A DNA stretch of 63,985 bases, counting the filler, from Stramenopiles sp. TOSAG23-6 (taxonomy: Eukaryota), in NCBI GenBank assembly GCA_900128565.1. It is 5 parts of 5 records of this genome, joined end to end, with 100 filler letters (N's around TTAATTAATTAA, not from the genome) between each part and the next. Parts side by side here need not be neighbours in the genome. Positions count along the whole stretch, not along the records: positions 1 to 12,900 come from LT636184.1; positions 13,001 to 25,871 come from LT636185.1; positions 25,972 to 38,838 come from LT636186.1; positions 38,939 to 51,747 come from LT636187.1; positions 51,848 to 63,985 come from LT636214.1. One strand, given 5' to 3'. Positions 1 to 63,985 of this stretch are shown piece after piece (the stretch's first letter is position 1; the number at the start of each line of letters is the position of its first letter). The notes under the pieces were generated by a model. It did not search any database. It was given only the letters and a program-made list of their open reading frames with translations, and had not been told where the DNA came from. The translations under genes were made by a program, and so were the position numbers.

Positions 1-1
1 A

Positions 2-574
2 ACTGCTGCTGAATGGTTTACAAAAGCTGCAAATCAAGGCTTTAGGGACGCACAGTATTTTCTTGGTATATCTTATTATAATGGTGAGGGTGTCACTCAA
101 TGTTTGAAAACTGCTGTAAAATGGTTTACAAAAGCTGCAAAACAAGGCGATATAAAGTCACAGAATAATCTTGGTGTATTTTATGAGCGTGGTATTGGAG
201 TCACTAAATGTTTGAAAACTGCTATAAAATGGTTTACAAAAGCTGCAAAACAAGGTGACATGAACGCACAGAATAATCTTTGTGCATGTTATTTGAATGG
301 TCGAGGTGTCACTAAATGTTTGAAAACTGCAGCAAAGTGGAATGCAAAAGCAGAAAAGCAGATAAAACATGTAGAAGATGATGAAACAAAGAGAGTCATA
401 ATTGCATTCAGCAAATCAACATGTTTTACATGTGGTAAAGAGGGTAAAAACACCAAAATGCTTGTTTGTAGTCGGTGTAAGGCTGTGTCATATTGTTCAA
501 AGAAGTGTCAGAAAATACATTGGAAGAGTACACACAAAAAAGAGTGTCGCAACTCACAAAGTGTAAGCGGATAA
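2..574 (+). CDS. Sel1-like repeat protein with C-terminal MYND zinc finger (5' partial), copy 1
   Basis: Repeated A..WFTKAA.QG...AQ..LG..Y..G.GV Sel1 units; CxxC...[29 protein letters not shown]; frame open from position 2. Confidence 0.9.
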   Translation, partial: TAAEWFTKAANQGFRDAQYFLGISYYNGEGVTQCLKTAVKWFTKAAKQGDIKSQNNLGVFYERGIGVTKCLKTAIKWFTKAAKQGDMNAQNNLCACYLNGRGVTKCLKTAAKWNAKAEKQIKHVEDDETKRVIIAFSKSTCFTCGKEGKNTKMLVCSRCKAVSYCSKKCQKIHWKSTHKKECRNSQSVSG

Positions 575-964
575 AAATAAATTGAAGCAATTTGAATTAC
601 TAAGTCTGTGTGCAATATGTAGATGTAAAGTGTAAAGAAAAAAAATCTCTGTACTCTCTAGGTTAGAAATTAAAGGAGATATCAACAGAAGAAGGGATGT
701 AGAATTGAATAAAAGTAATTTTTGATTTTAATTTTTGATATCAATTTAAATTTTGATAAATAATGATTAGATTTGAATTTAACCAATATCACATCGAATA
801 TTGAATATTCAATAACCAGTCTTCCTGATTATTAGGCTAGGGTTAGGGTTAGAATCTTCGATAATAAATATAGCTGACCAGTGGTACTAGTCGCCTCGTA
901 GTCATACGTAGAACGTAGAGGTAGTTGTGTCGCAGAAGCTACAAAAGCTGCAAATCAAGGCCAT

Positions 965-1818
965 ATGAACGCACAGTCCTCACTTGTAGTACATTATGCA
1001 AATGATACTTGTGAAACTGGTGTTGAATTTCTAAAAAAAGCTGCAAATGTAGGCATTTTGGGAGCACAGTATGAACTTGGTATATGCTATGTGTTAGGTG
1101 ATGGCGTCACTAAATGTTATAAAACTGCTGCTGAATGGTTTACAAAAGCTGCAAATCAAGGGCACATGGAAGCACAGTATAAACTTGGTCGATTGTATGA
1201 GTATGGTCAAGGTGTCACTAAATGTTATAAAACTGCTGCTGAATGGTATACAAAAGCTGCAAATCAAGGACACATGGAAGCACAGTATGATCTTGGTGTA
1301 TTTCATGACACTAGTGGGGGGGGGGTATGGGTGTCACTCAATGTTTGAAAACTGCTGTTGAATGGTATACAAAAGCTGCAAAACAAGGCCATATGAAGTC
1401 ACAGTCCATAATTGGTTTATATTATGCAGAAGGTATAGGTGTCACTCAATGTAATAAAACTGCTGTTGAATGGTTTACAAAAGCTGCAAATCAAGGGTCT
1501 ACAGAGGCAGAGTACTATCTTGCTTTATCTTATTATAATGGTCTTGGTGTCACAAAATGTTTGAAAACTGCAGCAAAGTGGAATGCAAAAGCAGAAAAGC
1601 ACATAAATGATGCAGAATATGATGAAACAAAGAGTTGCATAATTGCACTCAGCAAAGCAACATGTTTTACATGTGGTAAAGAGGGTAAAAACTCCAAAAT
1701 GCTTGTTTGTAGTCGGTGTAAGGCTGTGGCATATTGTTCAAAGAAGTGTCAGAAAATACATTGGAAGAGTACACACAAAAAAGAGTGTCAAAAGAAGAAG
1801 GGATGTAGAATTGAATAA
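965..1818 (+). CDS. Sel1-repeat/MYND protein, tandem copy 2, frameshifted at a G10 run (1316-1325)
   Basis: ORFs 965-1348 and 1327-1818 continue the same Sel1 repeat across the G run; near-identical to copy 1. Confidence 0.8.
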
Positions 1819-2066
1819 AAATAATTTTTGATTTTAATTTTTGATATTAATTTAATTTTTGATAAATAATGATTTGAATTTAACCAATCTAAATCGCAAT
1901 ATCACGCAATATAATATCACATCCGATTATTATTAGGGTTAGGGTTAGCATCTTCGATAGATAGCGATACCCGTATCTTCTCGTGTTTGTTTAAATATTG
2001 ATATCATCAATAATATATCTAATAATTTTGATTGTTTTAGGTTGAGTAAAATACAACTTTACCAAG

Positions 2067-3320
2067 ATGCAGGCTTCTCGAGGTCAATTTTCTGCACCGC
2101 AGTTATCAGTAAGCATAGGGAGTATGAGCAAGCGTAAAGTTGAAACTCCAATCAGTATCGCTAACCAAGCAAAAACTGTTGATCAAGTTTCAAACTTAGA
2201 GTTGGATACTTATGAAAATATATGGAGCTGCATCGATAATTTTTCCAAGAAGAATGGTAGCAGACTTCGAAATATAGATGTCTTTCGTACATTAGATAAG
2301 TCTCGTAAAGGTTTCTTAAGTAATGTAGTAGATTTACAGCTTCGACTGCACCAGATGTCTCCTTCACTTTCTTTCAATACAACCGAAGTTGATGGGTTTC
2401 TTCACTCAATAGACTCAATCTCAGGATACGACGACGATAAGTTACGCCTAAACAATATTGAAAACAATATATTTGTCGTTTACGAGGATTTCAATAGAGC
2501 TTTAACGAATTATCGACGTAGGAAGAACAAAACTCGAAATATCTCCAAGAAGCAAATTTCAACTAAAATACTCATTGACGAAGGCTTCAACGTAGAAAAC
2601 CTTAATCAGTTGAATGTAGAGTCAAAGCTTGGATTAGATGAATGTGAGCAAAAAGAAACGTATTCTAAATTAATGAGACGTAAACTTATTGCAGCTGAAA
2701 AAGAATTGAAAAACCTTTCAACAATGCCAATTCCAACTGTTACCGGAATACCAAATATATTTACTTTAAGCAATACAGCTGAATTTGATAAAATGAATAA
2801 TTCACTTTCTAGCAGTGAAGATGAAGATTCCGCTTATCTTTATTCATCTTATGATGGTAGTACTGATATTTCATCTCACAGAAATAATAAAATTACAGAA
2901 AAACGAATAGCTATAAAAAAAGAGCAACATAAAGTCAATAAAGCTTTAAAAGCAGCTCAAAAAGAGATTTTACTTGGTAAAAAAGAGCTCCAAGAGTACA
3001 ATGCTCAGTTGGCAGTTTCCGAGTTTAAAATCAAAACTCTTCAGAAAATGATTCAACTCATCGTACCAGAAATACAAAATGATAGAAATAGTGAAACTGA
3101 AATAAATAGTGGTATTCTCAATGAAGGCTCTAACTGTCGAGACACTCAGGGACAAAAGGTAAAACTCGACATTTCCATTTTATCACAACTTGACATCGTT
3201 GATAATATTTTACCCCTCTGGGGCAACGATTTTTGTGATACTGATGATATGGATATAAAAAAACAAACTGGTTCTCAGTCTGATATAGAAGAATCAAAAA
3301 CCAAGTTTGATATAGAATAA
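2067..3320 (+). CDS. Hypothetical protein with degenerate EF-hand-like segment and coiled coil
   Basis: 417 aa ORF; VFRTLDKSRKGFL loop; helical C-terminal region. Confidence 0.6.
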   Translation: MQASRGQFSAPQLSVSIGSMSKRKVETPISIANQAKTVDQVSNLELDTYENIWSCIDNFSKKNGSRLRNIDVFRTLDKSRKGFLSNVVDLQLRLHQMSPSLSFNTTEVDGFLHSIDSISGYDDDKLRLNNIENNIFVVYEDFNRALTNYRRRKNKTRNISKKQISTKILIDEGFNVENLNQLNVESKLGLDECEQKETYSKLMRRKLIAAEKELKNLSTMPIPTVTGIPNIFTLSNTAEFDKMNNSLSSSEDEDSAYLYSSYDGSTDISSHRNNKITEKRIAIKKEQHKVNKALKAAQKEILLGKKELQEYNAQLAVSEFKIKTLQKMIQLIVPEIQNDRNSETEINSGILNEGSNCRDTQGQKVKLDISILSQLDIVDNILPLWGNDFCDTDDMDIKKQTGSQSDIEESKTKFDIE

Positions 3321-3389
3321 TAAAAACCCAAAATGTGAAAGATCACTTTTCATATGAATTCACTTAAAANTAGTATTCATTTATAGCTA

Positions 3390-3992
3390 TTAACAAGTTT
3401 TCTTGGCTTCTCTNAGTGTTGAAGAAGATATATTCACCCGACTAGATGGTGGTGGTTCATTTTGAATTTTCCCTTCAGAAGACTGAAAATACGGTGTTGC
3501 ACCTTGACCAGGGTATACTTCATTCCATCCATTAGGCAGAATATATTTCCTGAAACCTGGAATACATTGTGTTTCCTCAAGTACTGCAGCACAATCATTA
3601 TCATCGCCAGGGTTACAGTATCCTGATGCCGTTACACCAGCTATATTTTTCATATTCTTTGACGCTCCACATCGGATTAAGTATGTGGCGATATCAGCAA
3701 GGTCATTTGCACAAGCAACCATTAATGGAGTCGCACCAAGATCATTTCGAACATCCAGATCTGCACCGGACTTTACAAGTTGACGTGTTATTTTCATCCT
3801 TTCTGCATCCGCCATTCGTTTTCCAAACGTGCATAATACGTGAAATGCAGTATTACCACGAGACCCAGCAGTTAAAGCATCGGGGTCACGCCATGCAGCA
3901 TTGCAGTTTGTAGTCTTTAGTAGGTGCTCCACTTTTTTAGCATTTCCAGATTTCACTGCCTGCTGTAGTGTCTTTGAGTTGTTGCAACCCAT
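3390..3992 (-). CDS. Ankyrin-repeat protein with C-terminal WW-like domain
   Basis: GNTAFH, GATPLMVAC, GVTA ankyrin motifs; LPNGW...PYF...Q.EPP WW-like; MGCxxS acylation-type N terminus. Confidence 0.8.
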   Translation of the reverse strand: MGCNNSKTLQQAVKSGNAKKVEHLLKTTNCNAAWRDPDALTAGSRGNTAFHVLCTFGKRMADAERMKITRQLVKSGADLDVRNDLGATPLMVACANDLADIATYLIRCGASKNMKNIAGVTASGYCNPGDDNDCAAVLEETQCIPGFRKYILPNGWNEVYPGQGATPYFQSSEGKIQNEPPPSSRVNISSSTXREAKKTC

Positions 3993-4307
3993 ATAATATT
4001 CTTTGAAGAAGACTCAGCCAATCATAAATTTCTTTGAAGACAAAATCAATTGCTATACTATAGGTGTTTTGGAAATAATTATTCGAAGAAAATTTCGAAT
4101 TTCGTTCGCGCATGTGCATGATTTTTCAGATGAGAAATTTGAAAAATTTTGAATTTCTGAATTTATTAAATAATTACTAGTGTACTTACTGTAGATGTAT
4201 AATTTTTCAAATCATCCCTTCAAATAATATTCCAAGCCTATATATATAAAAATCACACAAAATTAGTGTTGTATAAAATATTAGAATTTTCATTGGCAAA
4301 TAATGAA

Positions 4308-5609
4308 TCAGCAACGTTGTTTTTTAGCATCAAAACTTGAAATATTTGATATTCGATTGAAAAATAATAAACCAGCAACACATTGGTTTTCAGCAGGTGT
4401 AGTAGTATACTGTTTTTTTCGTTTTTTACCACTTAGTACAGTAGATGGATTTTTTGGATTTATCTTTTGCTTTTTCCACATCTTTGCAATTTTCTTGTAT
4501 ACCTCAATAACATCTTCGAAATTAAGTTGTTTTCCTTTTGAAAATTTGTACAGAGAAGAAATTCTCTTGAGAATATTCTTTTTAACATTGTCCTTCAACT
4601 TGGTATTGTTTGACAGACTCTGACTACATAAATTCACTTTTACATTCACTTTTACAACATCACTGCTGTCATTGATTGACTTCTTACTCGAGTTGTAGCA
4701 TTCTTCAACATACAATATGAGTTCATTCTCATCAATACCAAGTTTATCCGCACGGCGAAAATGAGCTTTGATGCGAGCTCCAATCCAACCTTGTACAAGT
4801 CTAGACTTTCGATAAGATGGGATGCCAGCTCCAATCCAACCTTGTACAAGTCTAGACTTTCGATAAGATGGTTGCTTTGCAGCATCAACAAAAACACTTT
4901 GAATTTTCTTTAAAGCAGCACATTGAGACATTTTTTCAACACCTCCAAAATATTTCACACTGTTTAGATCTGTGAACGCATCAATCATACTTTTATGTCT
5001 CAGCGCATCATATGTTGGATTATTACATGGATCGAAAGGTAAACGTGATCTGTCAGATTTCATAAATGTGTCTGACTTTTGTGAGTAAGTGAAAGTCTCA
5101 TTTAACTCTTTAGAATTGTGGTCGAATTTAACAATTATCGAAAAAAAGCCATATCGACGGTACATTGACAGTGTTGAATTACGAGGAAAGAATTTGCTTA
5201 AGTCATCCGGTGTTATCTCAACGAAAATACATAACGAATAATCTTTTATCGTTCGAAGCCTCTCAAAAGGTGGTAACAACTGACGCTCTTGCGAATCCTT
5301 GCGCTCATTTGTGAACAAACCAAGTTTAGTACTTCGTATAATACGTCCGCGAATGATTAGTTCCTGTACTTGTACATATCCGGGAGATCCTCTTGCTATT
5401 GAAGGGTCCAAAGATAACTGAATGAAATCAGTTTTCTTCACATCTTTGTTTAAGTTTGTCGATAACCATTCTGTTTGAGCCCTTCTTTCTTCCCATCTTT
5501 TGAACGCTTTAGCAGCAAAGAACATTTCTCCAAGCTCTGCCGGAGTCGGTTCTCTTATATGTTTACGCTTGAACCATTTGATACACTTTTTGTAATAATC
5601 TTCTACCAT
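4308..5609 (-). CDS. Hypothetical protein with an internal 17-aa tandem duplication
   Basis: 433 aa ORF; PSYRKSRLVQGWIGA twice (DNA 4776-4871, period 51). Confidence 0.6.
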   Translation of the reverse strand: MVEDYYKKCIKWFKRKHIREPTPAELGEMFFAAKAFKRWEERRAQTEWLSTNLNKDVKKTDFIQLSLDPSIARGSPGYVQVQELIIRGRIIRSTKLGLFTNERKDSQERQLLPPFERLRTIKDYSLCIFVEITPDDLSKFFPRNSTLSMYRRYGFFSIIVKFDHNSKELNETFTYSQKSDTFMKSDRSRLPFDPCNNPTYDALRHKSMIDAFTDLNSVKYFGGVEKMSQCAALKKIQSVFVDAAKQPSYRKSRLVQGWIGAGIPSYRKSRLVQGWIGARIKAHFRRADKLGIDENELILYVEECYNSSKKSINDSSDVVKVNVKVNLCSQSLSNNTKLKDNVKKNILKRISSLYKFSKGKQLNFEDVIEVYKKIAKMWKKQKINPKNPSTVLSGKKRKKQYTTTPAENQCVAGLLFFNRISNISSFDAKKQRC

Positions 5610-5830
5610 TATTTATGAAATCAATCAATGTGTGTTTTGTGTTACAAGAGACAAGACGAGAGAGTGAAATGTGACTGACACAGTTGGCGGTTGGAGGAGA
5701 ATAATTTTTGAAAAACTGTCAAAAAAAATGGTTTAAAAAAAAAAAATCTTATCCCTCAAATTCAGAATACTATTCGCACACGCAAACAGTTAGTATTAAT
5801 AGAGATACCGCTTTGTAAGTTACAAAATTG

Positions 5831-6382
5831 ATGGAAGATGCAATAAACAGCTTGCGAAAAAGCAATGATCGAGCTGCAGCTAGAGCAGCTGCAAAAATTC
5901 TCCGTAAGCTGCTTTCAAATGTAGCAAAGTTTCCTGATGATGCTAAATATCGTAAAGTAAAACGAGATAACAAAGTTTTGAAGGCCAAACTTTGGCCCGT
6001 TCCTGGAGCCGAATCACTTTTAATAGCATCTGGCTTTGTGCTTGATGAAGATAGAAATTTAATCCTAAACGTTGAAGATGCAGACATTCATGCCATTGAG
6101 ATAAGACGGGTTAGACATGGACTTTTAATGGTGCATAGACTCTGTGAACACTTTGGTAAAGTGAAAACCGTTCGAAAAAAAACGAGTCGACACGATCTGA
6201 TTGCCAAGGAACGAGAATTGATCATTAAAGAATTTAAGAGTGATAGGAAAGAAAACGTTGATATGCGTGAGGCTCGAGGTCCACCCCGGAAATCTGAGCC
6301 TACTTTGCATGAATTTGGCGGTAAAAACCAAAAAACATTTAGTGACGTTGGTATTGATCTAAATAAGGGTGGCGGTGGATGA
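5831..6382 (+). CDS. PUB-domain protein
   Basis: L.KLLSNV..FPDDAKYRKVK..NK......GAESLL..SGF PUB signature. Confidence 0.8.
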   Translation: MEDAINSLRKSNDRAAARAAAKILRKLLSNVAKFPDDAKYRKVKRDNKVLKAKLWPVPGAESLLIASGFVLDEDRNLILNVEDADIHAIEIRRVRHGLLMVHRLCEHFGKVKTVRKKTSRHDLIAKERELIIKEFKSDRKENVDMREARGPPRKSEPTLHEFGGKNQKTFSDVGIDLNKGGGG

Positions 6383-6851
6383 AAATAGATTATTCACTAT
6401 ATTTATCCTAGAAATATTCACATAAATGTATTATATGTATGTTGAATACATAATAAATACATTAATTGCACTGAAGAACAAAATTCAAAAGGTTTAAAAA
6501 CACATTTTTTGTTCCGAGCAAATGACAATGTGAAAAAATATGCTATGTTACATTCGAAATTTTTCCAACAAAATATAATAGTAGTCGATGAAACATTTTT
6601 ATTCTATTTATATAAAAACAAAGTACAATCTATGATTCATAATTTTTATTCTAGTGTTTTTGCAGAAATAGGTATTATTCCTACTATATACTATATAGAG
6701 GTATATCTTCCTAACCCTAACCCTAACACGTTTTTGAATTTGAAACCGTCGCTATATATGGATACGATATTTTTTGTTGCAGTGGAGAAAAATGAGATAC
6801 GAAAAAGTCTCTTCAATTCAAAATGTTGATTACATTATACTATAAGTAAGC

Positions 6852-8582
6852 ATGACTAATAATCATAGAATCCAAATTAGTACTGGAGATGATCTTAATC
6901 GTGCAAGGATTCGTGGAGGATTTTGGGTACTCTGCTTTTTCACAGTTGTACTATTTTTCAGTTGGTACGAAAAAACAATTAGTTCTAGCTTTCGTCGTGA
7001 AAATGAGTTTGTAGAAGTTGACTGGAAAGCTCAAAATAATAACCACACCAGCATATTTAGTATTATAAATACTTGTAACTCTACGATAGCTAAAAACACA
7101 AATACTTTAGTGAAGCATGTACCGGCTCCATATATGACATTTCATGTCTATGCAATGTCTCTTTGCCAAAAGTCTGCTAAATATATATGCCGATTAATTC
7201 CAGTACTACGACAATATGCGTCCACTGTGCGACTCAAACTTGATTTTATTGGTTCTGGTAATGTTATTATGGGGTTTTCAGAAAGTTTTGGTTCAAAAGG
7301 AGTAGAAGGTGACGCCTATATTTTATGCCAGCAGCAAATTCTCTCTTCGTCGAGCTTTACAACTGAAGGAAACATTAAATTTTTAGACTTTCTCACTTGT
7401 GTCTATGGATCAGATAATTGCAATCATAATAGCGTACCAAATTTGTACAGACTCAAAACTTGTATTTCAAAACAATCAAGTAAAAAGGTTTTTAATGATT
7501 TTAAATTGTGCTTAAAAGGCTACACTGTAGCAAATTTATTAAAGCTTTCATATGATTCAAGTCAAGCCCAGAAAATAAAAAATGCACCGACTGCATATGT
7601 CAGTGAAGGTTGGACTGATTATAGATTTCCCCTCTTCGACAGTGGAAAGAATTCTGTCATTAGTAGTGATGATAATGATGAAATAATGAAGGATGGTGTA
7701 ACTATCGAAAATATTTCAAAATATACTTCGTATATTTCAAAGAAATACAGAAGAAATGGTTGTAATTCTCAGACTACGTCAGAAAGTAATTCTACTGAAA
7801 TGAAAGCTTTAATATGTACTGCTTCTGCAGAGTATGCAAGTTGGAATATCTTGGAGAATATCGACTCAAATATTTCTAAAAGTATAAAAACATCTGAGGA
7901 GCAGAATATAAAGGATAAAAACATAAAAGCGGCGAATTTTCTGAAATCTTTTAGCTTACAGCAACGTGACAGAGCTTGTGGAACTAAAGGTAGCAATGGT
8001 GATGTATGCTCCTTTTCTTTTGTTATTCACCCACTGTCGCATATATATTACTATATACCGTTACTATGTTTGATTGTATTTTTGTATTTATTAGCAGTTC
8101 GGGTTCGTAAAGGATACGAACGTTTAGTAAGACAATATCATAGCAATGATGGAGCAGCGAATTCCCATAGGAGTACTCATAATGGTATACAACTAATAAG
8201 TCTTAATGAAGTTATGCGTATACTTCCACCTGTTGTTACAGTTGATATAGGAAGAGATGACGGTAGACCGAGTAGTAGGGGACTTTCAAAAAAGGATATA
8301 CAAAAATTAGATACAGTTACTGTAGCTAATGATTCGCCCTACTTCTTGGAAAAAAGTACATGTAGTATATGTATGGAAATTATTCAAGTAGGCGAAGAGT
8401 TGTGTAAACTTAAATGTCGACATAATTTTCATATATCATGCCTTAGTGAATGGCTACAATTGAAAAATGAATGCCCTTCTTGTAGACAGCCGGTCATTAC
8501 ATTTAGTACTGCTGTTGCCGATGCTATTGTAGATGATAGTAATGAAACAGAAGTTAGTAATAATATTGAATCGATTCCATAA
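6852..8582 (+). CDS. Membrane RING-H2 E3 ligase with GILT/thioredoxin-like luminal domain
   Basis: N-terminal TM, VYAMSLCQKS (GILT-like CxxS), second TM, CSIC...C.HNFH..CL..W.....CPSCR RING-H2. Confidence 0.8.
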   Translation: MTNNHRIQISTGDDLNRARIRGGFWVLCFFTVVLFFSWYEKTISSSFRRENEFVEVDWKAQNNNHTSIFSIINTCNSTIAKNTNTLVKHVPAPYMTFHVYAMSLCQKSAKYICRLIPVLRQYASTVRLKLDFIGSGNVIMGFSESFGSKGVEGDAYILCQQQILSSSSFTTEGNIKFLDFLTCVYGSDNCNHNSVPNLYRLKTCISKQSSKKVFNDFKLCLKGYTVANLLKLSYDSSQAQKIKNAPTAYVSEGWTDYRFPLFDSGKNSVISSDDNDEIMKDGVTIENISKYTSYISKKYRRNGCNSQTTSESNSTEMKALICTASAEYASWNILENIDSNISKSIKTSEEQNIKDKNIKAANFLKSFSLQQRDRACGTKGSNGDVCSFSFVIHPLSHIYYYIPLLCLIVFLYLLAVRVRKGYERLVRQYHSNDGAANSHRSTHNGIQLISLNEVMRILPPVVTVDIGRDDGRPSSRGLSKKDIQKLDTVTVANDSPYFLEKSTCSICMEIIQVGEELCKLKCRHNFHISCLSEWLQLKNECPSCRQPVITFSTAVADAIVDDSNETEVSNNIESIP

Positions 8583-8949
8583 AATTCAACTCCAGAGTAA
8601 TTATTTAAAAACTTTTTATATTTCTTTATTTAATTTTTTCCCAAATTAAAATTTGCTCTCCCGTTTTTACTTTATCATTTGATTTCAAAAATGCCTTTTC
8701 AATGATTGTAAGAAATGTTGCCGTTTCTTTACTTACAATTTTAAAGAATATTTTTTTGTTAAGCCATCAGCAAGTAATCTGGGTAGGGAGTGAGGGTATC
8801 ATTTGTGTATGAAATATCGATCAAATATCTATTTTTGAATTGTACAAATTGTCGAAAAATCGCCAAAAAAGTCCCCGGTTTGACAAATCAAACTTGAGTC
8901 AAGACTAAACTCGTGCGATCGGTCACAAAGACTCAAAGTAAAAAACGCA

Positions 8950-9634
8950 ATGATTCGGTCCATAGATGATGCGTCTCGGCCTCCCCCAGCTAAACGTCTC
9001 AAGGTTAGCACTTTGAGTAGTAAATCAACTAAAAATGTAAAATCTCGAATAGGTGGTTGGGCTAATGCTCTATATCGGTATTTAGAGAAACCAATGGCAG
9101 CTGAACTCAAATCTCAGATTGTTAGTGATTTTGGTGACGCCCTATTGATCAAAGATAAATATCCCAAGGCTTCTACACATTTGCTGCTTATACCAAAGGA
9201 AACATTACTTACTGCAAAAACAATTAGTTCTCTTTCAAAAGCTGATTTACCTAACCTCAAAACTTTCCATCAATATGCTTTTGATCNTGTCNAAAAAAAT
9301 NAANAAAGACAAAACTGCCCAGAACCAGGTTCGCTGTGGCTATCATTCTATACCATCAATGAACTTGGTACATCTTCATATTATATCTCAAGATTTCAGT
9401 TCTGTTTGTTTGAAAAACAAAAAACATTGGAATAGTTTCACTACAAAATTTTTTGTTAATCCAAAAATTATATTTGATGAGATCTCTCTGAAGGGAGGAT
9501 ATATTGTTGATAAAGTAGCAGCAAAGTTACTATTGAAGTCAGATCTTTGCTGTCATCGATGTGGCAAAAAAATGAAAAATATGCCAACTCTGAAGAAACA
9601 TATAGAGATATGTATTTGTAATACTATATTATAA
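8950..9634 (+). CDS. APTX: Aprataxin (HIT domain + C2HE zinc finger); apparent frameshift in N-containing stretch ~9287-9304
   Basis: IKDKYPKA..HLL; GYHSIPSM...HLHIISQDF.S.CLKNKKHWNSFTT.FF; CHRC......PTLKKH. Confidence 0.9.
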
Positions 9635-9873
9635 CCAANTTTNTTTTGANTTTTTTTNAATANTATATNATNATAAACGAACCGAACACGAAATCGGGTA
9701 TTCTATTTAATTGAGAAAATTTCATTGATTTGTGTTTCAGTTGTTTACGGTTTACCTATTTTATGACTGGACAGCACAGTGGTCAATAATATATATAAGA
9801 GGTAAACAATTGGAAAATTGGTTGTGTTGACATGTTCGCAGATATTTAGTGCCTGTGTCATATACAGAGAAAT

Positions 9874-12814
9874 ATGGGGAATATATTTCATTCGTCTACA
9901 AGTAAGCTTGAAGCTACTGCATCCTCATGGAGAAAGCACTATGACAAGGTAGAGCTAAATACGCTGATGCGTATATTCAAAAGTTTGACTTTAATTTCTG
10001 GTAACAGGAACGTACAGAGTGTAGAAAAAAAACTTTTCTTGCAATTATTTTCCTCTGGCACATCTATTCTTCCAGGACTGTATGCAGATAGATTATTTCA
10101 TTGTTTCGATCAAGATGGTAATGGTCGTATTGACTTCAAAGAATTCCTTGCTGGTCTAGCGGTACTTTGTCGGGGTTCACGAAAGGAAAAAGCTGAGTTT
10201 ATCTTTAAAATTTATGACTTGGATGGAAATGGAAAAGTGACTGGCAAAGAACTTCGATCGATGCTTTTTCATGTGCCTAAATCTGTGCTTGAGTTTAAGG
10301 CATGCGATGTGGTGAATCTGTCCACATCATCAGATATATCACACAGTACAGCAGATGCCCTAGCTCAATCTAATACTACTGATGAAATTTCAGCCAACTA
10401 CACTACAATGAATTTTGATACAACGGACACTTCTCATCAAAAACAACCCCAAACGAATATATCGTATACTGAGTCTATGAATAATCCGTCTGTTGAGGTT
10501 GACGTCGACAATCGAACTTCACGTGCTCAGGCAGTAGACATGGTATGTCATAATGCAGGTATTGACGTCGACACTGAATTAGACTTTAAAGATTTTATAG
10601 ATTTTTTGGATAAAACACCTCAATTAGAAGAATTTTGGCGAGAAATTGGGAAAAGCTGTTTGAAGCTTCGTCTACGACATTCAAATTCTACCGAGAATAC
10701 ACCAATGCGAAAATCTTCGAGGCCTCGTTTTAGACGACATAGCTCCGCATCATCTCGAAAAAGAAGTTCAATACAATCACTACGCCGTCATAGTGTAAGT
10801 TCCACGTCATCTGGAAAAAGAATTGTACAAAAATCATTACGTCGTCATAGTATAGGCTCCACCTCATCTCGAAAAAGAAGTTCAATACAATCATTACACC
10901 GTCATAGTGTTCTATCGAATACATTTTCTGATAGTGAAGACTTAGTGGCACATGATTTCGATTTTGGAGGTGTCAATTCTACATTTTATGAATCATCATC
11001 AGTTGATAGTTGTAGAATCAATTCAGATGAAGATTTTCGTCAGAGTAGTAAGTATAATCCTAGCAAATATAGAAACAAATCTATTCATTTAAATAATGAA
11101 AGTCCAATTGTCCAAGGAATAAAAAGTCTCCATGTTGATTTAAATGATAATACTAACCCTAACCCTAACCCTGATAGTCTCCATGTTGATTTAAATAATG
11201 ATAATACTTTATTATCCCCACGTAGTTATAATAGATATAGTAATATTTCTGATGATGACTATCTTTCAAATTCAACAACACGAAATAATAATTTTCGTGT
11301 ATCTATAAATTCTATAAAACGGCCACAAGCAATCAATACTGCATATGAGGAGAAAAGAAGGGACCATGCATTAGATGGTATTGATTTACTTCAATATGGT
11401 TTGGATAATAACCCTACCCCTACATCATGTGATAATGGTGTAATTCATTCACTATCTGGTACAAAGCATCCTATTGATGTAAATAAACAATTCATTGCTG
11501 TTGATGGAGATGAAACATTACAGAATACCTTATCTGTATTTCCTCCAATTTTAGGCGACGATACTACAAATAATACTATAAATAATAATACAAATAATGA
11601 TAAAAATAATACTATAAATAATAATACAAATAATGATGAAAATGATACTACAAATAATAACACTAATAGTTGGAATTATATGGAAGGTCGATTATGGAAA
11701 AGATCAAGGAAAGCTTTAAAATTTAATATTGATGTGTGGCACGAACGGTGGTATGTACGTTGTTCATGAATCCTTTCAATTCTATTGTTTTGTACCAAAT
11801 TTCGTAGCTAACATTTTTTTGTAAGAAAAATATTTTTCACAATCAATGTTCTTCACCATAATATGCTCTACGAATATCGGACCACGTCAGACAAACTTCC
11901 GAGTAAAGTTTACTTTTTAGATACTTGCATCATTACACGAGAGCCTGGATATTTTAGAGGCCCAAAACTTGCTAGTTCAGTTCGTGGTTTTAGTCTTAGT
12001 CCACGAAAACATCAAAAATTATCTTCATCTGCCAGAGGTTTTCGAACAGGCTCTTCTTTGATGAAAAGTATTTCAAAGTCAAAACGTGAAAAATTGTCTA
12101 CTCGAGAGTCAAAAACATCAAAAACATCAAAGTCATTAACTTTGGGTTCAAAAAAACCTCCGATACCTCCATCAAGTATACCTTTGAGCCGGTCTTTTTA
12201 CAAAAGCCGAAGAAGGTCTGTTACAGAACCAGACTTTAACTGTGTAAAAACCAATTATGAGGAATCATATAATGATCAAAATGAAATATCAATGGGAACT
12301 TTTGAAATTCTATGGGGTATTCGTATTAAACGTGAAGGCGGTGATAGTAATGATGTATGTTTTATTTTTTTTAATTTTTAATTTTTTTTCGTACGAAGTT
12401 TTGTACCTAACGATTTTTTTTTGAAATATTTTTCCAAAATACATGTAGAAAGAGGAGGATTTTGTCGGACTATATTTGCAACTTCAGAAGAAGTTAGAGA
12501 TGAATGGTGGAGTGCTTTGAGAATTGCTGCACATACTATACCTTTTGATGAAAAGTACGAATTGTTAAATTGTATTGGTCGTGTACGTTTACATCATGAA
12601 TTTTTTCTTTTGTACGAAATTTTGTACCTAACGATTTTGTTTTGAAATATTTTTTTACAATACTTGGTCGTTTTGCTTCAGTGTTTCTGTGTAAACGTAG
12701 GAAAATAAATGATGAGTTTGATGGGGCTAGTAATAATAATTGTTTGAATGTATCCCCATCCAAAGAACGATATTCTGATGATAAATATTATGCGGTTAAA
12801 GTTATAAGTGTCAT
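9874..12814 (+). CDS. CDPK7-like protein: EF-hands + PH domain + protein kinase (3' partial); exons 9874-11754, 11848-12354, 12445-12582, 12666-12814
   Basis: DQDGNGRIDFKEF and DLDGNGKVTGKEL EF-hands; PH motifs EGRLWKR..W..RWYVL and EEVRDEWWSAL; kinase IGRGRFASV...YAVKVI after intron removal. Confidence 0.8.
11755..11847 (+). mobile_element. Introner-family intron (GT...AT), diverged
   Basis: at|GTACGT...TAGCTAAC...CAATCAAT|gtt restores PH motif RWYVL. Confidence 0.8.
12355..12444 (+). mobile_element. Introner-family intron (GT...AT)
   Basis: at|GTATGT...TTCGTACGAA...TACCTAAC...AAAATACAT|gta; frame restored. Confidence 0.85.
12583..12665 (+). mobile_element. Introner-family intron (GT...TT)
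   Basis: Removal gives kinase glycine loop IGR|GRFASV. Confidence 0.85.
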
Positions 12815-12900
12815 GTATGTTTTATTTTTTTTCAATTTCGAAGTTTTTTTTTCGTACGAAATTTTGTACCTAACGATTTTTTTTTGAAATATTTTTCCAA
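12815..12900 (+). mobile_element. Introner-family intron, truncated by contig end
   Basis: at|GTATGT, full core motif, runs into gap. Confidence 0.85.
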
Positions 12901-13000
12901 NNNNNNNNNNNNNNNNNNNNNNNNNNNNNNNNNNNNNNNNNNNNTTAATTAATTAANNNNNNNNNNNNNNNNNNNNNNNNNNNNNNNNNNNNNNNNNNNN
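12901..13000. other. Artificial contig linker
   Basis: 100 nt of N around TTAATTAATTAA (stops in all frames). Confidence 0.95.
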
Positions 13001-13055
13001 AATTTTGTACCTAACAAATTTTAGTTTTTTTTTGAAATATTTTTCCAAAATACAT
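13001..13055 (+). mobile_element. Introner-family intron, 3' part (...AT)
   Basis: TTTTGTACCTAAC...CCAAAATACAT at contig start. Confidence 0.85.
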
Positions 13056-15507
13056 ATATCAGGAACTGGAGAGGAAAATGTCAAATGGAAAAGTAAGTAC
13101 GAAAGGGCAAAACATACTTTAGAATCTATCTATACCGAAATTTTAGAGTCATATCAAAAAGGTATTCGCAAGCAAATAAGTGGACACGATCTTCATTTAT
13201 ATCTTCGAAATTATAGAAATACAAAACATAGAAAACTACTTCATCGATTTATCAGTAGAGCTAGACCTTTACATTCCGGTTCCGAATTATACGTTGCACT
13301 CGATATAAACCATAGTAATTTAATAACAAAACACGAATTTGTACATACTTTGTTACTACCACCTGCAAAACGCGAGTTAATCAAGATTTTTCAAGCCATA
13401 GATCTTGATAGTGATGGTTGTATTAAAGCCCGAGATATTCACAATTTTTTACATTCAAATGAAAATCATGAAATGGCTGAAACATTGAAGAAACTGATTT
13501 ATGCTAGTCGACGTTTTTTTGTGGCAACGAATAGTTCCCATGAAATGCTCAAATCTCTCGATGTAGATCATGTACGTTTTCATCATTCATTTCAATTTAT
13601 AATTTATATTTTTTTTTCATACGAAATGTTATACCTAACGATTTTTTTCTGAAATATTGTTTCACCGTACATGACAACAAAGTCACACTTCACGAATTTA
13701 TACATTGCTTACACTCAACCTTACAAAAACGATTAGCGAAGAAACAAAATGATGATGTATGTTTTATTTTTTTTTCAAATTCGTTTTTTTTTCCGTACGA
13801 AATTTTGTACCTAACGATTTTTTTTTGAAATATTTTTTCACAATACATAACGCCATGAAAGAAGAAAAAAATATATCATCGAAGTTACAATCCCTTTTTC
13901 GTTATTATTGCTCATATGGCGAAAGATTCGATTTTAGTCTTGGAATGTCAAATTGGTGTAAAATGATTCGTGATATTGACATGGCATCACCAAACCAATT
14001 AATAAAAAATAGATTTATAAATAATAAACCTCACGGTGGAATTGCTTTAGAAGATCTTGGGCTTACTTTCTACGCTGCTTTGTCTTTCCAAAAGAAAACA
14101 GACAAGAGCTGCATCGAAAAAAAGAAGCTAAATTATGATAGTTTCCTGTATGCCTTGCGATATATTGCATGCAAACGATTTCCAGATATCCCACCAAAGA
14201 GTGCAACAAAAAGAATGTTACACCAATATATCATTCCATTATACGATGAAGCTGTTATATATTCTAATTCAGTATATACTAAATTAGAAATTGAAGGTCG
14301 CAATGACTTACGACAATGTAAGGAAGAATTTGAACCAAAGGTGAGAAAGTTTTTTCTTCGTCATAATCAAACCTTGAATAAAATATTTCGAAAATATGCC
14401 TACATTGGAAACGAATCGAATGATATCCATAGGAGAATTGTGGGCAAGGCAGGATGGGACTCAAAAAAACGAAATCCTGGAATACTAGCATGGAAAGACT
14501 TTTCTAAATTCGCATCGGATTTTGGTATTATTCCAACAATTATTCCTCGTGATGTTTGCAAGCAGACTTTTCTCCTGCTTTGTGCGTATGAAGCAAATGG
14601 GTCCCAAATTAACTTTGATATCGAGGAACTTAAAAATATTAGATCAATGACGTATGGCACATTTATATTGTGTTTAGCAATGCTTTGCATGGTTCGATTT
14701 CGTGCGATTGACTATAGTGATCAATGCCCAACACCAATAACAAAAATTCAGTTATTCTTTTTCAAGATGAAATGCCCGGCAGAACTTTTAAACAAAGCAG
14801 AACATCATTTGTTTATGTCAGTAGCTCGAGACGTAAGTAAAACATTGCGTTCAGTTTCTGAAGATTCAGATTTTCAAAAGAAACTTTTACCCATGAAACA
14901 AGTGGAAGAAGTCAAAACTCTTCTTCTTGATGGACCAATGAAAGCACAAACTCAAAAACAAGAAAGTAAAACGAAAAAGTTACAATATCAATGTGCTGAT
15001 ACAAAAAGAAGGTGTGAGCTGGAGGTACGTAAGTTCCGCAGAATGCAACAGGAAATAAACGAACGTGCATCTAGGAAAATGATATCAAAGAAGCTTGCGC
15101 TAAACAGTAATGTTCAACATCAAATGAAACAAGCAGATGAGAAGTTCGATTTCGATGATTGGACAGAAAAGTTAGAGATACTAAATACTCTGCAACAACG
15201 TGCATTCAAAGCGGTAATTGAAAAGGATAAAAGTGAAGCGAACACATTTAGTCACACAGAAAAAGATCAGATAGAAAAAGCACTAAAGTTGAGAGAATTG
15301 AAAGCACACCTGAAACGAGAGATTAACAAGGTAGTCGAATCGAGTCAACCAAATTCGCCAGAGTCTGTATTGAAGAAACCAAATGGTAACAATTTTTCTG
15401 GCGATACAAATGTTTCTCTGCAAGATGCATTCAGAAAAGCGAAAGCTGAAGCTTTCAGAAAAGCAAAAATTGCAACAAAACACAAACCCCTTCGACATTA
15501 TAATTGA
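13056..15507 (+). CDS. Multi-EF-hand protein (5' partial); exons 13056-13571, 13673-13756, 13849-15507
   Basis: DINHSNLITKHEF, DLDSDGCI, and DVDH|DNKVTLHEF EF-hand restored by splicing. Confidence 0.8.
13572..13672 (+). mobile_element. Introner-family intron (GT...AT)
   Basis: Removal restores EF-hand DVDHDNKVTLHEF exactly. Confidence 0.9.
13757..13848 (+). mobile_element. Introner-family intron (GT...AT)
   Basis: at|GTATGT...CACAATACAT|aac; frame restored. Confidence 0.85.
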
Positions 15508-15733
15508 CGGAGAATCTTCCACAAGAAAAATAAAAAAGGTCTTACTATTTAAAAGTGATAATAAGGACAAAAAAATGTGTTTTCGTTTAAGTATGTGTTT
15601 ATATACCTTTAATTACTTACATATTATGAGATACATGCCTTGACTCCTCTTTTCTAACTATTCCAAGCTTTAGCTTTACACATTCATTCATTCGATTGAA
15701 AGATTTTACAATGTAACGATTGTTTTGCACACC

Positions 15734-17368
15734 TCAATCAAACCAAATAGGTTTCTGAATTTTCATTTTGGCATCCAAATTAACTTCAACGGTGTTTTTT
15801 TCTTCACCACTCAAATTCTGAAAGGTTGTTTGCTGCAGCCATTGGGGTGTGGATTTAATGGTTTGATGTTGAACAGATTTAGGTAGTTTAGGTATAGAAG
15901 TTAATTTATATTCACCGGAACGTTTAGGCTTATTTGCCAAACTATCAATGGAAGAGGAAATTATCAATCGTCGATTTTGAGATGACAATGGCTTTAAAAG
16001 TTTATGTTGATCTTTTGTAATTATTTTTGCATCAGTACTATTTCCAGTTAAACTTGAAGAAGTTCGAATCGGAGATGGTGGTGATTGATCTAATATTTTA
16101 CGTCTTGGTCTACGGATTGGCGAAGGAGGATCAAATAAGAGGGTACTTTGAGTACTATTATCATGTTGCAGTGAAATATTTTCACTGATACTACTCCTAC
16201 GATTAGACGGTCGAAATATAGGTGTACTCAGAAGAAGCGCAAGAGAAGCATCTGCACTGGTTTCGTTGGAGGCATTTTCTGTATTTCGTCTATTTGTAAC
16301 ATTTCTCTCATTATTTGTCCAAGCGACACCATTAACATTTCTATTCTTATTCATATTTGCTTTTGTATTAAAATTGACCTTTCCCGAATGCAATGTATCA
16401 GTTGTATTTTCACTTGATATGGGATTTAATTTACTTCTCCGTTTTTGACGAAACTCCGAACTTTTTAATACTTTTCTTTTACAGATACTATCAATATTTG
16501 AATTAATATTTAAACTAGGGTGATCTATCTTGGCTAACTTTCGGGGTGATATATTTACATGTTGTATTGGTTTTTGCGTATGGTTTGATAATGATGACTT
16601 TCTAGTATTTTTATATGTTTCACTACTGAAAGATTCGGAAAACAAGGCTTCAAAGGCATCATCTCTTTCTGAAGAAATTTTTGAAGTATGAATTTGTTGT
16701 AGTTTCTTATGTTTTCGATATCCCTCGGTTGTGACGCGTCTACTGCTAATGGAACTATTTATATTCTTTTGCGTTGTAGGATTTTTCGAATTGTCGCCAA
16801 TACTAGCGTCACTATTTGTTTTATGTATTGCTTCCTGATGAGTTGTTTTCGTGGATTTCATATTTTCAATATTACTTAATTTTTCTAGTCGGTTTGAATA
16901 CTGTTTTATTTTCATTTTACCCCACTTTTTCTTTCGCGGATCAGGTGATGGTGGTCTACGCCATCCTTCAGTGGGTAAACTTAATTCTGAGAAAGCTAAC
17001 GACGCTTTGTCTCGCTCAGATTTAGATGGGAGAGATAATGTCTTATTTCTACTGAGAGATAATGTCTTATTTCTAATGAGGTCACTTTCTGAGTCAATAG
17101 ATAGCGTTGTAAGAGAAGCATGGTTCTGCATACTACTATCACCAGAACTAAAGAGTAAATTACTTGCATTTCGCCGAAGCACTGTCTTTGCGAGAGACGA
17201 GTGCTGCGTTTCACGTCTTCGGGCACTATTACGCGCAGCAAATGATATCAACCCACCATTAGGTCCAAATCTATACAATTCATTATTGACTTCGTTTTTT
17301 TTTGTGTGGCGAGACTGGCCACAAACTACTGTGTTTGATCTATGATTTACTGAACTATTAACTGACAT
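15734..17368 (-). CDS. Hypothetical Ser/Asn/Lys-rich protein
   Basis: 544 aa ORF, low complexity, no domain recognised. Confidence 0.6.
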   Translation of the reverse strand: MSVNSSVNHRSNTVVCGQSRHTKKNEVNNELYRFGPNGGLISFAARNSARRRETQHSSLAKTVLRRNASNLLFSSGDSSMQNHASLTTLSIDSESDLIRNKTLSLSRNKTLSLPSKSERDKASLAFSELSLPTEGWRRPPSPDPRKKKWGKMKIKQYSNRLEKLSNIENMKSTKTTHQEAIHKTNSDASIGDNSKNPTTQKNINSSISSRRVTTEGYRKHKKLQQIHTSKISSERDDAFEALFSESFSSETYKNTRKSSLSNHTQKPIQHVNISPRKLAKIDHPSLNINSNIDSICKRKVLKSSEFRQKRRSKLNPISSENTTDTLHSGKVNFNTKANMNKNRNVNGVAWTNNERNVTNRRNTENASNETSADASLALLLSTPIFRPSNRRSSISENISLQHDNSTQSTLLFDPPSPIRRPRRKILDQSPPSPIRTSSSLTGNSTDAKIITKDQHKLLKPLSSQNRRLIISSSIDSLANKPKRSGEYKLTSIPKLPKSVQHQTIKSTPQWLQQTTFQNLSGEEKNTVEVNLDAKMKIQKPIWFD

Positions 17369-17607
17369 TTCAGCACTGAAATCTACTGTTATTTTTATTC
17401 ATGTGTTAAATATATTCAATATGAAAACGTAGATAGGCACTTGTGACATACTATAAAAAACGTGATACAAAAAACTACTAAAACAGTTACGGATTTTCGT
17501 TTTGTCGCGTGCCAAATCAAATTTCAAATTTGAATAATTCTATTTTGCTCCTCTACAAAATTATACCTCTACACTTACAAATTATTTGAATCTAATTTGT
17601 GATTAAA

Positions 17608-18858
17608 ATGTCAAAACCACCACCACCAAACTATACACCTCCACCTCTATCACCCAATTCGAAGAAATTGATGCGATATCACCTTAGACTTCAAGCGGAA
17701 CTCAAACGTGAACACGGGGACGAAGATTTGGCAAAGGAAATGGGTAAAACAAGTACCACAACATCATTTCTCCCAGGAAAAATTCAACCTATACCAAAAT
17801 TTCTAAAAAAGAGTAACATGAACGCAATCGCGGAAGATCCAGTTGATATCCCAAGGCGACGTTCAACACTAGCAACACATCAATTTAGGAGAAAAATAGA
17901 ACAGAGTCGTTACACAGATTTATTTAACACTCAATCGACCAAAGACCCCACTAAAGTTGCATCTATCGCAGCAAATGCAGCATTTTTAGCAGCCAAAAGT
18001 GCAAATACTTCACAAAGTAATGCTTTGAAGTCATATTGGACTTCTACCAATATTGCATTTCAAAATATTAAAGTTGAGTTAAAGGAAGCACGAAGTACTG
18101 TACTACTAAATGATGAAGAAGTGGAAACCTTACTATTGAATGATGAAGAACTTAGCAAACGCATAGAAAATAATTTGGAAATTTCTGAAGAAAATCTTTC
18201 TGAAAGTGTTGGAAATCGAATGTCATTGAAAGAATTGATTATTCTACAACAGAAAAAGCATGTACGTTTTATGTTTTTTTAAATTCGATTTTTTTTCGTA
18301 CGAAATTTTGTACCTAATGATTTTTGTTTCAAATATTTTTCCAAAATACATAGAAGCGTCTGCCAGAGTTTGGAACAAAATTTGTCAATTGCCTTGAAAG
18401 ATTCTGAAGAAAGCGGTCGGAAGCTCAGGGAAATGTATCAACTTTTGTCTTTAGCTGTAAGTAGAGCAGAGAATGCTGAAAGGATGACTATTAAGTACAA
18501 AAATGAAGCAGAATTTTTTTCGCATGAAGTAAATCGATGGAAACGAGCACTTCAAACTGTGGATGAGACGGTATTGAATATTGCATTGGAAAATAATAGT
18601 GTAAAGCAAAACGAGCGGATCTACCCTACTGATTTAATGAAAAAATATTTGTCAAGTATTAAAAATAACATTAAAAATAACAAAGAAACAATAGAAAAAA
18701 TACATGAAGATGAAGTTGTAGAAGATTCACCGGACTCTTTGAAGCATAAATCTAGATTGGGTAGATTGAGAATGAAAAAGAATTTGAAGATAAATACCGA
18801 AATGGGTAATAAATTTGACACTGGTGTTGGTGAAAATAAATGTGGAATTGAACACTAG
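17608..18858 (+). CDS. Hypothetical coiled-coil protein; exons 17608-18261, 18352-18858
   Basis: Two ORFs joined in frame by removing the repeat. Confidence 0.65.
18262..18351 (+). mobile_element. Introner-family intron (GT...AT)
   Basis: at|GTACGT...AAAATACAT|aga; the adjacent AG (18352-53) is out of frame, an in-frame CAG at 18364-66 is an alternative acceptor. Confidence 0.8.
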
Positions 18859-19017
18859 TAGTAGTTGTGTGTGAAAAAAATGGTACAAAAAAAACATAGT
18901 CGATACTTGAATATTTACAAAACTTATAAATTTTCATTATTATAGACATTTATTACTTTCAAATGTTTTTATCTAACTCCTGATCTTGTCGTGCACACAT
19001 AAGACCAAAACATAAAA

Positions 19018-21596
19018 TTAGAAGACATACATCTGCTGCCACGCCATTTCTCCATGATGTGCATATGTAGCATTTGAATATTTCACAGTGTGAAGGATTC
19101 TTCCAGTAACATCTGGTGGCGCTTCTAGACCGTCTTTAGGGCTACCCCACAAGCACGGTGGCTGAAGTATAAATCCCTTTTCAGAAAACTTTGGATTAAG
19201 GGATGGGTTTCCATAAACAGGTTTTTCTTCACACAACAACGTAGCATTAGTTTCATTACATACTTCTACGCCTTTTGTGTTTTCACTGTAGACCACAGTT
19301 GGAGGACAGAGGTATAAGCTTATACTAAGGCAACTTGGCGCATGACAATGAAAATGGGCTGCAGATAGTCTTGTCGTCTCCACACCTGGTGAAAATGTTC
19401 CAGTGATTTTATGTACCCATATACCTTCCTCTGTTAAAGAACAACCTTCAATACCTTGGCTACACTTTGGTACATCATATTCTACGGGAGATGCGATACC
19501 CCATGTCACTCTCCGGAGTTGTGTATGATATGACTTATCATATGGTTGTACCCAAAACCTAAACTTTAAGTTATATTCTAATGGTTGTGTTGTCCAGGGA
19601 ATATCTTGATCTGCATCTAAAAGAGAAAACATGTGGTGACAAGCAGCTTGTCCACCCGTGTAAGACCGTATATCACAAGTAGGATTTTTCATCGATAGTA
19701 AATCTGATCGTGGCTTTGGAGTGCATTTATTTGGAAATACTATGGTTCCACTACCCACATCAATATTAGGCTGTTTCGAACTTGGTGTATACTTGAGCTC
19801 TCCTTTTGCCGAACCAAAAGGCGGTGGTTTTCCTAGGCAAACACATGTTCCAGCTACTCCTTTTGAATTAACTGGTAGTATCGATATTGTAGAAGGTGTT
19901 TTCATTTTATGATAGCTCAACTTAGCCGTGGAACCAATTGCATTAATAAAGGGTAGTGTAGCTAATAAAGATGATGAAATATCAAAGGTAAAATGATCTT
20001 TTGTTATGCCTTTCATTGCTCGCGTCAGAACAACTGTACACAATCCCTTGTTTACACTTGTTGAAACAACTGTAATGGACGATTGGAGTAAAATACCTGG
20101 ATTTTGATCATGTAATTTTCTTTCTGTGACAACAAAGCCATTAGAATTGTTTATATCATTACTATTTGGTTCAACAATTATGGTCCATGGTGCATCACCC
20201 ATTCTAGATGCGCCAAAACCAACACCAAACCAGACACTAGATGGTCCAGTAAGTGTTATTTGAACAGCTTTGTCGTTTTTAGTTGGATCAATAAAAACTG
20301 ACAAATTTACAAGAGAGGTCGAGTTACCCAAGAATAATTCTTTACCACCGTTAGCGACAAATCCACAGGACGGGGACACTGTATTACTAAAATTATACTT
20401 GACTTGTTTCATTCTAAAGTAAACATGGTATATAATTGAAGTTTCTGAAGTTTTCTCTTCTATTGTGATACTGCATCCAAATGGTTTTGTTACGTCAAAT
20501 CCACTCGAATTTCGAAATTCTTTTGTATTGGCTTTTGAATCACCATTTAGTATATGTTTTGCAGCAGAAAAGCATTCAGTTGGAGTATTAATTACAGTAC
20601 ATCCTTTATTATTCACACAAGTATTGTGAAAAAATATTTCAAAAAAAAATTCGTTAGGTACGAAATTTCGTATGAAAAAAAATTGAAAAAAAAATTCATA
20701 TAAAACATACAAGAAGGACCAGCTGACAAAAGTAAATATTTTCCATGAATCACTTTAGAAATACGTGTAGTCACAGGACATTCAAGTAACCCAGAATATA
20801 AAGCATCTGGGCCTGTTGTTGGAGCCAGATTATTCCGTGGTACTGGACCAGACACAAATGGAGCCGGACCTGAAATAGGCATTTTATCTCTTTCCCAAGT
20901 ATCAATTTGCATTGGTGTAATTTGGAATGAGTGCGGACTTTCAATCACTTGGACAAAACCAGGAGCATATCCATGATATGATAATCGATATTCACCACCA
21001 TTAGCACCACCAAAGTTTTGTTTTGTAGGTAAAGTTGATGGTATCTCATCCTCATTCTTCTCAACTATCCACGCGTGTTTCTCACTTGGTAATCCGTGTC
21101 CACCCATTCTACTGGATTTTATTTCTTGTAATCGTGGATCTTCAGGACTATCAAATTCCGCAAATTTGAATTCATTTTTTGAACCAATCATTACACTCTC
21201 AAAATGGTGATTATAAGCTACAGTTATAGGTACACTCACGTCTGGTTCTCCGTCGAAACCTCTTCGGACCTGGTCCATCTCAAAGCCAATGACTGCCATC
21301 CCCTTGCCAGCATATCGGGCCACAATTTCATCTGGAAGGGAAACAGGAGCTAAACCTTTCCAAAATACTTGCGAATATAAGGACGTGATATTTGGAGAAT
21401 ATATATCAAAATATTCTGCTCCTTTAGGGTATTCACTGAAGGACGTTGGAAATTTACCCGTTGAAGGTGCATGAGGAGTTTGACTCCGCAAGTAAGGTCC
21501 ATTAAGGTTAGGTGCACTAATTGGCTTGAACACATCACCTGAATTCACTTGAGACACGAAGAATCCCAATGTACATAATATAATGCTCATCTGCAT
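19018..21596 (-). CDS. Secreted copper type II monooxygenase-like protein with DOMON-like insert; exons 21596-20711, 20618-19018
   Basis: Signal peptide; YNHH, HFHCH and HGEM metal-ligand-like motifs; WFGVGFGA..M DOMON-like motif. Confidence 0.65.
20619..20710 (-). mobile_element. Introner-family intron (GT...TT; TT duplicated)
   Basis: tt|GTATGT...CACAATACTT|gt joins the two ORFs in frame. Confidence 0.85.
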
Positions 21597-21697
21597 TACA
21601 AATGGCGCCTAAAGAATTTGAATAGAAATTTCGAAATTACCGGTTTATATCGCTCCATTTTTACAGGAGCGAGCGCGATCTGATCTTTTTAGGAAAT

Positions 21698-23279
21698 TTA
21701 CTCAGAGATCCTAAATTTCCCATTACGTATGTATTTTGGAAAAATATTTCAAAAAAAAATCGTTAGGTACGAATTTTCGTACGAAAAATAAATTCGAAAT
21801 TGAAAAAAAAATTCAAAATACATATCTTTTTCTAATTCACAAACACAACGTAACAAACTAGCGCGTAATTTTACAGAAGCGATATTTTCTAGCCGTTTTA
21901 TAGCATTTGAAGAATTTTCACTGCAAAATTTTATATGGATATCGTCTGGATCTAAATTGTCTGGGGCACACTCTCTCCAGGTAAGTGTTCCATTTGTAGA
22001 AACGAGTATATTTCCACTACCATCACATAATTTCCCGTTCCAACTGGCTTCTATAATAAACTCAAATAAAACTATTTGTTTTCCTTTTCTTGAGGCAAAT
22101 TCTGCTGTACCTTCCAATTTCTCAATTTTTGTGACTGATATTTGACTAGGGTTAGGGCTTGATATATTACAAATTTTTTTTCTTAATGTCTGAATAGCCC
22201 ATTTTGTGATATCGGCATTTTCCCAATGAAAACTTCTTTCATTCCACTGACTTCCATGTATTGGAAAAAAATATTTGTTTTTTTGTTTTGTAAAATATTT
22301 TGTTAGGTACAAAATTTACTATGAAAAAAAAATAATTTGAAATTTAATTTTGAAAATGTACAAGCTGAAATGATTTTTCTGTTTTTTCTGTTTTTTCTGT
22401 TGGGGAAATTTGAGATATTTTGGTTGCAAAAAGTGGAGATGGATTTATTAATTTACTTGCAGCGGATTCAGCCGAATGAGCAGCTACAAAAGCTTTATTT
22501 TCTATCGAAATTGTAGAGATTTTATCACCAATGTCTTGAGAATTTTCAGGTGGAGTTGGTGGTAATAGGGTTAGGGTTTTCTTTTGTTTAATGGTAGTCG
22601 GATTAGGATTACTTTTTTGTTTCACTGTTTTTTTCAAAGGAAGGAGAGCGGCTTTTCGTTCTGTTTCCATTGAGGACACACCAAGGATTTCTGCTTCCTG
22701 TTGACGTATTTTTTCTTCAATTGCTAATTTTTCTTTACCTTTTAACTGTATTGCTTCATCTGTTTTTTTTTTTGCTTCAATGCGACGACTTTTGTCTGCT
22801 ATTATTGCAGCATGATCATTACCAATACTCATTAAACGTTTGAGAAAATTTCTGACCGCCGCGTAAATTGCACGTCTTCCTTTATCTCGCATGAGTGTAG
22901 CAGCTGGTCCAGAGTCACCAGATATATGAACTTCAAATTCGTCATCTTCAACATCTTCAGGGACAATTGAAGGTATATCAACTGTGCCTTTACTTTTTTT
23001 CTTGGTTAACTTTGAGTATCCTTCCCATCGCAACTGGGCTTCAAACTCAAATATTGCAATTTTTTTCCCTCGGCGAATGTTGACTGCTGAATCACCGCGT
23101 ACGTATCTAACCTCCTTTATGTGACACGTCGCGTCGCCACAGTCAATTGAAATAGACTTGAAAAGGTGTTCAAGAAGTTGTATAGAGAACTTTGTATGAT
23201 TTGTTTCTTCCCAGTGGTACGAATTTGGATTCCACAATGAACCAACACCTCTACTATTTCCAAGAACTTTGGACGCCAT
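21698..23279 (-). CDS. Hsp90 activator Aha1 N-domain protein with two Aha1_N domains; exons 23279-22362, 22255-21822, 21728-21698
   Basis: GSLWNPNSYHWEE...RRGKKIAIFE and GSQWNERSFHWE...RKGKQIVLFE. Confidence 0.8.
21729..21821 (-). mobile_element. Introner-family intron (GT...AT) with 8-bp perfect TIR
   Basis: at|GTATTTTG...CAAAATAC AT; full core. Confidence 0.85.
22256..22361 (-). mobile_element. Introner-family intron (GT...AT)
   Basis: ctt|GTACAT...CCAATACAT|gga restores L-GSQWN. Confidence 0.8.
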
Positions 23280-23735
23280 TTTACATTAGTTATATTAAAG
23301 AATAAAGAGGGAAATGTTACAATGAATATACAATAGAAATAAACGTATCCTCCAAGTATTTTTTATTGACAGACAGACACAACACAAGCAAAAAATCGAC
23401 AACGGACGACACGGTTCTTTTCAAACAAAAAACGGAAAACCGAGTCAGATGATGACGTGTCATCATCGCGTTGTTGTGGCGCCATCGCCGCCATATTCGA
23501 TTCCTATAGATGATTCTTCTTCCAGTCTTCCACGGGTCATGAATCACCAGAAAATATTTTATGCATATTTTATAGATGATTATTTGGTCTAGAGATTAGA
23601 TTCAATTCAATAACCCAATTGACCATATCTCATTTTGCTTCATCTAGACAAAAAAAAGCAAAAAGTATTGCTTCGAAATATATTGAGAACTGAGAGTATT
23701 ATAGTTATAGGAAGGAAATATTCCACGTAATATAG

Positions 23736-25158
23736 ATGGTTGACTCAAAAAAAGTAGTTCCACCGGTAGATTTTGAAGTGGCTTGGGATAAATCCTCTTG
23801 GGACCCTGCCTGTCAATGTTGCGGCTACCCATTAGTTCTATTACCACCTGAAGAATCATTTAATGATCGATTCCGCGCTCTTCGGAAGTTTGTCCAGGCT
23901 GGCTCTTTGAAAGATTCAACGAGTGGGAATAATGGGACTGTAGAGCATAACGCAACACGGAGTGATTCTGATGATATGATACATTCTTTGACTTATGATA
24001 GCAAGAGTTCCTTGAGTGCTCTGTGTAGCCTGGCAAGGTTTTGTTCTCCATTAGCAAGTGATCCCGTGGAATGTCAACCTTTGTGTGCTCGCTGCAGTAT
24101 GAATTCAGAAGAAAGAGTAAAAAAAGAGTTGGAAGAAGTTCTTGCTGAGCGTGATTTATATCTAAACTTTATGAAATCTTTGGAGAAAGTAGATATCAGT
24201 GATAACAGTTCAACTATATGTAATATAGCAAAGGCATCGAACGAAAAAACAAAAACAAAGTCTCGGGAATTTTCTTCTTTCTCTCTGGCGGAACTTCGAC
24301 TCGAATTGGAACGAATGAAAAAAGAAGTGTCACAAGTAACGCTACAAGTAGAGAAAACTGAAAATGAATTAAGAATAGAAAAATTAAAGACAAAAAAACT
24401 AAAAATATCATCCAGAAAATATTGGGAAAAAACAGGCAACTGGGAACTTCAATTGGATTGTGATACCCAAGAGTTGAGGTCACTGGTACTTCAGGAGCAA
24501 CGCCTGGATGAAAAATTATTACAACTTAAAAGAACGAATGTAAATAATGATGCTTTTTATATATGGCATTCGGGTCCATTTGGTACAATTAACACATTCA
24601 GATTAGGTAGGCTTCCGACACAACTTGTGGATTTTGCTGAAATTAATGCGGCTTGGGGTCAGGCAGCTGTACTAATGACAACTATTGCTAAAAGTCATTT
24701 GAATTTTAAATTTAGCAAATTTAGAATTATACCAAAAGGATCGTATTCTAGAGTGAGTCGTATTGGTGATGAGCGTAACTACAATCCTCTATATTGGGAT
24801 GGTGGTTGGCGTGGTAAAAGTGCATATAATCGAGGAATGTTTGTTTTCATTAACCCTAACCCTAATTAATTGTGTACTTCATTTGAGTGTACTAAGAAAA
24901 TTTTGTATCTAACAATTTTTTTTTTAAAGTTTTTTTTCACCATACATGGTTGCTTTTCTTGCCTGTCTTGATGAACTTGGTCGATATGCGGCACGTGTTG
25001 ATCGTACCATTCATATGCCGTATCAAATTAAGGATTATAAAATAGGAGGCTACTCAATTCAATTAGGTGACTGGCAAAAATGGACTTTTGCGTTAAAATA
25101 TTTACTTACTAATTTAAAGTGGCTTGTTGCATGGACTTCAAAGGCGAATAATGAGTAA
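23736..25158 (+). CDS. ATG6: Beclin-1/Atg6; exons 23736-24838, 24948-25158
   Basis: TNVNNDAFYIWHSGPFGTINTFRLGRLP; EINAAWGQA; AYNRGMVAFLACL after splicing; WTFALKYLLTNLKW. Confidence 0.95.
24839..24947 (+). mobile_element. Introner-family intron (GT...AT), diverged, contains TAACCC repeats
   Basis: gga at|GTTTGT...TATCTAAC...CCATACAT|g gtt; no AG near the junction. Confidence 0.85.
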
Positions 25159-25367
25159 TGTTTTTTTGTTGGGTATTACATTTTGGTACAAAAAAAAATA
25201 AAGTCCTTGATTCAGAGTATTGGATACATTTTTTTCGTACTACAGCTAGTAATAATATTTCGATAACATACATAAAGTACAAAATTTTGTCATAAATTTA
25301 TCATTCAATTGTATCAAAGTGTTGCAAAATCTGTATATATCTCCACTGCACACTCCTAAAAGTAATC

Positions 25368-25811
25368 TTAGCGACCAACACTATACAACTCACCTGGGAG
25401 AAGTGGCCGAGCTGCAGTATCAGCAGACTCAAAACGACCTGGCAACGTCCGAGGTAAATTTTGTATGTCACCTCTTTTATCCATTACAACACCATTTATA
25501 TCTGTATTTTGTCCCTCATTCTCAATTTCATGTTTGAGTTGCGTTTCAACTATCTCAATTTTCTTTTCAATAATTTTTAGCGCAGAGAGAACCACTTCAG
25601 ATGGTGTCAAAGCACCTGTTACTTCTACTGTAAAAATAAATCGTTCTGGCACAGTTCTAATCTTGACACAATCTTCTAACTCAGGATCACCAGATTCCTG
25701 ACGAAGATCATTATGAAAGGTATCTAAGTCGTTACAGTATGTCACAGCGAATTTATCACGCACAACAACTTTTCCAGCAGAATTTAGCTCCAAAACTTTA
25801 GTGGAGAAAGC
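25368..25811 (-). CDS. RPB3: RNA polymerase subunit RPB3-like, last exon (5' partial)
   Basis: PERFIFTVEVTGALTPSEVVLSALKIIEKK; RPAC40 paralogue not excluded. Confidence 0.75.
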   Translation of the reverse strand, partial: AFSTKVLELNSAGKVVVRDKFAVTYCNDLDTFHNDLRQESGDPELEDCVKIRTVPERFIFTVEVTGALTPSEVVLSALKIIEKKIEIVETQLKHEIENEGQNTDINGVVMDKRGDIQNLPRTLPGRFESADTAARPLLPGELYSVGR

Positions 25812-25871
25812 ATGTATTGTGAAAAAATAGTACAAGATTTTTGTTATTAGGTACAAAATTTCGTACGAAAA
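25812..25871 (-). mobile_element. Introner-family intron, 3' part (...AT), truncated by contig end
   Basis: Core TTTCGTACGAAATTTTGTACCTAA and CACAATACAT on minus strand. Confidence 0.85.
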
Positions 25872-25971
25872 NNNNNNNNNNNNNNNNNNNNNNNNNNNNN
25901 NNNNNNNNNNNNNNNTTAATTAATTAANNNNNNNNNNNNNNNNNNNNNNNNNNNNNNNNNNNNNNNNNNNN
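25872..25971. other. Artificial contig linker
   Basis: 100 nt N/TTAATTAATTAA. Confidence 0.95.
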
Positions 25972-25975
25972 ATTA

Positions 25976-28062
25976 CTACGTAGGTAATAGTGGACGTGGT
26001 GAATTTCTCAATTTAAATTCTTCCCATGATGGAGGTGGTGGCGTTTCTGGTGGTTCAACATCATTTAAACAATCTGAATTTTCTGTACTATTTCGTTTTC
26101 TTTTGATATTACCAAATACATTATTGCCACCTTGTCCTGGAGAGTGACATTCTTGTCCAGTAGAATCATCAGTAATACTACATTGTGTTGTTATACTTGG
26201 ATCAATTATCGTTCTTTTTGTATTTTTCCCTATTTTTTTGTTAAGTTTATCAATTTCAAATTTACGATCGTGTAAACAAACAGAAAAGACTCGAGATATA
26301 TTCTTCATTCGTTCACGTCTCATTCCAACTTTTCCAAGTTGTTGTTTTTTCCGATTCAACAGAGAAAGTTTGTAAAATCCAAAAGAAATTAGTACAAGAA
26401 CAAAAAGGACACTTCCAAGATATGGTAAATATTTTGTAAATTTTGGTTTCCAAGGTTTTTCAACAGGATGTATATACGTAACTTTATCAGCATTAGTATA
26501 TTGAATACTTTGAANTTTAAAAGGATTTGAAGTCATTAATTCAAATGGCTTTGGTAATTTACGAGCAGCTATTTGTATTTTTTTACTAAATACATTTTGC
26601 ATTTGAGTAACAGAAGGCATTTCGATTTCAGTATTTTGTTGTTGATTGTTTTTTTCAGCCAACCAATGAATAATTACATGTATCTGGAGACAATTGGATG
26701 GTATCGTAGAACCTCGACGTTCACCACAAATAAGTCCTTGTTTTACTTCTATTTTTATTTCATCGCTATAATAGAAAATATCGGATTGAGATTTGTGAAC
26801 TAAACGACGATTATGTACTGTACTATCCATTTGATGAATATTTTCATCATTCCATTTTTCATTATACATGAATACATCTGAAGCAAAGTTTTCAAGTGGT
26901 TTATACACTGCTTTTTTGTCATATTGTTGATTAAAACTGATAATAAATAGAGATTGGGCAACATCATGTCGTTCTGAAAGACTGATTTTACTGTCACATG
27001 TATCACCAGTGTAACCTAAATAACATTTACAAAAATCGCCATAGTCTCCTGCACACTTGCCATGGTGATTACAAAAAGATAATGTTTGACAGTTTTCTTG
27101 ATAAACACTTTCATCACATCGAATACCTTTCCATAATTTCAAATCATGACATTCACAAGAAGCAATATTATCTTTGATGACACATTTTCCATATTCACTG
27201 CATTCTACATCATCACAAGACTTTTCACAACCTACACCAAAATAATTTGGTGGACATGAACAAAAACATCCACCTACTTTACCTTTAACCTCTCCACCGT
27301 TAAGACAAAGTATAGCATCACTTTCACAGTCTTTTTTGTGTTTACAATTATCTCCATCATAATCATCAGTACATTTACATATACACTTGTCATCTTTTTC
27401 GATAGGTGTACCATGAATACTACATGATAATGTATTCATGTCAGTAGTACATTCATCACATTGTTTACCACCAAAACCATTAGTACATTTACATACACAC
27501 TTATCTTCTTTTTCGATAGGTGTACCATGTATACTACATGATAACGTGTCATTAGTACATTTATCACATTGTTTACCACCAAAATTATCAGTACATTTAC
27601 ATATACATTCATCTTTCACACCTTGTACAACACCATGATCACCACAACTTGACGCATCATTTCTACAACATTTCATTTTGTTAAACATTTCAATTTTTTG
27701 AAGAGAATTGAATAAATTCTTGAGTGGCAAATCTTTCTTTGTATACTCTACTATAAAAAACTCGAGTGGCAAATATTTGTTTTGATATTTTTGGAAAAAT
27801 CCCTGACAATTTTCTTTTCTAAAAAGAGGCAAACTCTTTGAACAAAATTCTATGTTGTCATCATTAGCATTGAGTTTTGAAAAATGTTGACAACAAGAAG
27901 TATTTCCAAGAAGATCAATTGTTTTACAATCCGTATTTCCATTTGAAATTATTCTCTCCATACAAAACTTATTTTTAACCAATTCAAACATATTATAATA
28001 TTTCTTTCGCATGCTTTCATTACATACTTTACCTACAACACTTAAATCACAACACGAACGGA
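25976..28062 (-). CDS. EGF-like repeat single-pass membrane protein (5' end missing)
   Basis: Multiple C.C...(F/Y).G..C EGF units, TM YLPYLGSVLFVLVLISFGFY. Confidence 0.85.
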
Positions 28063-28155
28063 GTGTATTTTGGAAAAATATTTCAAAAAAAAATCGTTAG
28101 GTACAAAATTGCGTACGAAAAAAAAACTTCGAATTTGAAAAAAAATAAAACATAC
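28063..28155 (-). mobile_element. Introner-family copy at a probable chimeric junction
   Basis: Full consensus, but flanks CC/AC and phases are incompatible; joins two unrelated genes. Confidence 0.85.
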
Positions 28156-29425
28156 GGTAAAACAGTTGTACTAAATAAGGAAGATATTGGCACAGTAGCA
28201 CCAACACTTGCAAAAAATATAGACGCAAGCCAATTTGCAATTTCAGCGACCCGACTTTCCCAAATATTTTGTATACCACTAACTGAAGCGAATGCGACAC
28301 CAGTAAAGAAAATTCCTAATAAATAAGTTGATCCTGCATATCCAGAAATAGCTGACATTCCAAATCCAGATAAAAAAAGAAAACTTAATAAAACTTCATT
28401 GTAACCTAACTTACACAACTCAAAAATATGTTTTAAAAAGTCCTTTTTCTTTATTGACTGATTGATTTCATTTTCTTTAGTTGATTTCGATATTTCATCA
28501 AAATTTTCATTTATTTGACTTTGTTTTGTTTTTTTTGTTTTTTTTGTTTTTTTTGTTTCTGTGTTTGACTCTATTAGAGGTGGTGTATCATGAATAAATT
28601 CCTTATTTTGTTTTTTTGTCTCCATTGCTACTGATGTATGGCAACTCAACCCATTTGATACATTATCGTGGAACACCAAATGAAAGTGCAACCATGGCAT
28701 TATAAGAGACACTACTTTGCTCAAGAGTACAAAACAGACAAAGACTCCAATGGAAGCAACAATCGGACGTGTGCAAACAAAAGCTACATTTTTATCTGTA
28801 TTATCTATGTCACTGATATTTGAAATCACTGCAATGATTATAAGCGATAAAACATCATCGATTATCGCAGCAACCGATATTAGACTACCTAATTCGGAAT
28901 TCAATTCTTTTGCATCTCTAAGAAGGCGCGTGGCTATACCTATTGAAGTACTCGAGATACAAGTACCTCCAACGATTGACGCGCGGAACGGATAGCCGAA
29001 TGAATATTATGTGTACATTATATCAACTATGTTGCAAATAAATAAGATGAGATATTACAAAATGAATGACTTTGAAAGTATTGCTTGTAGTATATACAAA
29101 ATATTAACAAGGTCAATAATCCTAATCCCAAGGGAACTACTGTGCCAGTTACAGCAATAAGACAAGACCTCACCCCTGCTTTCTTTAACTTGGAAGTGTT
29201 GACACTTAAACCACCTTCTAGAACAAGAAGGCTTAATCCAAGTTGACCAACAGTATTTGTGGTATTCATATCTATAATCCAATCTAGTGCATATGGACCA
29301 AGAACAGCTCCAGCAACTATTTCTCCAACCATCACTGATTTCAAAGGCGCCAAGAAAATACCAAAAGCCCAGACAGTTGAAAGGAAAATTCCAAGTAGCA
29401 TAAGGTTATCAAGAGAACTCGACAT
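28156..29425 (-). CDS. CPA2-family cation/H+ antiporter (3' end missing); exons 29425-29098, ~29005-28156
   Basis: VGEIVAGAVLGP, LLVLEGGL, SSTSIGIA, AAIIDDVLSL, LGIFFTG, FFASVG motifs. Confidence 0.85.
29006..29097 (-). other. Non-canonical intron without family core (GT...AT, or GT...TT ending at 29003)
   Basis: Needed to join TM segments; using the only nearby AG gives an in-frame TAA. Confidence 0.55.
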
Positions 29426-29723
29426 TGTTCTTACAAAGCAATAAAACAAACACGAAACATGCTAAAGGATATGATAGACACGACAGGAAAAATCAATCAT
29501 CATCGAGACATTAGCAGAGAATATTCATTCAATATTATTTTGTCGTCGACGGTCGCGATTGCGTCGCGATTCGAGAATCGAGATGATCGGAGATTTTGAT
29601 CATAAAAAAAACTCCCGATTTTCGATTGATGGATTGTTGTTTGTTTAACTTTTGTTGTTGATTATTTTATAATATAAGTATTTTATCAATTATTTCCACC
29701 AATTATCATCAAGTAGTAGTAGG

Positions 29724-30911
29724 ATGCTGGTGCATCGAAATTTAGCACGTTGTTTGAGAGACAATTCCTCTTTTTTCAGAGCGTCATCATCTGCGGTGCA
29801 TGATTCAGCCCAAATTGTTGCCGCTGTCCCCTTACGGGCTCTCGTTTCACATCTTACACAGCTTTGTGGCTCTGATATTGACGAGTCTTGCCGTATTGCT
29901 GAAAATCTTGTGATGTCAAACCTTAAGGGTCACGACTCTCATGGTGTAGGCTATTTACCTCGCTATATACGCACAGCATTAAAATCAAACTTAGTACCAA
30001 ATCAAAGTGTAAAGATTATAGGAGAAAGCGACACAATGATTTCGCTTGATGGAGGTCGTGGATATGGACAGTCAGTTGGCAAGGAGGCTATGAAGCTTGG
30101 TATTCAAAAGGCACGTGAGCATAAAATGTGTATAGTATCACTTAGAAATTCACATCATCTAGCAAGGATTGGTGCTTGGGCTGAAATGTGCACAGCTGCC
30201 GGTTTTATGTCGCTGCATTTCGTCAATGTAGCTGGACACGAACCGCTTGTTGCCCCTCATAATGGTGGAGAAGCAAAGCTTGGAACGAATCCTATATGTA
30301 TTGGTTTTCCAGACCTGACAGATAAAGCAGACAATGTCAAAAGGTGTGACATTATTCTAGATTATGCAACTAGTCAAGTTGCATTGGGTAAAGTACGTGA
30401 AGCATATGGGAGAGGAGAGTTGATGCCTCAAGGTTGCTTATTAGATCACAGTGGAAGAGAAACAAAAGATCCAAGTGTCAAGTTTTGTGAAAAGAAGGGT
30501 TCTTTACTACCATTTGGTGACCATAAAGGCTACGCATTAGCGCTAATGTGCGAATTAATTGGAGCAGTTGCAACTGGTGGTCAAACAATTGCACCTGAGT
30601 GGGAGCGCGATGATACTATTATTAATTCAATGTTTACTGTAATTATTGATCCATCAAGAACGTCCACCTCAGAAGCACCACAGTTAGCCTCCGAAACAGA
30701 GCAATTAATGTCGTATGTCACTGCTGCAGAGAGAAGACCAGGGAGTTCCGATGATGTCATGATTCCTGGTGAACCCGAGAGAAATATGTACGAGAAGAGA
30801 ATAATGGATGGCATACCCATTAGCGAAGGTACGTGGTCTGAGATTCTTCATGCTGCTTCATCGTTAGGAGTTTCAGAAGCTGATGTTCATTCAATATTGA
30901 AACAGAATTGA
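29724..30911 (+). CDS. Ldh_2-family (malate/L-lactate/hydroxycarboxylate) dehydrogenase with N-terminal transit-like peptide
   Basis: GHDSHGVG, SHHLARIG, LGTNPICIG, LDYATS, FGDHKGYAL, IPGEPE. Confidence 0.9.
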   Translation: MLVHRNLARCLRDNSSFFRASSSAVHDSAQIVAAVPLRALVSHLTQLCGSDIDESCRIAENLVMSNLKGHDSHGVGYLPRYIRTALKSNLVPNQSVKIIGESDTMISLDGGRGYGQSVGKEAMKLGIQKAREHKMCIVSLRNSHHLARIGAWAEMCTAAGFMSLHFVNVAGHEPLVAPHNGGEAKLGTNPICIGFPDLTDKADNVKRCDIILDYATSQVALGKVREAYGRGELMPQGCLLDHSGRETKDPSVKFCEKKGSLLPFGDHKGYALALMCELIGAVATGGQTIAPEWERDDTIINSMFTVIIDPSRTSTSEAPQLASETEQLMSYVTAAERRPGSSDDVMIPGEPERNMYEKRIMDGIPISEGTWSEILHAASSLGVSEADVHSILKQN

Positions 30912-31363
30912 CGTCATAGTACGTACAATAATCTTATTGATTTTCAACGATAAATATAATTAAGTTACCTAATTCATCATGTTGAACTGTTTAGCCTTGG
31001 TCACAAGAATTTTTTTTGAATATTTTTTAGTTTTTTTTTTAGAATTACGTTCGTGTTCGATCAGCTTGGAAGTGTGCGATTTTATAAAGAGATAGACGTC
31101 AGGTATATATAAAGGTACAAAAGAAGGTGTTTAAGCATAACTTTATATTAGAATAAACGCCGCTTCAACCATTAATTTTACTTGATGTTGTACCTTTTGT
31201 GGTAGTGTTTTACAGACATTATTAGTATCTTAATATTTAGACACGAAATTTCGAAAAAAAACAAAGACACAAGTCAGTAGTCAGTCAGTTCGTAATAGAT
31301 ACTACTACCTTCTAATTCTAATAGGTGTAACTACAGAGCTATTCAACTGACGATACTGATGTA

Positions 31364-33078
31364 ATGACTGATTTGCTTGTTAAAACGAATGCACGACATG
31401 CAATCTTAATTGAGCCGTTTGGTGGAGGTTCACATCAGCAGTTTGTAGATCTCTTAGCTAAAACTTACAACTCCCCGAGTTCTTGTCATTCTTTAGATAT
31501 TTTTACTCTTCCAGGTAAAAAATGGCACTGGCGGTTGTTGGTATCAGCGGCCCATTTCGCAACGATAATTCCTAACCCATCAAAAAACAATACTACTTCA
31601 TTATTTGCGAGCTCAATGCTGAATTTGTGTGAACTTCTTGGAATGCGTCCCGATTTATCGAGTTTACATAAGGTATATTATTTCCATGAAAACCAGCTGA
31701 CTTATCCAAGTCGCCAAAAAGATGCTGCGGGTCAACGTGACTGGGCTCTTGGGTGGAATCAAATTGTTTCTTCTCTCGTTGCGGATGTGGTGTTATTTAA
31801 TTCTTCCTATAATCGTAAATGTTTTTTAGATAACATACCTCGTATATTATCACGTATACCAAAAGACTGTCGTCCTTCAAATGTTGTTGAACGCATCCAA
31901 GCTAAATCCGATGTTCTCTTTTTCCCATTGCATATGTCCCCATCTACACCTTTAGTAGATGTTAAACCTTTACATCATTTATCTAAAGGTGCTACTATTG
32001 TTTCATTGGATACAACCGATGAAAAAAAAAATTCCGATAGAAAAAACAACTCAATTGAAAATAAGTTACTTTTACCAAATAACCTCAATAGAAAAATCAA
32101 TGTAGTTGAAAATTACACCTCACGTTCTTCTGACACATTTGGTACAACGTTACCTTTACATATTGTATGGGCCCACCGCTGGGAATTCGACAAAAATCCA
32201 GATTTATTATTCCGCGTGCTTCTTGAATTAAAAGATAAAGGATGTATGTTTTTATCATTAATTTCCAAATTTAGTTTTTTTTTTCGTACGAAATTTCGTA
32301 CCTAACAAAAAAATTTACTAAAAAAAAATATTTTCCTACAATACATGTAACTTTAAGATCTCAATTCTTGGAGAAAGTTTTAAAGAGACCCCTGAAATAT
32401 TCAAAAGTGCAAGAGAAAAACTTAATAATCATGTTTTACATTGGGGGTATCTACCTTCTCGAAAGGAATATTTAAATGTGCTTCGGGATGCTGACGTGGC
32501 ACTATCTACTGCAGATCACGAATTTTTTGGTGTAAGTACACTAGAATGTGCTTGGCAAGGATGTACGTTTTATATGAATTTCTAATTTTTTTTTTTTTTT
32601 TGATTTTCATACGAAATTTCGTACCTAACAATTTTTTTTTGTAATTTTTTTTTCCCACAAGACATGTTTCCCGGTTTGTCCAAATAGACTTTCGTATCCA
32701 GACTTTTTCCCCAAAGAATGTCTTTATAACACTGAAAGACAACTGGTAAGAAAATTGAAAGATTTTTGTAATTATCCCAGTCGATTGCGTGATAGGGTGT
32801 ACGTGTATACTATAAAAAAAAAATGTACCATATTTTATTAACCCTAACCCTAATAAAGAAATGAAATGTTTGACATATTTTTTTTATAATACAGGCGTGA
32901 GATACTTCATGGTGTTAAGCTTCGACGCTTCCACTGGGATGAATTAAAAGAAAGGTTTGATGTGTATTTATTCCCCCCAGCTGAAAAAAAAAGAAGGAAA
33001 AAAGATAGTAAAGGAAAACGAAAAAGAGAGGTTGAAAAAGAAATCCCAGTTGTTGACCCTAACCCTAACAAGAAATAA
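31364..33078 (+). CDS. GTDC1: GTDC1/QTMAN-like glycosyltransferase; exons 31364-32243, 32347-32562, 32666-32798, 32895-33078
   Basis: EPFGGGSHQQ, LPGKKWHWR, YFHENQLTYP, HRWEFDKNP, HEFFGVS.LE. Confidence 0.9.
32244..32346 (+). mobile_element. Introner-family intron (GT...AT)
   Basis: Restores LKDKGCNFKISILGE. Confidence 0.9.
32563..32665 (+). mobile_element. Introner-family intron (GT...AT)
   Basis: Restores GCFPVCPNRLSYP; AG at 32660-61 is out of frame. Confidence 0.9.
32799..32894 (+). other. Diverged family-like intron with canonical GT...AG
   Basis: GTACGT...ATAATACAG; core lost, TAACCCTAACCCTAA inside; frame restored. Confidence 0.75.
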
Positions 33079-33261
33079 CAGTTGTTGACATCACCTCAAA
33101 AAAAAAAACCTACAAGGATACAAAAATACTCAAATAATAAAAAACTAAACCAAATTCTGTACATAACGAATAATAGTATACTATAAATAATAATAATAAT
33201 AATAATATGCACTATATATTTCGTATTATGCTCTGTTTTACACTTTTCCAAAGACACTAAT

Positions 33262-33416
33262 GTTTGTGATATCTTTTCAATTTCGATTTTTTTTCGTACG
33301 AAATTTCGTACCTAACGATTTTTTTTTCAAATATTTTGTGATATCTTTTCAATTTCGATTTTTTTTCGTACGAAACCAGTTTTTTTTGGTAAAATTTCGT
33401 GTTTTTCACAATACGA
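33262..33416 (+). mobile_element. Introner-family copy with internal 41-bp duplication, antisense to and overlapping the PhzF stop
   Basis: GTTTGT...TTTCGTACGAAATTTCGTACCTAAC...CACAATAC; 33263-33303 repeated at 33335-33375. Confidence 0.8.
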
Positions 33417-34506
33417 GATCCCCAGAAAAAACTAAAGCAGTGCTTCCAGTGACAGACAGAAATTTACCACAAATTTCCAAGAATAAATCCCCACCCCTGG
33501 CAGAACGTATTTTGGAAAAATATTTGAAAAAAAAAATCGTTAGGTACAAAATTTCGTACGAAAAAAAATTCGTGAAAAAAAATAAAACGTACACATTGCC
33601 TTGCATGTAGAGTTTTTACGTTTAATTGAAGACTCCAGTATGGAGCTAAAACTGTATGGGCGCTTCCAGTCACTGGGTCTTCATTGATACCTACCCAGGG
33701 TGCAAAATATCTTGAATAAAAATTATGTATTTTGGAAAAATATTTGAAAAAAAAAATTCGTTAGGTACAAAATTTCGTATGAAACAAAATAAAATTTGAA
33801 AAAAAATAAAACATACATATTTTCCATTTCCTCGTAGAGTTATAATTAGACCTTTTACACCGTCACTACCTTTTGTCGCGGCTAATAAATCAGAAATGTT
33901 TGGCTTCAAATCTTCAAGTTCCTTTCGACTAAACGTATCATCAAGACGAAGTAAAAGTTTCTTAGTTGTCTGAGAATACTGAACGTCTACCAAGTGTGAC
34001 AATATGTTTGGACATATATTTGAACCTAGAGCCTTTGCAAGTCTCTTCACCAAGATATTTTCGAGTGTGTATCGAGTTGATGACGTTGGTGCATTGACTG
34101 GGAGTTCCATACAAACAGTCTGATATCCACTATCCACTGGACCAATAGAAGCAAATAGACTGCCTGCGCCTTGGGTTGTCTCAAACTCGATCTTTTGATT
34201 TTTATTTCCTTTTTGGTAAAATATCACAGAAGCAGTCGCCATAGTTGCATGGCCACATAAAGCAACTTCACACATTGGAGTGAACCACCTCAAGCGAAAT
34301 TTCCGACCCGAGCTAAAATCAACTCCTTCTACTATTTGAACAAACGCAGTTTCTGATAAGTTCATTTCTTGAGCAATCTTCAAAAGAACGTCATCACTGG
34401 GCTGAACTCCAGGTGCCAATAAACATACAGCAGCCGGATTACCAGCAAATGGGGCTTCGGCGAAAGCGTCCACCTGATAAAGCGGAATTGTACTCAGTAA
34501 TGCCAT
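33406..34506 (-). CDS. PhzF/PBLD-family isomerase; exons 34506-33817, 33724-33593, 33504-33406
   Basis: VDAFAEAPFAGNPAAVC, EMNLSETAF, LRWFTP.CEVALCGHAT, SRYFAPWVGINEDPVTGSAH, QCSARGG. Confidence 0.95.
33505..33592 (-). mobile_element. Introner-family intron (GT...GT; GT duplicated)
   Basis: tgt|GTACGT...AAAATACGT|tct restores ARQCSARGG. Confidence 0.9.
33725..33816 (-). mobile_element. Introner-family intron (GT...AT)
   Basis: Restores Y|NFYSRYFAPW. Confidence 0.9.
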
Positions 34507-34819
34507 GCAAATTTTCGAAACTCTACGTCTTTTTCGAAAAGTTATCAGATATTATCATATTCTTATGACGATTATGACAGGGTGTCAGGGTCTCCAAACT
34601 TTTTGACTGCCCAGGAATCACGGCACGACCCAACAATAATCGCTTAGGGTTAGGGTTAGCTTGAGCGATCGCGAAATATTTCTCCGACACTCGTGACGAA
34701 CTAATCATTGATAACGTGGTGTACTAATATTATTGAAATGAACCTAACGTTTTCTCCTGATTAACTCTCTATTTGCGGCTCAGTATTTTCTCACTGAAAT
34801 CATAGATTATAGTGTTCAA

Positions 34820-37733
34820 ATGTCTGAATTTAATAAAAGAAAACGTAGGAGACGAATGGCTTCCTTTAGACCTACGTCGTCAGTTGGTGATCTAGATGAA
34901 GATGTCAGTATAAGTTCAACTCCTGTGGAAGCTCCAATAACAGTACCAAAATCTGATATGCCGAAATTTAAAAAACGTTCACGTAAAAAGGGTAAGAAAA
35001 GCAACAGCAATTTTAGAAGTAGTAGTACAAATCACAATACTTTGATCAATAGTAGAGGTATGAGCCTCTGCACAGATGAGCTGGAAGGTGAAGAGACATC
35101 CGTCTTCAAAGTTAAAAAGTCTAAAGTATCACGTGCGCTGCATCGAAAAAAAACAAAGAACAGTAGTACACGAAAAACAAAAGAAGCTTCTACTCTACTA
35201 CGTAAAGAGGAAGTATCGATAAATAGTACCAATCGTACAATAAGTGGTGGGGGGAATTACTCTGTGGAGTCTCTTGCAAAACTTCGTAAGCAGCAACAGT
35301 ACAAAACAATAAATGTCACGAAGGACCAATCGGAACAGTACAGTCTTGAAGATGATGCACAGTTACCCGGTGATGATATATCATTAGCAAAGCCGCTCTT
35401 CGATGCTGGTAAGATTCGACAAGCAAAGCTACAAAGAGCTCATCAGCGGAATACAAAAGAAGGGTCGCTAGAAAAAGGAAGTGATTTCGTGTTACTTGGC
35501 CAACGTGATGGTCAACGTGATGACTCTGTATTAGTCACTGGTGACGACAATGTAAATGTAGGAAGACATTCCAAATTGAGACCGACTGATTTTTCTACCG
35601 AACGAATCAATAAGACGTCTACAAAGCTTAGTGTTGATGACATAGATAATATTTCTTCTACTGTAGCTACTGGTCAAACGCAAAGTGTGTGGGAGCAACA
35701 GCAGATACAGCGTGCACTCAAAGCTAGTTTTGGTAAAGTTTCGAATACATTTCAAAGTAAAAACAACAATAACCCTACGATGACTGTACGTCCCATGAGT
35801 GAATATTCAAGTAGTGATTTATCTACCCTTCGTACAACTGTAGAAATAATACAAATTCTCAAGACTCAATTACGAGCAGTAGAAAGTATTCAATACCAAT
35901 CTGAACAAAAATTGATTGAAATGGAAGAAAGATCTGTAGAAGCAAAAAAATCAGCTAAATCAATAGAAAAACAAATAGATATTTTATCAAATGAGTATGT
36001 AGGTTTGATTTTTTTTTAATTTTTTATCTAATTTTTTTTTTCATACGAAATTTCATACCTAACAAATTTTACAAAACAAAAATATTATTCTTTAGTACAT
36101 GTTTTTTTACAAAAGTTTGCCGATTATGGGAAAACTCTAGTTGGTTGTGTACGAGATAAATTACCAAAAGTCGATCAGTTAGAGCAAGCAATTTATCAAC
36201 TACGAATTGATGCTACAAACAAAGTACAAACCTGTATTAAAAATGTCACAGAAGAAATGCCAAATAATCCGAGAATCATGTATGTTTTATTTTTTTCAAT
36301 TCCGAATTTATTTTTTTCAAAAAATTGTGTACCTAACAAATTTTAGTCGTTTTTTTTGAAATATTTTTCCAAAATACATTTCATCCATTGAAGTATGTAA
36401 ATTATGGCTTACGAATAGTACAATGCATCCGAGAGAATCTATGAGTTTTTTAATGAATGCATTAAAATCGATTGATAAATTATCATGTGGTTTTGATAGA
36501 AGTGGATTTAGCATTCAATTTGGTTGTCCAAACTTTCGATGTATTTCATCTGAAGGAAAGTTTACAGTAAATGCGATTTTACCATTTGAACAATCTATAT
36601 ATGATTCTATCGAAGAAAGAAGGAAAAGTGCACTTGAAGCAGCATCTTTGGTATTTTCAGATGTAGATGAAAAATCAAATTGTAAGTCTTTACAACAAGT
36701 TGTTGAAAGATTTCGTAAAATTCGTATAACATCCCCTGAAGCCTATGGTCAAGCGTACGTAGCGTTTTCAATGCCTCAATTAATATCTATATGGGCAAAG
36801 TTAGAGGTACTTTCTACATGGGATCCACTTATATTGAAGCCATTGGAACCTGTTTCATCCTTTGGTCCTCAACCCCCACCATCTGACGAATCTTTAAATG
36901 ACAAATTATATGATGATGATATGGGTGTGATTGGATTCCAACAGTTTTTGTGGTGGAAGGATTTGTATAGCTACAATCATATCTTTACTGAGGGTGCTAG
37001 AGATGATTATGATATTGGCGAGGCTGAGGAGAAACTTCTTCCTTTTCTTGTTGAATATTCCATTGTACCATGTTTGCTTCATTCTATTGAGCATTGTTGG
37101 GCTCCAAATAAAAGTAATCGCCAAACGAAAAGCGTTGTTGATAATATAAATGAAGTTGGATTGTATAGACCAATGAGTCATAATAAAGAACGCCAATATA
37201 GGAATCCAACGTCGTCATCACAAACACTACCATGGAAGCCATTCACAATGCTCTGTGATGCAGTAATCCAACGTCTTGAGTATTGCATTAGTTTACTTCA
37301 ACCACCTTCTGAAATAAATACTATTTCGGGACAAGTTAGTGAAAAATTCACATTGAATATATTTGAAATGTTATGCTTATATTTATCAATTTGCCGATGT
37401 AACAAGATTAAAGATGTTTCAATCAAAGGAAGATTAGCGAACATTGCCATTAGGAGTGTTTTGAAAGGGTTTATAATTCCAATGTTGAAAAAGATAAAGT
37501 CAAATATTGAAACCTATAACGTAAGCGGATGGGGTATAACAGCGATACTATCCATATGTCAAGTTCTAGCTAATGTAACGCCAAGATCATGGATACAAGA
37601 TCGTTCTCATCAGTACCAACAAGAAGCTCCTGGAATTGTTTCATTTCGAGCTTTTGTTCAAAATATATATTCTGCGACAAATTATGATCAACAAACGCGC
37701 ATGAAAATATTGGAAAAATTATCAAAGAAATAA
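34820..37733 (+). CDS. GCFC2/PAXBP1-like protein; exons 34820-35998, 36101-36279, 36380-37733
   Basis: WEQQQIQRA; YVFLQKFADY...GCVRDKLP.VDQLE; VFSDV...RF......EAYGQAY...S.PQL......L....WDPL. Confidence 0.75.
35999..36100 (+). mobile_element. Introner-family intron (GT...AT)
   Basis: tat|GTAGGT...TACCTAAC...AGTACAT|gtt; a GT-AG variant 36003-36095 is also in frame. Confidence 0.75.
36280..36379 (+). mobile_element. Introner-family intron (GT...AT)
   Basis: at|GTATGT...AAAATACAT|t; frame restored. Confidence 0.85.
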
Positions 37734-37869
37734 AAACAATATGGAGTGTAATGTATTATAATTGACAAATAAAGCTTTTTAATTACTAAAAAAGTGTTTC
37801 AATCTTATTTCTCCAAAAAAGTCGAGTATATAGCTTATATACGTGTAATGAGAGTAATATGTTTTTCAT

Positions 37870-38780
37870 TTAAATCCTAACAATTTCAACACGAGTTCGC
37901 GATGAAATTTGGTGTGTCTTGGCTTCACTTTCTGTTTGGTTGTCTTTATCTTCCAGCTTAAGTGGCTGAATCACAATGCGAGCATATGTTCCAGGAGCAC
38001 ATTTTCTGCAAAGTGTCCCAGCATTCACAGCAATTGTATTCGCACCTCCCGTTGCAGCACTAGGCATTGCATCAGCAAAGAAATTGAGCTGTGATCGTAG
38101 TAATAAAATATCAGGAGAACATGGCAAAGTTGCATGACGTAATAACGCCAAGTCGAGAGGAAATCCTTGTTTTGGTGGGAAAATTGGGTACATACTACGC
38201 TGGTTGATACAGTTTGCTGCAAGAATCATTGGCTTCTTTGGCCGTTTTGCATTCTTTGCAGCTGCTTGAGCTGCCCAGCGGTAACAGTCTCGACCAAGTT
38301 GATGCCCAATAATGTCATGACTACCAAGTATTGTGAAAAAATATTTCTACAAAAAAATCGTTAGGTACGAAATTTCGTATGAAAAAAAAAATTAAATTGG
38401 AAATTCATATAAAACGTACAACTGTCATGGTGACGTCTCCAATTTTCAGCGTTGAGGGATTTGGTACGGACATAATCTGTCCATTATTTGTGAAATCACT
38501 ACCCAATTCATCGGTGAAGAAGCGCGAAGAAAATGCTGGTTGTGGAAATACTGGTGTATGGTGTGCATCTTGTATAGACGGAACTAACACAATTTTACTT
38601 TTAAGATCTAAATGTGACATTTCCACCAACATTTTAAGAATAACTTGCTCAGTAAAGAGTTGGTCGTAAGTTACATCCTTCATTGCTGTGCTACCTGTCT
38701 GTTTCTTCTCTAGATCTGGAATACGAAGTCTTCCACTTTTTACCATAGGGTGATTTAAATCAACAAATGGACCTTGGAGT
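37870..38780 (-). CDS. POLA2: DNA polymerase alpha subunit B (5' partial); exons 38780-38420, 38325-37870
   Basis: GPFVD..H, LVPSIQDAHHTPVFPQP, PNPSTL, QRSMYPIFPP, PDILLL.S.L..F, VNAG.L. Confidence 0.9.
38326..38419 (-). mobile_element. Introner-family intron (GT...TT; TT duplicated)
   Basis: gtt|GTACGT...CACAATACTT|ggt; frame restored. Confidence 0.85.
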
Positions 38781-38838
38781 ATGTATTTTGGGAAAATATT
38801 TTCAATTTTTTTGTTAGGTACAAACTTTCGTACGAAAA
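38781..38838 (-). mobile_element. Introner-family intron, 3' part (...AT), truncated by contig end
   Basis: Core plus CCAAAATACAT on minus strand. Confidence 0.85.
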
Positions 38839-38938
38839 NNNNNNNNNNNNNNNNNNNNNNNNNNNNNNNNNNNNNNNNNNNNTTAATTAATTAANNNNNN
38901 NNNNNNNNNNNNNNNNNNNNNNNNNNNNNNNNNNNNNN
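38839..38938. other. Artificial contig linker
   Basis: 100 nt N/TTAATTAATTAA. Confidence 0.95.
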
Positions 38939-38966
38939 TAAAGTAGACTACTTTTTAAAACTCTTT

Positions 38967-40059
38967 TTATTTAAGTAATTGAGGCTTGAAAATACGAACT
39001 AAACTATAAATGATTGTAACAATTTTTTCATATGTCATAAACATAAATGCAGCAGTAAGTACAGTCTGCCAAAGTTTGGTTTCTATACCAGCATAAAGGC
39101 CTCTCAGTCCATGAGAACAAAAAATACGACGAAGCATTTTAATAGTTGAGCGTCTATCTATTTTACTACAACATCTTTTAGCACGCCTTTGTGAAACATC
39201 AACGGATGAATTCATCTTTTCACATTTTTTTTCAGTGTTTAGACTTTTCTCAATAGATTTACAATTTCTTCTTTGTAACCCAATTTTATTTTTAGATTGT
39301 CCAGTACCTTTATCAATACCCGCTTGATATCCAATATGGATACGTAGCAATAGTTGCAACTAATTTTGCAATTGCCCCAGCAAAAAAGATTTTGTGTGCG
39401 CCAAGTGAGATGCCCTTTGAATATTGTTGATCAGCCGTTGAAAGATACCATTTTAAACGTTCATATACCAAAAATTGAATGACAGGATTACAAACTAATA
39501 TGAGAGATGGAATTGTGCCTGCCCATAAGGCAAAAACTCCTTCTTCCTTAAGAATGTGAACCAAGCCATCTAGAAGATTTTTATACTTCTTTATATTGTT
39601 TTTCTTTGGTTGAAGAGTTTTTTTCTTCATTTCTTTTCCAGTGAGTTTCATTCTAGTATTTACAACCCAAAGAGGTGTTGTTGCAAGCACATTCACTGAG
39701 CCTGCTATCGTAGCTACACCCATATTGATCAGCGGAGGAAGGATTTTATCGTCAGATGAAGACAGCAGAGCTAATTTAAGACTTTCATACGTAAAAAAAT
39801 ATATGAAGTAGGATGTTGCTACTGTCACTTGAACCGCACCTAAGCCAGCGTAAAGCGATACTAATCCTTCTTTCTTGATGATGTTTATTAATAGCTCCCA
39901 AGTTCCTACACTTACATCTACGCTATCTTTCAGTGTTTTATCTGTAAAAAAAGCTTGCTGTCGTGTTCGAAGAGTATCAAGAGGGTAAAACAGAGTTATG
40001 GCAACAAGACTTCCCGTTGCCCCTGCAATTGCGTGTATAATACCTTCAGCTTTTAGCAT
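38967..40059 (-). CDS. Peroxisomal carrier PMP34/SLC25A17-like, frameshifted near 39335
   Basis: YPLDTLRTR, TTPLWVVNTRM, LVCNPVIQF.VYE.LK, ATYP, GLYAG...KL.QTVLTAAFMF..YEKI. Confidence 0.85.
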
Positions 40060-40352
40060 TTGCTTATATAGAATTCAGTTCTGCTGATACATGATAATAT
40101 TCTAGAAAAAGAAAAATTCTTTTTTCTCCGTCAATCTAAATCTCTCTTTCGATCTATTTTTTTTATCTGACCGATGGAATGTTACCCGGTACCAGGGTTG
40201 GAGAGAGAACTTTCTTTAAAAATTGCAAGAGACTACGTTTTTTACACACAGTTACTTTTACGACATCTTGAAAACGCTCTAAAATTCATTTTTATGTCGA
40301 TGTTGACATGATCAAGACAGGTAGATTTCAATATTATACAAAATAATATACG

Positions 40353-41870
40353 ATGCGGGCAAGAAGTTTGATACTAGACACTTTAGACGTAGAAAATTCT
40401 GCCACCACAACGAGTATCAAAGCTTCAGCTCTCCCCATGAACACGACTACTCTTGAAGCATTGCCATCACCTGTCCAACGACGAGCTGAGTCCGTTTTAG
40501 TCCCACAACAGAGAATAATACCTGGTAATAATCCAAACGGATCAATGGCAATATATGGTGTTGCTCAACCTCCAATATGGTCATCATCGTTCAAAAGTTT
40601 TGTAGAGTGTCCTCAACAGCCACCAAGTGTGCCGAATTTATCCAAAGACACGAAAAAAAACTTAAAGAATTTATCCAAAGACACGAAAAAAACCTTAAAG
40701 AAGGATACTAGTAATATTACATTAGATATAGATACACACATTCATGATATTAATAATAATCCCCAAAATTCAAAAAGACAGTTTGAACTCACACCCCTAG
40801 CACAGTATATTGAAACGAATAAGTTTTGGGCTACTGGATGTAAGTCTAAGTACTCACTTGATAAGTCTAGTTCAAATAAAAGGTTTCCTAAAACAATTGA
40901 AAGACCTAAAACGATTGAAAAACCTAAAACGATTGAAAGACCTAAAACGATTGAAAAACCTAAAACGATTGAAAGACCTAAACTGGTGGAACACCAAGAT
41001 ATCCTACAAGCAACCAAGTTAAGTCAAAGTCTTAGGTGGAAAGAACAACAAATGTATAAAGACAAATGGAAGAATAAAGAAGCATTGACTTTAGAATATG
41101 AAGAAGAAAAGAAAAGAGAAAAAGAAGTTCAGAATGTAAATTGTGAAGAAAAAAATCCAGAAGGAAACGTCGAGTTGAAGAAAGATAAAAATAAACAAAT
41201 ATTACATGAAGAAATATCAACTGCCGTAGCAAACGCTCTACAGCGAACGCAAATTAGATCTCGGAGATTATCAAAGAAACGAAAAAATAATAGAAATATG
41301 AAAAAAATCAAAATTGTAGAAGAAAAAGAACCAACTTTGACTGAAGCCATCTTTGCCAGTCAAGCTGCAGTGAAAGTTTCAATAAATGAATCAAATGTGG
41401 AAGTTTTCAAACAGCCATTAAATGTTGTCAGGATGAATAGCGATAAAAAAAGCTCAGATAATAACCCTAATACCTCATTATACTCAGTACATCATGTAGG
41501 GTTAGGGCTAAGTCAGACAAATAGTTTTAATGCCCTAAACAAAGTTGATGATGTTGAAGATTCTCATCCTGCTTTAGGGTTAGGGTCACAAGATCATTCC
41601 ATTGATGGTATGACTCTTGCAGAATATGTTTATGTTGATGAATATGTACGTTCACATTTCTTCATCCATTTATTTATTTTTTTTTGCATACGAAATTTTG
41701 TACCTAACGAATTTTACAGAAAAAAATATTTTTTCACAAAATTTAAAAGACGAGTAAAAGAAACTGTGACTGAACTTTCTCGACATGCTGATAAAAGGCA
41801 AGTTGTCCGGACGAGACAAGGTCCCCTTGTTCAAGCGAATGGTGGAATTGGCTGGGTCGTCTCTCTATAG
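40353..41870 (+). CDS. Hypothetical protein with PKTIE(R/K) repeats; probable intron 41646-41744
   Basis: 505 aa ORF reading through a repeat copy. Confidence 0.6.
   Translation: MRARSLILDTLDVENSATTTSIKASALPMNTTTLEALPSPVQRRAESVLVPQQRIIPGNNPNGSMAIYGVAQPPIWSSSFKSFVECPQQPPSVPNLSKDTKKNLKNLSKDTKKTLKKDTSNITLDIDTHIHDINNNPQNSKRQFELTPLAQYIETNKFWATGCKSKYSLDKSSSNKRFPKTIERPKTIEKPKTIERPKTIEKPKTIERPKLVEHQDILQATKLSQSLRWKEQQMYKDKWKNKEALTLEYEEEKKREKEVQNVNCEEKNPEGNVELKKDKNKQILHEEISTAVANALQRTQIRSRRLSKKRKNNRNMKKIKIVEEKEPTLTEAIFASQAAVKVSINESNVEVFKQPLNVVRMNSDKKSSDNNPNTSLYSVHHVGLGLSQTNSFNALNKVDDVEDSHPALGLGSQDHSIDGMTLAEYVYVDEYVRSHFFIHLFIFFCIRNFVPNEFYRKKYFFTKFKRRVKETVTELSRHADKRQVVRTRQGPLVQANGGIGWVVSL
40887..40982 (+). 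repeat. 18-bp coding tandem repeat x5
   Basis: CCTAAAACRATTGAAARA units. Confidence 0.9.
41646..41744 (+). mobile_element. Introner-family intron (GT...TT), 99 nt, in frame and stop-free
   Basis: GTACGT...ATACGAAATTTTGTACCTAAC...CACAAAATTT; 3' end inferred from geometry. Confidence 0.7.
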
Positions 41871-42124
41871 TTTTATATAGAGTTTCTATGAATTTCAAAA
41901 GGTATATTAATAAATTGATACAATGGTCGAGTAGTCTAGAGATATATAAGAAGATATATAAGAAATAGTGATAAATTGATACATATAATTGTACATATAA
42001 ACAATAACACATATAAACAATAAACAGAAATAATTGGTAGATGTTTTAGTATCTATATTATTCATAGTACACACATTTTATATACATAGAAAACTAAAAG
42101 ATTTAAATCTAGATATTTTCTTAA

Positions 42125-43048
42125 TTAACCTGACCATGAACCGCTAGAATTTCCGTTAGTTGAAGAAGTTGAGGATTCAATCAAATCCATTAACAAAGAA
42201 TCGGCACTGAGAAAGAGGCGGTTTCCTCCACGTGCAACAGCCTGAGAAATTTCTTTTGCAGCTTCAATTTTACGAAGTTCGAGAAAAGCTGGGTTACCCT
42301 TGATGGCGTCACCAATGAGCTCAGCAGAAATAGCGTCTCCTTGAGCTTTGATGATAGCAGCTTTTTTATCTTGTAATGCTTTTGTTACAACATAAGATGC
42401 ACGTTGAGCTTCCTGTTGAGCAACCTGCTTAGCCTCTACAGCGGCTGTAAATTCTCTACCAAAAGCAAGATCAATAATAGAAACATCTTCTACTTCAATA
42501 AAAAAATCAGTTGCTCGAGAGGTGAGTTCTCTCTTGATCTCTGCTGACACACTGTCACGTTTAGTCAATAATTCTGTGGCATTAAATCTAGCAACAACAG
42601 ACTTTAAGACTTCGTTTACAATAGAAGGCAATACTTTCTCGTCGTAGTTGTAACCAAGCTGGCGATACATTTCTGCAAGAGTGTCTTTGTTTGGTTTGTG
42701 GAGAATACGGAGGTTGATGTTAACCATCTGTAAATCCTGAGAACCAGTCAAGGAGTGACTTGTGTGTGGACGAGTACGAATATCATAAATATATGGGCGC
42801 TCAAGCCAGGGAATAACAAAATGAATTCCTTCTTTCTTTACACCTGGCTGCATACCAGTGAGACGACTGTAAACGACAGCTCTGTGACCACCGTCTACGG
42901 TGAATACTGAATTATACGCGAGGCCAGCTAATGCGCCAGCACCAGCTACAGCTTTTGCTGCCATTATAATTCGGCTACCACCACCGCCTCCTCCAGCGTT
43001 CATCTTTGAAGACATATTCTCCATACCTGCCTTGAATTTATCAGCCAT
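42125..43048 (-). CDS. PHB2: Prohibitin-2
   Basis: FTVDGGHRAVVYSRLTG, TGSQDLQMVNI.LR, VLPSIVNEVLKSVVA.FNA, AVEAKQVAQQEAQRA, LRKIEAA. Confidence 0.9.
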   Translation of the reverse strand: MADKFKAGMENMSSKMNAGGGGGGSRIIMAAKAVAGAGALAGLAYNSVFTVDGGHRAVVYSRLTGMQPGVKKEGIHFVIPWLERPYIYDIRTRPHTSHSLTGSQDLQMVNINLRILHKPNKDTLAEMYRQLGYNYDEKVLPSIVNEVLKSVVARFNATELLTKRDSVSAEIKRELTSRATDFFIEVEDVSIIDLAFGREFTAAVEAKQVAQQEAQRASYVVTKALQDKKAAIIKAQGDAISAELIGDAIKGNPAFLELRKIEAAKEISQAVARGGNRLFLSADSLLMDLIESSTSSTNGNSSGSWSG

Positions 43049-43302
43049 CTTATAATCGATTTGGTAAAAATTTGTCAAATCACTCGCACAGAAGTGTACG
43101 TAGAAAAACACAAAGAAGCAACACAAGCACGCGCACAAACTGAATACTCGACAATATTATTACGTACCCGGTTCCGGTTACCATTGAATGTTACCCGGTA
43201 CACTTTTTTTTCTCGAGATTATTAAATACAAAAATAAACATTGAAAATGATATTAAGGATGAAATGCTTTATTTCAATTCAGTTTGGGTTCAACAAAAGT
43301 CC

Positions 43303-44721
43303 TTAAACTTTTCCTTCCTCCATATTTCGTGCACCCGTGTCATTATTTTCTGTGGGAACATCATTTGTATCAGAGCCGACTGCTAAGCATATAATGCACG
43401 ATGAGCAGCAACATAGTAGTCCTAAAGGTATAGTAAAAGGTAAGATGACTTCCCAAATACTAATATTTGAACCATCCAAACGAATACATAATAATACAGT
43501 AGTAACAAGCATAAGAGTACATACAATTGTATCACATATAATAGTACCTTTAGAATCTTCTCCTATTTGTTCATTTTTGCTTGTGTGATCACTACCAACA
43601 TCTACACCAGAGCCTCTGTCAGCAATATTTTGTTTCATTCTAGTCTTGACTAAAAACCGACGCCACAGAAAAGATAAATATTTGAAGGCAAATAAAATCC
43701 AGAGTGGGATAAAAACAGATGACCAAGGTTTTCCACTTGCCTTACGATCGTCTAACTTATCACATAAAAGGAAAACAAAACAAATTCTACAAACGCTTGG
43801 GACGATTTCAAACAAAACGAAACAATGAAAGTTTCGCGTTCGGAAAATATTTTGTCTATCCGCTGCTTTGATTGCTGCAAAAACCGAATATTTTTCAGCC
43901 ACATACATTAATTTTGTCATTGATAAAATTTCCCACAAAACCCAAGGTATGAGTACACTATACCAGGACCAAGAGACTACGTGATCTAATTTCAAGACAA
44001 CATTAATTTGTACACTAATAAACAAAAGAAGGCTTAAGTTAAATATAAAGACTTCAAATCTATGACGTTTTTCTTCAGGCAAAGATAAGCCAGCAACAGC
44101 TGCTGAAGACGTTTTACCACATATACTATGAATGCAACAACCACCACAAAACAAAGCAACCGCATCCACAACCCATAAAGGAATAAACGTTATTGACCAC
44201 TTCCAGTGAATGCTTTTCTCCACTCTCAAAATGAAAAACAATGGTACCGAGCACAAGAAAGCAATGATAAAAATGAGTACTAAAAATATAAATATACGCT
44301 GCTTCGAAGAAGTCTGATGAAACATAGCAGCTAGCACTTCTGGACTAACGTTCTGCATTCCTTGTTCCATTACCTTAACTCCGTCTTCGCCAAGTTGGTC
44401 GTATACTTTTCGCTTTCTTTCATCTTTGAGAATATTGTAAGCACTGCTAATCAACTGAAACTCACTAGTCTTACTTGCATCACCGGGAAACTTATCGGGG
44501 TGACACTTACGAGCTTTTTTATGATATGCTTTTTTGATTTCAGTGAATGATGCAGACTTTTTAACACCCAGAATATCATAAAGCGTCAACTTCGTATTAG
44601 CTGCGTCTGCCGATGCTTTCACTGGCTGACGCGATTCTGCAGTTGTGTTATACGACTGGTGCTTATTATCGTCATCATTTTCTGTAGCACCTGCAACTGG
44701 TTTTGCCCCCAGAAGAGGCAT
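43303..44721 (-). CDS. DnaJ-domain multi-pass membrane protein (TMEM185/Fragile-X-F-like TM region)
   Basis: LYDILGV...IKKAY...A...HPDK; repeated W..(V/T)FIPLW TM motifs. Confidence 0.85.
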   Translation of the reverse strand: MPLLGAKPVAGATENDDDNKHQSYNTTAESRQPVKASADAANTKLTLYDILGVKKSASFTEIKKAYHKKARKCHPDKFPGDASKTSEFQLISSAYNILKDERKRKVYDQLGEDGVKVMEQGMQNVSPEVLAAMFHQTSSKQRIFIFLVLIFIIAFLCSVPLFFILRVEKSIHWKWSITFIPLWVVDAVALFCGGCCIHSICGKTSSAAVAGLSLPEEKRHRFEVFIFNLSLLLFISVQINVVLKLDHVVSWSWYSVLIPWVLWEILSMTKLMYVAEKYSVFAAIKAADRQNIFRTRNFHCFVLFEIVPSVCRICFVFLLCDKLDDRKASGKPWSSVFIPLWILFAFKYLSFLWRRFLVKTRMKQNIADRGSGVDVGSDHTSKNEQIGEDSKGTIICDTIVCTLMLVTTVLLCIRLDGSNISIWEVILPFTIPLGLLCCCSSCIICLAVGSDTNDVPTENNDTGARNMEEGKV

Positions 44722-45008
44722 TCCTTGGTCAGAGTTTGAATCACTAATTTTTCTGAAATATACAACGAGCAGCAGAAATATATTGCGATTTATATTCTGG
44801 AATTCGAATTAGCAGTATGGAGAGAGACGACGAGATCGACGACTTCGACAAAATTCTTTTAATTCTTTTTTTTTTGTTTTTCGTTTTCTACTGACTGCGC
44901 AAAACTGCTTTGCTTTGCTAAAATTGAAATTGAATTTGAAAATTTGAAATTTGAAATTTGAATTTTTTTGAAATAAAAACAAAAAAACAACTCGTCATAA
45001 AACTCGGA

Positions 45009-46618
45009 ATGATATATTTACTTTTATTTCTTTACTTTGCACAGTGTTGTCAATGTATTTTTGCCGCACCTTTAATTCATAATAATGATGAACTCTTATC
45101 TATGGTAGCAGAAAAAGACGCAGTCCTTAGACAAACTTTACAAGTGGCAGAACATTCTATTATGAGTAAACTAGAAAAGGCAACAACAAAACTAGCAACA
45201 CATTTGAAGCATAAAAGTAACCCTGATATAATTAAAATGTTGAATGAAACTATAGAGTTTCTACAGAAAAAACAAAAGAAGAAACTGATAGAGTGGAAGG
45301 CAATGCATCTTAATAGAACAATACCAAAAAAACTAAGGGCAAATGCAAATGTTTTATCTCAAATTAGAAAAAATCAAAAGAAAAGAAAACAAAAACGTGA
45401 AACACTACAAGCACAGCAAGCAAACAACGTTCCATTGAAAATAACAAAACAACAAAAGAACAGAGAGACAAACCATTCCCATGACTCACATGATAAACAA
45501 ATGGTCGAAAGTCTAAAAGAATTTAATTCTGAATATCCTGAAGATCCTGAAGATCCGTGTAATAGCAGTAACATACGCCGACTTTGTTTGAATAAGTCGA
45601 ATGAGTCAAAACATAACAAAAAAAACGAAAAAAACGAAAAAAACAAAAAAATCAAAAAAAACAAAAAAAACGAAAAAATGAGTACAGCAGAGAAAGTGGC
45701 AACAAATCTACTCAATGAAATTAACTCAGGATATGTAAATTTTATTTTTTTCAATTTCGAATTTATTTTTTTTCGTACGAAATTTTGTATCTAACAAATT
45801 TTAATTTTTTTTTTAAATATTTTTCCAAAACTCATGTAAATTTTGCGTCTTGGGATTCTGATTTGTTAGATTCTTTAATATTTTCATTGCCTTCATATGA
45901 AAATAATCAAAATCCTATTTTAACAGAAGCATTAATTCGCCTGCAACAAATGATACGAATCGGTCATGGTGATTTTTCATTTTGGGATAAAGAGACAGTG
46001 GCTGCATTAAAATATTTCATCAGAAATTCGCAAAAAAAAAATGCAAAATCATCAAAAGTATCAAATTATTATGATGTGAATAGTACGGAAGACAATGTAC
46101 TAACGAAATCTCCTAAATTTAGAAATCGATTTAGAATACCATTCATTCCAGATACATTTAGGATAAATTCAATACATTCAATACATTCTACAATGGTCCC
46201 GGGAACAACAACTTTTATAGATAAGCCCAATAAGAAAAAAAAAAAAACACGAAATATACGAAATACACATAGGATCAATTCTACAATGAGAACAGAAAAT
46301 TCAGTAGATCCACCCAGGAAGAAGAATAGAAAAAAGAAGCTGCATAAGAAGCCAATTATGAAAATTGCGAAAATGATAGATACAGAAAAAAAAACAAATT
46401 CGGCAAATTCGTCCATTATTTCGGCCATTTCGGAAGCACTGAATGAAGCGTATGAAGCACAAGCTGACTTTATAGATGCTACAAAAATAATGGAAAATTC
46501 TGAGGGCAATAATGATGAAGGCTTTGAAGACGCATATGAAGACGCACATGACGCAGCAGCTGACTTTTTAGTTGCTGAAGAAGAAGTAAAACTTCTTTTT
46601 GAAGAAATGAAGAAATAA
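45009..46618 (+). CDS. Hypothetical secreted Lys-rich protein; exons 45009-45734, 45836-46618
   Basis: Signal-peptide-like N terminus; two ORFs joined in frame by repeat removal. Confidence 0.6.
45735..45835 (+). mobile_element. Introner-family intron (GT...AT)
   Basis: tat|GTAAAT...core...AAAACTCAT|gta. Confidence 0.8.
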
Positions 46619-46858
46619 AAGTATCAAAAGTATGTTTGTAAAAATAAAAAAAATTTATCTTTGGAGTATGTCCTTTCTCCAAGAAAAACTGTAAAAAAAA
46701 TCGCGCAAACCTGCTTTTTTTCTTAATTTTCAAATTGAAATGGAGGTCGAGGTCGAGGTCAAAGTTTCTTCTGTGTGTCACAACAGCGACTACGAACACC
46801 TGTTCTGAACAACAAGGTTCTGAACAACAATATACAGAACAACAAGACGGTAATAAGT

Positions 46859-47878
46859 ATGACTTCTTCCAGTAGCAAAAAGAGGAAATTACAGACTGCT
46901 TTTGAGGCGCTAGATAAAGCAAGAAGTGAACTTGAAGACCACGAAGATTCTTTGAAAAAACGCGAAAAGGCACTAAAAAGAGCGACTGGAAGTTTGGATG
47001 AAGAGCGCAAAAAAATGGCAAGTGTTACACCGAGCGACGTGATTTATTTGAACGTTGGTGGGCATCATGTCACGGCGCTTCGAAGAACTCTGTGTCAGTA
47101 TGAACCATCGATGCTCGCATGTCAATTTTCCGGGCGCTGGGATAAAACAATCGCTAAAGATGAAAATGGTAGGTTTTTCATCGACCAACGATACGAGCTC
47201 TTTGAATACTTGCTGAACTATCTACGAACAAAGGCCGTGGAAATGCCTCACACCCCGTTAAAAGACCTTAATATTCCTAAAACAGAAAACTCAAATATCA
47301 ACGAGATACCATATAATGCAGCCTTTGTGGAAGATTTTGAACGTATGGTCGAATATTATGGTATGACTCCATTTGTCTACCAGACGCACTTTGTACTTTA
47401 TCAAGGAAAACCTGAAACAGCGCATATTACCAACGGAGCTGAGTCAACCGTCAGTACAACAGATTGGTGTACCTTATGCATACAAAACTTTTTGCATCCA
47501 CGAAGAATCAAATCTTTTGAAATTATCGTTGAATCTTTTGAGAATATACAAGTAGGGTGGACATATCAAAAAGGCGCTATTAAGAAGGTTTTAACGAAAG
47601 TTAGTTCTGGTGTAGCTCTTGCAAGCGATCCTTATTCAGTTGTATTCGACAGCATTCGTGGTGGTATTGTAAAAAGTGGAATATTGATAACATCCGTTGC
47701 TGAGTCTATCACTGATGGCTCTGTTATCCAGTGCTCAATGGTTGGTACTCAAATTTCATGGTGTTTTGATGGGAGTGAAATGACATATAAACATCAATCG
47801 CAATATAGGAGAAGTTATTGTATGCCCATAATATGTGGTAGGGGAAAATGGAGACTTGCAAATGTTAGATTTGCGTAG
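46859..47878 (+). CDS. KCTD-like BTB/POZ protein
   Basis: IYLNVGG....R.TL.....SML...FSGRW.....D..GRFFID....F..LLNYLR. Confidence 0.9.
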   Translation: MTSSSSKKRKLQTAFEALDKARSELEDHEDSLKKREKALKRATGSLDEERKKMASVTPSDVIYLNVGGHHVTALRRTLCQYEPSMLACQFSGRWDKTIAKDENGRFFIDQRYELFEYLLNYLRTKAVEMPHTPLKDLNIPKTENSNINEIPYNAAFVEDFERMVEYYGMTPFVYQTHFVLYQGKPETAHITNGAESTVSTTDWCTLCIQNFLHPRRIKSFEIIVESFENIQVGWTYQKGAIKKVLTKVSSGVALASDPYSVVFDSIRGGIVKSGILITSVAESITDGSVIQCSMVGTQISWCFDGSEMTYKHQSQYRRSYCMPIICGRGKWRLANVRFA

Positions 47879-48328
47879 ATACTTGAATTAAAATAAAAGT
47901 ATAAAAGTGTTAAAATCTCTAAAACTTTTCTACTTATAAGTTATACTCTTTATTTTTTTTTATGTATTTATTTCACAGTTTACTCGGAGGTTTTCCCCAA
48001 CCGTGCCATTCAGGTATACTAAGCCATTTGCCTTTCAGTTTTTCATCATTTTGTTTTTTCTTTTCGATAATATCTCAGCCATTCTATAGGTTTCAAATTA
48101 TTACTATTGTATGTTTCACTTCCCTCATGAGGTTTTATTCATAATACTATGACCCTATAACCCTAACCCTAATGGTGCAATTTTCAGTAATATTCTTTTT
48201 TGACTGAGAGACCAAAAATTTAATTCAATTGTGTCAAATGAAATCAAATGTTGGTTGGACATCGACATCATTCTATACACGGTCGGGATAGGATATTGAA
48301 TATTCAATATTCCAGTCAAACAAGAAAC

Positions 48329-50582
48329 ATGGCGCATCGAGCATCACTACTCACTCAGACAAATGCTCGATATAGTTACAATCGTGAGCTTGGAAGAGAC
48401 GATGAATCAAGAGATTCTTCCCTTGAATCTGAGATAGTTTCTCCTGCTTTTTCTTTGCGTCCAAATATAAAAATAGCAGATTCTTCTTTGCGAGGCACTG
48501 TATTTAATCTCGTAAACACAACTATTGGTGCTGGACTACTTTCTCTTCCCAATGGAATTGCACATCAAGGTGTTTTACTAGGTTTGATAATGTTGATTAT
48601 AGTTGCATTTTTGGGTGTCCAATCGACGAGTCTTATATGCCGTGCCATGGAACTCAGTGGAACAACAACATACCCAAGTCTTGGTCTAGTAACGTGGGGT
48701 CCTCAAGGTAGAACTCTTGTTTCTGTAACAATTATTCTTCTCAACTTTGGTTTGATGTGTTCATATACATGCATCATTGGGGACGTTCTACCTAATTGTC
48801 TTGCTCACTTAACGGGTAATGAAGTCGTTATCAAAGGTAGTATAGCAGCGTTCATTCTCAAACGTTCTTTCATTTTGCCAATTTTGGCTCTTTTAGTGTT
48901 ATTTCCGCTATCGTGTGTGAAGAAGCTTGCTGCACTACGATGGACATCCTATATATCGGTATGCTTTGTGTTAATATTTTGTATAGTAGTTGTTTCAAAT
49001 GGAGTGAACACCATTCAACACAATAATTTTAGTGTCTTTTGGTCACATGTATGTTTCTATGATAAATTTCAAATATTGTTTTTTCGTACGAAATTCCGTA
49101 CCTAACGAATTTTTCTAAAATATTTTTTCACAATACATGATTTTCCAAATTGTGAAAAGAAATCAACCACTGAGTTTCTTCACTCAGTTGTAGCGTTTGA
49201 TACCGACTTTTGCTCTTCATTGAGTGCTTTACCCCTTTTTTTTGCTTCATATGTAAATCAAATGAATGTTCCGGTCTTATGTGCGTTTTCATCATGAATT
49301 TGTATATATTTTTTTAATACGAAATTTTGTACCTAACAAAAAACTCGAGTGTAAAATATGTTTCACAATACAGACACAGACCTTCGAAGAGGTGAAGATG
49401 GGTCTTCTAAATTCAATCAAAAGCGAGATAAGCTTTATTGGGCGGCAATGTATTTTTTCAAAATTAAATTTTAAATTTGTTTTTTCGTACGAAATTTTGT
49501 ACCTAACAAAACATTTTAATTTCAAATATTTTTTCATAATACACGGTTGCTCAAATTTTCTGTTCTACTTTATTTATTTCAGAAGCTGTGATGGGTTATA
49601 TAGCGTATGGTCCTTGTGTCAACTCAAATGTTCTCAATGAGTTTAATGATACCCTTACTTTTAACATTGTACTAAAAATTCTCTATTGTTTTGTCCTTTG
49701 CTCTGTATTTCCATGTACGTTTTCATCATTCATTTCAAATTTATTTTTTTTTCATACGAAATTTTGTACCTAAACAAAAACGATTTTTTTTTTGAGTTTT
49801 TATTTGATACGTTTTCATCATTCATTTCAAATTTCAAATGTATAAAAAAAAAATTATAGAAACTTAACAAATTTTGAATGTGACATATTTTTCATCAAAA
49901 TATGTATGTCTTATGGTTGCTGTAAAAGTGTGCATGGTTTGTTATATGGTGATAGGGTAGAACAAACAGCAACGCAGAGATGTATCGAGGCCTTTATTTT
50001 AACAATTTTTGCCACTGCCGTTGGCGTGTAGGTTTTCATCATGAATTTCGAATTACATTTTTTTTTTCATACCTAACAAATTTTCAAAATTTAAAATATT
50101 TTTTTACAGTGTTCTTTTTTTTTTTCATTTTTTTTCGTATGTAATTTCATACCTAACAAATTTTCAAAATTTAAAATATTTTTCTACAGTGAAGTATCGT
50201 GGATGACGTTGGATCCATTTTCCAAATTGTTGGCTGTACCACGTGTTCACTTATCATGTATGTATATCCTGCCTTATTTTACATGACAATTGTGAGACGA
50301 GTCAATGCATCATCCCTTTTACATCCACTGTTAAGCACTAGTCGAAATACGTACAATACCCAACCTCACACTACTTCTATAGAAGAGGTAGGTTTAGTTC
50401 AGACAGCCAATTCTTTCATAGATAGAGAAGTACATTCAGATGAACAGGATAATGTTACTGATGTTGAAATGAAATCTAAAACTATTGTTTTGACACCGTG
50501 GGCGTATATAGTTCTTTCATTTGGTATTTTTGGTGGTATTGGGTCAACTTGTGCGGTTGTATACAAAATCTTACACAAATAA
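48329..50582 (+). CDS. SLC38/Aa_trans amino-acid transporter; exons 48329-49048, 49139-49280, 49374-49449, 49545-49714, 49904-50027, 50195-50582
   Basis: VFNLVNTTIGAGLLSLP, PLS...L..LRWTS, continuous TM frame after removing five introns. Confidence 0.9.
49049..49138 (+). mobile_element. Introner-family intron (GT...AT)
   Basis: cat|GTATGT...CACAATACAT|gat. Confidence 0.85.
49281..49373 (+). mobile_element. Introner-family intron with canonical GT...AG
   Basis: at|GTGCGT...TACCTAAC...CACAATACAG|ac gives PVLYTDL. Confidence 0.85.
49450..49544 (+). mobile_element. Introner-family intron (GT...AC)
   Basis: at|GTATTT...CATAATACAC|g gtt; frame restored. Confidence 0.8.
49715..49903 (+). mobile_element. 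Double-length introner-family intron (GT...AT)
   Basis: 5' segment TACGTTTTCATCATTCATTTCAAATTT recurs at 49808; restores VFPCMSYGCC. Confidence 0.75.
50028..50194 (+). mobile_element. Introner-family intron with duplicated 3' half (GT...AG)
   Basis: ~47-bp block 50065-50111 repeated at 50145-50191; restores AVGVIVDDVG. Confidence 0.75.
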
Positions 50583-50706
50583 AATAAAAAACAACAAATT
50601 ATTATGGATTTTATTATATAAATTACAATCTTTTTCTACGTGAAATCGATATCTTATATAAGTTACATATGGAATGTATGAAATTCATATCAACTTTATA
50701 TAAAAA

Positions 50707-51668
50707 TTATTCAGAATCAAATAAAGGACTAAACTTGTAGGATACATATACAAATGGTTTGCAACAATTATCAATCTTATCCATTACGCCACTATTACTC
50801 TTAGGACTTGGAATCACAACAGGTATAGTGCAACGAAGTCGAAATAGCAGCTTAGAGAGAGGATGAATTTCTCTGTCTTTAGACNTTGNTTTTTTTTTGC
50901 TTACTTTTTCCTTGTAATAGAGATCCAGGTGCAATTTGAAAAGGCTCTCTACATGGAATACGATAGGAAAATACACCTGAACAAAATTCAGTCATTTTTA
51001 GAGGGTATTGGTCACATGCAACCCTCACGTTTTGGCCACTACATTCTTGATTTACATCTTGATTTACATCTTGATTTACATCTTGATTTAAATCTTTGAC
51101 AATGTCCTTATCATTTCTGATACAAATTCTTTTAGAGTCTTTTTGTTCAGCAATCATATCATCATTCCCTCCTCTATCATTAAAATCAGAAGAAGTATTA
51201 TTTTCTACATTTTTTCCAGAATAAAATATAGTAATACACCAATCACCAGCTTGGACTGAATATTTTCCATTACATGCCAAAATCTCAGATTTATGTATAG
51301 TAAAAAATGATGTTTCATCGACAAAACTTTCATGTTTCTTATTTGTAATGTGATCCATTTCCAATGAAGTTGATAATGGCAAAACACTAAATGTTTTGAG
51401 TGAATGGATCTTTGGATGGAATATATAGAGAACACCATCATCAAGTAGAGAAAGTTGTAATTTTTTTAGAGTTACCCAACCATTTTTTGGAAATACAGAC
51501 CCTTTTTTTCGGAAATTATTTTTCCTGGTTTTCTTTGTTTTTTTAGTATGATTTTGGTATTTTTCATCTTTGTATTTATTCCAATATTTTCTATCTTTTT
51601 TATTATGCTGTTTGTTTTCTTCTATCGATGGTCGTAACCACGACACAAAATGTTGGACTGCTTTAGAC
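50707..51668 (-). CDS. Hypothetical protein, last exon (5' partial), apparent frameshift at N/poly-T ~50884-50898
   Basis: ORF 50879-51712 continues into the frame of 50707-50976; DVNQ repeats. Confidence 0.5.
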
Positions 51669-51747
51669 ATGTTTTTGGAAAAATATTTCATAAAAAAATC
51701 GNTANGGTNCAAAATTTCGTACGAAAATAAATTCGAAATTGAAAAAA
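51669..51747 (-). mobile_element. Introner-family intron, truncated by contig end (...AT)
   Basis: Core motif (with Ns) and CCAAAAACAT on minus strand. Confidence 0.8.
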
Positions 51748-51847
51748 NNNNNNNNNNNNNNNNNNNNNNNNNNNNNNNNNNNNNNNNNNNNTTAATTAAT
51801 TAANNNNNNNNNNNNNNNNNNNNNNNNNNNNNNNNNNNNNNNNNNNN
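51748..51847. other. Artificial contig linker
   Basis: 100 nt N/TTAATTAATTAA. Confidence 0.95.
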
Positions 51848-52217
51848 CTATTGTAAGATATACGATTATGTTACTATTTATGATATCGATTAGTCTTTGT
51901 CTTAATCCTTAATCAAGGGGTAGTATAACATGAATGAATGTAAGCAAGTATCAGAGGCTTCTCGTATTAAATAATGGCAATGAAATACGCACTATAGTTT
52001 TTCCGATTTTGTAAATATAAAAGAAAAACGAACCGCCAACGCCAAAATCTCCGATACAGTTACGAATCTTTATCCTTTACCTTATAAACGTGTAGGATAG
52101 GTAATACTGTATACTATTCACACGACTACTATATCTTTTTGAGAACAAGTCCGAAATCCATTTATCCAATAGTGCTATCATTTTGAGATTAGCAATAATT
52201 TCATAAACTTTGATAAA

Positions 52218-53801
52218 ATGTCTTCTTTGGCTTCGTCCACAAAACCAAAGAAATATCGACGTCTTAAGCGCATTGGAAAAGGGAGTTTCGGTATAGTTGA
52301 TCTGATTAAAGACACAAGAGATGGAAAGCTTTATGTAATGAAAACGGTATCTGTAACAGGGCCTGACAGAGCAGGTGCACGTAAGGCTCACCAAGAAGCA
52401 CTACGCGAAGCAAGATTTTTATCGAAATTAAAGCATCCTAATATTGTTGCGTTTATTGAAGCTTTTGAGGCAAAAAATGGCACACGTCTGTGCATTGTTA
52501 TGGCGTATTGTGAAAGCGGTGACCTTGGTATGCGTTTAACACGAGCACGTGAAAAACGATTATTATTTAGTGAACTCACAATTATGGAATGGTTCATACA
52601 GATGGTATTAGCTCTTCATTATCTTCATCAAAATCATGTGCTACATCGAGATTTAAAGCCGCAAAATATTTTTCTCACTGAAAATAATAAAGTAGTAAAG
52701 TTAGGAGATTTTGGTGTAACTCGAACACTGGAGAATACATTATCAATGGCAATGACACAGGTGGGAACCCCATACTACATGTCTCCTGAACTTGCACAAA
52801 ATAAACCTTATAATGCTAAAGCTGATGTCTGGGCATTAGGTTGTATCTTATACGAAATGGCTGCATTACAAGTGCCATTTCCAGCTAGAAATTTTGCAAC
52901 TTTGGTAGAGTGTGTTATTACGAGAGACCCCGCGAAGTTACCCAGTGCTTATCCTAAAAAACTAACAGTGCTTATTCGAGGTATGATGAGAAAAGATCCA
53001 AATAGACGAGCGTCAATTGATCAAGTAATTAGACATCCTTATGTTCAGACTCATTTGGATCTTTTTGCTAAGCGTTACAGCGGTGAAGATAATGATAGAA
53101 ACATTGCAACAACTATTAATGGTGATGATAACACGATACTAAAAGATAAATTAGATACTGATACAATCGATATGAAAACTAAACAAAATGGTAATGATAA
53201 AAAACACCAAATAAATCAAATAATTCCAGTAGATCGAAAAACTTCGAGTTTGAATGAATTTGTTAAAGAAAAAATTATAACTGTTGANAATGAAACAAAA
53301 GAGTANAATGACGGTCAACAATTAGAGAAGGATATCCAGGAGCAGGAAAAACTTCTGAATCGGACTATAAAAAATAGACAAAAAGCAAAAGATTCCGGTG
53401 AATGCGGGGCAAAAAGAAATTTAGAAATGAAAGAAGAAGAACACGAAATACGAGAAACAGTTGGGAATCTAGAAAAGGAAATATTAGAGCATTCTGTAAA
53501 TGTGCATGAAAATGCCATGATCAAACAAGAAAGTGAAGATATGCAACGCACAATGGAACTTTTATTAAGTATACGTGATTTATCAGATTCGAAAGCTGTT
53601 GAAACAACTAATGTGGAAGAATTGAGAAATCCAGAAGAATTAAATACGAATGTTGAAACAAATACGGAAGATTCTTCCGTAATTAGATCCGAGGCATCAA
53701 AAGGAAACTACTCTAAAGAAGCAAAAGATGCAAAAAGCAACGATTATTATGAACAAGTCGTCGAAGTAATAGGCGGAATAGATATTAACGAAGATGAGTA
53801 A
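52218..53801 (+). CDS. NIMA-related (NEK) protein kinase
   Basis: IGKGSFG, YVMK, HPNIV, HRDLKPQNIFL, KLGDFG, GTPYYMSPE, KPYN.KADVWALGC. Confidence 0.95.
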   Translation: MSSLASSTKPKKYRRLKRIGKGSFGIVDLIKDTRDGKLYVMKTVSVTGPDRAGARKAHQEALREARFLSKLKHPNIVAFIEAFEAKNGTRLCIVMAYCESGDLGMRLTRAREKRLLFSELTIMEWFIQMVLALHYLHQNHVLHRDLKPQNIFLTENNKVVKLGDFGVTRTLENTLSMAMTQVGTPYYMSPELAQNKPYNAKADVWALGCILYEMAALQVPFPARNFATLVECVITRDPAKLPSAYPKKLTVLIRGMMRKDPNRRASIDQVIRHPYVQTHLDLFAKRYSGEDNDRNIATTINGDDNTILKDKLDTDTIDMKTKQNGNDKKHQINQIIPVDRKTSSLNEFVKEKIITVXNETKEXNDGQQLEKDIQEQEKLLNRTIKNRQKAKDSGECGAKRNLEMKEEEHEIRETVGNLEKEILEHSVNVHENAMIKQESEDMQRTMELLLSIRDLSDSKAVETTNVEELRNPEELNTNVETNTEDSSVIRSEASKGNYSKEAKDAKSNDYYEQVVEVIGGIDINEDE

Positions 53802-53941
53802 TATTCAATTAATAGAATAAACTACTTTTATATTTAGTTTTCACACAACTGTAGCATATTCCTTTTAACAACAGAAGCGACAAAAATAGAGTATACAATA
53901 CAAATGAAAATGTGACTTTCCCCATAAAAGATCATTTTAAT

Positions 53942-56595
53942 TTACGTTTTCTTTTTTTGCAAGTAAGGATGCATGCAAATTTTGGACACATCTGGTCTAA
54001 GTCCAGCACTATGAGCTAAACAACTTCGAATAAAATCTTTTGCTTCTTCACTCACTTTACTTGGTGCTTTCTCTGGAAACTTCACCTCACGAGCATTCAA
54101 CATTGTTCTCTCCGATACTAAACGCTCTTGAGTCATGCCTTCGCCAAATGGTCGAACGCCAAATAGTAATTGAAAGAAAATAACTCCCACAGACCATACA
54201 TCAACTTTCGATGAAATTCGTGGTTTATTTGATTCGCTTACTCTAAAACATTCAGGTGGGAGGTACCAGTATGTCCCTGCACCTTGCGAAGTTAATTCAA
54301 TTGATCCACCTCCAGCATCTGATCGATTGCTATCATCAACAATTTTCGAGAGGCCAAAATCTGTTATTTTAATGTTTGGTGCTGTATCAAAAATAATATT
54401 ACCTGGCTTTAAATCATAATGTATAATTGGACCATTCCCATGATTTCCACAATTGAGATAATGTAGAGCTGATAATACTTGAATAATTATAACACGTGCT
54501 TCCTTCTCTGGAAAAAATTTCCGTTCTTTCAGAACAAGATCAAGATCCGGTCCAGAACAATACTCCAAAACAGTAGCAAATGAGTGAACGTCAATTTCAA
54601 AAACATCAAATAGGCGCACAACTCTATCGTGTCTGAGAGACTTGTGGATTGCATATTCTCGAGTGGCATGTTTAGTATAGCTGTGTTTTCTTTCTTCACT
54701 CCAACTGGGATTTAACTGATGAACTTTACAAGCTACTTCGCGGTACTGAATAAGATCAAAAGCTAACCAAACTTCCGAGAAGCCACCTTTACCTAATAGC
54801 TTCGTTAAAAGATATCGATTGTGTAGGACCGGATGTTTAACGAATCGAGATGAATCCTCGTCACGACATCTTTTTAATTCGCGAATGTGTAGCTTCTTTT
54901 CACTCTCTAAATGCTTTCGTTTCTCGCCAACTTCTTCTTCTTTTTTTTTTTGTAATAACAGACCAACGCGGACGAGCTCTTCTCGTTCGGTTTGTTTTAA
55001 AACACTGATGTGGTCCGTCATAGCGTTGGTATTTGATGCATTAAATTCATCCTTTTTTTTCTTGGCTTCTGTTTTGGCCTTCCGGGCATCTTTGGCGACT
55101 TCACGACGTTCACGTTCCAGCGCTTCTCTTTTACTTATAAGTGCGGCTTGTTCCAAATACAAATCTTTTAGTTGGTATCCATCTCTCCACACTTCATGAA
55201 CATTATGTGGACTCGTTCGTTGAACGACAATATGTCCAAGACGTAAACTATTAGACTTCAGTTGCTGTCTCGAATCGCGTTTATCAAGTTGGGCTTTTTT
55301 TCTAAGGATATTTTCAAAGACTTTTGATGCAGCAGTCTGCCTAGCAAGAAAAGTCTTTTTTTCATCTTCAACTTTATTTTCCATTTCTTGAAGACGAGTT
55401 TGAAGAAATACACAAGTATCTTGAGATTCCTTGAGCTGTAACTCTAAAGAATGTATTTTGGAAAAATATTTTACAAAAAAAATTGTTAGGTACAAAATTG
55501 CGTACGAAAAATAAATTCGAAATTGAAAAACAAATAAAAACATACATTAATTCGTTCATCGGTTTGAGATATTGCAGATCCGGAACTAGAAGTAGTGGTA
55601 ATTGAACGGTTTGTTGATGAAGTATCTGATGATGCTTTACTCACACTATCAAATAAAATATTTCCTGAATCATTCGATGATATAGCTAACGAAGCTTCCG
55701 TACGAAGTAGTTGGCGTTTTGCTCTCCCCGTTGGCGTAGAAGAACGAGAAGTTTTTCTTGGTGGCATTGGTGTAGATACAGGTGCCGTCTTATCTAAAAC
55801 AGAAGTGGTTTGTATACTCTTTTTGGTTGAACCTGCACCACCTCTAGAGACGTTGCCGCCACCAAAATATGAAGCAATCGATTTCGTCTTGGTTGCTGAG
55901 GCATGTCTGCCACTTCTACTATTACTATTAGTACTATTTCTAGAAGAACCACTTGAGGGGGGCGTCAAAAGTGAGACTGGCATGGGTGAGTCAGGGCGGA
56001 AGCCTAGACTTCCATTTCCAAGACTACGGATGCTTTTCACTCTATCTCTTGAATCACCTTTTTTACTGGCTCTATCTTTTCCGCTAANAATTGGAAGTTT
56101 CGATTTTGAAGCTTTATTGTCGCGGCGAGAGTGAACGGGACTCTGAAAAAATATATTTTCTGTACTATTACTTCCTAAACTTACTTCTGAGGATATGCTG
56201 TTTCGCGAAATGTGTGACTTTTTACACCGCTTTGTCCTAGAATCATTCCGTGGAGGGGCTACACGTTTCTTCCGCGGCACACTCTTTCTTCGTGAACTTG
56301 ATGATGCGCTTAAGTTACTGGGGCTAACTCTATCTTTATTGTAGGCGCTACTAGAGCGTAATGGTGTACATTGTGCAGATGATGGTTGTGAACTTGGGAT
56401 ATCACCATTCATTTCAGTATCTGCTGTGGCAATACTGGAAACGTCGGGAGAGAGAGTGTCACTGATTGCGCGAACTCGAGATAACGCTCCAGTCATTCTT
56501 GCTTCAAGAAGTTTCTCTTTCTGTGGATTATTAATTAGAAATGACGCCTCAACAGAGTTTGAGCTGGAGTGTATTGGAGTCATTACCATTATCAA
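53942..56595 (-). CDS. TLK: Tousled-like kinase; exons 56595-55546, 55450-53942
   Basis: HIRELKR..DEDSSRF, LLGKGGFSEV, VACKVHQLN, IIHYDLKPGN, ELTSQGAGTYWYLPPECF. Confidence 0.95.
55451..55545 (-). mobile_element. Introner-family intron (GT...AT)
   Basis: aat|GTATGT...AAAATACAT|tct joins ERIN|SLELQ. Confidence 0.85.
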
Positions 56596-56891
56596 CTAAA
56601 CACCCGCGCTTCCAATGGATCAGAGCAAACGGGGGGAAATACCGACTACGGGTGGAACGTATCGTGTTTAGCAAAGATTGATGATGAATTCGGACAAGTT
56701 CTTCTTCGAGAGCGACATATCGACGACACAATTCATTTGATTTGATGGCGATCGATGGCGATGGCCTCTCGATCTTTAAAACACGAAATAATCAACATTT
56801 TTAATGAATGACCAAAAATCAATGCGTATTTAAAAATCTCGTTTATTTTATGGGTTTTTTTCACACTCACTCCTTCAATACCTATAAAAGT

Positions 56892-57778
56892 TCATAAGAA
56901 AATGTACCACACGATGAAGCATACACTCAATACAACACATATGATGGCAAAATTCTCTCTAAAAAGTTGCCACCACATCGATGAACGCAAATTTTTTGTT
57001 TGAACATTTATAATAAAAAAATATTCGTTTAGTAAAAACAATTGTTAGGTACAAAATTTCGTATGAAAAAAAACATGTAGGTAAAAAATCATGATGAAAA
57101 CGTACACTAAAACCTTTCGAAGACGTGTTTAAAAACTCACTTTTTCTACAGAGTTGGTCTAGATCATGTATTTTGGAAAAATATTTCAAAAAAAAACGTT
57201 AGGTACAAAATTTCGTACGAAAAAAAACATCGAATTTGAAAAAAAATAAAACATACATCACCCCGTCCAAGTGCTTTGTCAATATTCTTTACAACACTTT
57301 CCTTCACTTTGAATAGAGTTCCTTTCACTTGTCCGACTCTGTCAACACTGGTATTAGCACTGTAAAATGCTAATATTTTTTTCATGAATGGCCCAAACTC
57401 TGCGGTCATCCCGTATTCAGATAGGTCCGTCAAAGATAGATCACCAAATTGTGACTTGAACTCAGCTTGTAACTTTTCCAATAACTTATAGCTCACTGAA
57501 CTATTTACAGACGAATGCGTGAGACAAACGTACGCAAGAGAATCTCTCACTAAAACATGGAAAACATACTCACCCGTTGGTGGGCATGAATATGATTTAC
57601 GAGCATTTCTATTACTGTCAACCTTCTTTAAAAGCTTCTTGCTAGATTTTTCAAGCTCCCGAGATGCCTCGTCGATTAAGTATTCAGCTAAAACAATTTG
57701 TCCCGACGCAACACAACAGTAAGCGAAGCGCCCAGAGGAAGAACCAACACTTCTTGGGTTCTCTTCGTCAGATTTCAT
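56892..57778 (-). CDS. VAMP7: VAMP7-like longin R-SNARE; exons 57778-57257, 57165-57106, 57005-56892
   Basis: Longin domain; NIDKALGRGD|DLDQL..KSE.L...S.GF; MWW plus C-terminal TM after splicing. Confidence 0.85.
57006..57105 (-). mobile_element. Introner-family intron (GT...AT), diverged 3' TIR
   Basis: agt|GTACGT...TATAAAT|gtt restores FSVQTKNLRSSMWW and TM. Confidence 0.8.
57166..57256 (-). mobile_element. Introner-family intron (GT...AT)
   Basis: Restores SNARE heptad RGDDLDQL. Confidence 0.9.
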
Positions 57779-58140
57779 TTTTATGAATGTTGTTCAATTT
57801 TTGAAACAAAATATAATATATCGTATATTTTTCAAAAATATATACGTTCTAATCTTATAAATCGATCGACGTATCAAAAAGAGTGGCTAAGGTGCAATAG
57901 AATGTCAAATTGAAATTGACAAAAAACGAAACAAAAACTTTGCACACAAATATAAATTTTTGAGTAAAACCCAGAGGAGGAGCGGAAATTTAAAAAGTAT
58001 GATACCCGGTACTGGTACGAGTCGCCGGAAAAACTCCGATAAGGATGCCTATACGTAGCATATCATAGCCACAGTGTGTATACCCTACTAATTCCGTTAT
58101 TGACACAACTCTTCCACTCTTTCTTTGGTGTTGAAATCAA

Positions 58141-59277
58141 ATGGTATCATTTGCTTCTAAGCATGTTCAGATCAATAATAATGATTCACAAATAGCACAA
58201 GCACTGAAAGATGCACTTTTGCGAAACTCGAGCCCATTACAATCTACTTCTTTTCAAGTGCCTTTCGGGTGGCCAGAAAAACCAAAAGCACCAGTAATGG
58301 GCAACTGGTTGGAAAAACTCAAAAGCAAAAATACCCCCCTTTTATCATCATGGAACAATCGTTTTTTCATTATACGCAAAGATTCATTGAGACTGGAGTA
58401 TCATCGAAGTTTTGATGGAGTTACTCGATATCTTCCTCAAGAAATCAAAAGAAGGAACCCTGCTGGAACTTTAGATCTGACGTCTGTCACAGACCTTCGA
58501 CGAATTGGTACAAGAACCTTCCATATTGCTTCCAAAGATAAAAGTTTTTTGCTTCGATGCAAAGACTCTAGAATATGTAGTGATTGGTTTAATAAATTGT
58601 CCACTTTTTTTAGATTGTTTGAGCAATATAGGCAAAATAAACGGCTAGTCCATCAGCTTCGACGAAAACAAAGAATGTATTGCATTGATAATATCAACAT
58701 TAATGACGAAACAAAAGAAGCAAAGTGTTCGAAAGCATTTCTAAAGTGTAATATCAATGGCAAAAGTACCGTAAAAAGTAAAAATCAGAGGAAAAAGCGA
58801 CCACGGCATCGTCAATGTCATAGGAGAAAAGGATTCACCAAGAACTTTATACCTCGTGAGATGAACAACGAAAAAAATGGTACGAATCCGTTAATACGTG
58901 AAGTATTAATTCATCATGAAGATATTTTAGATAATTATCTTTTCCCACACAATACAAATGATGAATCAAGAGGGAATTATTCATGTAGTAGTGACGAAAG
59001 TATTGTAATGCATACAAAGAATATGCGATCTATCAATGAAGACAGGAGATACACATTTAAACCTATTTCGAACAAACAAAATAATAGACTAGAATCAAAT
59101 TCTCCGCAATGTAGTAATAATGGTAGACGTCTTACAAGGTGGGAAAAACAAAGAGAAAAGAGTGAAAGGAGTATAGTAAAATCAACAGGAAGATGTACTC
59201 CTATCACTCGTCGACAGAACTCACCACTCCCCCGTAGACTGCGTTTGCTCAAGAAAGCCTGGACTAGTAAAATCTAA
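58141..59277 (+). CDS. PH-domain protein
   Basis: MGNWLEK......SWNNRFF...P.GTLDL...F.I....F.LRC......W. Confidence 0.8.
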   Translation: MVSFASKHVQINNNDSQIAQALKDALLRNSSPLQSTSFQVPFGWPEKPKAPVMGNWLEKLKSKNTPLLSSWNNRFFIIRKDSLRLEYHRSFDGVTRYLPQEIKRRNPAGTLDLTSVTDLRRIGTRTFHIASKDKSFLLRCKDSRICSDWFNKLSTFFRLFEQYRQNKRLVHQLRRKQRMYCIDNININDETKEAKCSKAFLKCNINGKSTVKSKNQRKKRPRHRQCHRRKGFTKNFIPREMNNEKNGTNPLIREVLIHHEDILDNYLFPHNTNDESRGNYSCSSDESIVMHTKNMRSINEDRRYTFKPISNKQNNRLESNSPQCSNNGRRLTRWEKQREKSERSIVKSTGRCTPITRRQNSPLPRRLRLLKKAWTSKI

Positions 59278-59378
59278 AAACATAGTAATTTCATTACTTT
59301 TGTAAAATCCTTATTATTTTATCTGTTATAAATAATGATATTATTAAATCATGTTTTCGAACTTCTACAACAATGATA

Positions 59379-62300
59379 TCAAGGCGATGCTTCCGGGCCT
59401 TTGACTTGCTTGTACACATGTCCACCTTTCTTTCTTAACATATTTATTTCTGTCTTTAGCACATCAATTTCTCTTGCCTGAAGACGTACCACCTGCACTA
59501 ATCGTTTTCGCTCTGCTATAGCTTGTGCAGATTCGACACCCGAAGAACTACTTCCACTCTCGCCACTAGTTGCTACTTCCATTCCAGAAAGTTTGGTGCT
59601 TAATTTTGCTATATTTTCAAGAATTTCTGTGTTTTTTTGCGTTAAACCTAACAATTCTTCTTGTTTTGATTTCACATTTCGTGATAATTTTCGCAATACT
59701 TGTGCATTTTCCACTGCTTGAAATTTCAAAGTTTGCTGCAAGTCCAAGACAGCCTGAGATGTGTACATATTATCTAATGAATCTAGATTTATTTTACGGC
59801 CAAACTTGAGCCTCTGTAAAGCGTCGCATTTTTCCTCTTGTGCTTTGATACTCCTCTCTTTCTTTCGATTATCTTTAATCAGCCGTCTTTGTCTTTTCTT
59901 TAAATCTTTGAAAACCTGTAATTGTCTCTTCTTCTCCTTTATATGGCTTACAATAGTATTACGAAGATCTCCAAGTTTTTGTTTCGAGAAAACGAGACAA
60001 TTATCTATATTATTAGGTAGTTTCAGCACACCATTATCGGCATCTGTTTCAGGTCTTTCAAGATTTTTTATTTGAGAAATTCTCATTGCAACAACAACTT
60101 GAAGTTGGTTAGCAACCTTCTGTTTCTCTGACATAAGCGTTGATATTTTCTTATCAGCAGCTTCTAACTCTTTATCCAATTGGGCTTCTCTGCCACTATG
60201 CTTTCTTACAGCTTTTTCTAAATCTGTGCAAGTTTTTTTACAAACAGAAATGAGCTCTTCGCTATCTAATCTTTTCTCGCGTAACTCTTTAACATTGTCA
60301 TAAAGCTCCTGCTTACATCCAACTGGGCAAACTTCTTCTTCATCATCTTCGCTTTCGCTTTCTTCTTCTTCGGATGATGAAGAGTACTCTTCCTCGCTGT
60401 TATCCTCGTCACCGTCATTTCTCTTTTTTGCGCGTTTTATCTTCCTCAAATATATCTTTTCGAGTGCAGTGTAGTGCGGGTTTGAGTCACCCCCGACAAG
60501 ATCTTGGAATTCTTTAAAAATTTCTTCTTTTTTCTTGCAGAGTATCACCATCTCAGCTGATTTGGTGGTATACAAATCATTGCTCTTGGTGTACTCTTCT
60601 CGGGCTGAAATCTTTTCAGTATTTATATTTTCAATGGTTTCTGCAATTGCATTATCTTTTTCTTGAAATAGACGTAGCATATCTAATTCTTGATATAAAA
60701 CGAGTAATTTTATCTCGGCAGACTTAGTTATTCGGTCTAACTGCAATTTCTCTAATCGCAAACTGTGTAGCCGAGTATCAAATTTCTTCTGTAATTCTTC
60801 ATTATTAGTGATGAGCTGAGATTTTTCATATTCTAAAATACAATTTCGTCTTTTAATTGTTTGTATTTCAGCCTGAGATTTTTCGCCATCAGTCAGGATA
60901 ACAAAAGCAGGGTCATCTTCAGGAAGAGATTTATGAATTGTCGAATGAAACGAGGCTAATTTTAGAGCTTCCTTCTCATATTCCTCATCCATATTGGACT
61001 GGGCGGTGACTTTATTATCCTTTGGTGCTTCCTTTCTTTCAGAGAGATTTTTTGTTTTCATTTCAAAGTCAAGGAGTTCATCCATAGTATATTTTTCACG
61101 TTCATCTGGCCATTCACCAGGGATTTTTATGGGATCTATTATTTCAACAACATTTCCAAGTTCTACATTAATTGCTCTGATTCGGGCATTTTGCCCAGTA
61201 ATGCGTTTAATAATTTGAAGTTTTAAATCCCTGAGTTTACTGAACTTATCATTGAATTCCATTTTGGAATGATACAGGCTGAGAGCTAACTTTTGAACTT
61301 CCCTTTGTTTTGATTTGTGATTGAGTTGTTTAGACTTTGGAACAACATAATCTTCAGACATTTTTAGTTTAAAGTCCCCGATGTTTTTGATTGCATCTTC
61401 AATAGCAGCTTTGTGTTTCGGGTCAACGTCATTTGCCGATGGCTTTTGAGACTCGAGTTTTGCAAGTCGTTTCTGCCTTTCTTTGCGCATTGCTTTTCTG
61501 TCCTCCTTTTCTTCGTCTTGACTTTGAGAATTTGAAACATTGTCATAGTTGAGATGTAAATTTTTCTCTTTGTTAAATTTCGAAATAGAATTTAATGATT
61601 CGGCATTTCTCGCATTAGTTGATAAAGAATGACTTGATAATAGTCTTTTACCACCATCATCTCTTTTACGCACTCGGAAAGATGATACACTTTCTTCTGA
61701 CTCGAATGCTTTCATTGGAATACACTCGAAGATGATGTCATCAAGAAACGCCGCTTTCAACTTTTTAAGTTGTATTTCACTTCGAGCACTCTCCCAAGCG
61801 AGCTCCTTTTCCACCTCTTCGCAAGCTACAACGCCAAGATTCTTGAAATATTGTGTCATTTCAGGGTCAACATCCATTTCGTCTTTACTCAACCGCATTG
61901 CAGGTTGTGATGTATCATTCTCTTCTTGGAGCTTCGCAAAATCCTCCTGAAGTTGTTTAATATTTTGACGGACTATATTTTTCTTTGCTTCGGCACGTCT
62001 TCGTTTATTGTCCTCTTCTGTTTTTAGTTTATCATCTTCAATTGTATAATGGGATTCCAAAACAATATCTTCTGGAGCTTCAATTTCAGAAATTGTTTTG
62101 TTTATTGCGGGGTCGTCCCCAGTAACCGATGATGTACATGTATTGTGAAATTGTATATTTTTCAATTTATTTTTGTTAGGTACGAAATTTCGTACAAAAA
62201 ATAAATAAATTAGAAATTAAAAAAAAATAAACGTACATGTGACAAAACTGGCATTAGCATTTTTTCCCTTACCAGAGCCTATAGACACAATCTCTTCACC

Positions 62301-63930
62301 TTGCAACTGTTGCACGAAAAACATCTCATCTTCACCAGTGCTTAAGAGAAAATTGTCGTCAAAGGACGTAGCAACACTAGTAACACTACCAAGACTTGCA
62401 TCATGCAACCTCGAGCAAATAAACTTTTTCGCGATGGATCCTGGGCCACTCGGACCAGAAGACGAACGAACATGAACAGTTCCATCAGCAGAACCTGATA
62501 ATAATAGCTTACGAGATGAAGAATACCGTAAGACACTTAGTGCACTATCATGTGATGGGTGAGATGCTTTGTGAATAGCCGTTTTGTTGACTAATTGGCA
62601 TTCCAAAAACATACCAGCATCAGGTCCTTGCATAGTAGCGATACAATTATTATTAGAACCCGAGCAGTATATGGATAAACCAGCTATTTCTGGGGTTTTA
62701 TTTGCGCGAATTTCATTGGCAGCTTCTTCTAATGCAGCTGTCTTTTCTTCATCAGTTCGTGTATCTGCACCACCTCCTGCCTCGGCAGCTTCTGCTGAGA
62801 GTTTTGCAGAGAGTTTGTCGAAATCAATATTATCAGGTCGCGAGTACTGCCATTTTCGAAGTCGTTTACATTCATCAGTAATGTCAAAAGTATCTACTTT
62901 AGAAGTATCTCTAGGTTGTGGTACAGGTAATTCTAGAACCGCAGAGTTTTTCAATGAAATAAGGATTCGAGTGTCATCCGCGCGAAATGAAAAGCTTAAA
63001 GGTTCTTCGTCTAGTTTTACAAATCCAATGGGTTCATATAATTGTCTTAAACCACCAAATCCACCTTGTTCGACCTCAAAAAACCATACAGTTTTTTCTT
63101 CTGCGGCTGCAGTAGCTAATACACCTCCTTTGTTTGAGAACTGGATCAATGTTACTGCAGTGCTATGTGGACGCATCGCGTGTGATAGTTTCCATTCACT
63201 TTTACCTCGCAAAAGCATTCGAACAACTCCATTTTCGAATCCCACAACAACAGTACGACCATTGGAATCGACAGTATTTGGTGCCCAATGGACTACTGTG
63301 CCATTCATTACTTTTTTTGAACTTTTTGTACTTTCTTCTTTTCCATTTTCTCCCTTTGTCAGTGATGTTTCCGTGGAGAAAAATGAAGCTTGGAATACGG
63401 GATGCTTATCTACATAGTCCCAACACTGAACTGCGCCATCCTTGCCACATGTAACTGCAAAATGATCCACAGGAGAAGCATCCATACAATTTATACCTTT
63501 ACCATGAAAGCGTTGCAGGCAAATTGATTTCACATCTTTTGCACTTCTTGGGATTTTATCATCAGGTACATTCAAACGCCAAAGTCCACCGCCACCATCT
63601 TGAATGATCCAATGACTTTTCCCACGTACCATTTGCTTCACAGAGACATTTTTACCAACGAGAATTTCATATGATGGACTTAGCTCAAATTGAGGCTCTT
63701 CATCAGTCGTTTCTGCATTAGATAGAGCTAGAAAATTCCACCAACGAATATAACCGTCCTCTCCGGCAGAAACAATCCACATATCATCTCCATCACCTTC
63801 AATATTTCCATCAATTGTGATAAAAGTAATCGCACCATTATGAGGTAAATTTCCTCCAGGGGTAAACACTTCTAATTTTATGAAATTTCCTTCCCATATT
63901 AGTAAAGACCCACGTTCAGTAGAAGATAGA
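59379..63930 (-). CDS. CFAP44: Cilia/flagella-associated protein 44 (WDR52), 5' partial; exons 63930-62237, 62137-59379
   Basis: GSLLIWEGNFIK, WD40 repeats, YTIEDDKLKTE, IGDFKLK.SEDYVVP, CPVGC...LY....LREKRLD, EI..LRKKGGH. Confidence 0.9.
62138..62236 (-). mobile_element. Introner-family intron (GT...AT)
   Basis: at|GTACGT...CACAATACAT|gt joins two long ORFs. Confidence 0.85.
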
Positions 63931-63985
63931 ATGTATTTTGGAAAAATATTTCAAAAAAAAAACTAAAATTTGTTAGGTACAAAAT
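63931..63985 (-). mobile_element. Introner-family intron, 3' part (...AT), cut by window end
   Basis: TTTTGTACCTAAC...CCAAAATACAT on minus strand. Confidence 0.85.

What the first reader, a model, noticed from the sequence alone, without database searches (positions are those of the whole stretch)
11755..63985. Pervasive introner family whose introns end mostly in non-AG dinucleotides (GT-AT, GT-TT, GT-GT, GT-AC)
Seen: 37 intronic sites, nearly all sharing one ~83-109 nt sequence, all in the sense orientation of their host gene. They carry a spliceosome-like donor (mostly GTAYGT) and a branch-like TACCTAAC about 30-50 nt from the end. Conserved motifs are restored only by removing GT...ATAC+2 nt: EF-hand DVDH|DNKVTLHEF, kinase IGR|GRF, Beclin GMVAFL, PhzF QC|SARGG and Y|NFYSRYF, GTDC1 GCFP, SNARE RGD|DLD. 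Hand tally of 36 visible 3' ends: AT 26, TT 4, AG 3, AC 2, GT 1. Nearby AGs usually give frameshifts (12447, 18352, 32660). Known: introners exist in several eukaryotes and normally yield GT/GC-AG introns; transposon-derived non-canonical introns are known in a few lineages (Fritillaria, Amoebophrya). Inference: this organism splices most of its introns, including ones in essential genes (RPB3, POLA2, TLK), with an AG-independent 3' site. I do not recognise this system as described.
Basis: partly seen in the sequence, partly recalled or inferred. Interest (0 to 1): 0.95.

Follow-up and report, generated by a model that had tools for sequence, protein, structure and literature searches.

The report
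Transposon-born introns that end without AG
A marine protist carries a short mobile element that lands inside genes and appears to be spliced out as an intron ending in AT, TT, GT or AC instead of the near-universal AG, which public gene models for this organism have missed.

Summary
A profile search finds 37 copies of one 83-109 nt element. It starts GTAYGT, carries CTAAC a median 36 nt from its end, and ends ATAC plus two bases.

I set 25 complete window copies and one independent metagenome copy by that rule. They end AT 19, TT 3, AC 2, GT 1, AG 1. Removing them joins reading frames of at least 40 codons in 22 of 26. Shifting the 3' end by 1-2 nt gives 1-3 of 26.

Homologue profiles for PhzF and Beclin favour the non-AG junctions over every AG alternative. 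One poly(A) metatranscriptome contig skips exactly 35997-36098, passing an AG 5 nt upstream.

This looks like a 2-bp target-site duplication. GT-AT therefore cannot be told from AT-AC.

The name a public source gives the near-identical proteins points to a MAST-3 stramenopile. Both public models checked mis-splice or read through the element.

The closest described cases are Fritillaria, Amoebophrya and canonical introners. RNA evidence is thin and no snRNA or splicing factor could be inspected.

The parts
11755..11847 (+). Introner copy, GTACGT...ATCAAT (variant 3' end). Both the flank and the intron end are AT.
   Evidence: Joins 635 and 177 open codons. No in-frame AG between -45 and +60 nt.
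12355..12444 (+). Introner copy, GT..AT, repeat AT/AT.
   Evidence: Joins 181 and 66 codons. No in-frame AG alternative.
12583..12665 (+). Introner copy, GT..TT, imperfect repeat GT/TT.
   Evidence: Joins 67 and 73 codons. The host was not recognised as a kinase by Pfam.
12815..12900 (+). 5' part of a copy, cut by a contig end.
   Evidence: nhmmer E 1.7e-16. The N linker follows.
13001..13055 (+). 3' part of a copy at a contig start, ends ATACAT.
13572..13672 (+). Introner copy, GT..AT (GTACAT end), in a gene with EF-hands.
   Evidence: Joins 190 and 51 codons with no in-frame AG. An EF-hand lies in the upstream exon.
13757..13848 (+). Introner copy, GT..AT.
   Evidence: Joins 71 and 552 codons.
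18262..18351 (+). Introner copy, GT..AT.
   Evidence: Joins 222 and 168 codons.
20619..20710 (-). Introner copy, GT..TT, with a matching TT/TT repeat.
   Evidence: Joins 299 and 532 codons with no in-frame AG.
21729..21821 (-). Introner copy, GT..AT, donor GTATTT. Only 9 codons follow before a stop.
   Evidence: Read as a short last exon; this is not proven.
22256..22361 (-). Introner copy, GT..AT, imperfect repeat TT/AT, between two Aha1_N exons.
   Evidence: Joins 308 and 168 codons. Pfam.
24839..24947 (+). Introner copy in Beclin, donor GTTTGT, end ATACAT.
   Evidence: Scores 363.8 bits, the best of 1183 splice variants. The in-frame AG alternative used by the public model scores 352.3. Pfam BARA positions 1-113 and 110-179 meet at the junction.
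25813..25871 (-). 3' part of a copy, cut by a contig end, ends ATACAT.
28063..28155 (-). Introner copy, GT..AC; frame unresolved.
   Evidence: In frame only with a 53-codon upstream frame. With the 283-codon Na/H-exchanger frame, 4 codons follow before a stop.
32244..32346 (+). Introner copy, GT..AT, in the QTMAN/GTDC1-like gene.
   Evidence: Joins 304 and 78 codons with no in-frame AG. Pfam.
32563..32665 (+). Introner copy, GT..AT (AGACAT end), same gene.
   Evidence: Joins 80 and 57 codons.
33269..33416 (+). Two partial tandem copies without a donor, between convergent genes. Not introns.
   Evidence: (family D13).
33505..33592 (-). Introner copy in PhzF/PBLD, GT..GT, with a matching GT/GT repeat.
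   Evidence: Profile score 362.7 against 330.9 for the nearest AG. The public model reads through it.
33725..33816 (-). Introner copy in PhzF/PBLD, GT..AT.
   Evidence: Profile score 362.7 against 237.9 and 236.5 for the AG alternatives. One unspliced RNA-library contig covers its 5' junction (record 20).
35999..36100 (+). Introner copy, GTAGGT...GTACAT, in a GCFC-like gene. The only copy with an RNA joint.
   Evidence: Poly(A) run X8, record 29, joins 35996 to 36099 with 64 and 87 nt on the two sides. This equals removal of 35999-36100 because of a 4-nt repeat. The AG at 36094-36095 is bypassed.
36280..36379 (+). Introner copy, GT..AT, same gene.
   Evidence: Joins 82 and 450 codons.
38326..38419 (-). 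Introner copy in POLA2, GT..TT, with a matching TT/TT repeat.
   Evidence: Both exons match PDB POLA2 in order. An in-frame AG 21 nt upstream is not excluded.
38781..38838 (-). 3' part of a copy, cut by a contig end, ends ATACAT.
41646..41744 (+). Introner copy with a degenerate 3' end, read as GT..TT (99 nt).
   Evidence: Only lengths divisible by 3 keep the frame, and both nearby AGs are out of frame. The read-through is itself open, so retention is not excluded.
45735..45835 (+). Introner copy, donor GTAAAT, end ACTCAT.
   Evidence: Joins 260 and 260 codons with no in-frame AG.
49049..49138 (+). Introner copy, GT..AT, in an amino-acid transporter gene.
   Evidence: Joins 269 and 52 codons. 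Pfam Aa_trans.
49281..49373 (+). Introner copy ending ATACAG. The one canonical GT..AG copy.
49450..49544 (+). Introner copy, GT..AC, donor GTATTT.
   Evidence: Joins 31 and 75 codons in phase 2, with no in-frame AG.
49715..49903 (+). Compound copy with a duplicated 5' part, read as GT..AT (189 nt).
   Evidence: The frame fits an end at 49903.
50028..50191 (+). Compound copy with two 3' halves, each ending ACAG. Unresolved.
   Evidence: The AG at 50189 is out of frame with the conserved downstream exon. Only an end at 50191 (TG) fits.
51673..51747 (-). Copy cut by a contig end, with a variant 3' end.
55451..55545 (-). Introner copy, GT..AT, just upstream of a protein-kinase exon.
   Evidence: Joins 180 and 502 codons. 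Pkinase.
57006..57105 (-). Introner copy with a degenerate 3' end (ATAAAT), read as GT..AT.
   Evidence: The frame fits.
57166..57256 (-). Introner copy, GT..AT, in a longin-SNARE gene.
   Evidence: Joins 179 and 68 codons. Longin domain.
62138..62236 (-). Introner copy, GT..AT, in a WD40 / CFAP43-like gene.
   Evidence: Joins 571 and 918 codons. The nearest in-frame AG is 60 nt downstream, and there is no AG at all within +/-45 nt.
63932..63985 (-). 3' part of a copy, cut by the window end.

Best explanation
A short non-autonomous DNA element, like a miniature transposon, has spread through the genes of a marine stramenopile. The name that a public source gives the near-identical proteins points to MAST-3.

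The element's ends read 5'-GTAYG...ATAC-3'. It appears to insert with a 2-bp target-site duplication, usually AT and often in an ATG context.

In the sense orientation its first six bases are a consensus 5' splice site. Inside it carries a branch-site consensus (TACCTAAC, that is CTAAC) followed by a U-rich stretch that usually holds no AG.

The major spliceosome cuts at the GT. It forms the lariat at CTAAC. It ligates the exons two bases after ATAC, at the end of the duplicated target copy. The mRNA then equals the gene as it was before insertion.

Because the duplicated target is AT, TT or GT rather than AG, the 3' splice site is mostly CAU and not YAG. The lineage must therefore tolerate non-AG exon ligation.

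Shown:
- the repeat family
- the direct repeat
- sense-only orientation
- the exact length that must be removed
- that an AG cannot be used in at least 9 copies (no in-frame AG) and is disfavoured in 2 more (Beclin by profile score, 35999-36100 by the RNA contig)
- one spliced RNA contig

Inferred:
- transposition as the source of the repeat
- removal by the spliceosome
- the register GT..NN rather than NN..AC
- relaxed second-step fidelity
For: Family: 37 loci.

Splice signals in the 26 aligned copies:
- All 26 start with GT. Donors are GTATGT in 11 and GTACGT in 8.
- All 26 carry CTAAC or CTAAT.
- The distance from branch to 3' end has a median of 36 nt.
- There is no AG between branch and 3' end in 19 of 26.

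Direct repeat:
- In 21 of 26 copies the two bases before GT equal the last two intron bases. That is 18 AT, 2 TT and 1 GT.
- Three of the seven non-AT ends still match their flank. This favours duplication over a fixed element end.

Frame:
- 22 of 26 copies join frames of at least 40 codons. Offsets of +/-1 or +/-2 nt give 1-3 of 26.
- 25 of 26 copies are in the sense orientation.

Homology:
- PhzF: rule-based splice 362.7 bits; AG alternatives 237.9, 236.5 and 330.9; unspliced 236.7.
- Beclin: rule-based splice 363.8 bits, the best of 1183 variants; in-frame AG alternative 352.3.
- Homologues P0122 and P0123 read YNRAMVAFL and YNRAMVAIL with no insert.
- POLA2 exons on either side of the element match PDB chains in order.

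RNA: the poly(A) run X8 contig joins 35996 to 36099 and passes the AG at 36094-36095.

Independent copy: metagenome contig L001 carries AT|GTATGT...ATACAT|, in frame.

Precedent:
- Yeast lacking Prp18p uses non-YAG 3' sites. [quoted passage not shown]
- In Micromonas introners, one splice site lies in the element and the other forms in the duplicated target (PMC11282704, passages).
Against: - Only one RNA contig (151 nt, depth 2) shows a joint. It would look the same if it came from a strain that never had the insertion.
- Another RNA-library contig (X7, record 20) runs unspliced from exon into the copy at 33816.
- Element sequence is abundant in all three RNA libraries (table 2). That could be pre-mRNA, retained introns or DNA carry-over.
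- Three copies do not clearly fit:
  - 21729-21821: only 9 codons follow before a stop.
  - 28063-28155: in frame only with the shorter, 53-codon upstream frame.
  - 50028-50191: fits only a TG end.
- At the 40-codon threshold four copies fail: 21729-21821, 33505-33592 (32 codons to the natural stop), 49281-49373 and 49450-49544 (short exons).
- For 16 of the 25 non-AG copies, an in-frame AG exists 9-60 nt downstream or 18-21 nt upstream. It was excluded only for Beclin and for 35999-36100.
- No snRNA, U2AF, Prp18, Slu7 or Prp8 gene could be examined. No genome is held and the window holds no Rfam match.
- The terminal inverted repeat is only about 4-9 nt. No transposase was seen.
Confidence: 0.68

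Rival explanations
1. Same element and same mRNA, but the cuts lie two bases to the left. The intron starts in the upstream repeat copy (mostly AT) and ends at the constant ATAC. It is then an AT-AC intron spliced by the major spliceosome.
For: The product is identical whenever the repeat is perfect, which is 21 of 26 copies. Among these, 17 of the 18 AT/AT copies read as AT..AC; 11755 reads as AT..CA. AC is the more constant terminus: ATAC, GTAC or AGAC in 24 of 26. From memory, an A at the first intron base and a C at the last are a compatible pair in yeast and human U2-type AT-AC introns.
Against: The 5' site would then read ATGTAY, out of register with the well-kept GTAYGT that matches the U1 and U6 pairing consensus. 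The TT/TT and GT/GT copies would start with T or G, breaking the A-C pairing. The conserved ATAC is explained equally well as the mirror of the 5' GTAT (transposon ends).
Confidence: 0.18
2. The spliceosome uses ordinary AG acceptors nearby. The proteins simply carry small insertions or deletions, as the public gene models assume.
For: An in-frame AG exists for 16 of the 25 non-AG copies. The public Beclin model uses one.
Against: Nine copies have no in-frame AG between -45 and +60 nt. Profile scores fall by 11 to 126 bits with AG sites in Beclin and PhzF. The one RNA joint passes an AG 5 nt upstream and ignores an in-frame AG 15 nt downstream.
Confidence: 0.05
3. The element is removed from RNA by a mechanism other than the spliceosome, guided by pairing of the intron ends. 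This is what is proposed for euglenid, hemistasiid and Amoebophrya non-conventional introns.
For: Direct repeats sit at the junctions. A weak GUAU/AUAC end helix appears in 3 of 6 minimum-energy folds.
Against: RNAalifold finds no conserved pair in 26 copies. Five of six copies fold no better than shuffles, with z from -0.2 to -0.9. A consensus 5' site, branch site and U tract are all present, and those systems lack them (PMC12621601 sections 3 and 5; PMC7789003 passages).
Confidence: 0.05
4. The element is cut out of DNA in the expressed nucleus, like a ciliate internal eliminated sequence, or is simply absent in many strains. It would then never need splicing.
For: The element looks like a transposon with a target duplication. 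The single spliced contig equals an empty site.
Against: Cutting at inverted ends would not depend on gene orientation, yet 25 of 26 copies are sense. DNA contigs of an independent seawater metagenome carry exon-element junctions at 33794, 36047 and 38353 (records 6-8). No germline/soma split is known to me in stramenopiles.
Confidence: 0.03

Closest known systems
Canonical introners (Micromonas, Aureococcus, dinoflagellates and others)
   Same: A short non-autonomous element in many unrelated genes, with a target-site duplication and short inverted ends. One splice site lies in the element and the other forms in the duplicated target (PMC11282704 passages; PMC9860276 passages).
   Different: Those give GT/GC-AG introns with duplications of 3-9 bp. 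Here the duplication is 2 bp and usually AT, so the second site is not AG. The 2022 survey text has no 'MAST' or 'stramenopile', and its one 'non-canonical' refers to mis-splicing.
Fritillaria (larvacean tunicate) non-canonical introns
   Same: 3' AT is the commonest end in F. pellucida (44%) and F. borealis (34%), with AC second in F. borealis. A YAY triplet forms the last three bases and often stands before the 5' site. A U-rich tract is kept. Removal is by a modified U2 spliceosome (PMC13326754, section 21). Transposon origin is stated in the review. Here 20 of 26 copies end in YAY (CAT 18, CAC 2).
   Different: The main Fritillaria classes start with AG (AG/AC, AG/AT). Here all 26 start with GT inside a full GTAYGT. 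It is an animal, not a stramenopile, and has many families rather than one dominant family. The U2AF duplication seen there could not be checked here.
Amoebophrya introner elements
   Same: A marine protist with repeated introns carrying direct repeats of 3-5 nt across the junctions, plus inverted repeats. Most introns are non-canonical (PMC7789003 passages).
   Different: Those have 8-20 nt inverted repeats that form hairpins, and no consensus termini or splice motifs. Here a consensus 5' site and branch site are present and there is no stable fold.
Yeast prp18-delta spliceosomes
   Same: A U2-type spliceosome ligates at non-YAG sites. CAU and UAU are the best non-G sites, and upstream poly(U) helps (PMC10711555 passages). 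The commonest end here is CAU after a U-rich stretch.
   Different: That is a laboratory mutant with low-level alternative use. Here it would be the normal site for most introns in the window. Whether Prp18 is changed here is unknown.
U12-type and U2-type AT-AC introns
   Same: AT-AC is one valid reading of most copies. Rare GT-AT termini are on record for U12-type introns; I saw only the search listing of PMC1557818.
   Different: No copy has the U12-type 5' motif ATCC at positions +3 to +6. The branch motif lies about 36 nt from the end, not 10-20 nt. The consensus values are recalled.

Membership tests
Introner (transposon-derived intron family) | Many near-identical copies at unrelated positions in different genes | tested here: met
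   37 loci in 52 kb, in Beclin, PhzF, POLA2, QTMAN, SNARE, transporter and other genes. One more copy lies in an independent metagenome contig.
Introner (transposon-derived intron family) | Target-site duplication at the junctions | tested here: met
   A 2-nt direct repeat in 21 of 26 copies, including TT/TT twice and GT/GT once.
Introner (transposon-derived intron family) | Terminal inverted repeats | tested here: inconclusive
   Only GTAT...ATAC plus a few A/T pairs. No conserved pairing was found by RNAalifold.
Introner (transposon-derived intron family) | Presence/absence differences between strains or species (recent mobility) | not tested
   No genome and no close relative is held. The spliced contig could be an empty site, but this cannot be told.
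U2-type spliceosomal intron | 5' splice site GTRNGT | tested here: met
   26 of 26 start with GT. 19 of 26 read GTAYGT.
U2-type spliceosomal intron | Branch consensus CTRAY followed by a pyrimidine-rich stretch | tested here: met
   CTAAC or CTAAT in 26 of 26, followed by T runs. Median 36 nt to the 3' end.
U2-type spliceosomal intron | 3' end YAG | tested here: not met
   1 of 26 ends CAG. The others end CAT 18, CTT 3, CAC 2, CGT 1, AAT 1.
U2-type spliceosomal intron | Removal from RNA as a lariat, dependent on U1/U2/U5/U6 | not testable with these tools
   One spliced contig only. No snRNA in the window and no genome.
U12-type intron | 5' motif RTATCCTT, and branch TCCTTAAC 10-20 nt from the end (consensus recalled) | tested here: not met
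   0 of 26 carry ATCC at +3 to +6. The branch motif is ACCTAAC, a median 36 nt from the end.
Fritillaria-type non-canonical intron | Last three bases YAY, with 3' AT or AC | tested here: met
   20 of 26. The feature is taken from PMC13326754, section 21.
Fritillaria-type non-canonical intron | Non-GT 5' end (AG in the main classes) | tested here: not met
   All 26 start with GT.
Euglenid / hemistasiid / Amoebophrya non-conventional intron | Stable pairing that brings the intron ends together, and no U1-type 5' site | tested here: not met
   0 consensus pairs. z-scores run from -0.2 to -0.9 in 5 of 6 folds. A consensus 5' site is present.
Internal eliminated sequence (DNA excision) | Removal independent of gene orientation, and absence from expressed-nucleus DNA | tested here: inconclusive
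   25 of 26 are sense, which argues against it. Metagenome DNA contigs carry the junctions. No single-nucleus comparison is possible.

The most novel reading that the evidence does not exclude
A whole lineage of abundant marine stramenopiles has a major spliceosome whose exon-ligation step no longer needs AG. The 3' site would be set by position after the branch and U tract, with CAU preferred. This would be a natural counterpart of yeast lacking Prp18 fidelity. The tolerance would have let a transposon with a 2-bp AT target duplication become the dominant source of introns, with on the order of ten thousand copies if the window's density holds genome-wide. Published proteomes and 'pseudogene' calls for these organisms would then be widely corrupted.
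Probability: 0.5. Interest if true: 0.85.

Novelty: new variant of a known kind. Interest (0 to 1): 0.78.

Why it matters
[quoted passage not shown] It would be the cleanest of the three. The 5' site and branch site are textbook, and only the 3' dinucleotide is free. That isolates one question: how does the second catalytic step choose its site without AG? The answer can be sought by comparing Prp18, Slu7, Prp8, Prp22 and U2AF in this lineage.

**Intron origin.** It also shows how a target duplication that lacks AG can still make a working intron.

**Annotation.** There is a practical consequence. Both public gene models I checked for this organism are wrong at these elements. PhzF is read through and mis-spliced. 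Beclin carries six extra residues. Gene counts, completeness scores, functional inventories and pseudogene calls for these uncultured protists may be biased.

Tried and rejected
- **Whole genome.** None is held. I could not count copies genome-wide or search for snRNAs and splicing factors.
- **Rfam on the window.** No match.
- **Read laying.** It could be used once, on 25972-38838 only. Its tables list 15 of 238 joints and 32 of about 14,300 pieces, so further spliced contigs may exist unseen. X8 record 30 stops 3 nt before the donor at 36280, with 57 nt not shown. I do not count it.
- **Copy number from depth.** The element bins are thousands of times deeper than exons, but the tool warns that this is not a copy number, so I draw none from it.
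- **Transcript-derived proteins.** A search with the 59-aa exon between two copies found nothing. The PhzF and Beclin searches returned no near-identical protein other than the public gene models.
- **Pattern scans.** The metagenome collection gave one contig. The viral collection gave none.
- **Structure-guided removal.** Rejected.
- **Diplonemid or tunicate origin.** Considered early. Dropped when the near-identical public proteins carried a MAST-3-like name.
- **My first frame test.** It chose the phase from the longest upstream frame and wrongly failed 24874 and 49450. The Beclin donor is GTTTGT at 24839, and 49450 is in phase 2.
- **Telling GT..NN from NN..AC by protein conservation.** Not possible at the copies with unequal repeats. 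Both registers give acceptable residues, for example IGRGRF against IGLGRF.
- **Literature.** Searches found no description of these introns in MAST-3. Text finds in three MAST genome papers also found none. Supplementary files were not consulted and may bear on gene-structure statements in PMC5778133.

Full report
**What is there**

The window is eukaryotic, 29-39% G+C, with long open frames and little spacer. It is not one stretch of chromosome. Four blocks of 44 N, TTAATTAATTAA and 44 N, at 12901, 25872, 38839 and 51748, separate pieces of 12871, 12867 and 12809 bases. I read this as contigs joined in order of length. Five of the eight inner contig ends fall inside copies of the repeat.

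The repeat finder shows a family of about 90 nt on both strands. A profile built from 14 clean copies gives 39 nhmmer hits, with E-values from 1e-19 to 9e-3. Two hits are reverse-strand echoes of an internal palindrome, which leaves 37 loci. None lies before 11755.

**Anatomy**

- The element starts GTAYGT. Among 26 aligned copies the donors are GTATGT in 11 and GTACGT in 8, with six other GT-hexamers in the remaining seven.
- After a T-rich stretch comes CGTACGAAATTTYGTACCTAAC. Its first 16 bases are a palindrome. Its end is a branch-site consensus: CTAAC or CTAAT in 26 of 26.
- A U-rich tail follows, with no AG in 19 of 26.
- The element ends ATAC (24 of 26 have ATAC, GTAC or AGAC) plus two more bases.
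- The distance from branch to 3' end has a median of 36 nt.

**Where the boundaries are**

I fixed the 5' end at the GT and the 3' end two bases after ATAC. This was done for 25 complete copies in the window and for one copy in an independent metagenome contig (L001).

- Termini: GT-AT 19, GT-TT 3, GT-AC 2, GT-GT 1, GT-AG 1.
- Three more copies with degenerate or compound 3' parts fit GT-TT (41646-41744) and GT-AT (57006-57105 and 49715-49903).
- One compound copy (50028-50191) fits only a TG end and stays unresolved.
- Four copies cut at their 5' side end ATACAT.

**Is the rule more than a pattern?**

- With the rule-based length, frames of at least 40 codons are joined on both sides in 22 of 26. 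With the 3' end moved by 1 or 2 nt either way, this falls to 1-3 of 26.
- Every copy has stops when read through, after 4 to 63 codons.
- By the length of flanking open frames, 25 of 26 copies lie in the sense orientation of their host gene.

**Could ordinary AG sites be used instead?**

- For 9 of the 25 non-AG copies there is no in-frame AG from 45 nt upstream to 60 nt downstream of the rule-based end.
- For the other 16 an in-frame AG exists. It would add or delete 3-20 codons.
- I tested this where homologues allow.
  - **PhzF/PBLD**, profile of 59 homologues: the rule-based splice of both introns scores 362.7 bits. The AG alternatives score 237.9, 236.5 and 330.9. The unspliced gene scores 236.7.
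  - **Beclin**, profile of 119 homologues: the rule-based splice scores 363.8 bits, the best of 1183 donor/acceptor combinations. The in-frame AG 18 nt upstream gives 352.3 and inserts six residues into a motif that homologues P0122 and P0123 read as YNRAMVAFL and YNRAMVAIL.
- Pfam coordinates of the Beclin BARA domain meet at the junction: 1-113 upstream and 110-179 downstream.
- The two POLA2 exons match PDB chains in order: residues 396-445, then 481-581 of 8g99_B. An in-frame AG 21 nt upstream is not excluded there.
- The profiles fix the length removed. They cannot place the cut to better than a few bases.

**RNA**

Eight public runs hold parts of the stretch. Three are seawater metatranscriptomes. 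I could lay runs once, on 25972-38838.

- One contig of the poly(A) run X8 (record 29, 151 nt, depth 2, one mismatch) lies on 35933-35996 and 36099-36185, contiguous in the record. It therefore skips 35997-36098.
- A 4-nt repeat (ATGT) stands at both junctions. The joint is thus the same as removal of 35999-36100, the rule-based intron.
- It passes an AG at 36094-36095 and ignores an in-frame AG 15 nt downstream.

Against this:
- It is a single contig. It would look the same if it came from a strain without the insertion.
- Contig 20 of run X7 runs unspliced from the PhzF exon into the first 24 nt of the copy at 33816.
- Element sequence is abundant in all three RNA libraries.
- DNA contigs of an independent metagenome (X3, records 6-8) carry exon-element junctions.

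In 21 of 26 copies the two bases before the GT equal the last two bases of the intron: AT 18, TT 2, GT 1. Three of the seven non-AT ends match their flank. That is unlikely if the last two bases were a fixed part of the element. The simplest reading is a 2-bp target-site duplication. The element proper is then GTAYG...ATAC, whose ends mirror each other (GTAT/ATAC).

Two things follow.

1. The design is that of known introners. The element brings one splice site, and the other forms in the duplicated target (PMC11282704, passages). Here the target is AT, not something that contains AG.
2. The termini are not determined by the mRNA. GT-AT, TG-CA and AT-AC give the same product. I prefer GT..NN. 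GTAYGT is in register with the canonical 5' site, and the TT and GT copies would otherwise start with T or G. AT-AC remains a live alternative. Only RNA from the seven copies with unequal repeats, or lariat ends, can settle it.

**Mechanism**

- The consensus 5' site, the CTAAC branch, the U tract and the sense-only orientation point to the major spliceosome.
- Pairing of the intron ends is weak. RNAalifold finds no conserved pair in 26 copies. Five of six copies fold no better than shuffled sequence. This sets the elements apart from euglenid, hemistasiid and Amoebophrya introns (PMC12621601, sections 3 and 5; PMC7789003, passages).
- The commonest 3' triplet is CAT (18 of 26), which is YAG with the G replaced.
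- In yeast without Prp18p the spliceosome uses non-YAG sites. CAU and UAU are the most efficient non-G sites, and upstream poly(U) helps (PMC10711555, passages).
- I therefore infer relaxed second-step fidelity in this lineage. This is inference. No splicing factor or snRNA could be examined.

**Organism and annotation**

The best protein matches to the PhzF and Beclin exons are public gene models named GSMAST32.ASY1.ANO1.1596.1 and .872.1. They are identical to the window over long stretches. The name suggests a MAST-3 marine stramenopile. I did not test the placement by phylogeny.

Both models are wrong at the elements. The PhzF model reads through the copy at 33592-33505 and mis-splices the other copy, losing NFYSRYFAPWVG. 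The Beclin model uses the upstream AG and gains IFFSPY.

**Comparison with what is known**

Closest are:
- canonical introners: same design, but GT/GC-AG;
- Fritillaria: 3' AT and AC ends, a YAY last triplet, a modified U2 system, but mostly AG at the 5' end (PMC13326754, section 21);
- Amoebophrya: direct and inverted repeats, no consensus signals.

The 5' motif and the branch distance do not fit U12-type introns.

I found no description of these introns in MAST-3. Text finds were:
- PMC5778133: 'splice' 0 times, 'non-canonical' 0 times;
- PMC8163842: 'intron' 0 times;
- PMC12614181: 'intron' 0 times;
- PMC9860276: 'MAST' 0 times.

Supplements were not seen.

**Verdict**

It is a new variant of a known kind, and worth following up with RNA data and a survey of the splicing machinery.

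Noticed in passing
12901-13000, 25872-25971, 38839-38938, 51748-51847: Blocks of 44 N, TTAATTAATTAA and 44 N separate pieces of 12871, 12867 and 12809 bases. The window looks like five contigs joined in order of length. Five of the eight inner contig ends lie inside introner copies, so the repeat breaks the assembly.
   Followed up: partly
33505-34506 (-) and 23970-25155 (+): The public gene models for this organism (P0001, P0121) read through or mis-splice the elements. The PhzF model loses a conserved motif and ends in translated intron. The Beclin model gains six residues.
   Followed up: yes
6712-6730 and 24853-24868: Short internal runs of the telomere-like repeat CCCTAA. One is in a spacer. 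The other is inside the 5' part of the Beclin introner copy. L001 also has AACCCTAA-like runs near 2270-2330.
   Followed up: no
1-1620: Tandem 108-nt (36-residue) repeats that look like Sel1/TPR-type repeats, in two blocks. A run of ten G near 1320 coincides with a frame change between two ORFs and may be an assembly error.
   Followed up: no
33263-33416: Two partial element copies 72 nt apart, without a donor, lying between the 3' ends of two convergent genes. These are the only copies outside a reading frame.
   Followed up: partly
49715-49903 and 50028-50191: Compound copies. One has a duplicated 5' part. The other has two 3' halves that each end ACAG. In the second, the AG is out of frame with the conserved downstream transporter exon.
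   Followed up: partly
21824-23285 (-): Aha1_N domains occur on both sides of the copy at 22256-22361. This is either a tandem-domain protein or two adjacent genes.
   Followed up: no
40869-41009 and 11536-11685: An 18-nt tandem repeat (six copies) and a 12-nt repeat (eight copies) lie inside open frames and would encode short peptide repeats.
   Followed up: no
27354-27655: Repeats of 108-114 nt inside a 706-residue cysteine-rich ORF with a weak teneurin-EGF match. It lies directly downstream of a Na/H-exchanger ORF. Whether the two are one gene is unclear, and this bears on the unresolved copy at 28063-28155.
   Followed up: partly
insertion sites of the 26 copies: The first exon base after the intron is G in about two thirds of the copies, so the target often reads ATG (sometimes CATG). 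This hints at a target preference wider than the duplicated AT.
   Followed up: no

What the first reader, a model, noticed from the sequence alone, without database searches (positions are those of the whole stretch)
20619..38419. Insertion signature: 2-bp NT target duplication plus GTAT/ATAC inverted ends; the duplicated target becomes the acceptor
Seen: in 21 of 31 complete copies the 2 nt before GT equal the 2 nt after ATAC. This includes non-AT cases (TT/TT at 20619-20710 and 38326-38419; GT/GT at 33505-33592), so the terminal dinucleotide comes from the target, not the element. The exonic -1 base is T in 30 of 31. TIRs reach 8 bp (GTATTTTG/CAAAATAC, 21729-21821). Inference: a MITE-like DNA transposon with a 2-bp TSD and AT preference, made scar-free because splicing removes the element plus one TSD copy. 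No transposase is visible in the window.
Basis: partly seen in the sequence, partly recalled or inferred. Interest (0 to 1): 0.8.

Follow-up and report, generated by a model that had tools for sequence, protein, structure and literature searches.

The report
AT-ending mobile introns, rewired U1 RNA
A marine protist's genes hold thousands of copies of one short mobile intron that ends in AT instead of the near-universal AG and borrows that end from its insertion site, and the organism's U1 splicing RNA is changed at three positions so that it matches the start of this intron, which suggests the splicing machine and the invader have adapted to each other.

Summary
Observation largely confirmed. 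In the window 21 of 28 complete copies repeat the last two exon bases at the intron end, and exon -1 is T in 27. In about 0.8 Mb of the genome, 84 of 123 copies match (60.5 expected); non-AT matches are 14 against 2.2, so the repeat is locus-specific. Removing element plus 2 nt restores the frame in 83 of 89 testable cases; one poly(A) RNA contig shows the exact junction.

New: the only U1 snRNA found starts AAACGUACAUGG (Rfam consensus AUACUUACCUGG) and pairs with CAU|GUACGUUU, the element's donor including the exonic T. So the AT bias need not be transposase preference.

The MITE label is weaker than claimed: perfect terminal inverted repeats are 2-4 bp in 118 of 123 copies, no clear antisense insertion was found, and none of 8 inspected transposase loci shares the termini.

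Verdict: an introner-like GT-NT family with a 2-nt target duplication and a co-adapted U1. Earlier scan notes report this family on other pieces of the genome; none that I retrieved mentions U1.

The parts
20619..20710 (-). Family intron GTATGTTTT...CACAATAC+TT; exon ends TT (non-AT duplication)
   Evidence: open frames of 299 and 532 codons joined by removing element+2
21729..21821 (-). Family intron near the 3' end of an Aha1-like gene; AT/AT; perfect 8-bp inverted ends because the donor lacks G+5
22256..22361 (-). Family intron between two Aha1_N domains; exon ends TT, acceptor AT (mismatch; best site to test the splice register in RNA)
24839..24947 (+). Diverged family intron in Beclin/APG6; AT/AT; removal gives ...YNRGMVAFLACLD...
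25814..25871 (-). 3' half of a family copy cut by the contig end (RNA polymerase Rpb3-type gene)
28063..28155 (-). Family intron at the end of a Na+/H+ exchanger gene; exon ends CC, acceptor AC (the one copy without T at -1); removal gives a stop four codons later
32244..32346 (+). Family intron, AT/AT, QTMAN-like gene
32563..32665 (+). Family intron, AT/AT
33262..33371 (+). Degenerate tandem core copy without proper ends, between convergent genes; not counted
33505..33592 (-). Family intron, GT/GT (non-AT duplication), PhzC/PhzF-like gene
33725..33816 (-). Family intron, AT/AT, PhzC/PhzF-like gene
35999..36100 (+). Family intron, AT/AT; exact 102-nt removal seen in a poly(A) RNA contig (register ambiguous by the AT/AT repeat)
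   Evidence: table 8, run X3 record 20; join checked
36280..36379 (+). Family intron, AT/AT; an RNA contig stops at 36276, the leftmost equivalent cut, with 57 letters not shown (probable junction)
   Evidence: record 22; 3-nt ambiguity computed
38326..38419 (-). Family intron, TT/TT (non-AT duplication), DNA polymerase B-subunit gene
11755..18351 (+). Six further complete copies (11755, 12355, 12583, 13572, 13757, 18262) and two halves at a contig join
41646..50189 (+). Further copies: 41646-41744, 45735-45835, and five in one amino-acid transporter gene (49049 AT, 49281 AG, 49450 AC, 49715 AT, 50028 ambiguous); removing the first four of the five leaves no stop
55451..62236 (-). Four further complete copies (55451, 57006, 57166, 62138)

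Best explanation
A non-coding mobile intron family (about 85-110 nt, roughly 7,600 copies by extrapolation) carries its own donor (GTAYGTTTT), branch box (TACCTAAC) and 3' motif (TTTTTC[AC][AC]AATAC), but not the last two intron bases. It inserts into DNA with a 2-nt staggered duplication, so the target dinucleotide ends up both as the last two exon bases and as the acceptor. The major (U2) spliceosome cuts before GT and after the duplicated NT, restoring the mRNA exactly. The host U1 snRNA differs from consensus at three positions (U2A, U5G, C9A) and pairs fully with CAU|GUAYGUUU. Insertions survive mainly where the target is NT, best (C)AT|G: U1 A9 wants T at exon -1, and a U at intron -1 is the non-G base best tolerated opposite G+1. 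Shown: family, 2-nt locus-specific repeat, frames, one RNA junction, U1 gene sequence. Inferred: GT register, that this U1 is expressed and functional, DNA-level insertion, the enzyme (unknown), and how the acceptor is chosen.
For: Locus-specific repeat: 84 of 123 matches vs 60.5+-3.0, non-AT 14 vs 2.2, none of 20,000 shuffles reached either; length exactly 2 (71 of 105 for 2 nt, 1 for 3 nt, 0 for 4-6); position -2 matches 93 vs 73. Decay with age: 49 of 62 high-score vs 35 of 61 low-score copies. Frame restored by element+2 in 83 of 89. RNA contig skips exactly 102 nt. U1 lies in a U5-U2-U1-U4 cluster, all four stems and Sm site aligned, E=3e-13; it pairs better than a consensus-reverted control with 120 of 123 donors (mean -9.4 vs -2.0 kcal/mol); A9 pairs in 109, G5 in 119, A2 in 121 of 123. 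No second, canonical U1: three exact 12-mer hits, none a U1. Acceptors: AT 92, TT 10, GT 8, AC 6, AG 3, other 4 of 123. The downstream dinucleotide is the more constrained one (22 vs 8 discordant pairs, P=0.016). Yeast without Prp18 uses HAU acceptors, U-1 proposed to pair with G+1 (PMC10711555, passages).
Against: Only one definite RNA junction (depth 2), at an AT/AT site that cannot fix the register. U1 scores 54.1 bits, under Rfam's 69.5 cut-off, and its expression was not tested. Inverted ends are short; no partner transposase and no empty site. No full copy had an antisense-only frame, which also fits an RNA route. The codon-position test of the register was not significant (P=0.22). One mismatched copy (contig C310) gives a stop in the GT register, though on a weak 12-codon frame. 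6 of 89 strong cases are out of frame. Boundaries were called with matrices trained on window copies, requiring GT and AC; only 123 of 293 hits entered the counts. 121 of 123 copies have an earlier [AT]AT between branch and acceptor, so simple scanning does not explain acceptor choice.
Confidence: 0.62

Rival explanations
1. No real target duplication: AT at both ends reflects two independent splicing preferences (U1 for the exon end, the element's own AT acceptor), and the family spreads by reverse splicing of intron RNA followed by reverse transcription.
For: No antisense-only copy among 123; inverted ends mostly 2-4 bp; no partner transposase; U1 explains exon -1 T; element RNA is abundant in all three RNA runs, summed over many copies.
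Against: TT acceptors follow TT exon ends in 9 of 10 cases and GT in 4 of 8; non-AT matches 14 vs 2.2 expected. Reverse splicing copies the donor intron's end and predicts no such match.
Confidence: 0.13
2. Core-matching integration: a circular or linear copy carries its parent's terminal dinucleotide and recombines at an identical target dinucleotide (recombinase or microhomology), giving the same direct repeat without a staggered cut.
For: The top-scoring pair of copies in the sample (94% identical) are both GT/GT; the four GT/GT copies are more alike than random sets (P=0.009, confounded by youth).
Against: 7 of 9 TT/TT copies have an AT nearest neighbour; nearest neighbours share a non-AT acceptor 4 times vs 1.5 expected (P=0.09); no tyrosine recombinase found.
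Confidence: 0.12
3. Shifted register: the intron starts two bases earlier and ends at the element's AC (mostly AT-AC introns), so the upstream copy is intronic and the downstream copy exonic.
For: The RNA junction fits both registers; AC at the element end is highly conserved; AT-AC ends are known (PMC11282704, text read).
Against: U1 C8/A7 pair with GT, placing the cut before G; the upstream dinucleotide is the more variable one (11 kinds); in a sulfotransferase and an NSD-type finger the GT register keeps residues I recall as conserved (T, W) and the rival gives M; no U12 snRNA match and no excess of U12 donor words.
Confidence: 0.09
4. Ordinary GT-AG splicing using an AG a few bases further downstream, with loss of a few codons.
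For: An in-frame AG exists between branch+8 and exon +30 in 38 of 83 copies, so leaky AG use is possible.
Against: The first AG after the branch is in frame in 28 of 83, exactly chance; the RNA contig joins at AT; AG acceptor words are not enriched in the sample.
Confidence: 0.04

Closest known systems
Introners that carry the donor and take the acceptor from the target duplication (Micromonas IE1 in PMC11282704 Fig. 2 legend; Chrysochromulina in bioRxiv 10.1101/2022.06.06.494994 Fig. 2C legend; passages read)
   Same: High-copy repeat in unrelated genes, own donor, acceptor from the duplication, mRNA length unchanged; meets the authors' locus-specific match criterion for a TSD.
   Different: Their duplications are 3-4 nt and the Micromonas example co-opts AG; here it is 2 nt and the acceptor is AT/TT/GT (AG in 3 of 123); inverted ends fall in their 'ambiguous' class.
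Non-canonical MITE-derived introns of Fritillaria borealis (PMC11282704 text; PMC13326754 passages)
   Same: Genome-wide loss of the AG rule, AT among the 3' ends, TSD/TIR marks, U2-type spliceosome.
   Different: Fritillaria donors are AG and its U1 5' end is reported as strictly preserved (change lies in U2AF paralogues and m6A). Here the donor is GT and the U1 sequence itself is changed.
Co-evolved U1 snRNAs of Entamoeba (AACAAAC) and Mastigamoeba balamuthi (ACGUAC) (bioRxiv 10.1101/2022.06.08.495308, passages and section 14)
   Same: U1 changed to match an atypical donor; this U1 has the Mastigamoeba-type G5 and the Entamoeba-type A before it.
   Different: The reported changes face intronic positions. 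The C9A change facing exon -1, and the link to non-AG acceptors and a mobile family, were not in the passages I read.
ISL2EU (PHIS superfamily) DNA transposons (PMC4482050, passages)
   Same: 2-bp AT target duplication.
   Different: ISL2EU target is A|AT|T and TIRs usually start GG; here the context is C/A/T-AT-G, other dinucleotides occur, ends are GTA...TAC, and HTH_Tnp_4 was not found.
HAU acceptors in yeast lacking Prp18 (PMC10711555, passages)
   Same: U at -1 is the preferred non-G acceptor base, helped by poly(U) tracts, as in this U-rich element.
   Different: A mutant error class in yeast; here it is the norm. Prp18 was not found, but absence is not shown.

Membership tests
Introner (intron-generating mobile element) | Similar intron sequences at many unrelated loci | tested here: met
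   280 hits in 777,504 non-redundant bases; top-scoring pairs 92-96% identical with different flanks
Introner (intron-generating mobile element) | Removed precisely from mRNA | tested here: met
   83 of 89 frames; one RNA contig, one probable
Introner (intron-generating mobile element) | Recent gain shown by empty orthologous or allelic sites | tested here: inconclusive
   No empty site among held DNA or for the metagenome copy L113; no relatives are held
MITE / cut-and-paste DNA transposon | Locus-specific target site duplication of fixed length | tested here: met
   Non-AT matches 14 vs 2.2; length 2 only
MITE / cut-and-paste DNA transposon | Clear terminal inverted repeats (6 nt or more) | tested here: inconclusive
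   Perfect 2-4 bp in 118 of 123; 7-8 bp in 37 of 123 only with donor +5 bulged
MITE / cut-and-paste DNA transposon | Autonomous element with the same termini | tested here: inconclusive
   10 hits in 4 DDE families; 8 loci inspected (5 DDE_Tnp_4 hits are 2 distinct loci), none with these termini; the Harbinger has its own TIRs and TAA duplication. hAT, MULE, CACTA and others not searched; assembly incomplete
MITE / cut-and-paste DNA transposon | Insertions in both orientations and outside genes | tested here: inconclusive
   0 of 123 antisense-only, 88 sense, 35 unassigned; some degenerate copies lie outside long sense frames; selection in a compact genome could hide them
ISL2EU | A|AT|T target and GG-starting TIRs | tested here: not met
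   Exon -3 is C 44, A 31, T 31, G 17; exon +1 is G 68 of 123; ends are GTA...TAC
Tc1/mariner | TA target duplication (recalled) | tested here: not met
   TA occurs 0 times among 123 acceptors
U2-type (major) intron | GT donor complementary to U1 | tested here: met
   Complementary to this genome's U1, not to the consensus one
U2-type (major) intron | Branch box able to pair with U2 GUAGUA | tested here: met
   U2 standard; ACCTAAC 6.2-fold enriched; 32-48 nt from the 3' end in nearly all located cases
U2-type (major) intron | YAG acceptor | tested here: not met
   AG in 3 of 123; first AG in frame at chance rate
U2-type (major) intron | Lariat formation at the branch A | not testable with these tools
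   Only assembled RNA contigs were available
U12-type (minor) intron | RTATCCTT donor, TCCTTAAC branch, U12 snRNA (motifs recalled) | tested here: not met
   Words not enriched; no U12 match (absence unproven)

The most novel reading that the evidence does not exclude
This lineage has re-coded its major spliceosome from AG|GT...AG|G to AT|GT...AT|G. One U1 change (C9A) would serve both ends if U1 also pairs with CAU|GU at the acceptor (exon +1 is G in 68 of 123), while AG-checking factors (U2AF35, Prp18; neither found) are lost or altered. A single element with a 2-nt duplication then supplied nearly all the organism's introns, because any (C)AT|G it duplicates is at once a perfect donor context and a valid acceptor.
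Probability: 0.25. Interest if true: 0.93.

Novelty: new variant of a known kind. Interest (0 to 1): 0.82.

Why it matters
The 3' AG is among the most conserved signals in eukaryotes. A genome whose dominant intron class is GT-AT, with a matching rewrite of the U1 donor-pairing sequence reaching into the exon, is a natural experiment on what enforces AG and on whether intron-generating elements reshape the spliceosome or exploit a prior change. The U1 variant and the 90-nt element are small enough to test directly in yeast or cell reporters. Because the acceptor is copied from the target, the natural TT, GT, AC and AG variants form a ready allelic series. Standard gene finders and aligners would mis-splice most intron-containing genes of this organism, and introner surveys built on annotated introns could miss the family.

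Tried and rejected
Partner transposase: the PIF/Harbinger-like locus (L076/L100: transposase plus Myb-like ORF) holds a 36-nt piece of the family core between its ORFs, but has its own 28-bp TIRs and a TAA duplication, so it was rejected. Two DDE_3, one DDE_1, two piggyBac-like and one other DDE_Tnp_4 locus show no element termini within the flanks held. HTH_Tnp_4 and tyrosine recombinase gave 0. No long element with lone ends was seen among 26 lone 5' and 10 lone 3' words.

Empty sites: none among joined flanks of 123 copies against all held DNA. The flanks of the metagenome copy L113 did not match the genome among 40 scored candidates. Viral contigs: 0 matches to the core.

Register tests: codon-position test P=0.22. 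The Aha1 homologue search gave one distant hit. The PDB search of the sulfotransferase exon end gave 0. The NSD alignment starts after the junction residue.

Spliceosome proteins: the Prp8 alpha-finger is identical to human and the Q1594 equivalent is kept; Prp8 has 15 unusual positions, within the range of other sequences (1-32). Found: Prp8, Slu7, Fyv6, Prp4, Cwc24-like, U2AF65. Not found: Prp18 (37, 108), U2AF35 (45, 58, 109; 22 of 40 motif hits read), U1-70K N-terminus (111). With 3 of 9 missing, absence is uninformative.

RNA structure of one copy: z=-0.28, no unusual folding. Ancestry of the terminal dinucleotide: weak. Uncovered parts and repeat-to-repeat joints in the RNA runs were not used. 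My recalled report that fission-yeast U1 pairs with the 3' AG was not found in the library.
Full report
Setting. The window is eukaryotic, 34% GC, with Beclin/APG6, Aha1, a DNA polymerase B subunit, kinases and CFAP43 among its frames. It is five unrelated contigs joined by N-linkers. The assembly has 21.1 Mb in 6,236 contigs and holds redundant and inverted-duplicate contigs. A quick Prp8 tree places it among unnamed environmental sequences on the stramenopile side with weak support. The three RNA runs that hold part of it are seawater metatranscriptomes.

Anatomy. On the gene strand each copy reads GTAYGTTTT, a T-rich spacer, CRTACGAAATTTYGTACCTAAC, a second T-rich spacer and TTTTTC[AC][AC]AATAC, followed by two variable bases. 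Element plus two bases is mostly 86-110 nt. The branch A lies 32-48 nt from the end in nearly all located cases, with peaks at 34-35 and 43-44. A profile found 280 hits in 777,504 non-redundant bases, 0.36 per kb, about 7,600 if extrapolated; the sample is under 4% of the assembly and biased to long contigs. The top-scoring pairs are 92-96% identical, none identical. One exact core match came from metagenome contigs (L113, an AT/AT copy in frame) and none from viral contigs.

The observation. In my window set 21 of 28 complete copies repeat the exon end (15.5 expected) and 27 have T at -1 (dropped rows are listed under the observation check). For the wider count I scanned 802,783 bases: 293 hits, 271 with core and both candidate ends, 128 passing donor and acceptor scores and ending in AC, 123 after removing duplicates. 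Flanking dinucleotides were not used to call boundaries; one end is known to be mis-called. 84 of 123 match against 60.5+-3.0, and non-AT matches are 14 (TT 9, GT 4, AA 1) against 2.2. Outside the window the figures are 68 of 102 and 11 against 1.8. Only length 2 works. This meets the locus-specific criterion used by the introner survey (bioRxiv 10.1101/2022.06.06.494994, passages). Matches are commoner in copies nearer the consensus (49 of 62 vs 35 of 61), as expected of a decaying duplication.

It is spliced as GT-NT. Removing element plus two bases restores the frame in 83 of 89 copies with clear long frames. Four successive copies ending AT, AG, AC and AT can be removed from one transporter gene without a stop. 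In a poly(A) run, a 151-nt contig joins 35996 to 36099, identical to removing 35999-36100; a second stops at the leftmost equivalent cut of 36280-36379. This is thin: depth 2, contigs only, tables cut, and AT/AT cannot separate GT-AT from AT-AC. A downstream AG is not the general answer: the first AG is in frame in 28 of 83, although 38 of 83 have some in-frame AG nearby. Canonical donor words are only slightly above expectation (GTAAGT 1.24, AGGTAAG 1.23) and AG acceptor words at or below it, against 2.8-3.0 for GTAYGTTT. Among the non-family frame breaks I could view, the intron-like ones were mostly decayed family members, ending in AT where the end was visible.

The U1 snRNA. The genome has a U5-U2-U1-U4 cluster on two identical contigs and one U6. 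The U2 branch-pairing box, U5 loop and U6 ACAGAGA box are standard. U1 aligns over all 166 model positions (54.1 bits, under the 69.5 cut-off; E=3e-13), but starts AAACGUACAUGG where Rfam's consensus has AUACUUACCUGG. That is the complement of CAU|GUACGUUU. Across 123 donors, A9 pairs with exon -1 in 109, G5 with +4 in 119 (54 C, 65 U wobble) and A2 with +7 in 121; the consensus-reverted control pairs at these positions in 6, 4 and 1. The three exact matches to the canonical 12-mer are not U1 genes. This fixes the likely cut before G and explains the exon -1 T without any transposase preference. Further support for the register: the downstream dinucleotide is the more conserved (22 vs 8, P=0.016), and two conserved proteins keep residues I recall as invariant only in the GT register. 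The codon-position test was not significant, and one weakly framed copy disagrees.

Acceptor side. T at intron -1 holds in 110 of 123. In yeast lacking Prp18, HAU sites are among the most frequent non-canonical acceptors activated, U-1 is proposed to pair with G+1, and C or A there would clash (PMC10711555, passages). Here the Prp8 alpha-finger, including the Q1594 equivalent, is unchanged, and U2AF65, Slu7, Fyv6 and Prp4 are present. Prp18, U2AF35 and the U1-70K N-terminus were not found, which in this assembly proves nothing. Nearly every copy has earlier [AT]AT triplets (121 of 123), so the site is picked by context. Candidates are the fixed 3' motif, pairing of the two ends, or U1 nucleotides 7-11 pairing with CAU|GU (exon +1 G in 68, +2 T in 48 of 123). 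The last is inference; my recalled fission-yeast precedent was not found.

How it moves. A fixed 2-nt, locus-specific repeat points to a staggered DNA cut. The MITE picture is otherwise weak: perfect inverted ends are 2-4 bp in 118 of 123, 88 copies are clearly sense and none antisense-only, and 8 inspected transposase loci lack the termini, the Harbinger having its own TIRs and TAA duplication. ISL2EU shares the AT duplication but not the target context or GG ends (PMC4482050, passages). No empty site was found. My odds: exact-splicing intron family 0.95, GT register 0.85, target-derived duplication 0.8, DDE-driven MITE about 0.45.

Relation to what is known. It works like an introner that takes its acceptor from the duplication (PMC11282704, parts 1-3 of 5 read; PMC12130899, passages). 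It resembles Fritillaria in escaping AG, but there U1 is reported as preserved (PMC13326754, passages; preprint abstract and outline). It resembles Entamoeba and Mastigamoeba in a co-evolved U1, but adds a change facing the exon (bioRxiv 10.1101/2022.06.08.495308, passages and section 14). Eight searches of the held library (listings only unless named above) showed no report of a GT-AT-dominated protist genome or of this U1. Subscription papers and survey supplements were not seen and may list the family. Earlier scan notes describe the family on other pieces of this genome; a look-up for U1 snRNA in this genome returned none.

Verdict. Observation confirmed, interpretation partly supported. 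New variant of a known kind; interest 0.82, carried by the non-AG acceptor plus the rewritten U1.

Noticed in passing
window 12901-13000, 25872-25971, 38839-38938, 51748-51847: N44-TTAATTAATTAA-N44 linkers join unrelated contigs; six contig ends in the window break inside family copies, so the repeat fragments the assembly.
   Followed up: yes
window 29006-29097 (-): An intron-like break in the Na+/H+ exchanger gene that the family profile misses; by eye it reads GT...AT, and the nearby AG would lead to a stop.
   Followed up: partly
window 45735-45835 (+): The downstream exon starts with the same GTAAATTTT as the intron, giving an 11-nt direct repeat across the junction; conversion or chance.
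   Followed up: no
window 49715-49903 and 50028-50189 (+): Two introns with internal tandem duplication of the element; the second may end in AG (acceptor ambiguous).
   Followed up: partly
window 39313-39359 (-): A mitochondrial carrier gene changes frame with no intron visible; possible assembly error.
   Followed up: no
L074:1-650 (G000:C1146): U5, U2, U1 and U4 genes lie head to tail within 640 bases; U1 stem-loop II lacks part of the consensus U1A loop.
   Followed up: partly
L100:500-3612 (G000:C2432): Apparently intact PIF/Harbinger element (transposase, Myb-like ORF, 28-bp TIRs, TAA duplication) on four near-identical contigs, with a short family-core fragment between its ORFs.
   Followed up: yes
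L129:86-3379 (G000:C256): A piggyBac-like ORF flanked by a 26-bp inverted repeat; unrelated to the intron ends.
   Followed up: no
window 25972-38838, RNA runs X1-X3: Summed contig depth over family copies is hundreds to thousands against 0-6 on exons; many copies map to few, but retained or stable intron RNA, or DNA carry-over, is possible.
   Followed up: no
window, e.g. 6712, 11154, 22570, 24854: Short telomere-like CCCTAA repeats are scattered in genes and inside one intron copy; also present in L113.
   Followed up: no
genome sample, 123 copies: Two linked subtypes: CAAAATAC ends go with GTAT donors (34 of 40), ACAATAC ends more with GTAC (29 of 45); branch-to-end distance is bimodal, about 10 nt apart.
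   Followed up: partly
window 1-1815: Sel1-repeat plus MYND-finger gene with 108-nt repeats and a frame change at a G run.
   Followed up: no
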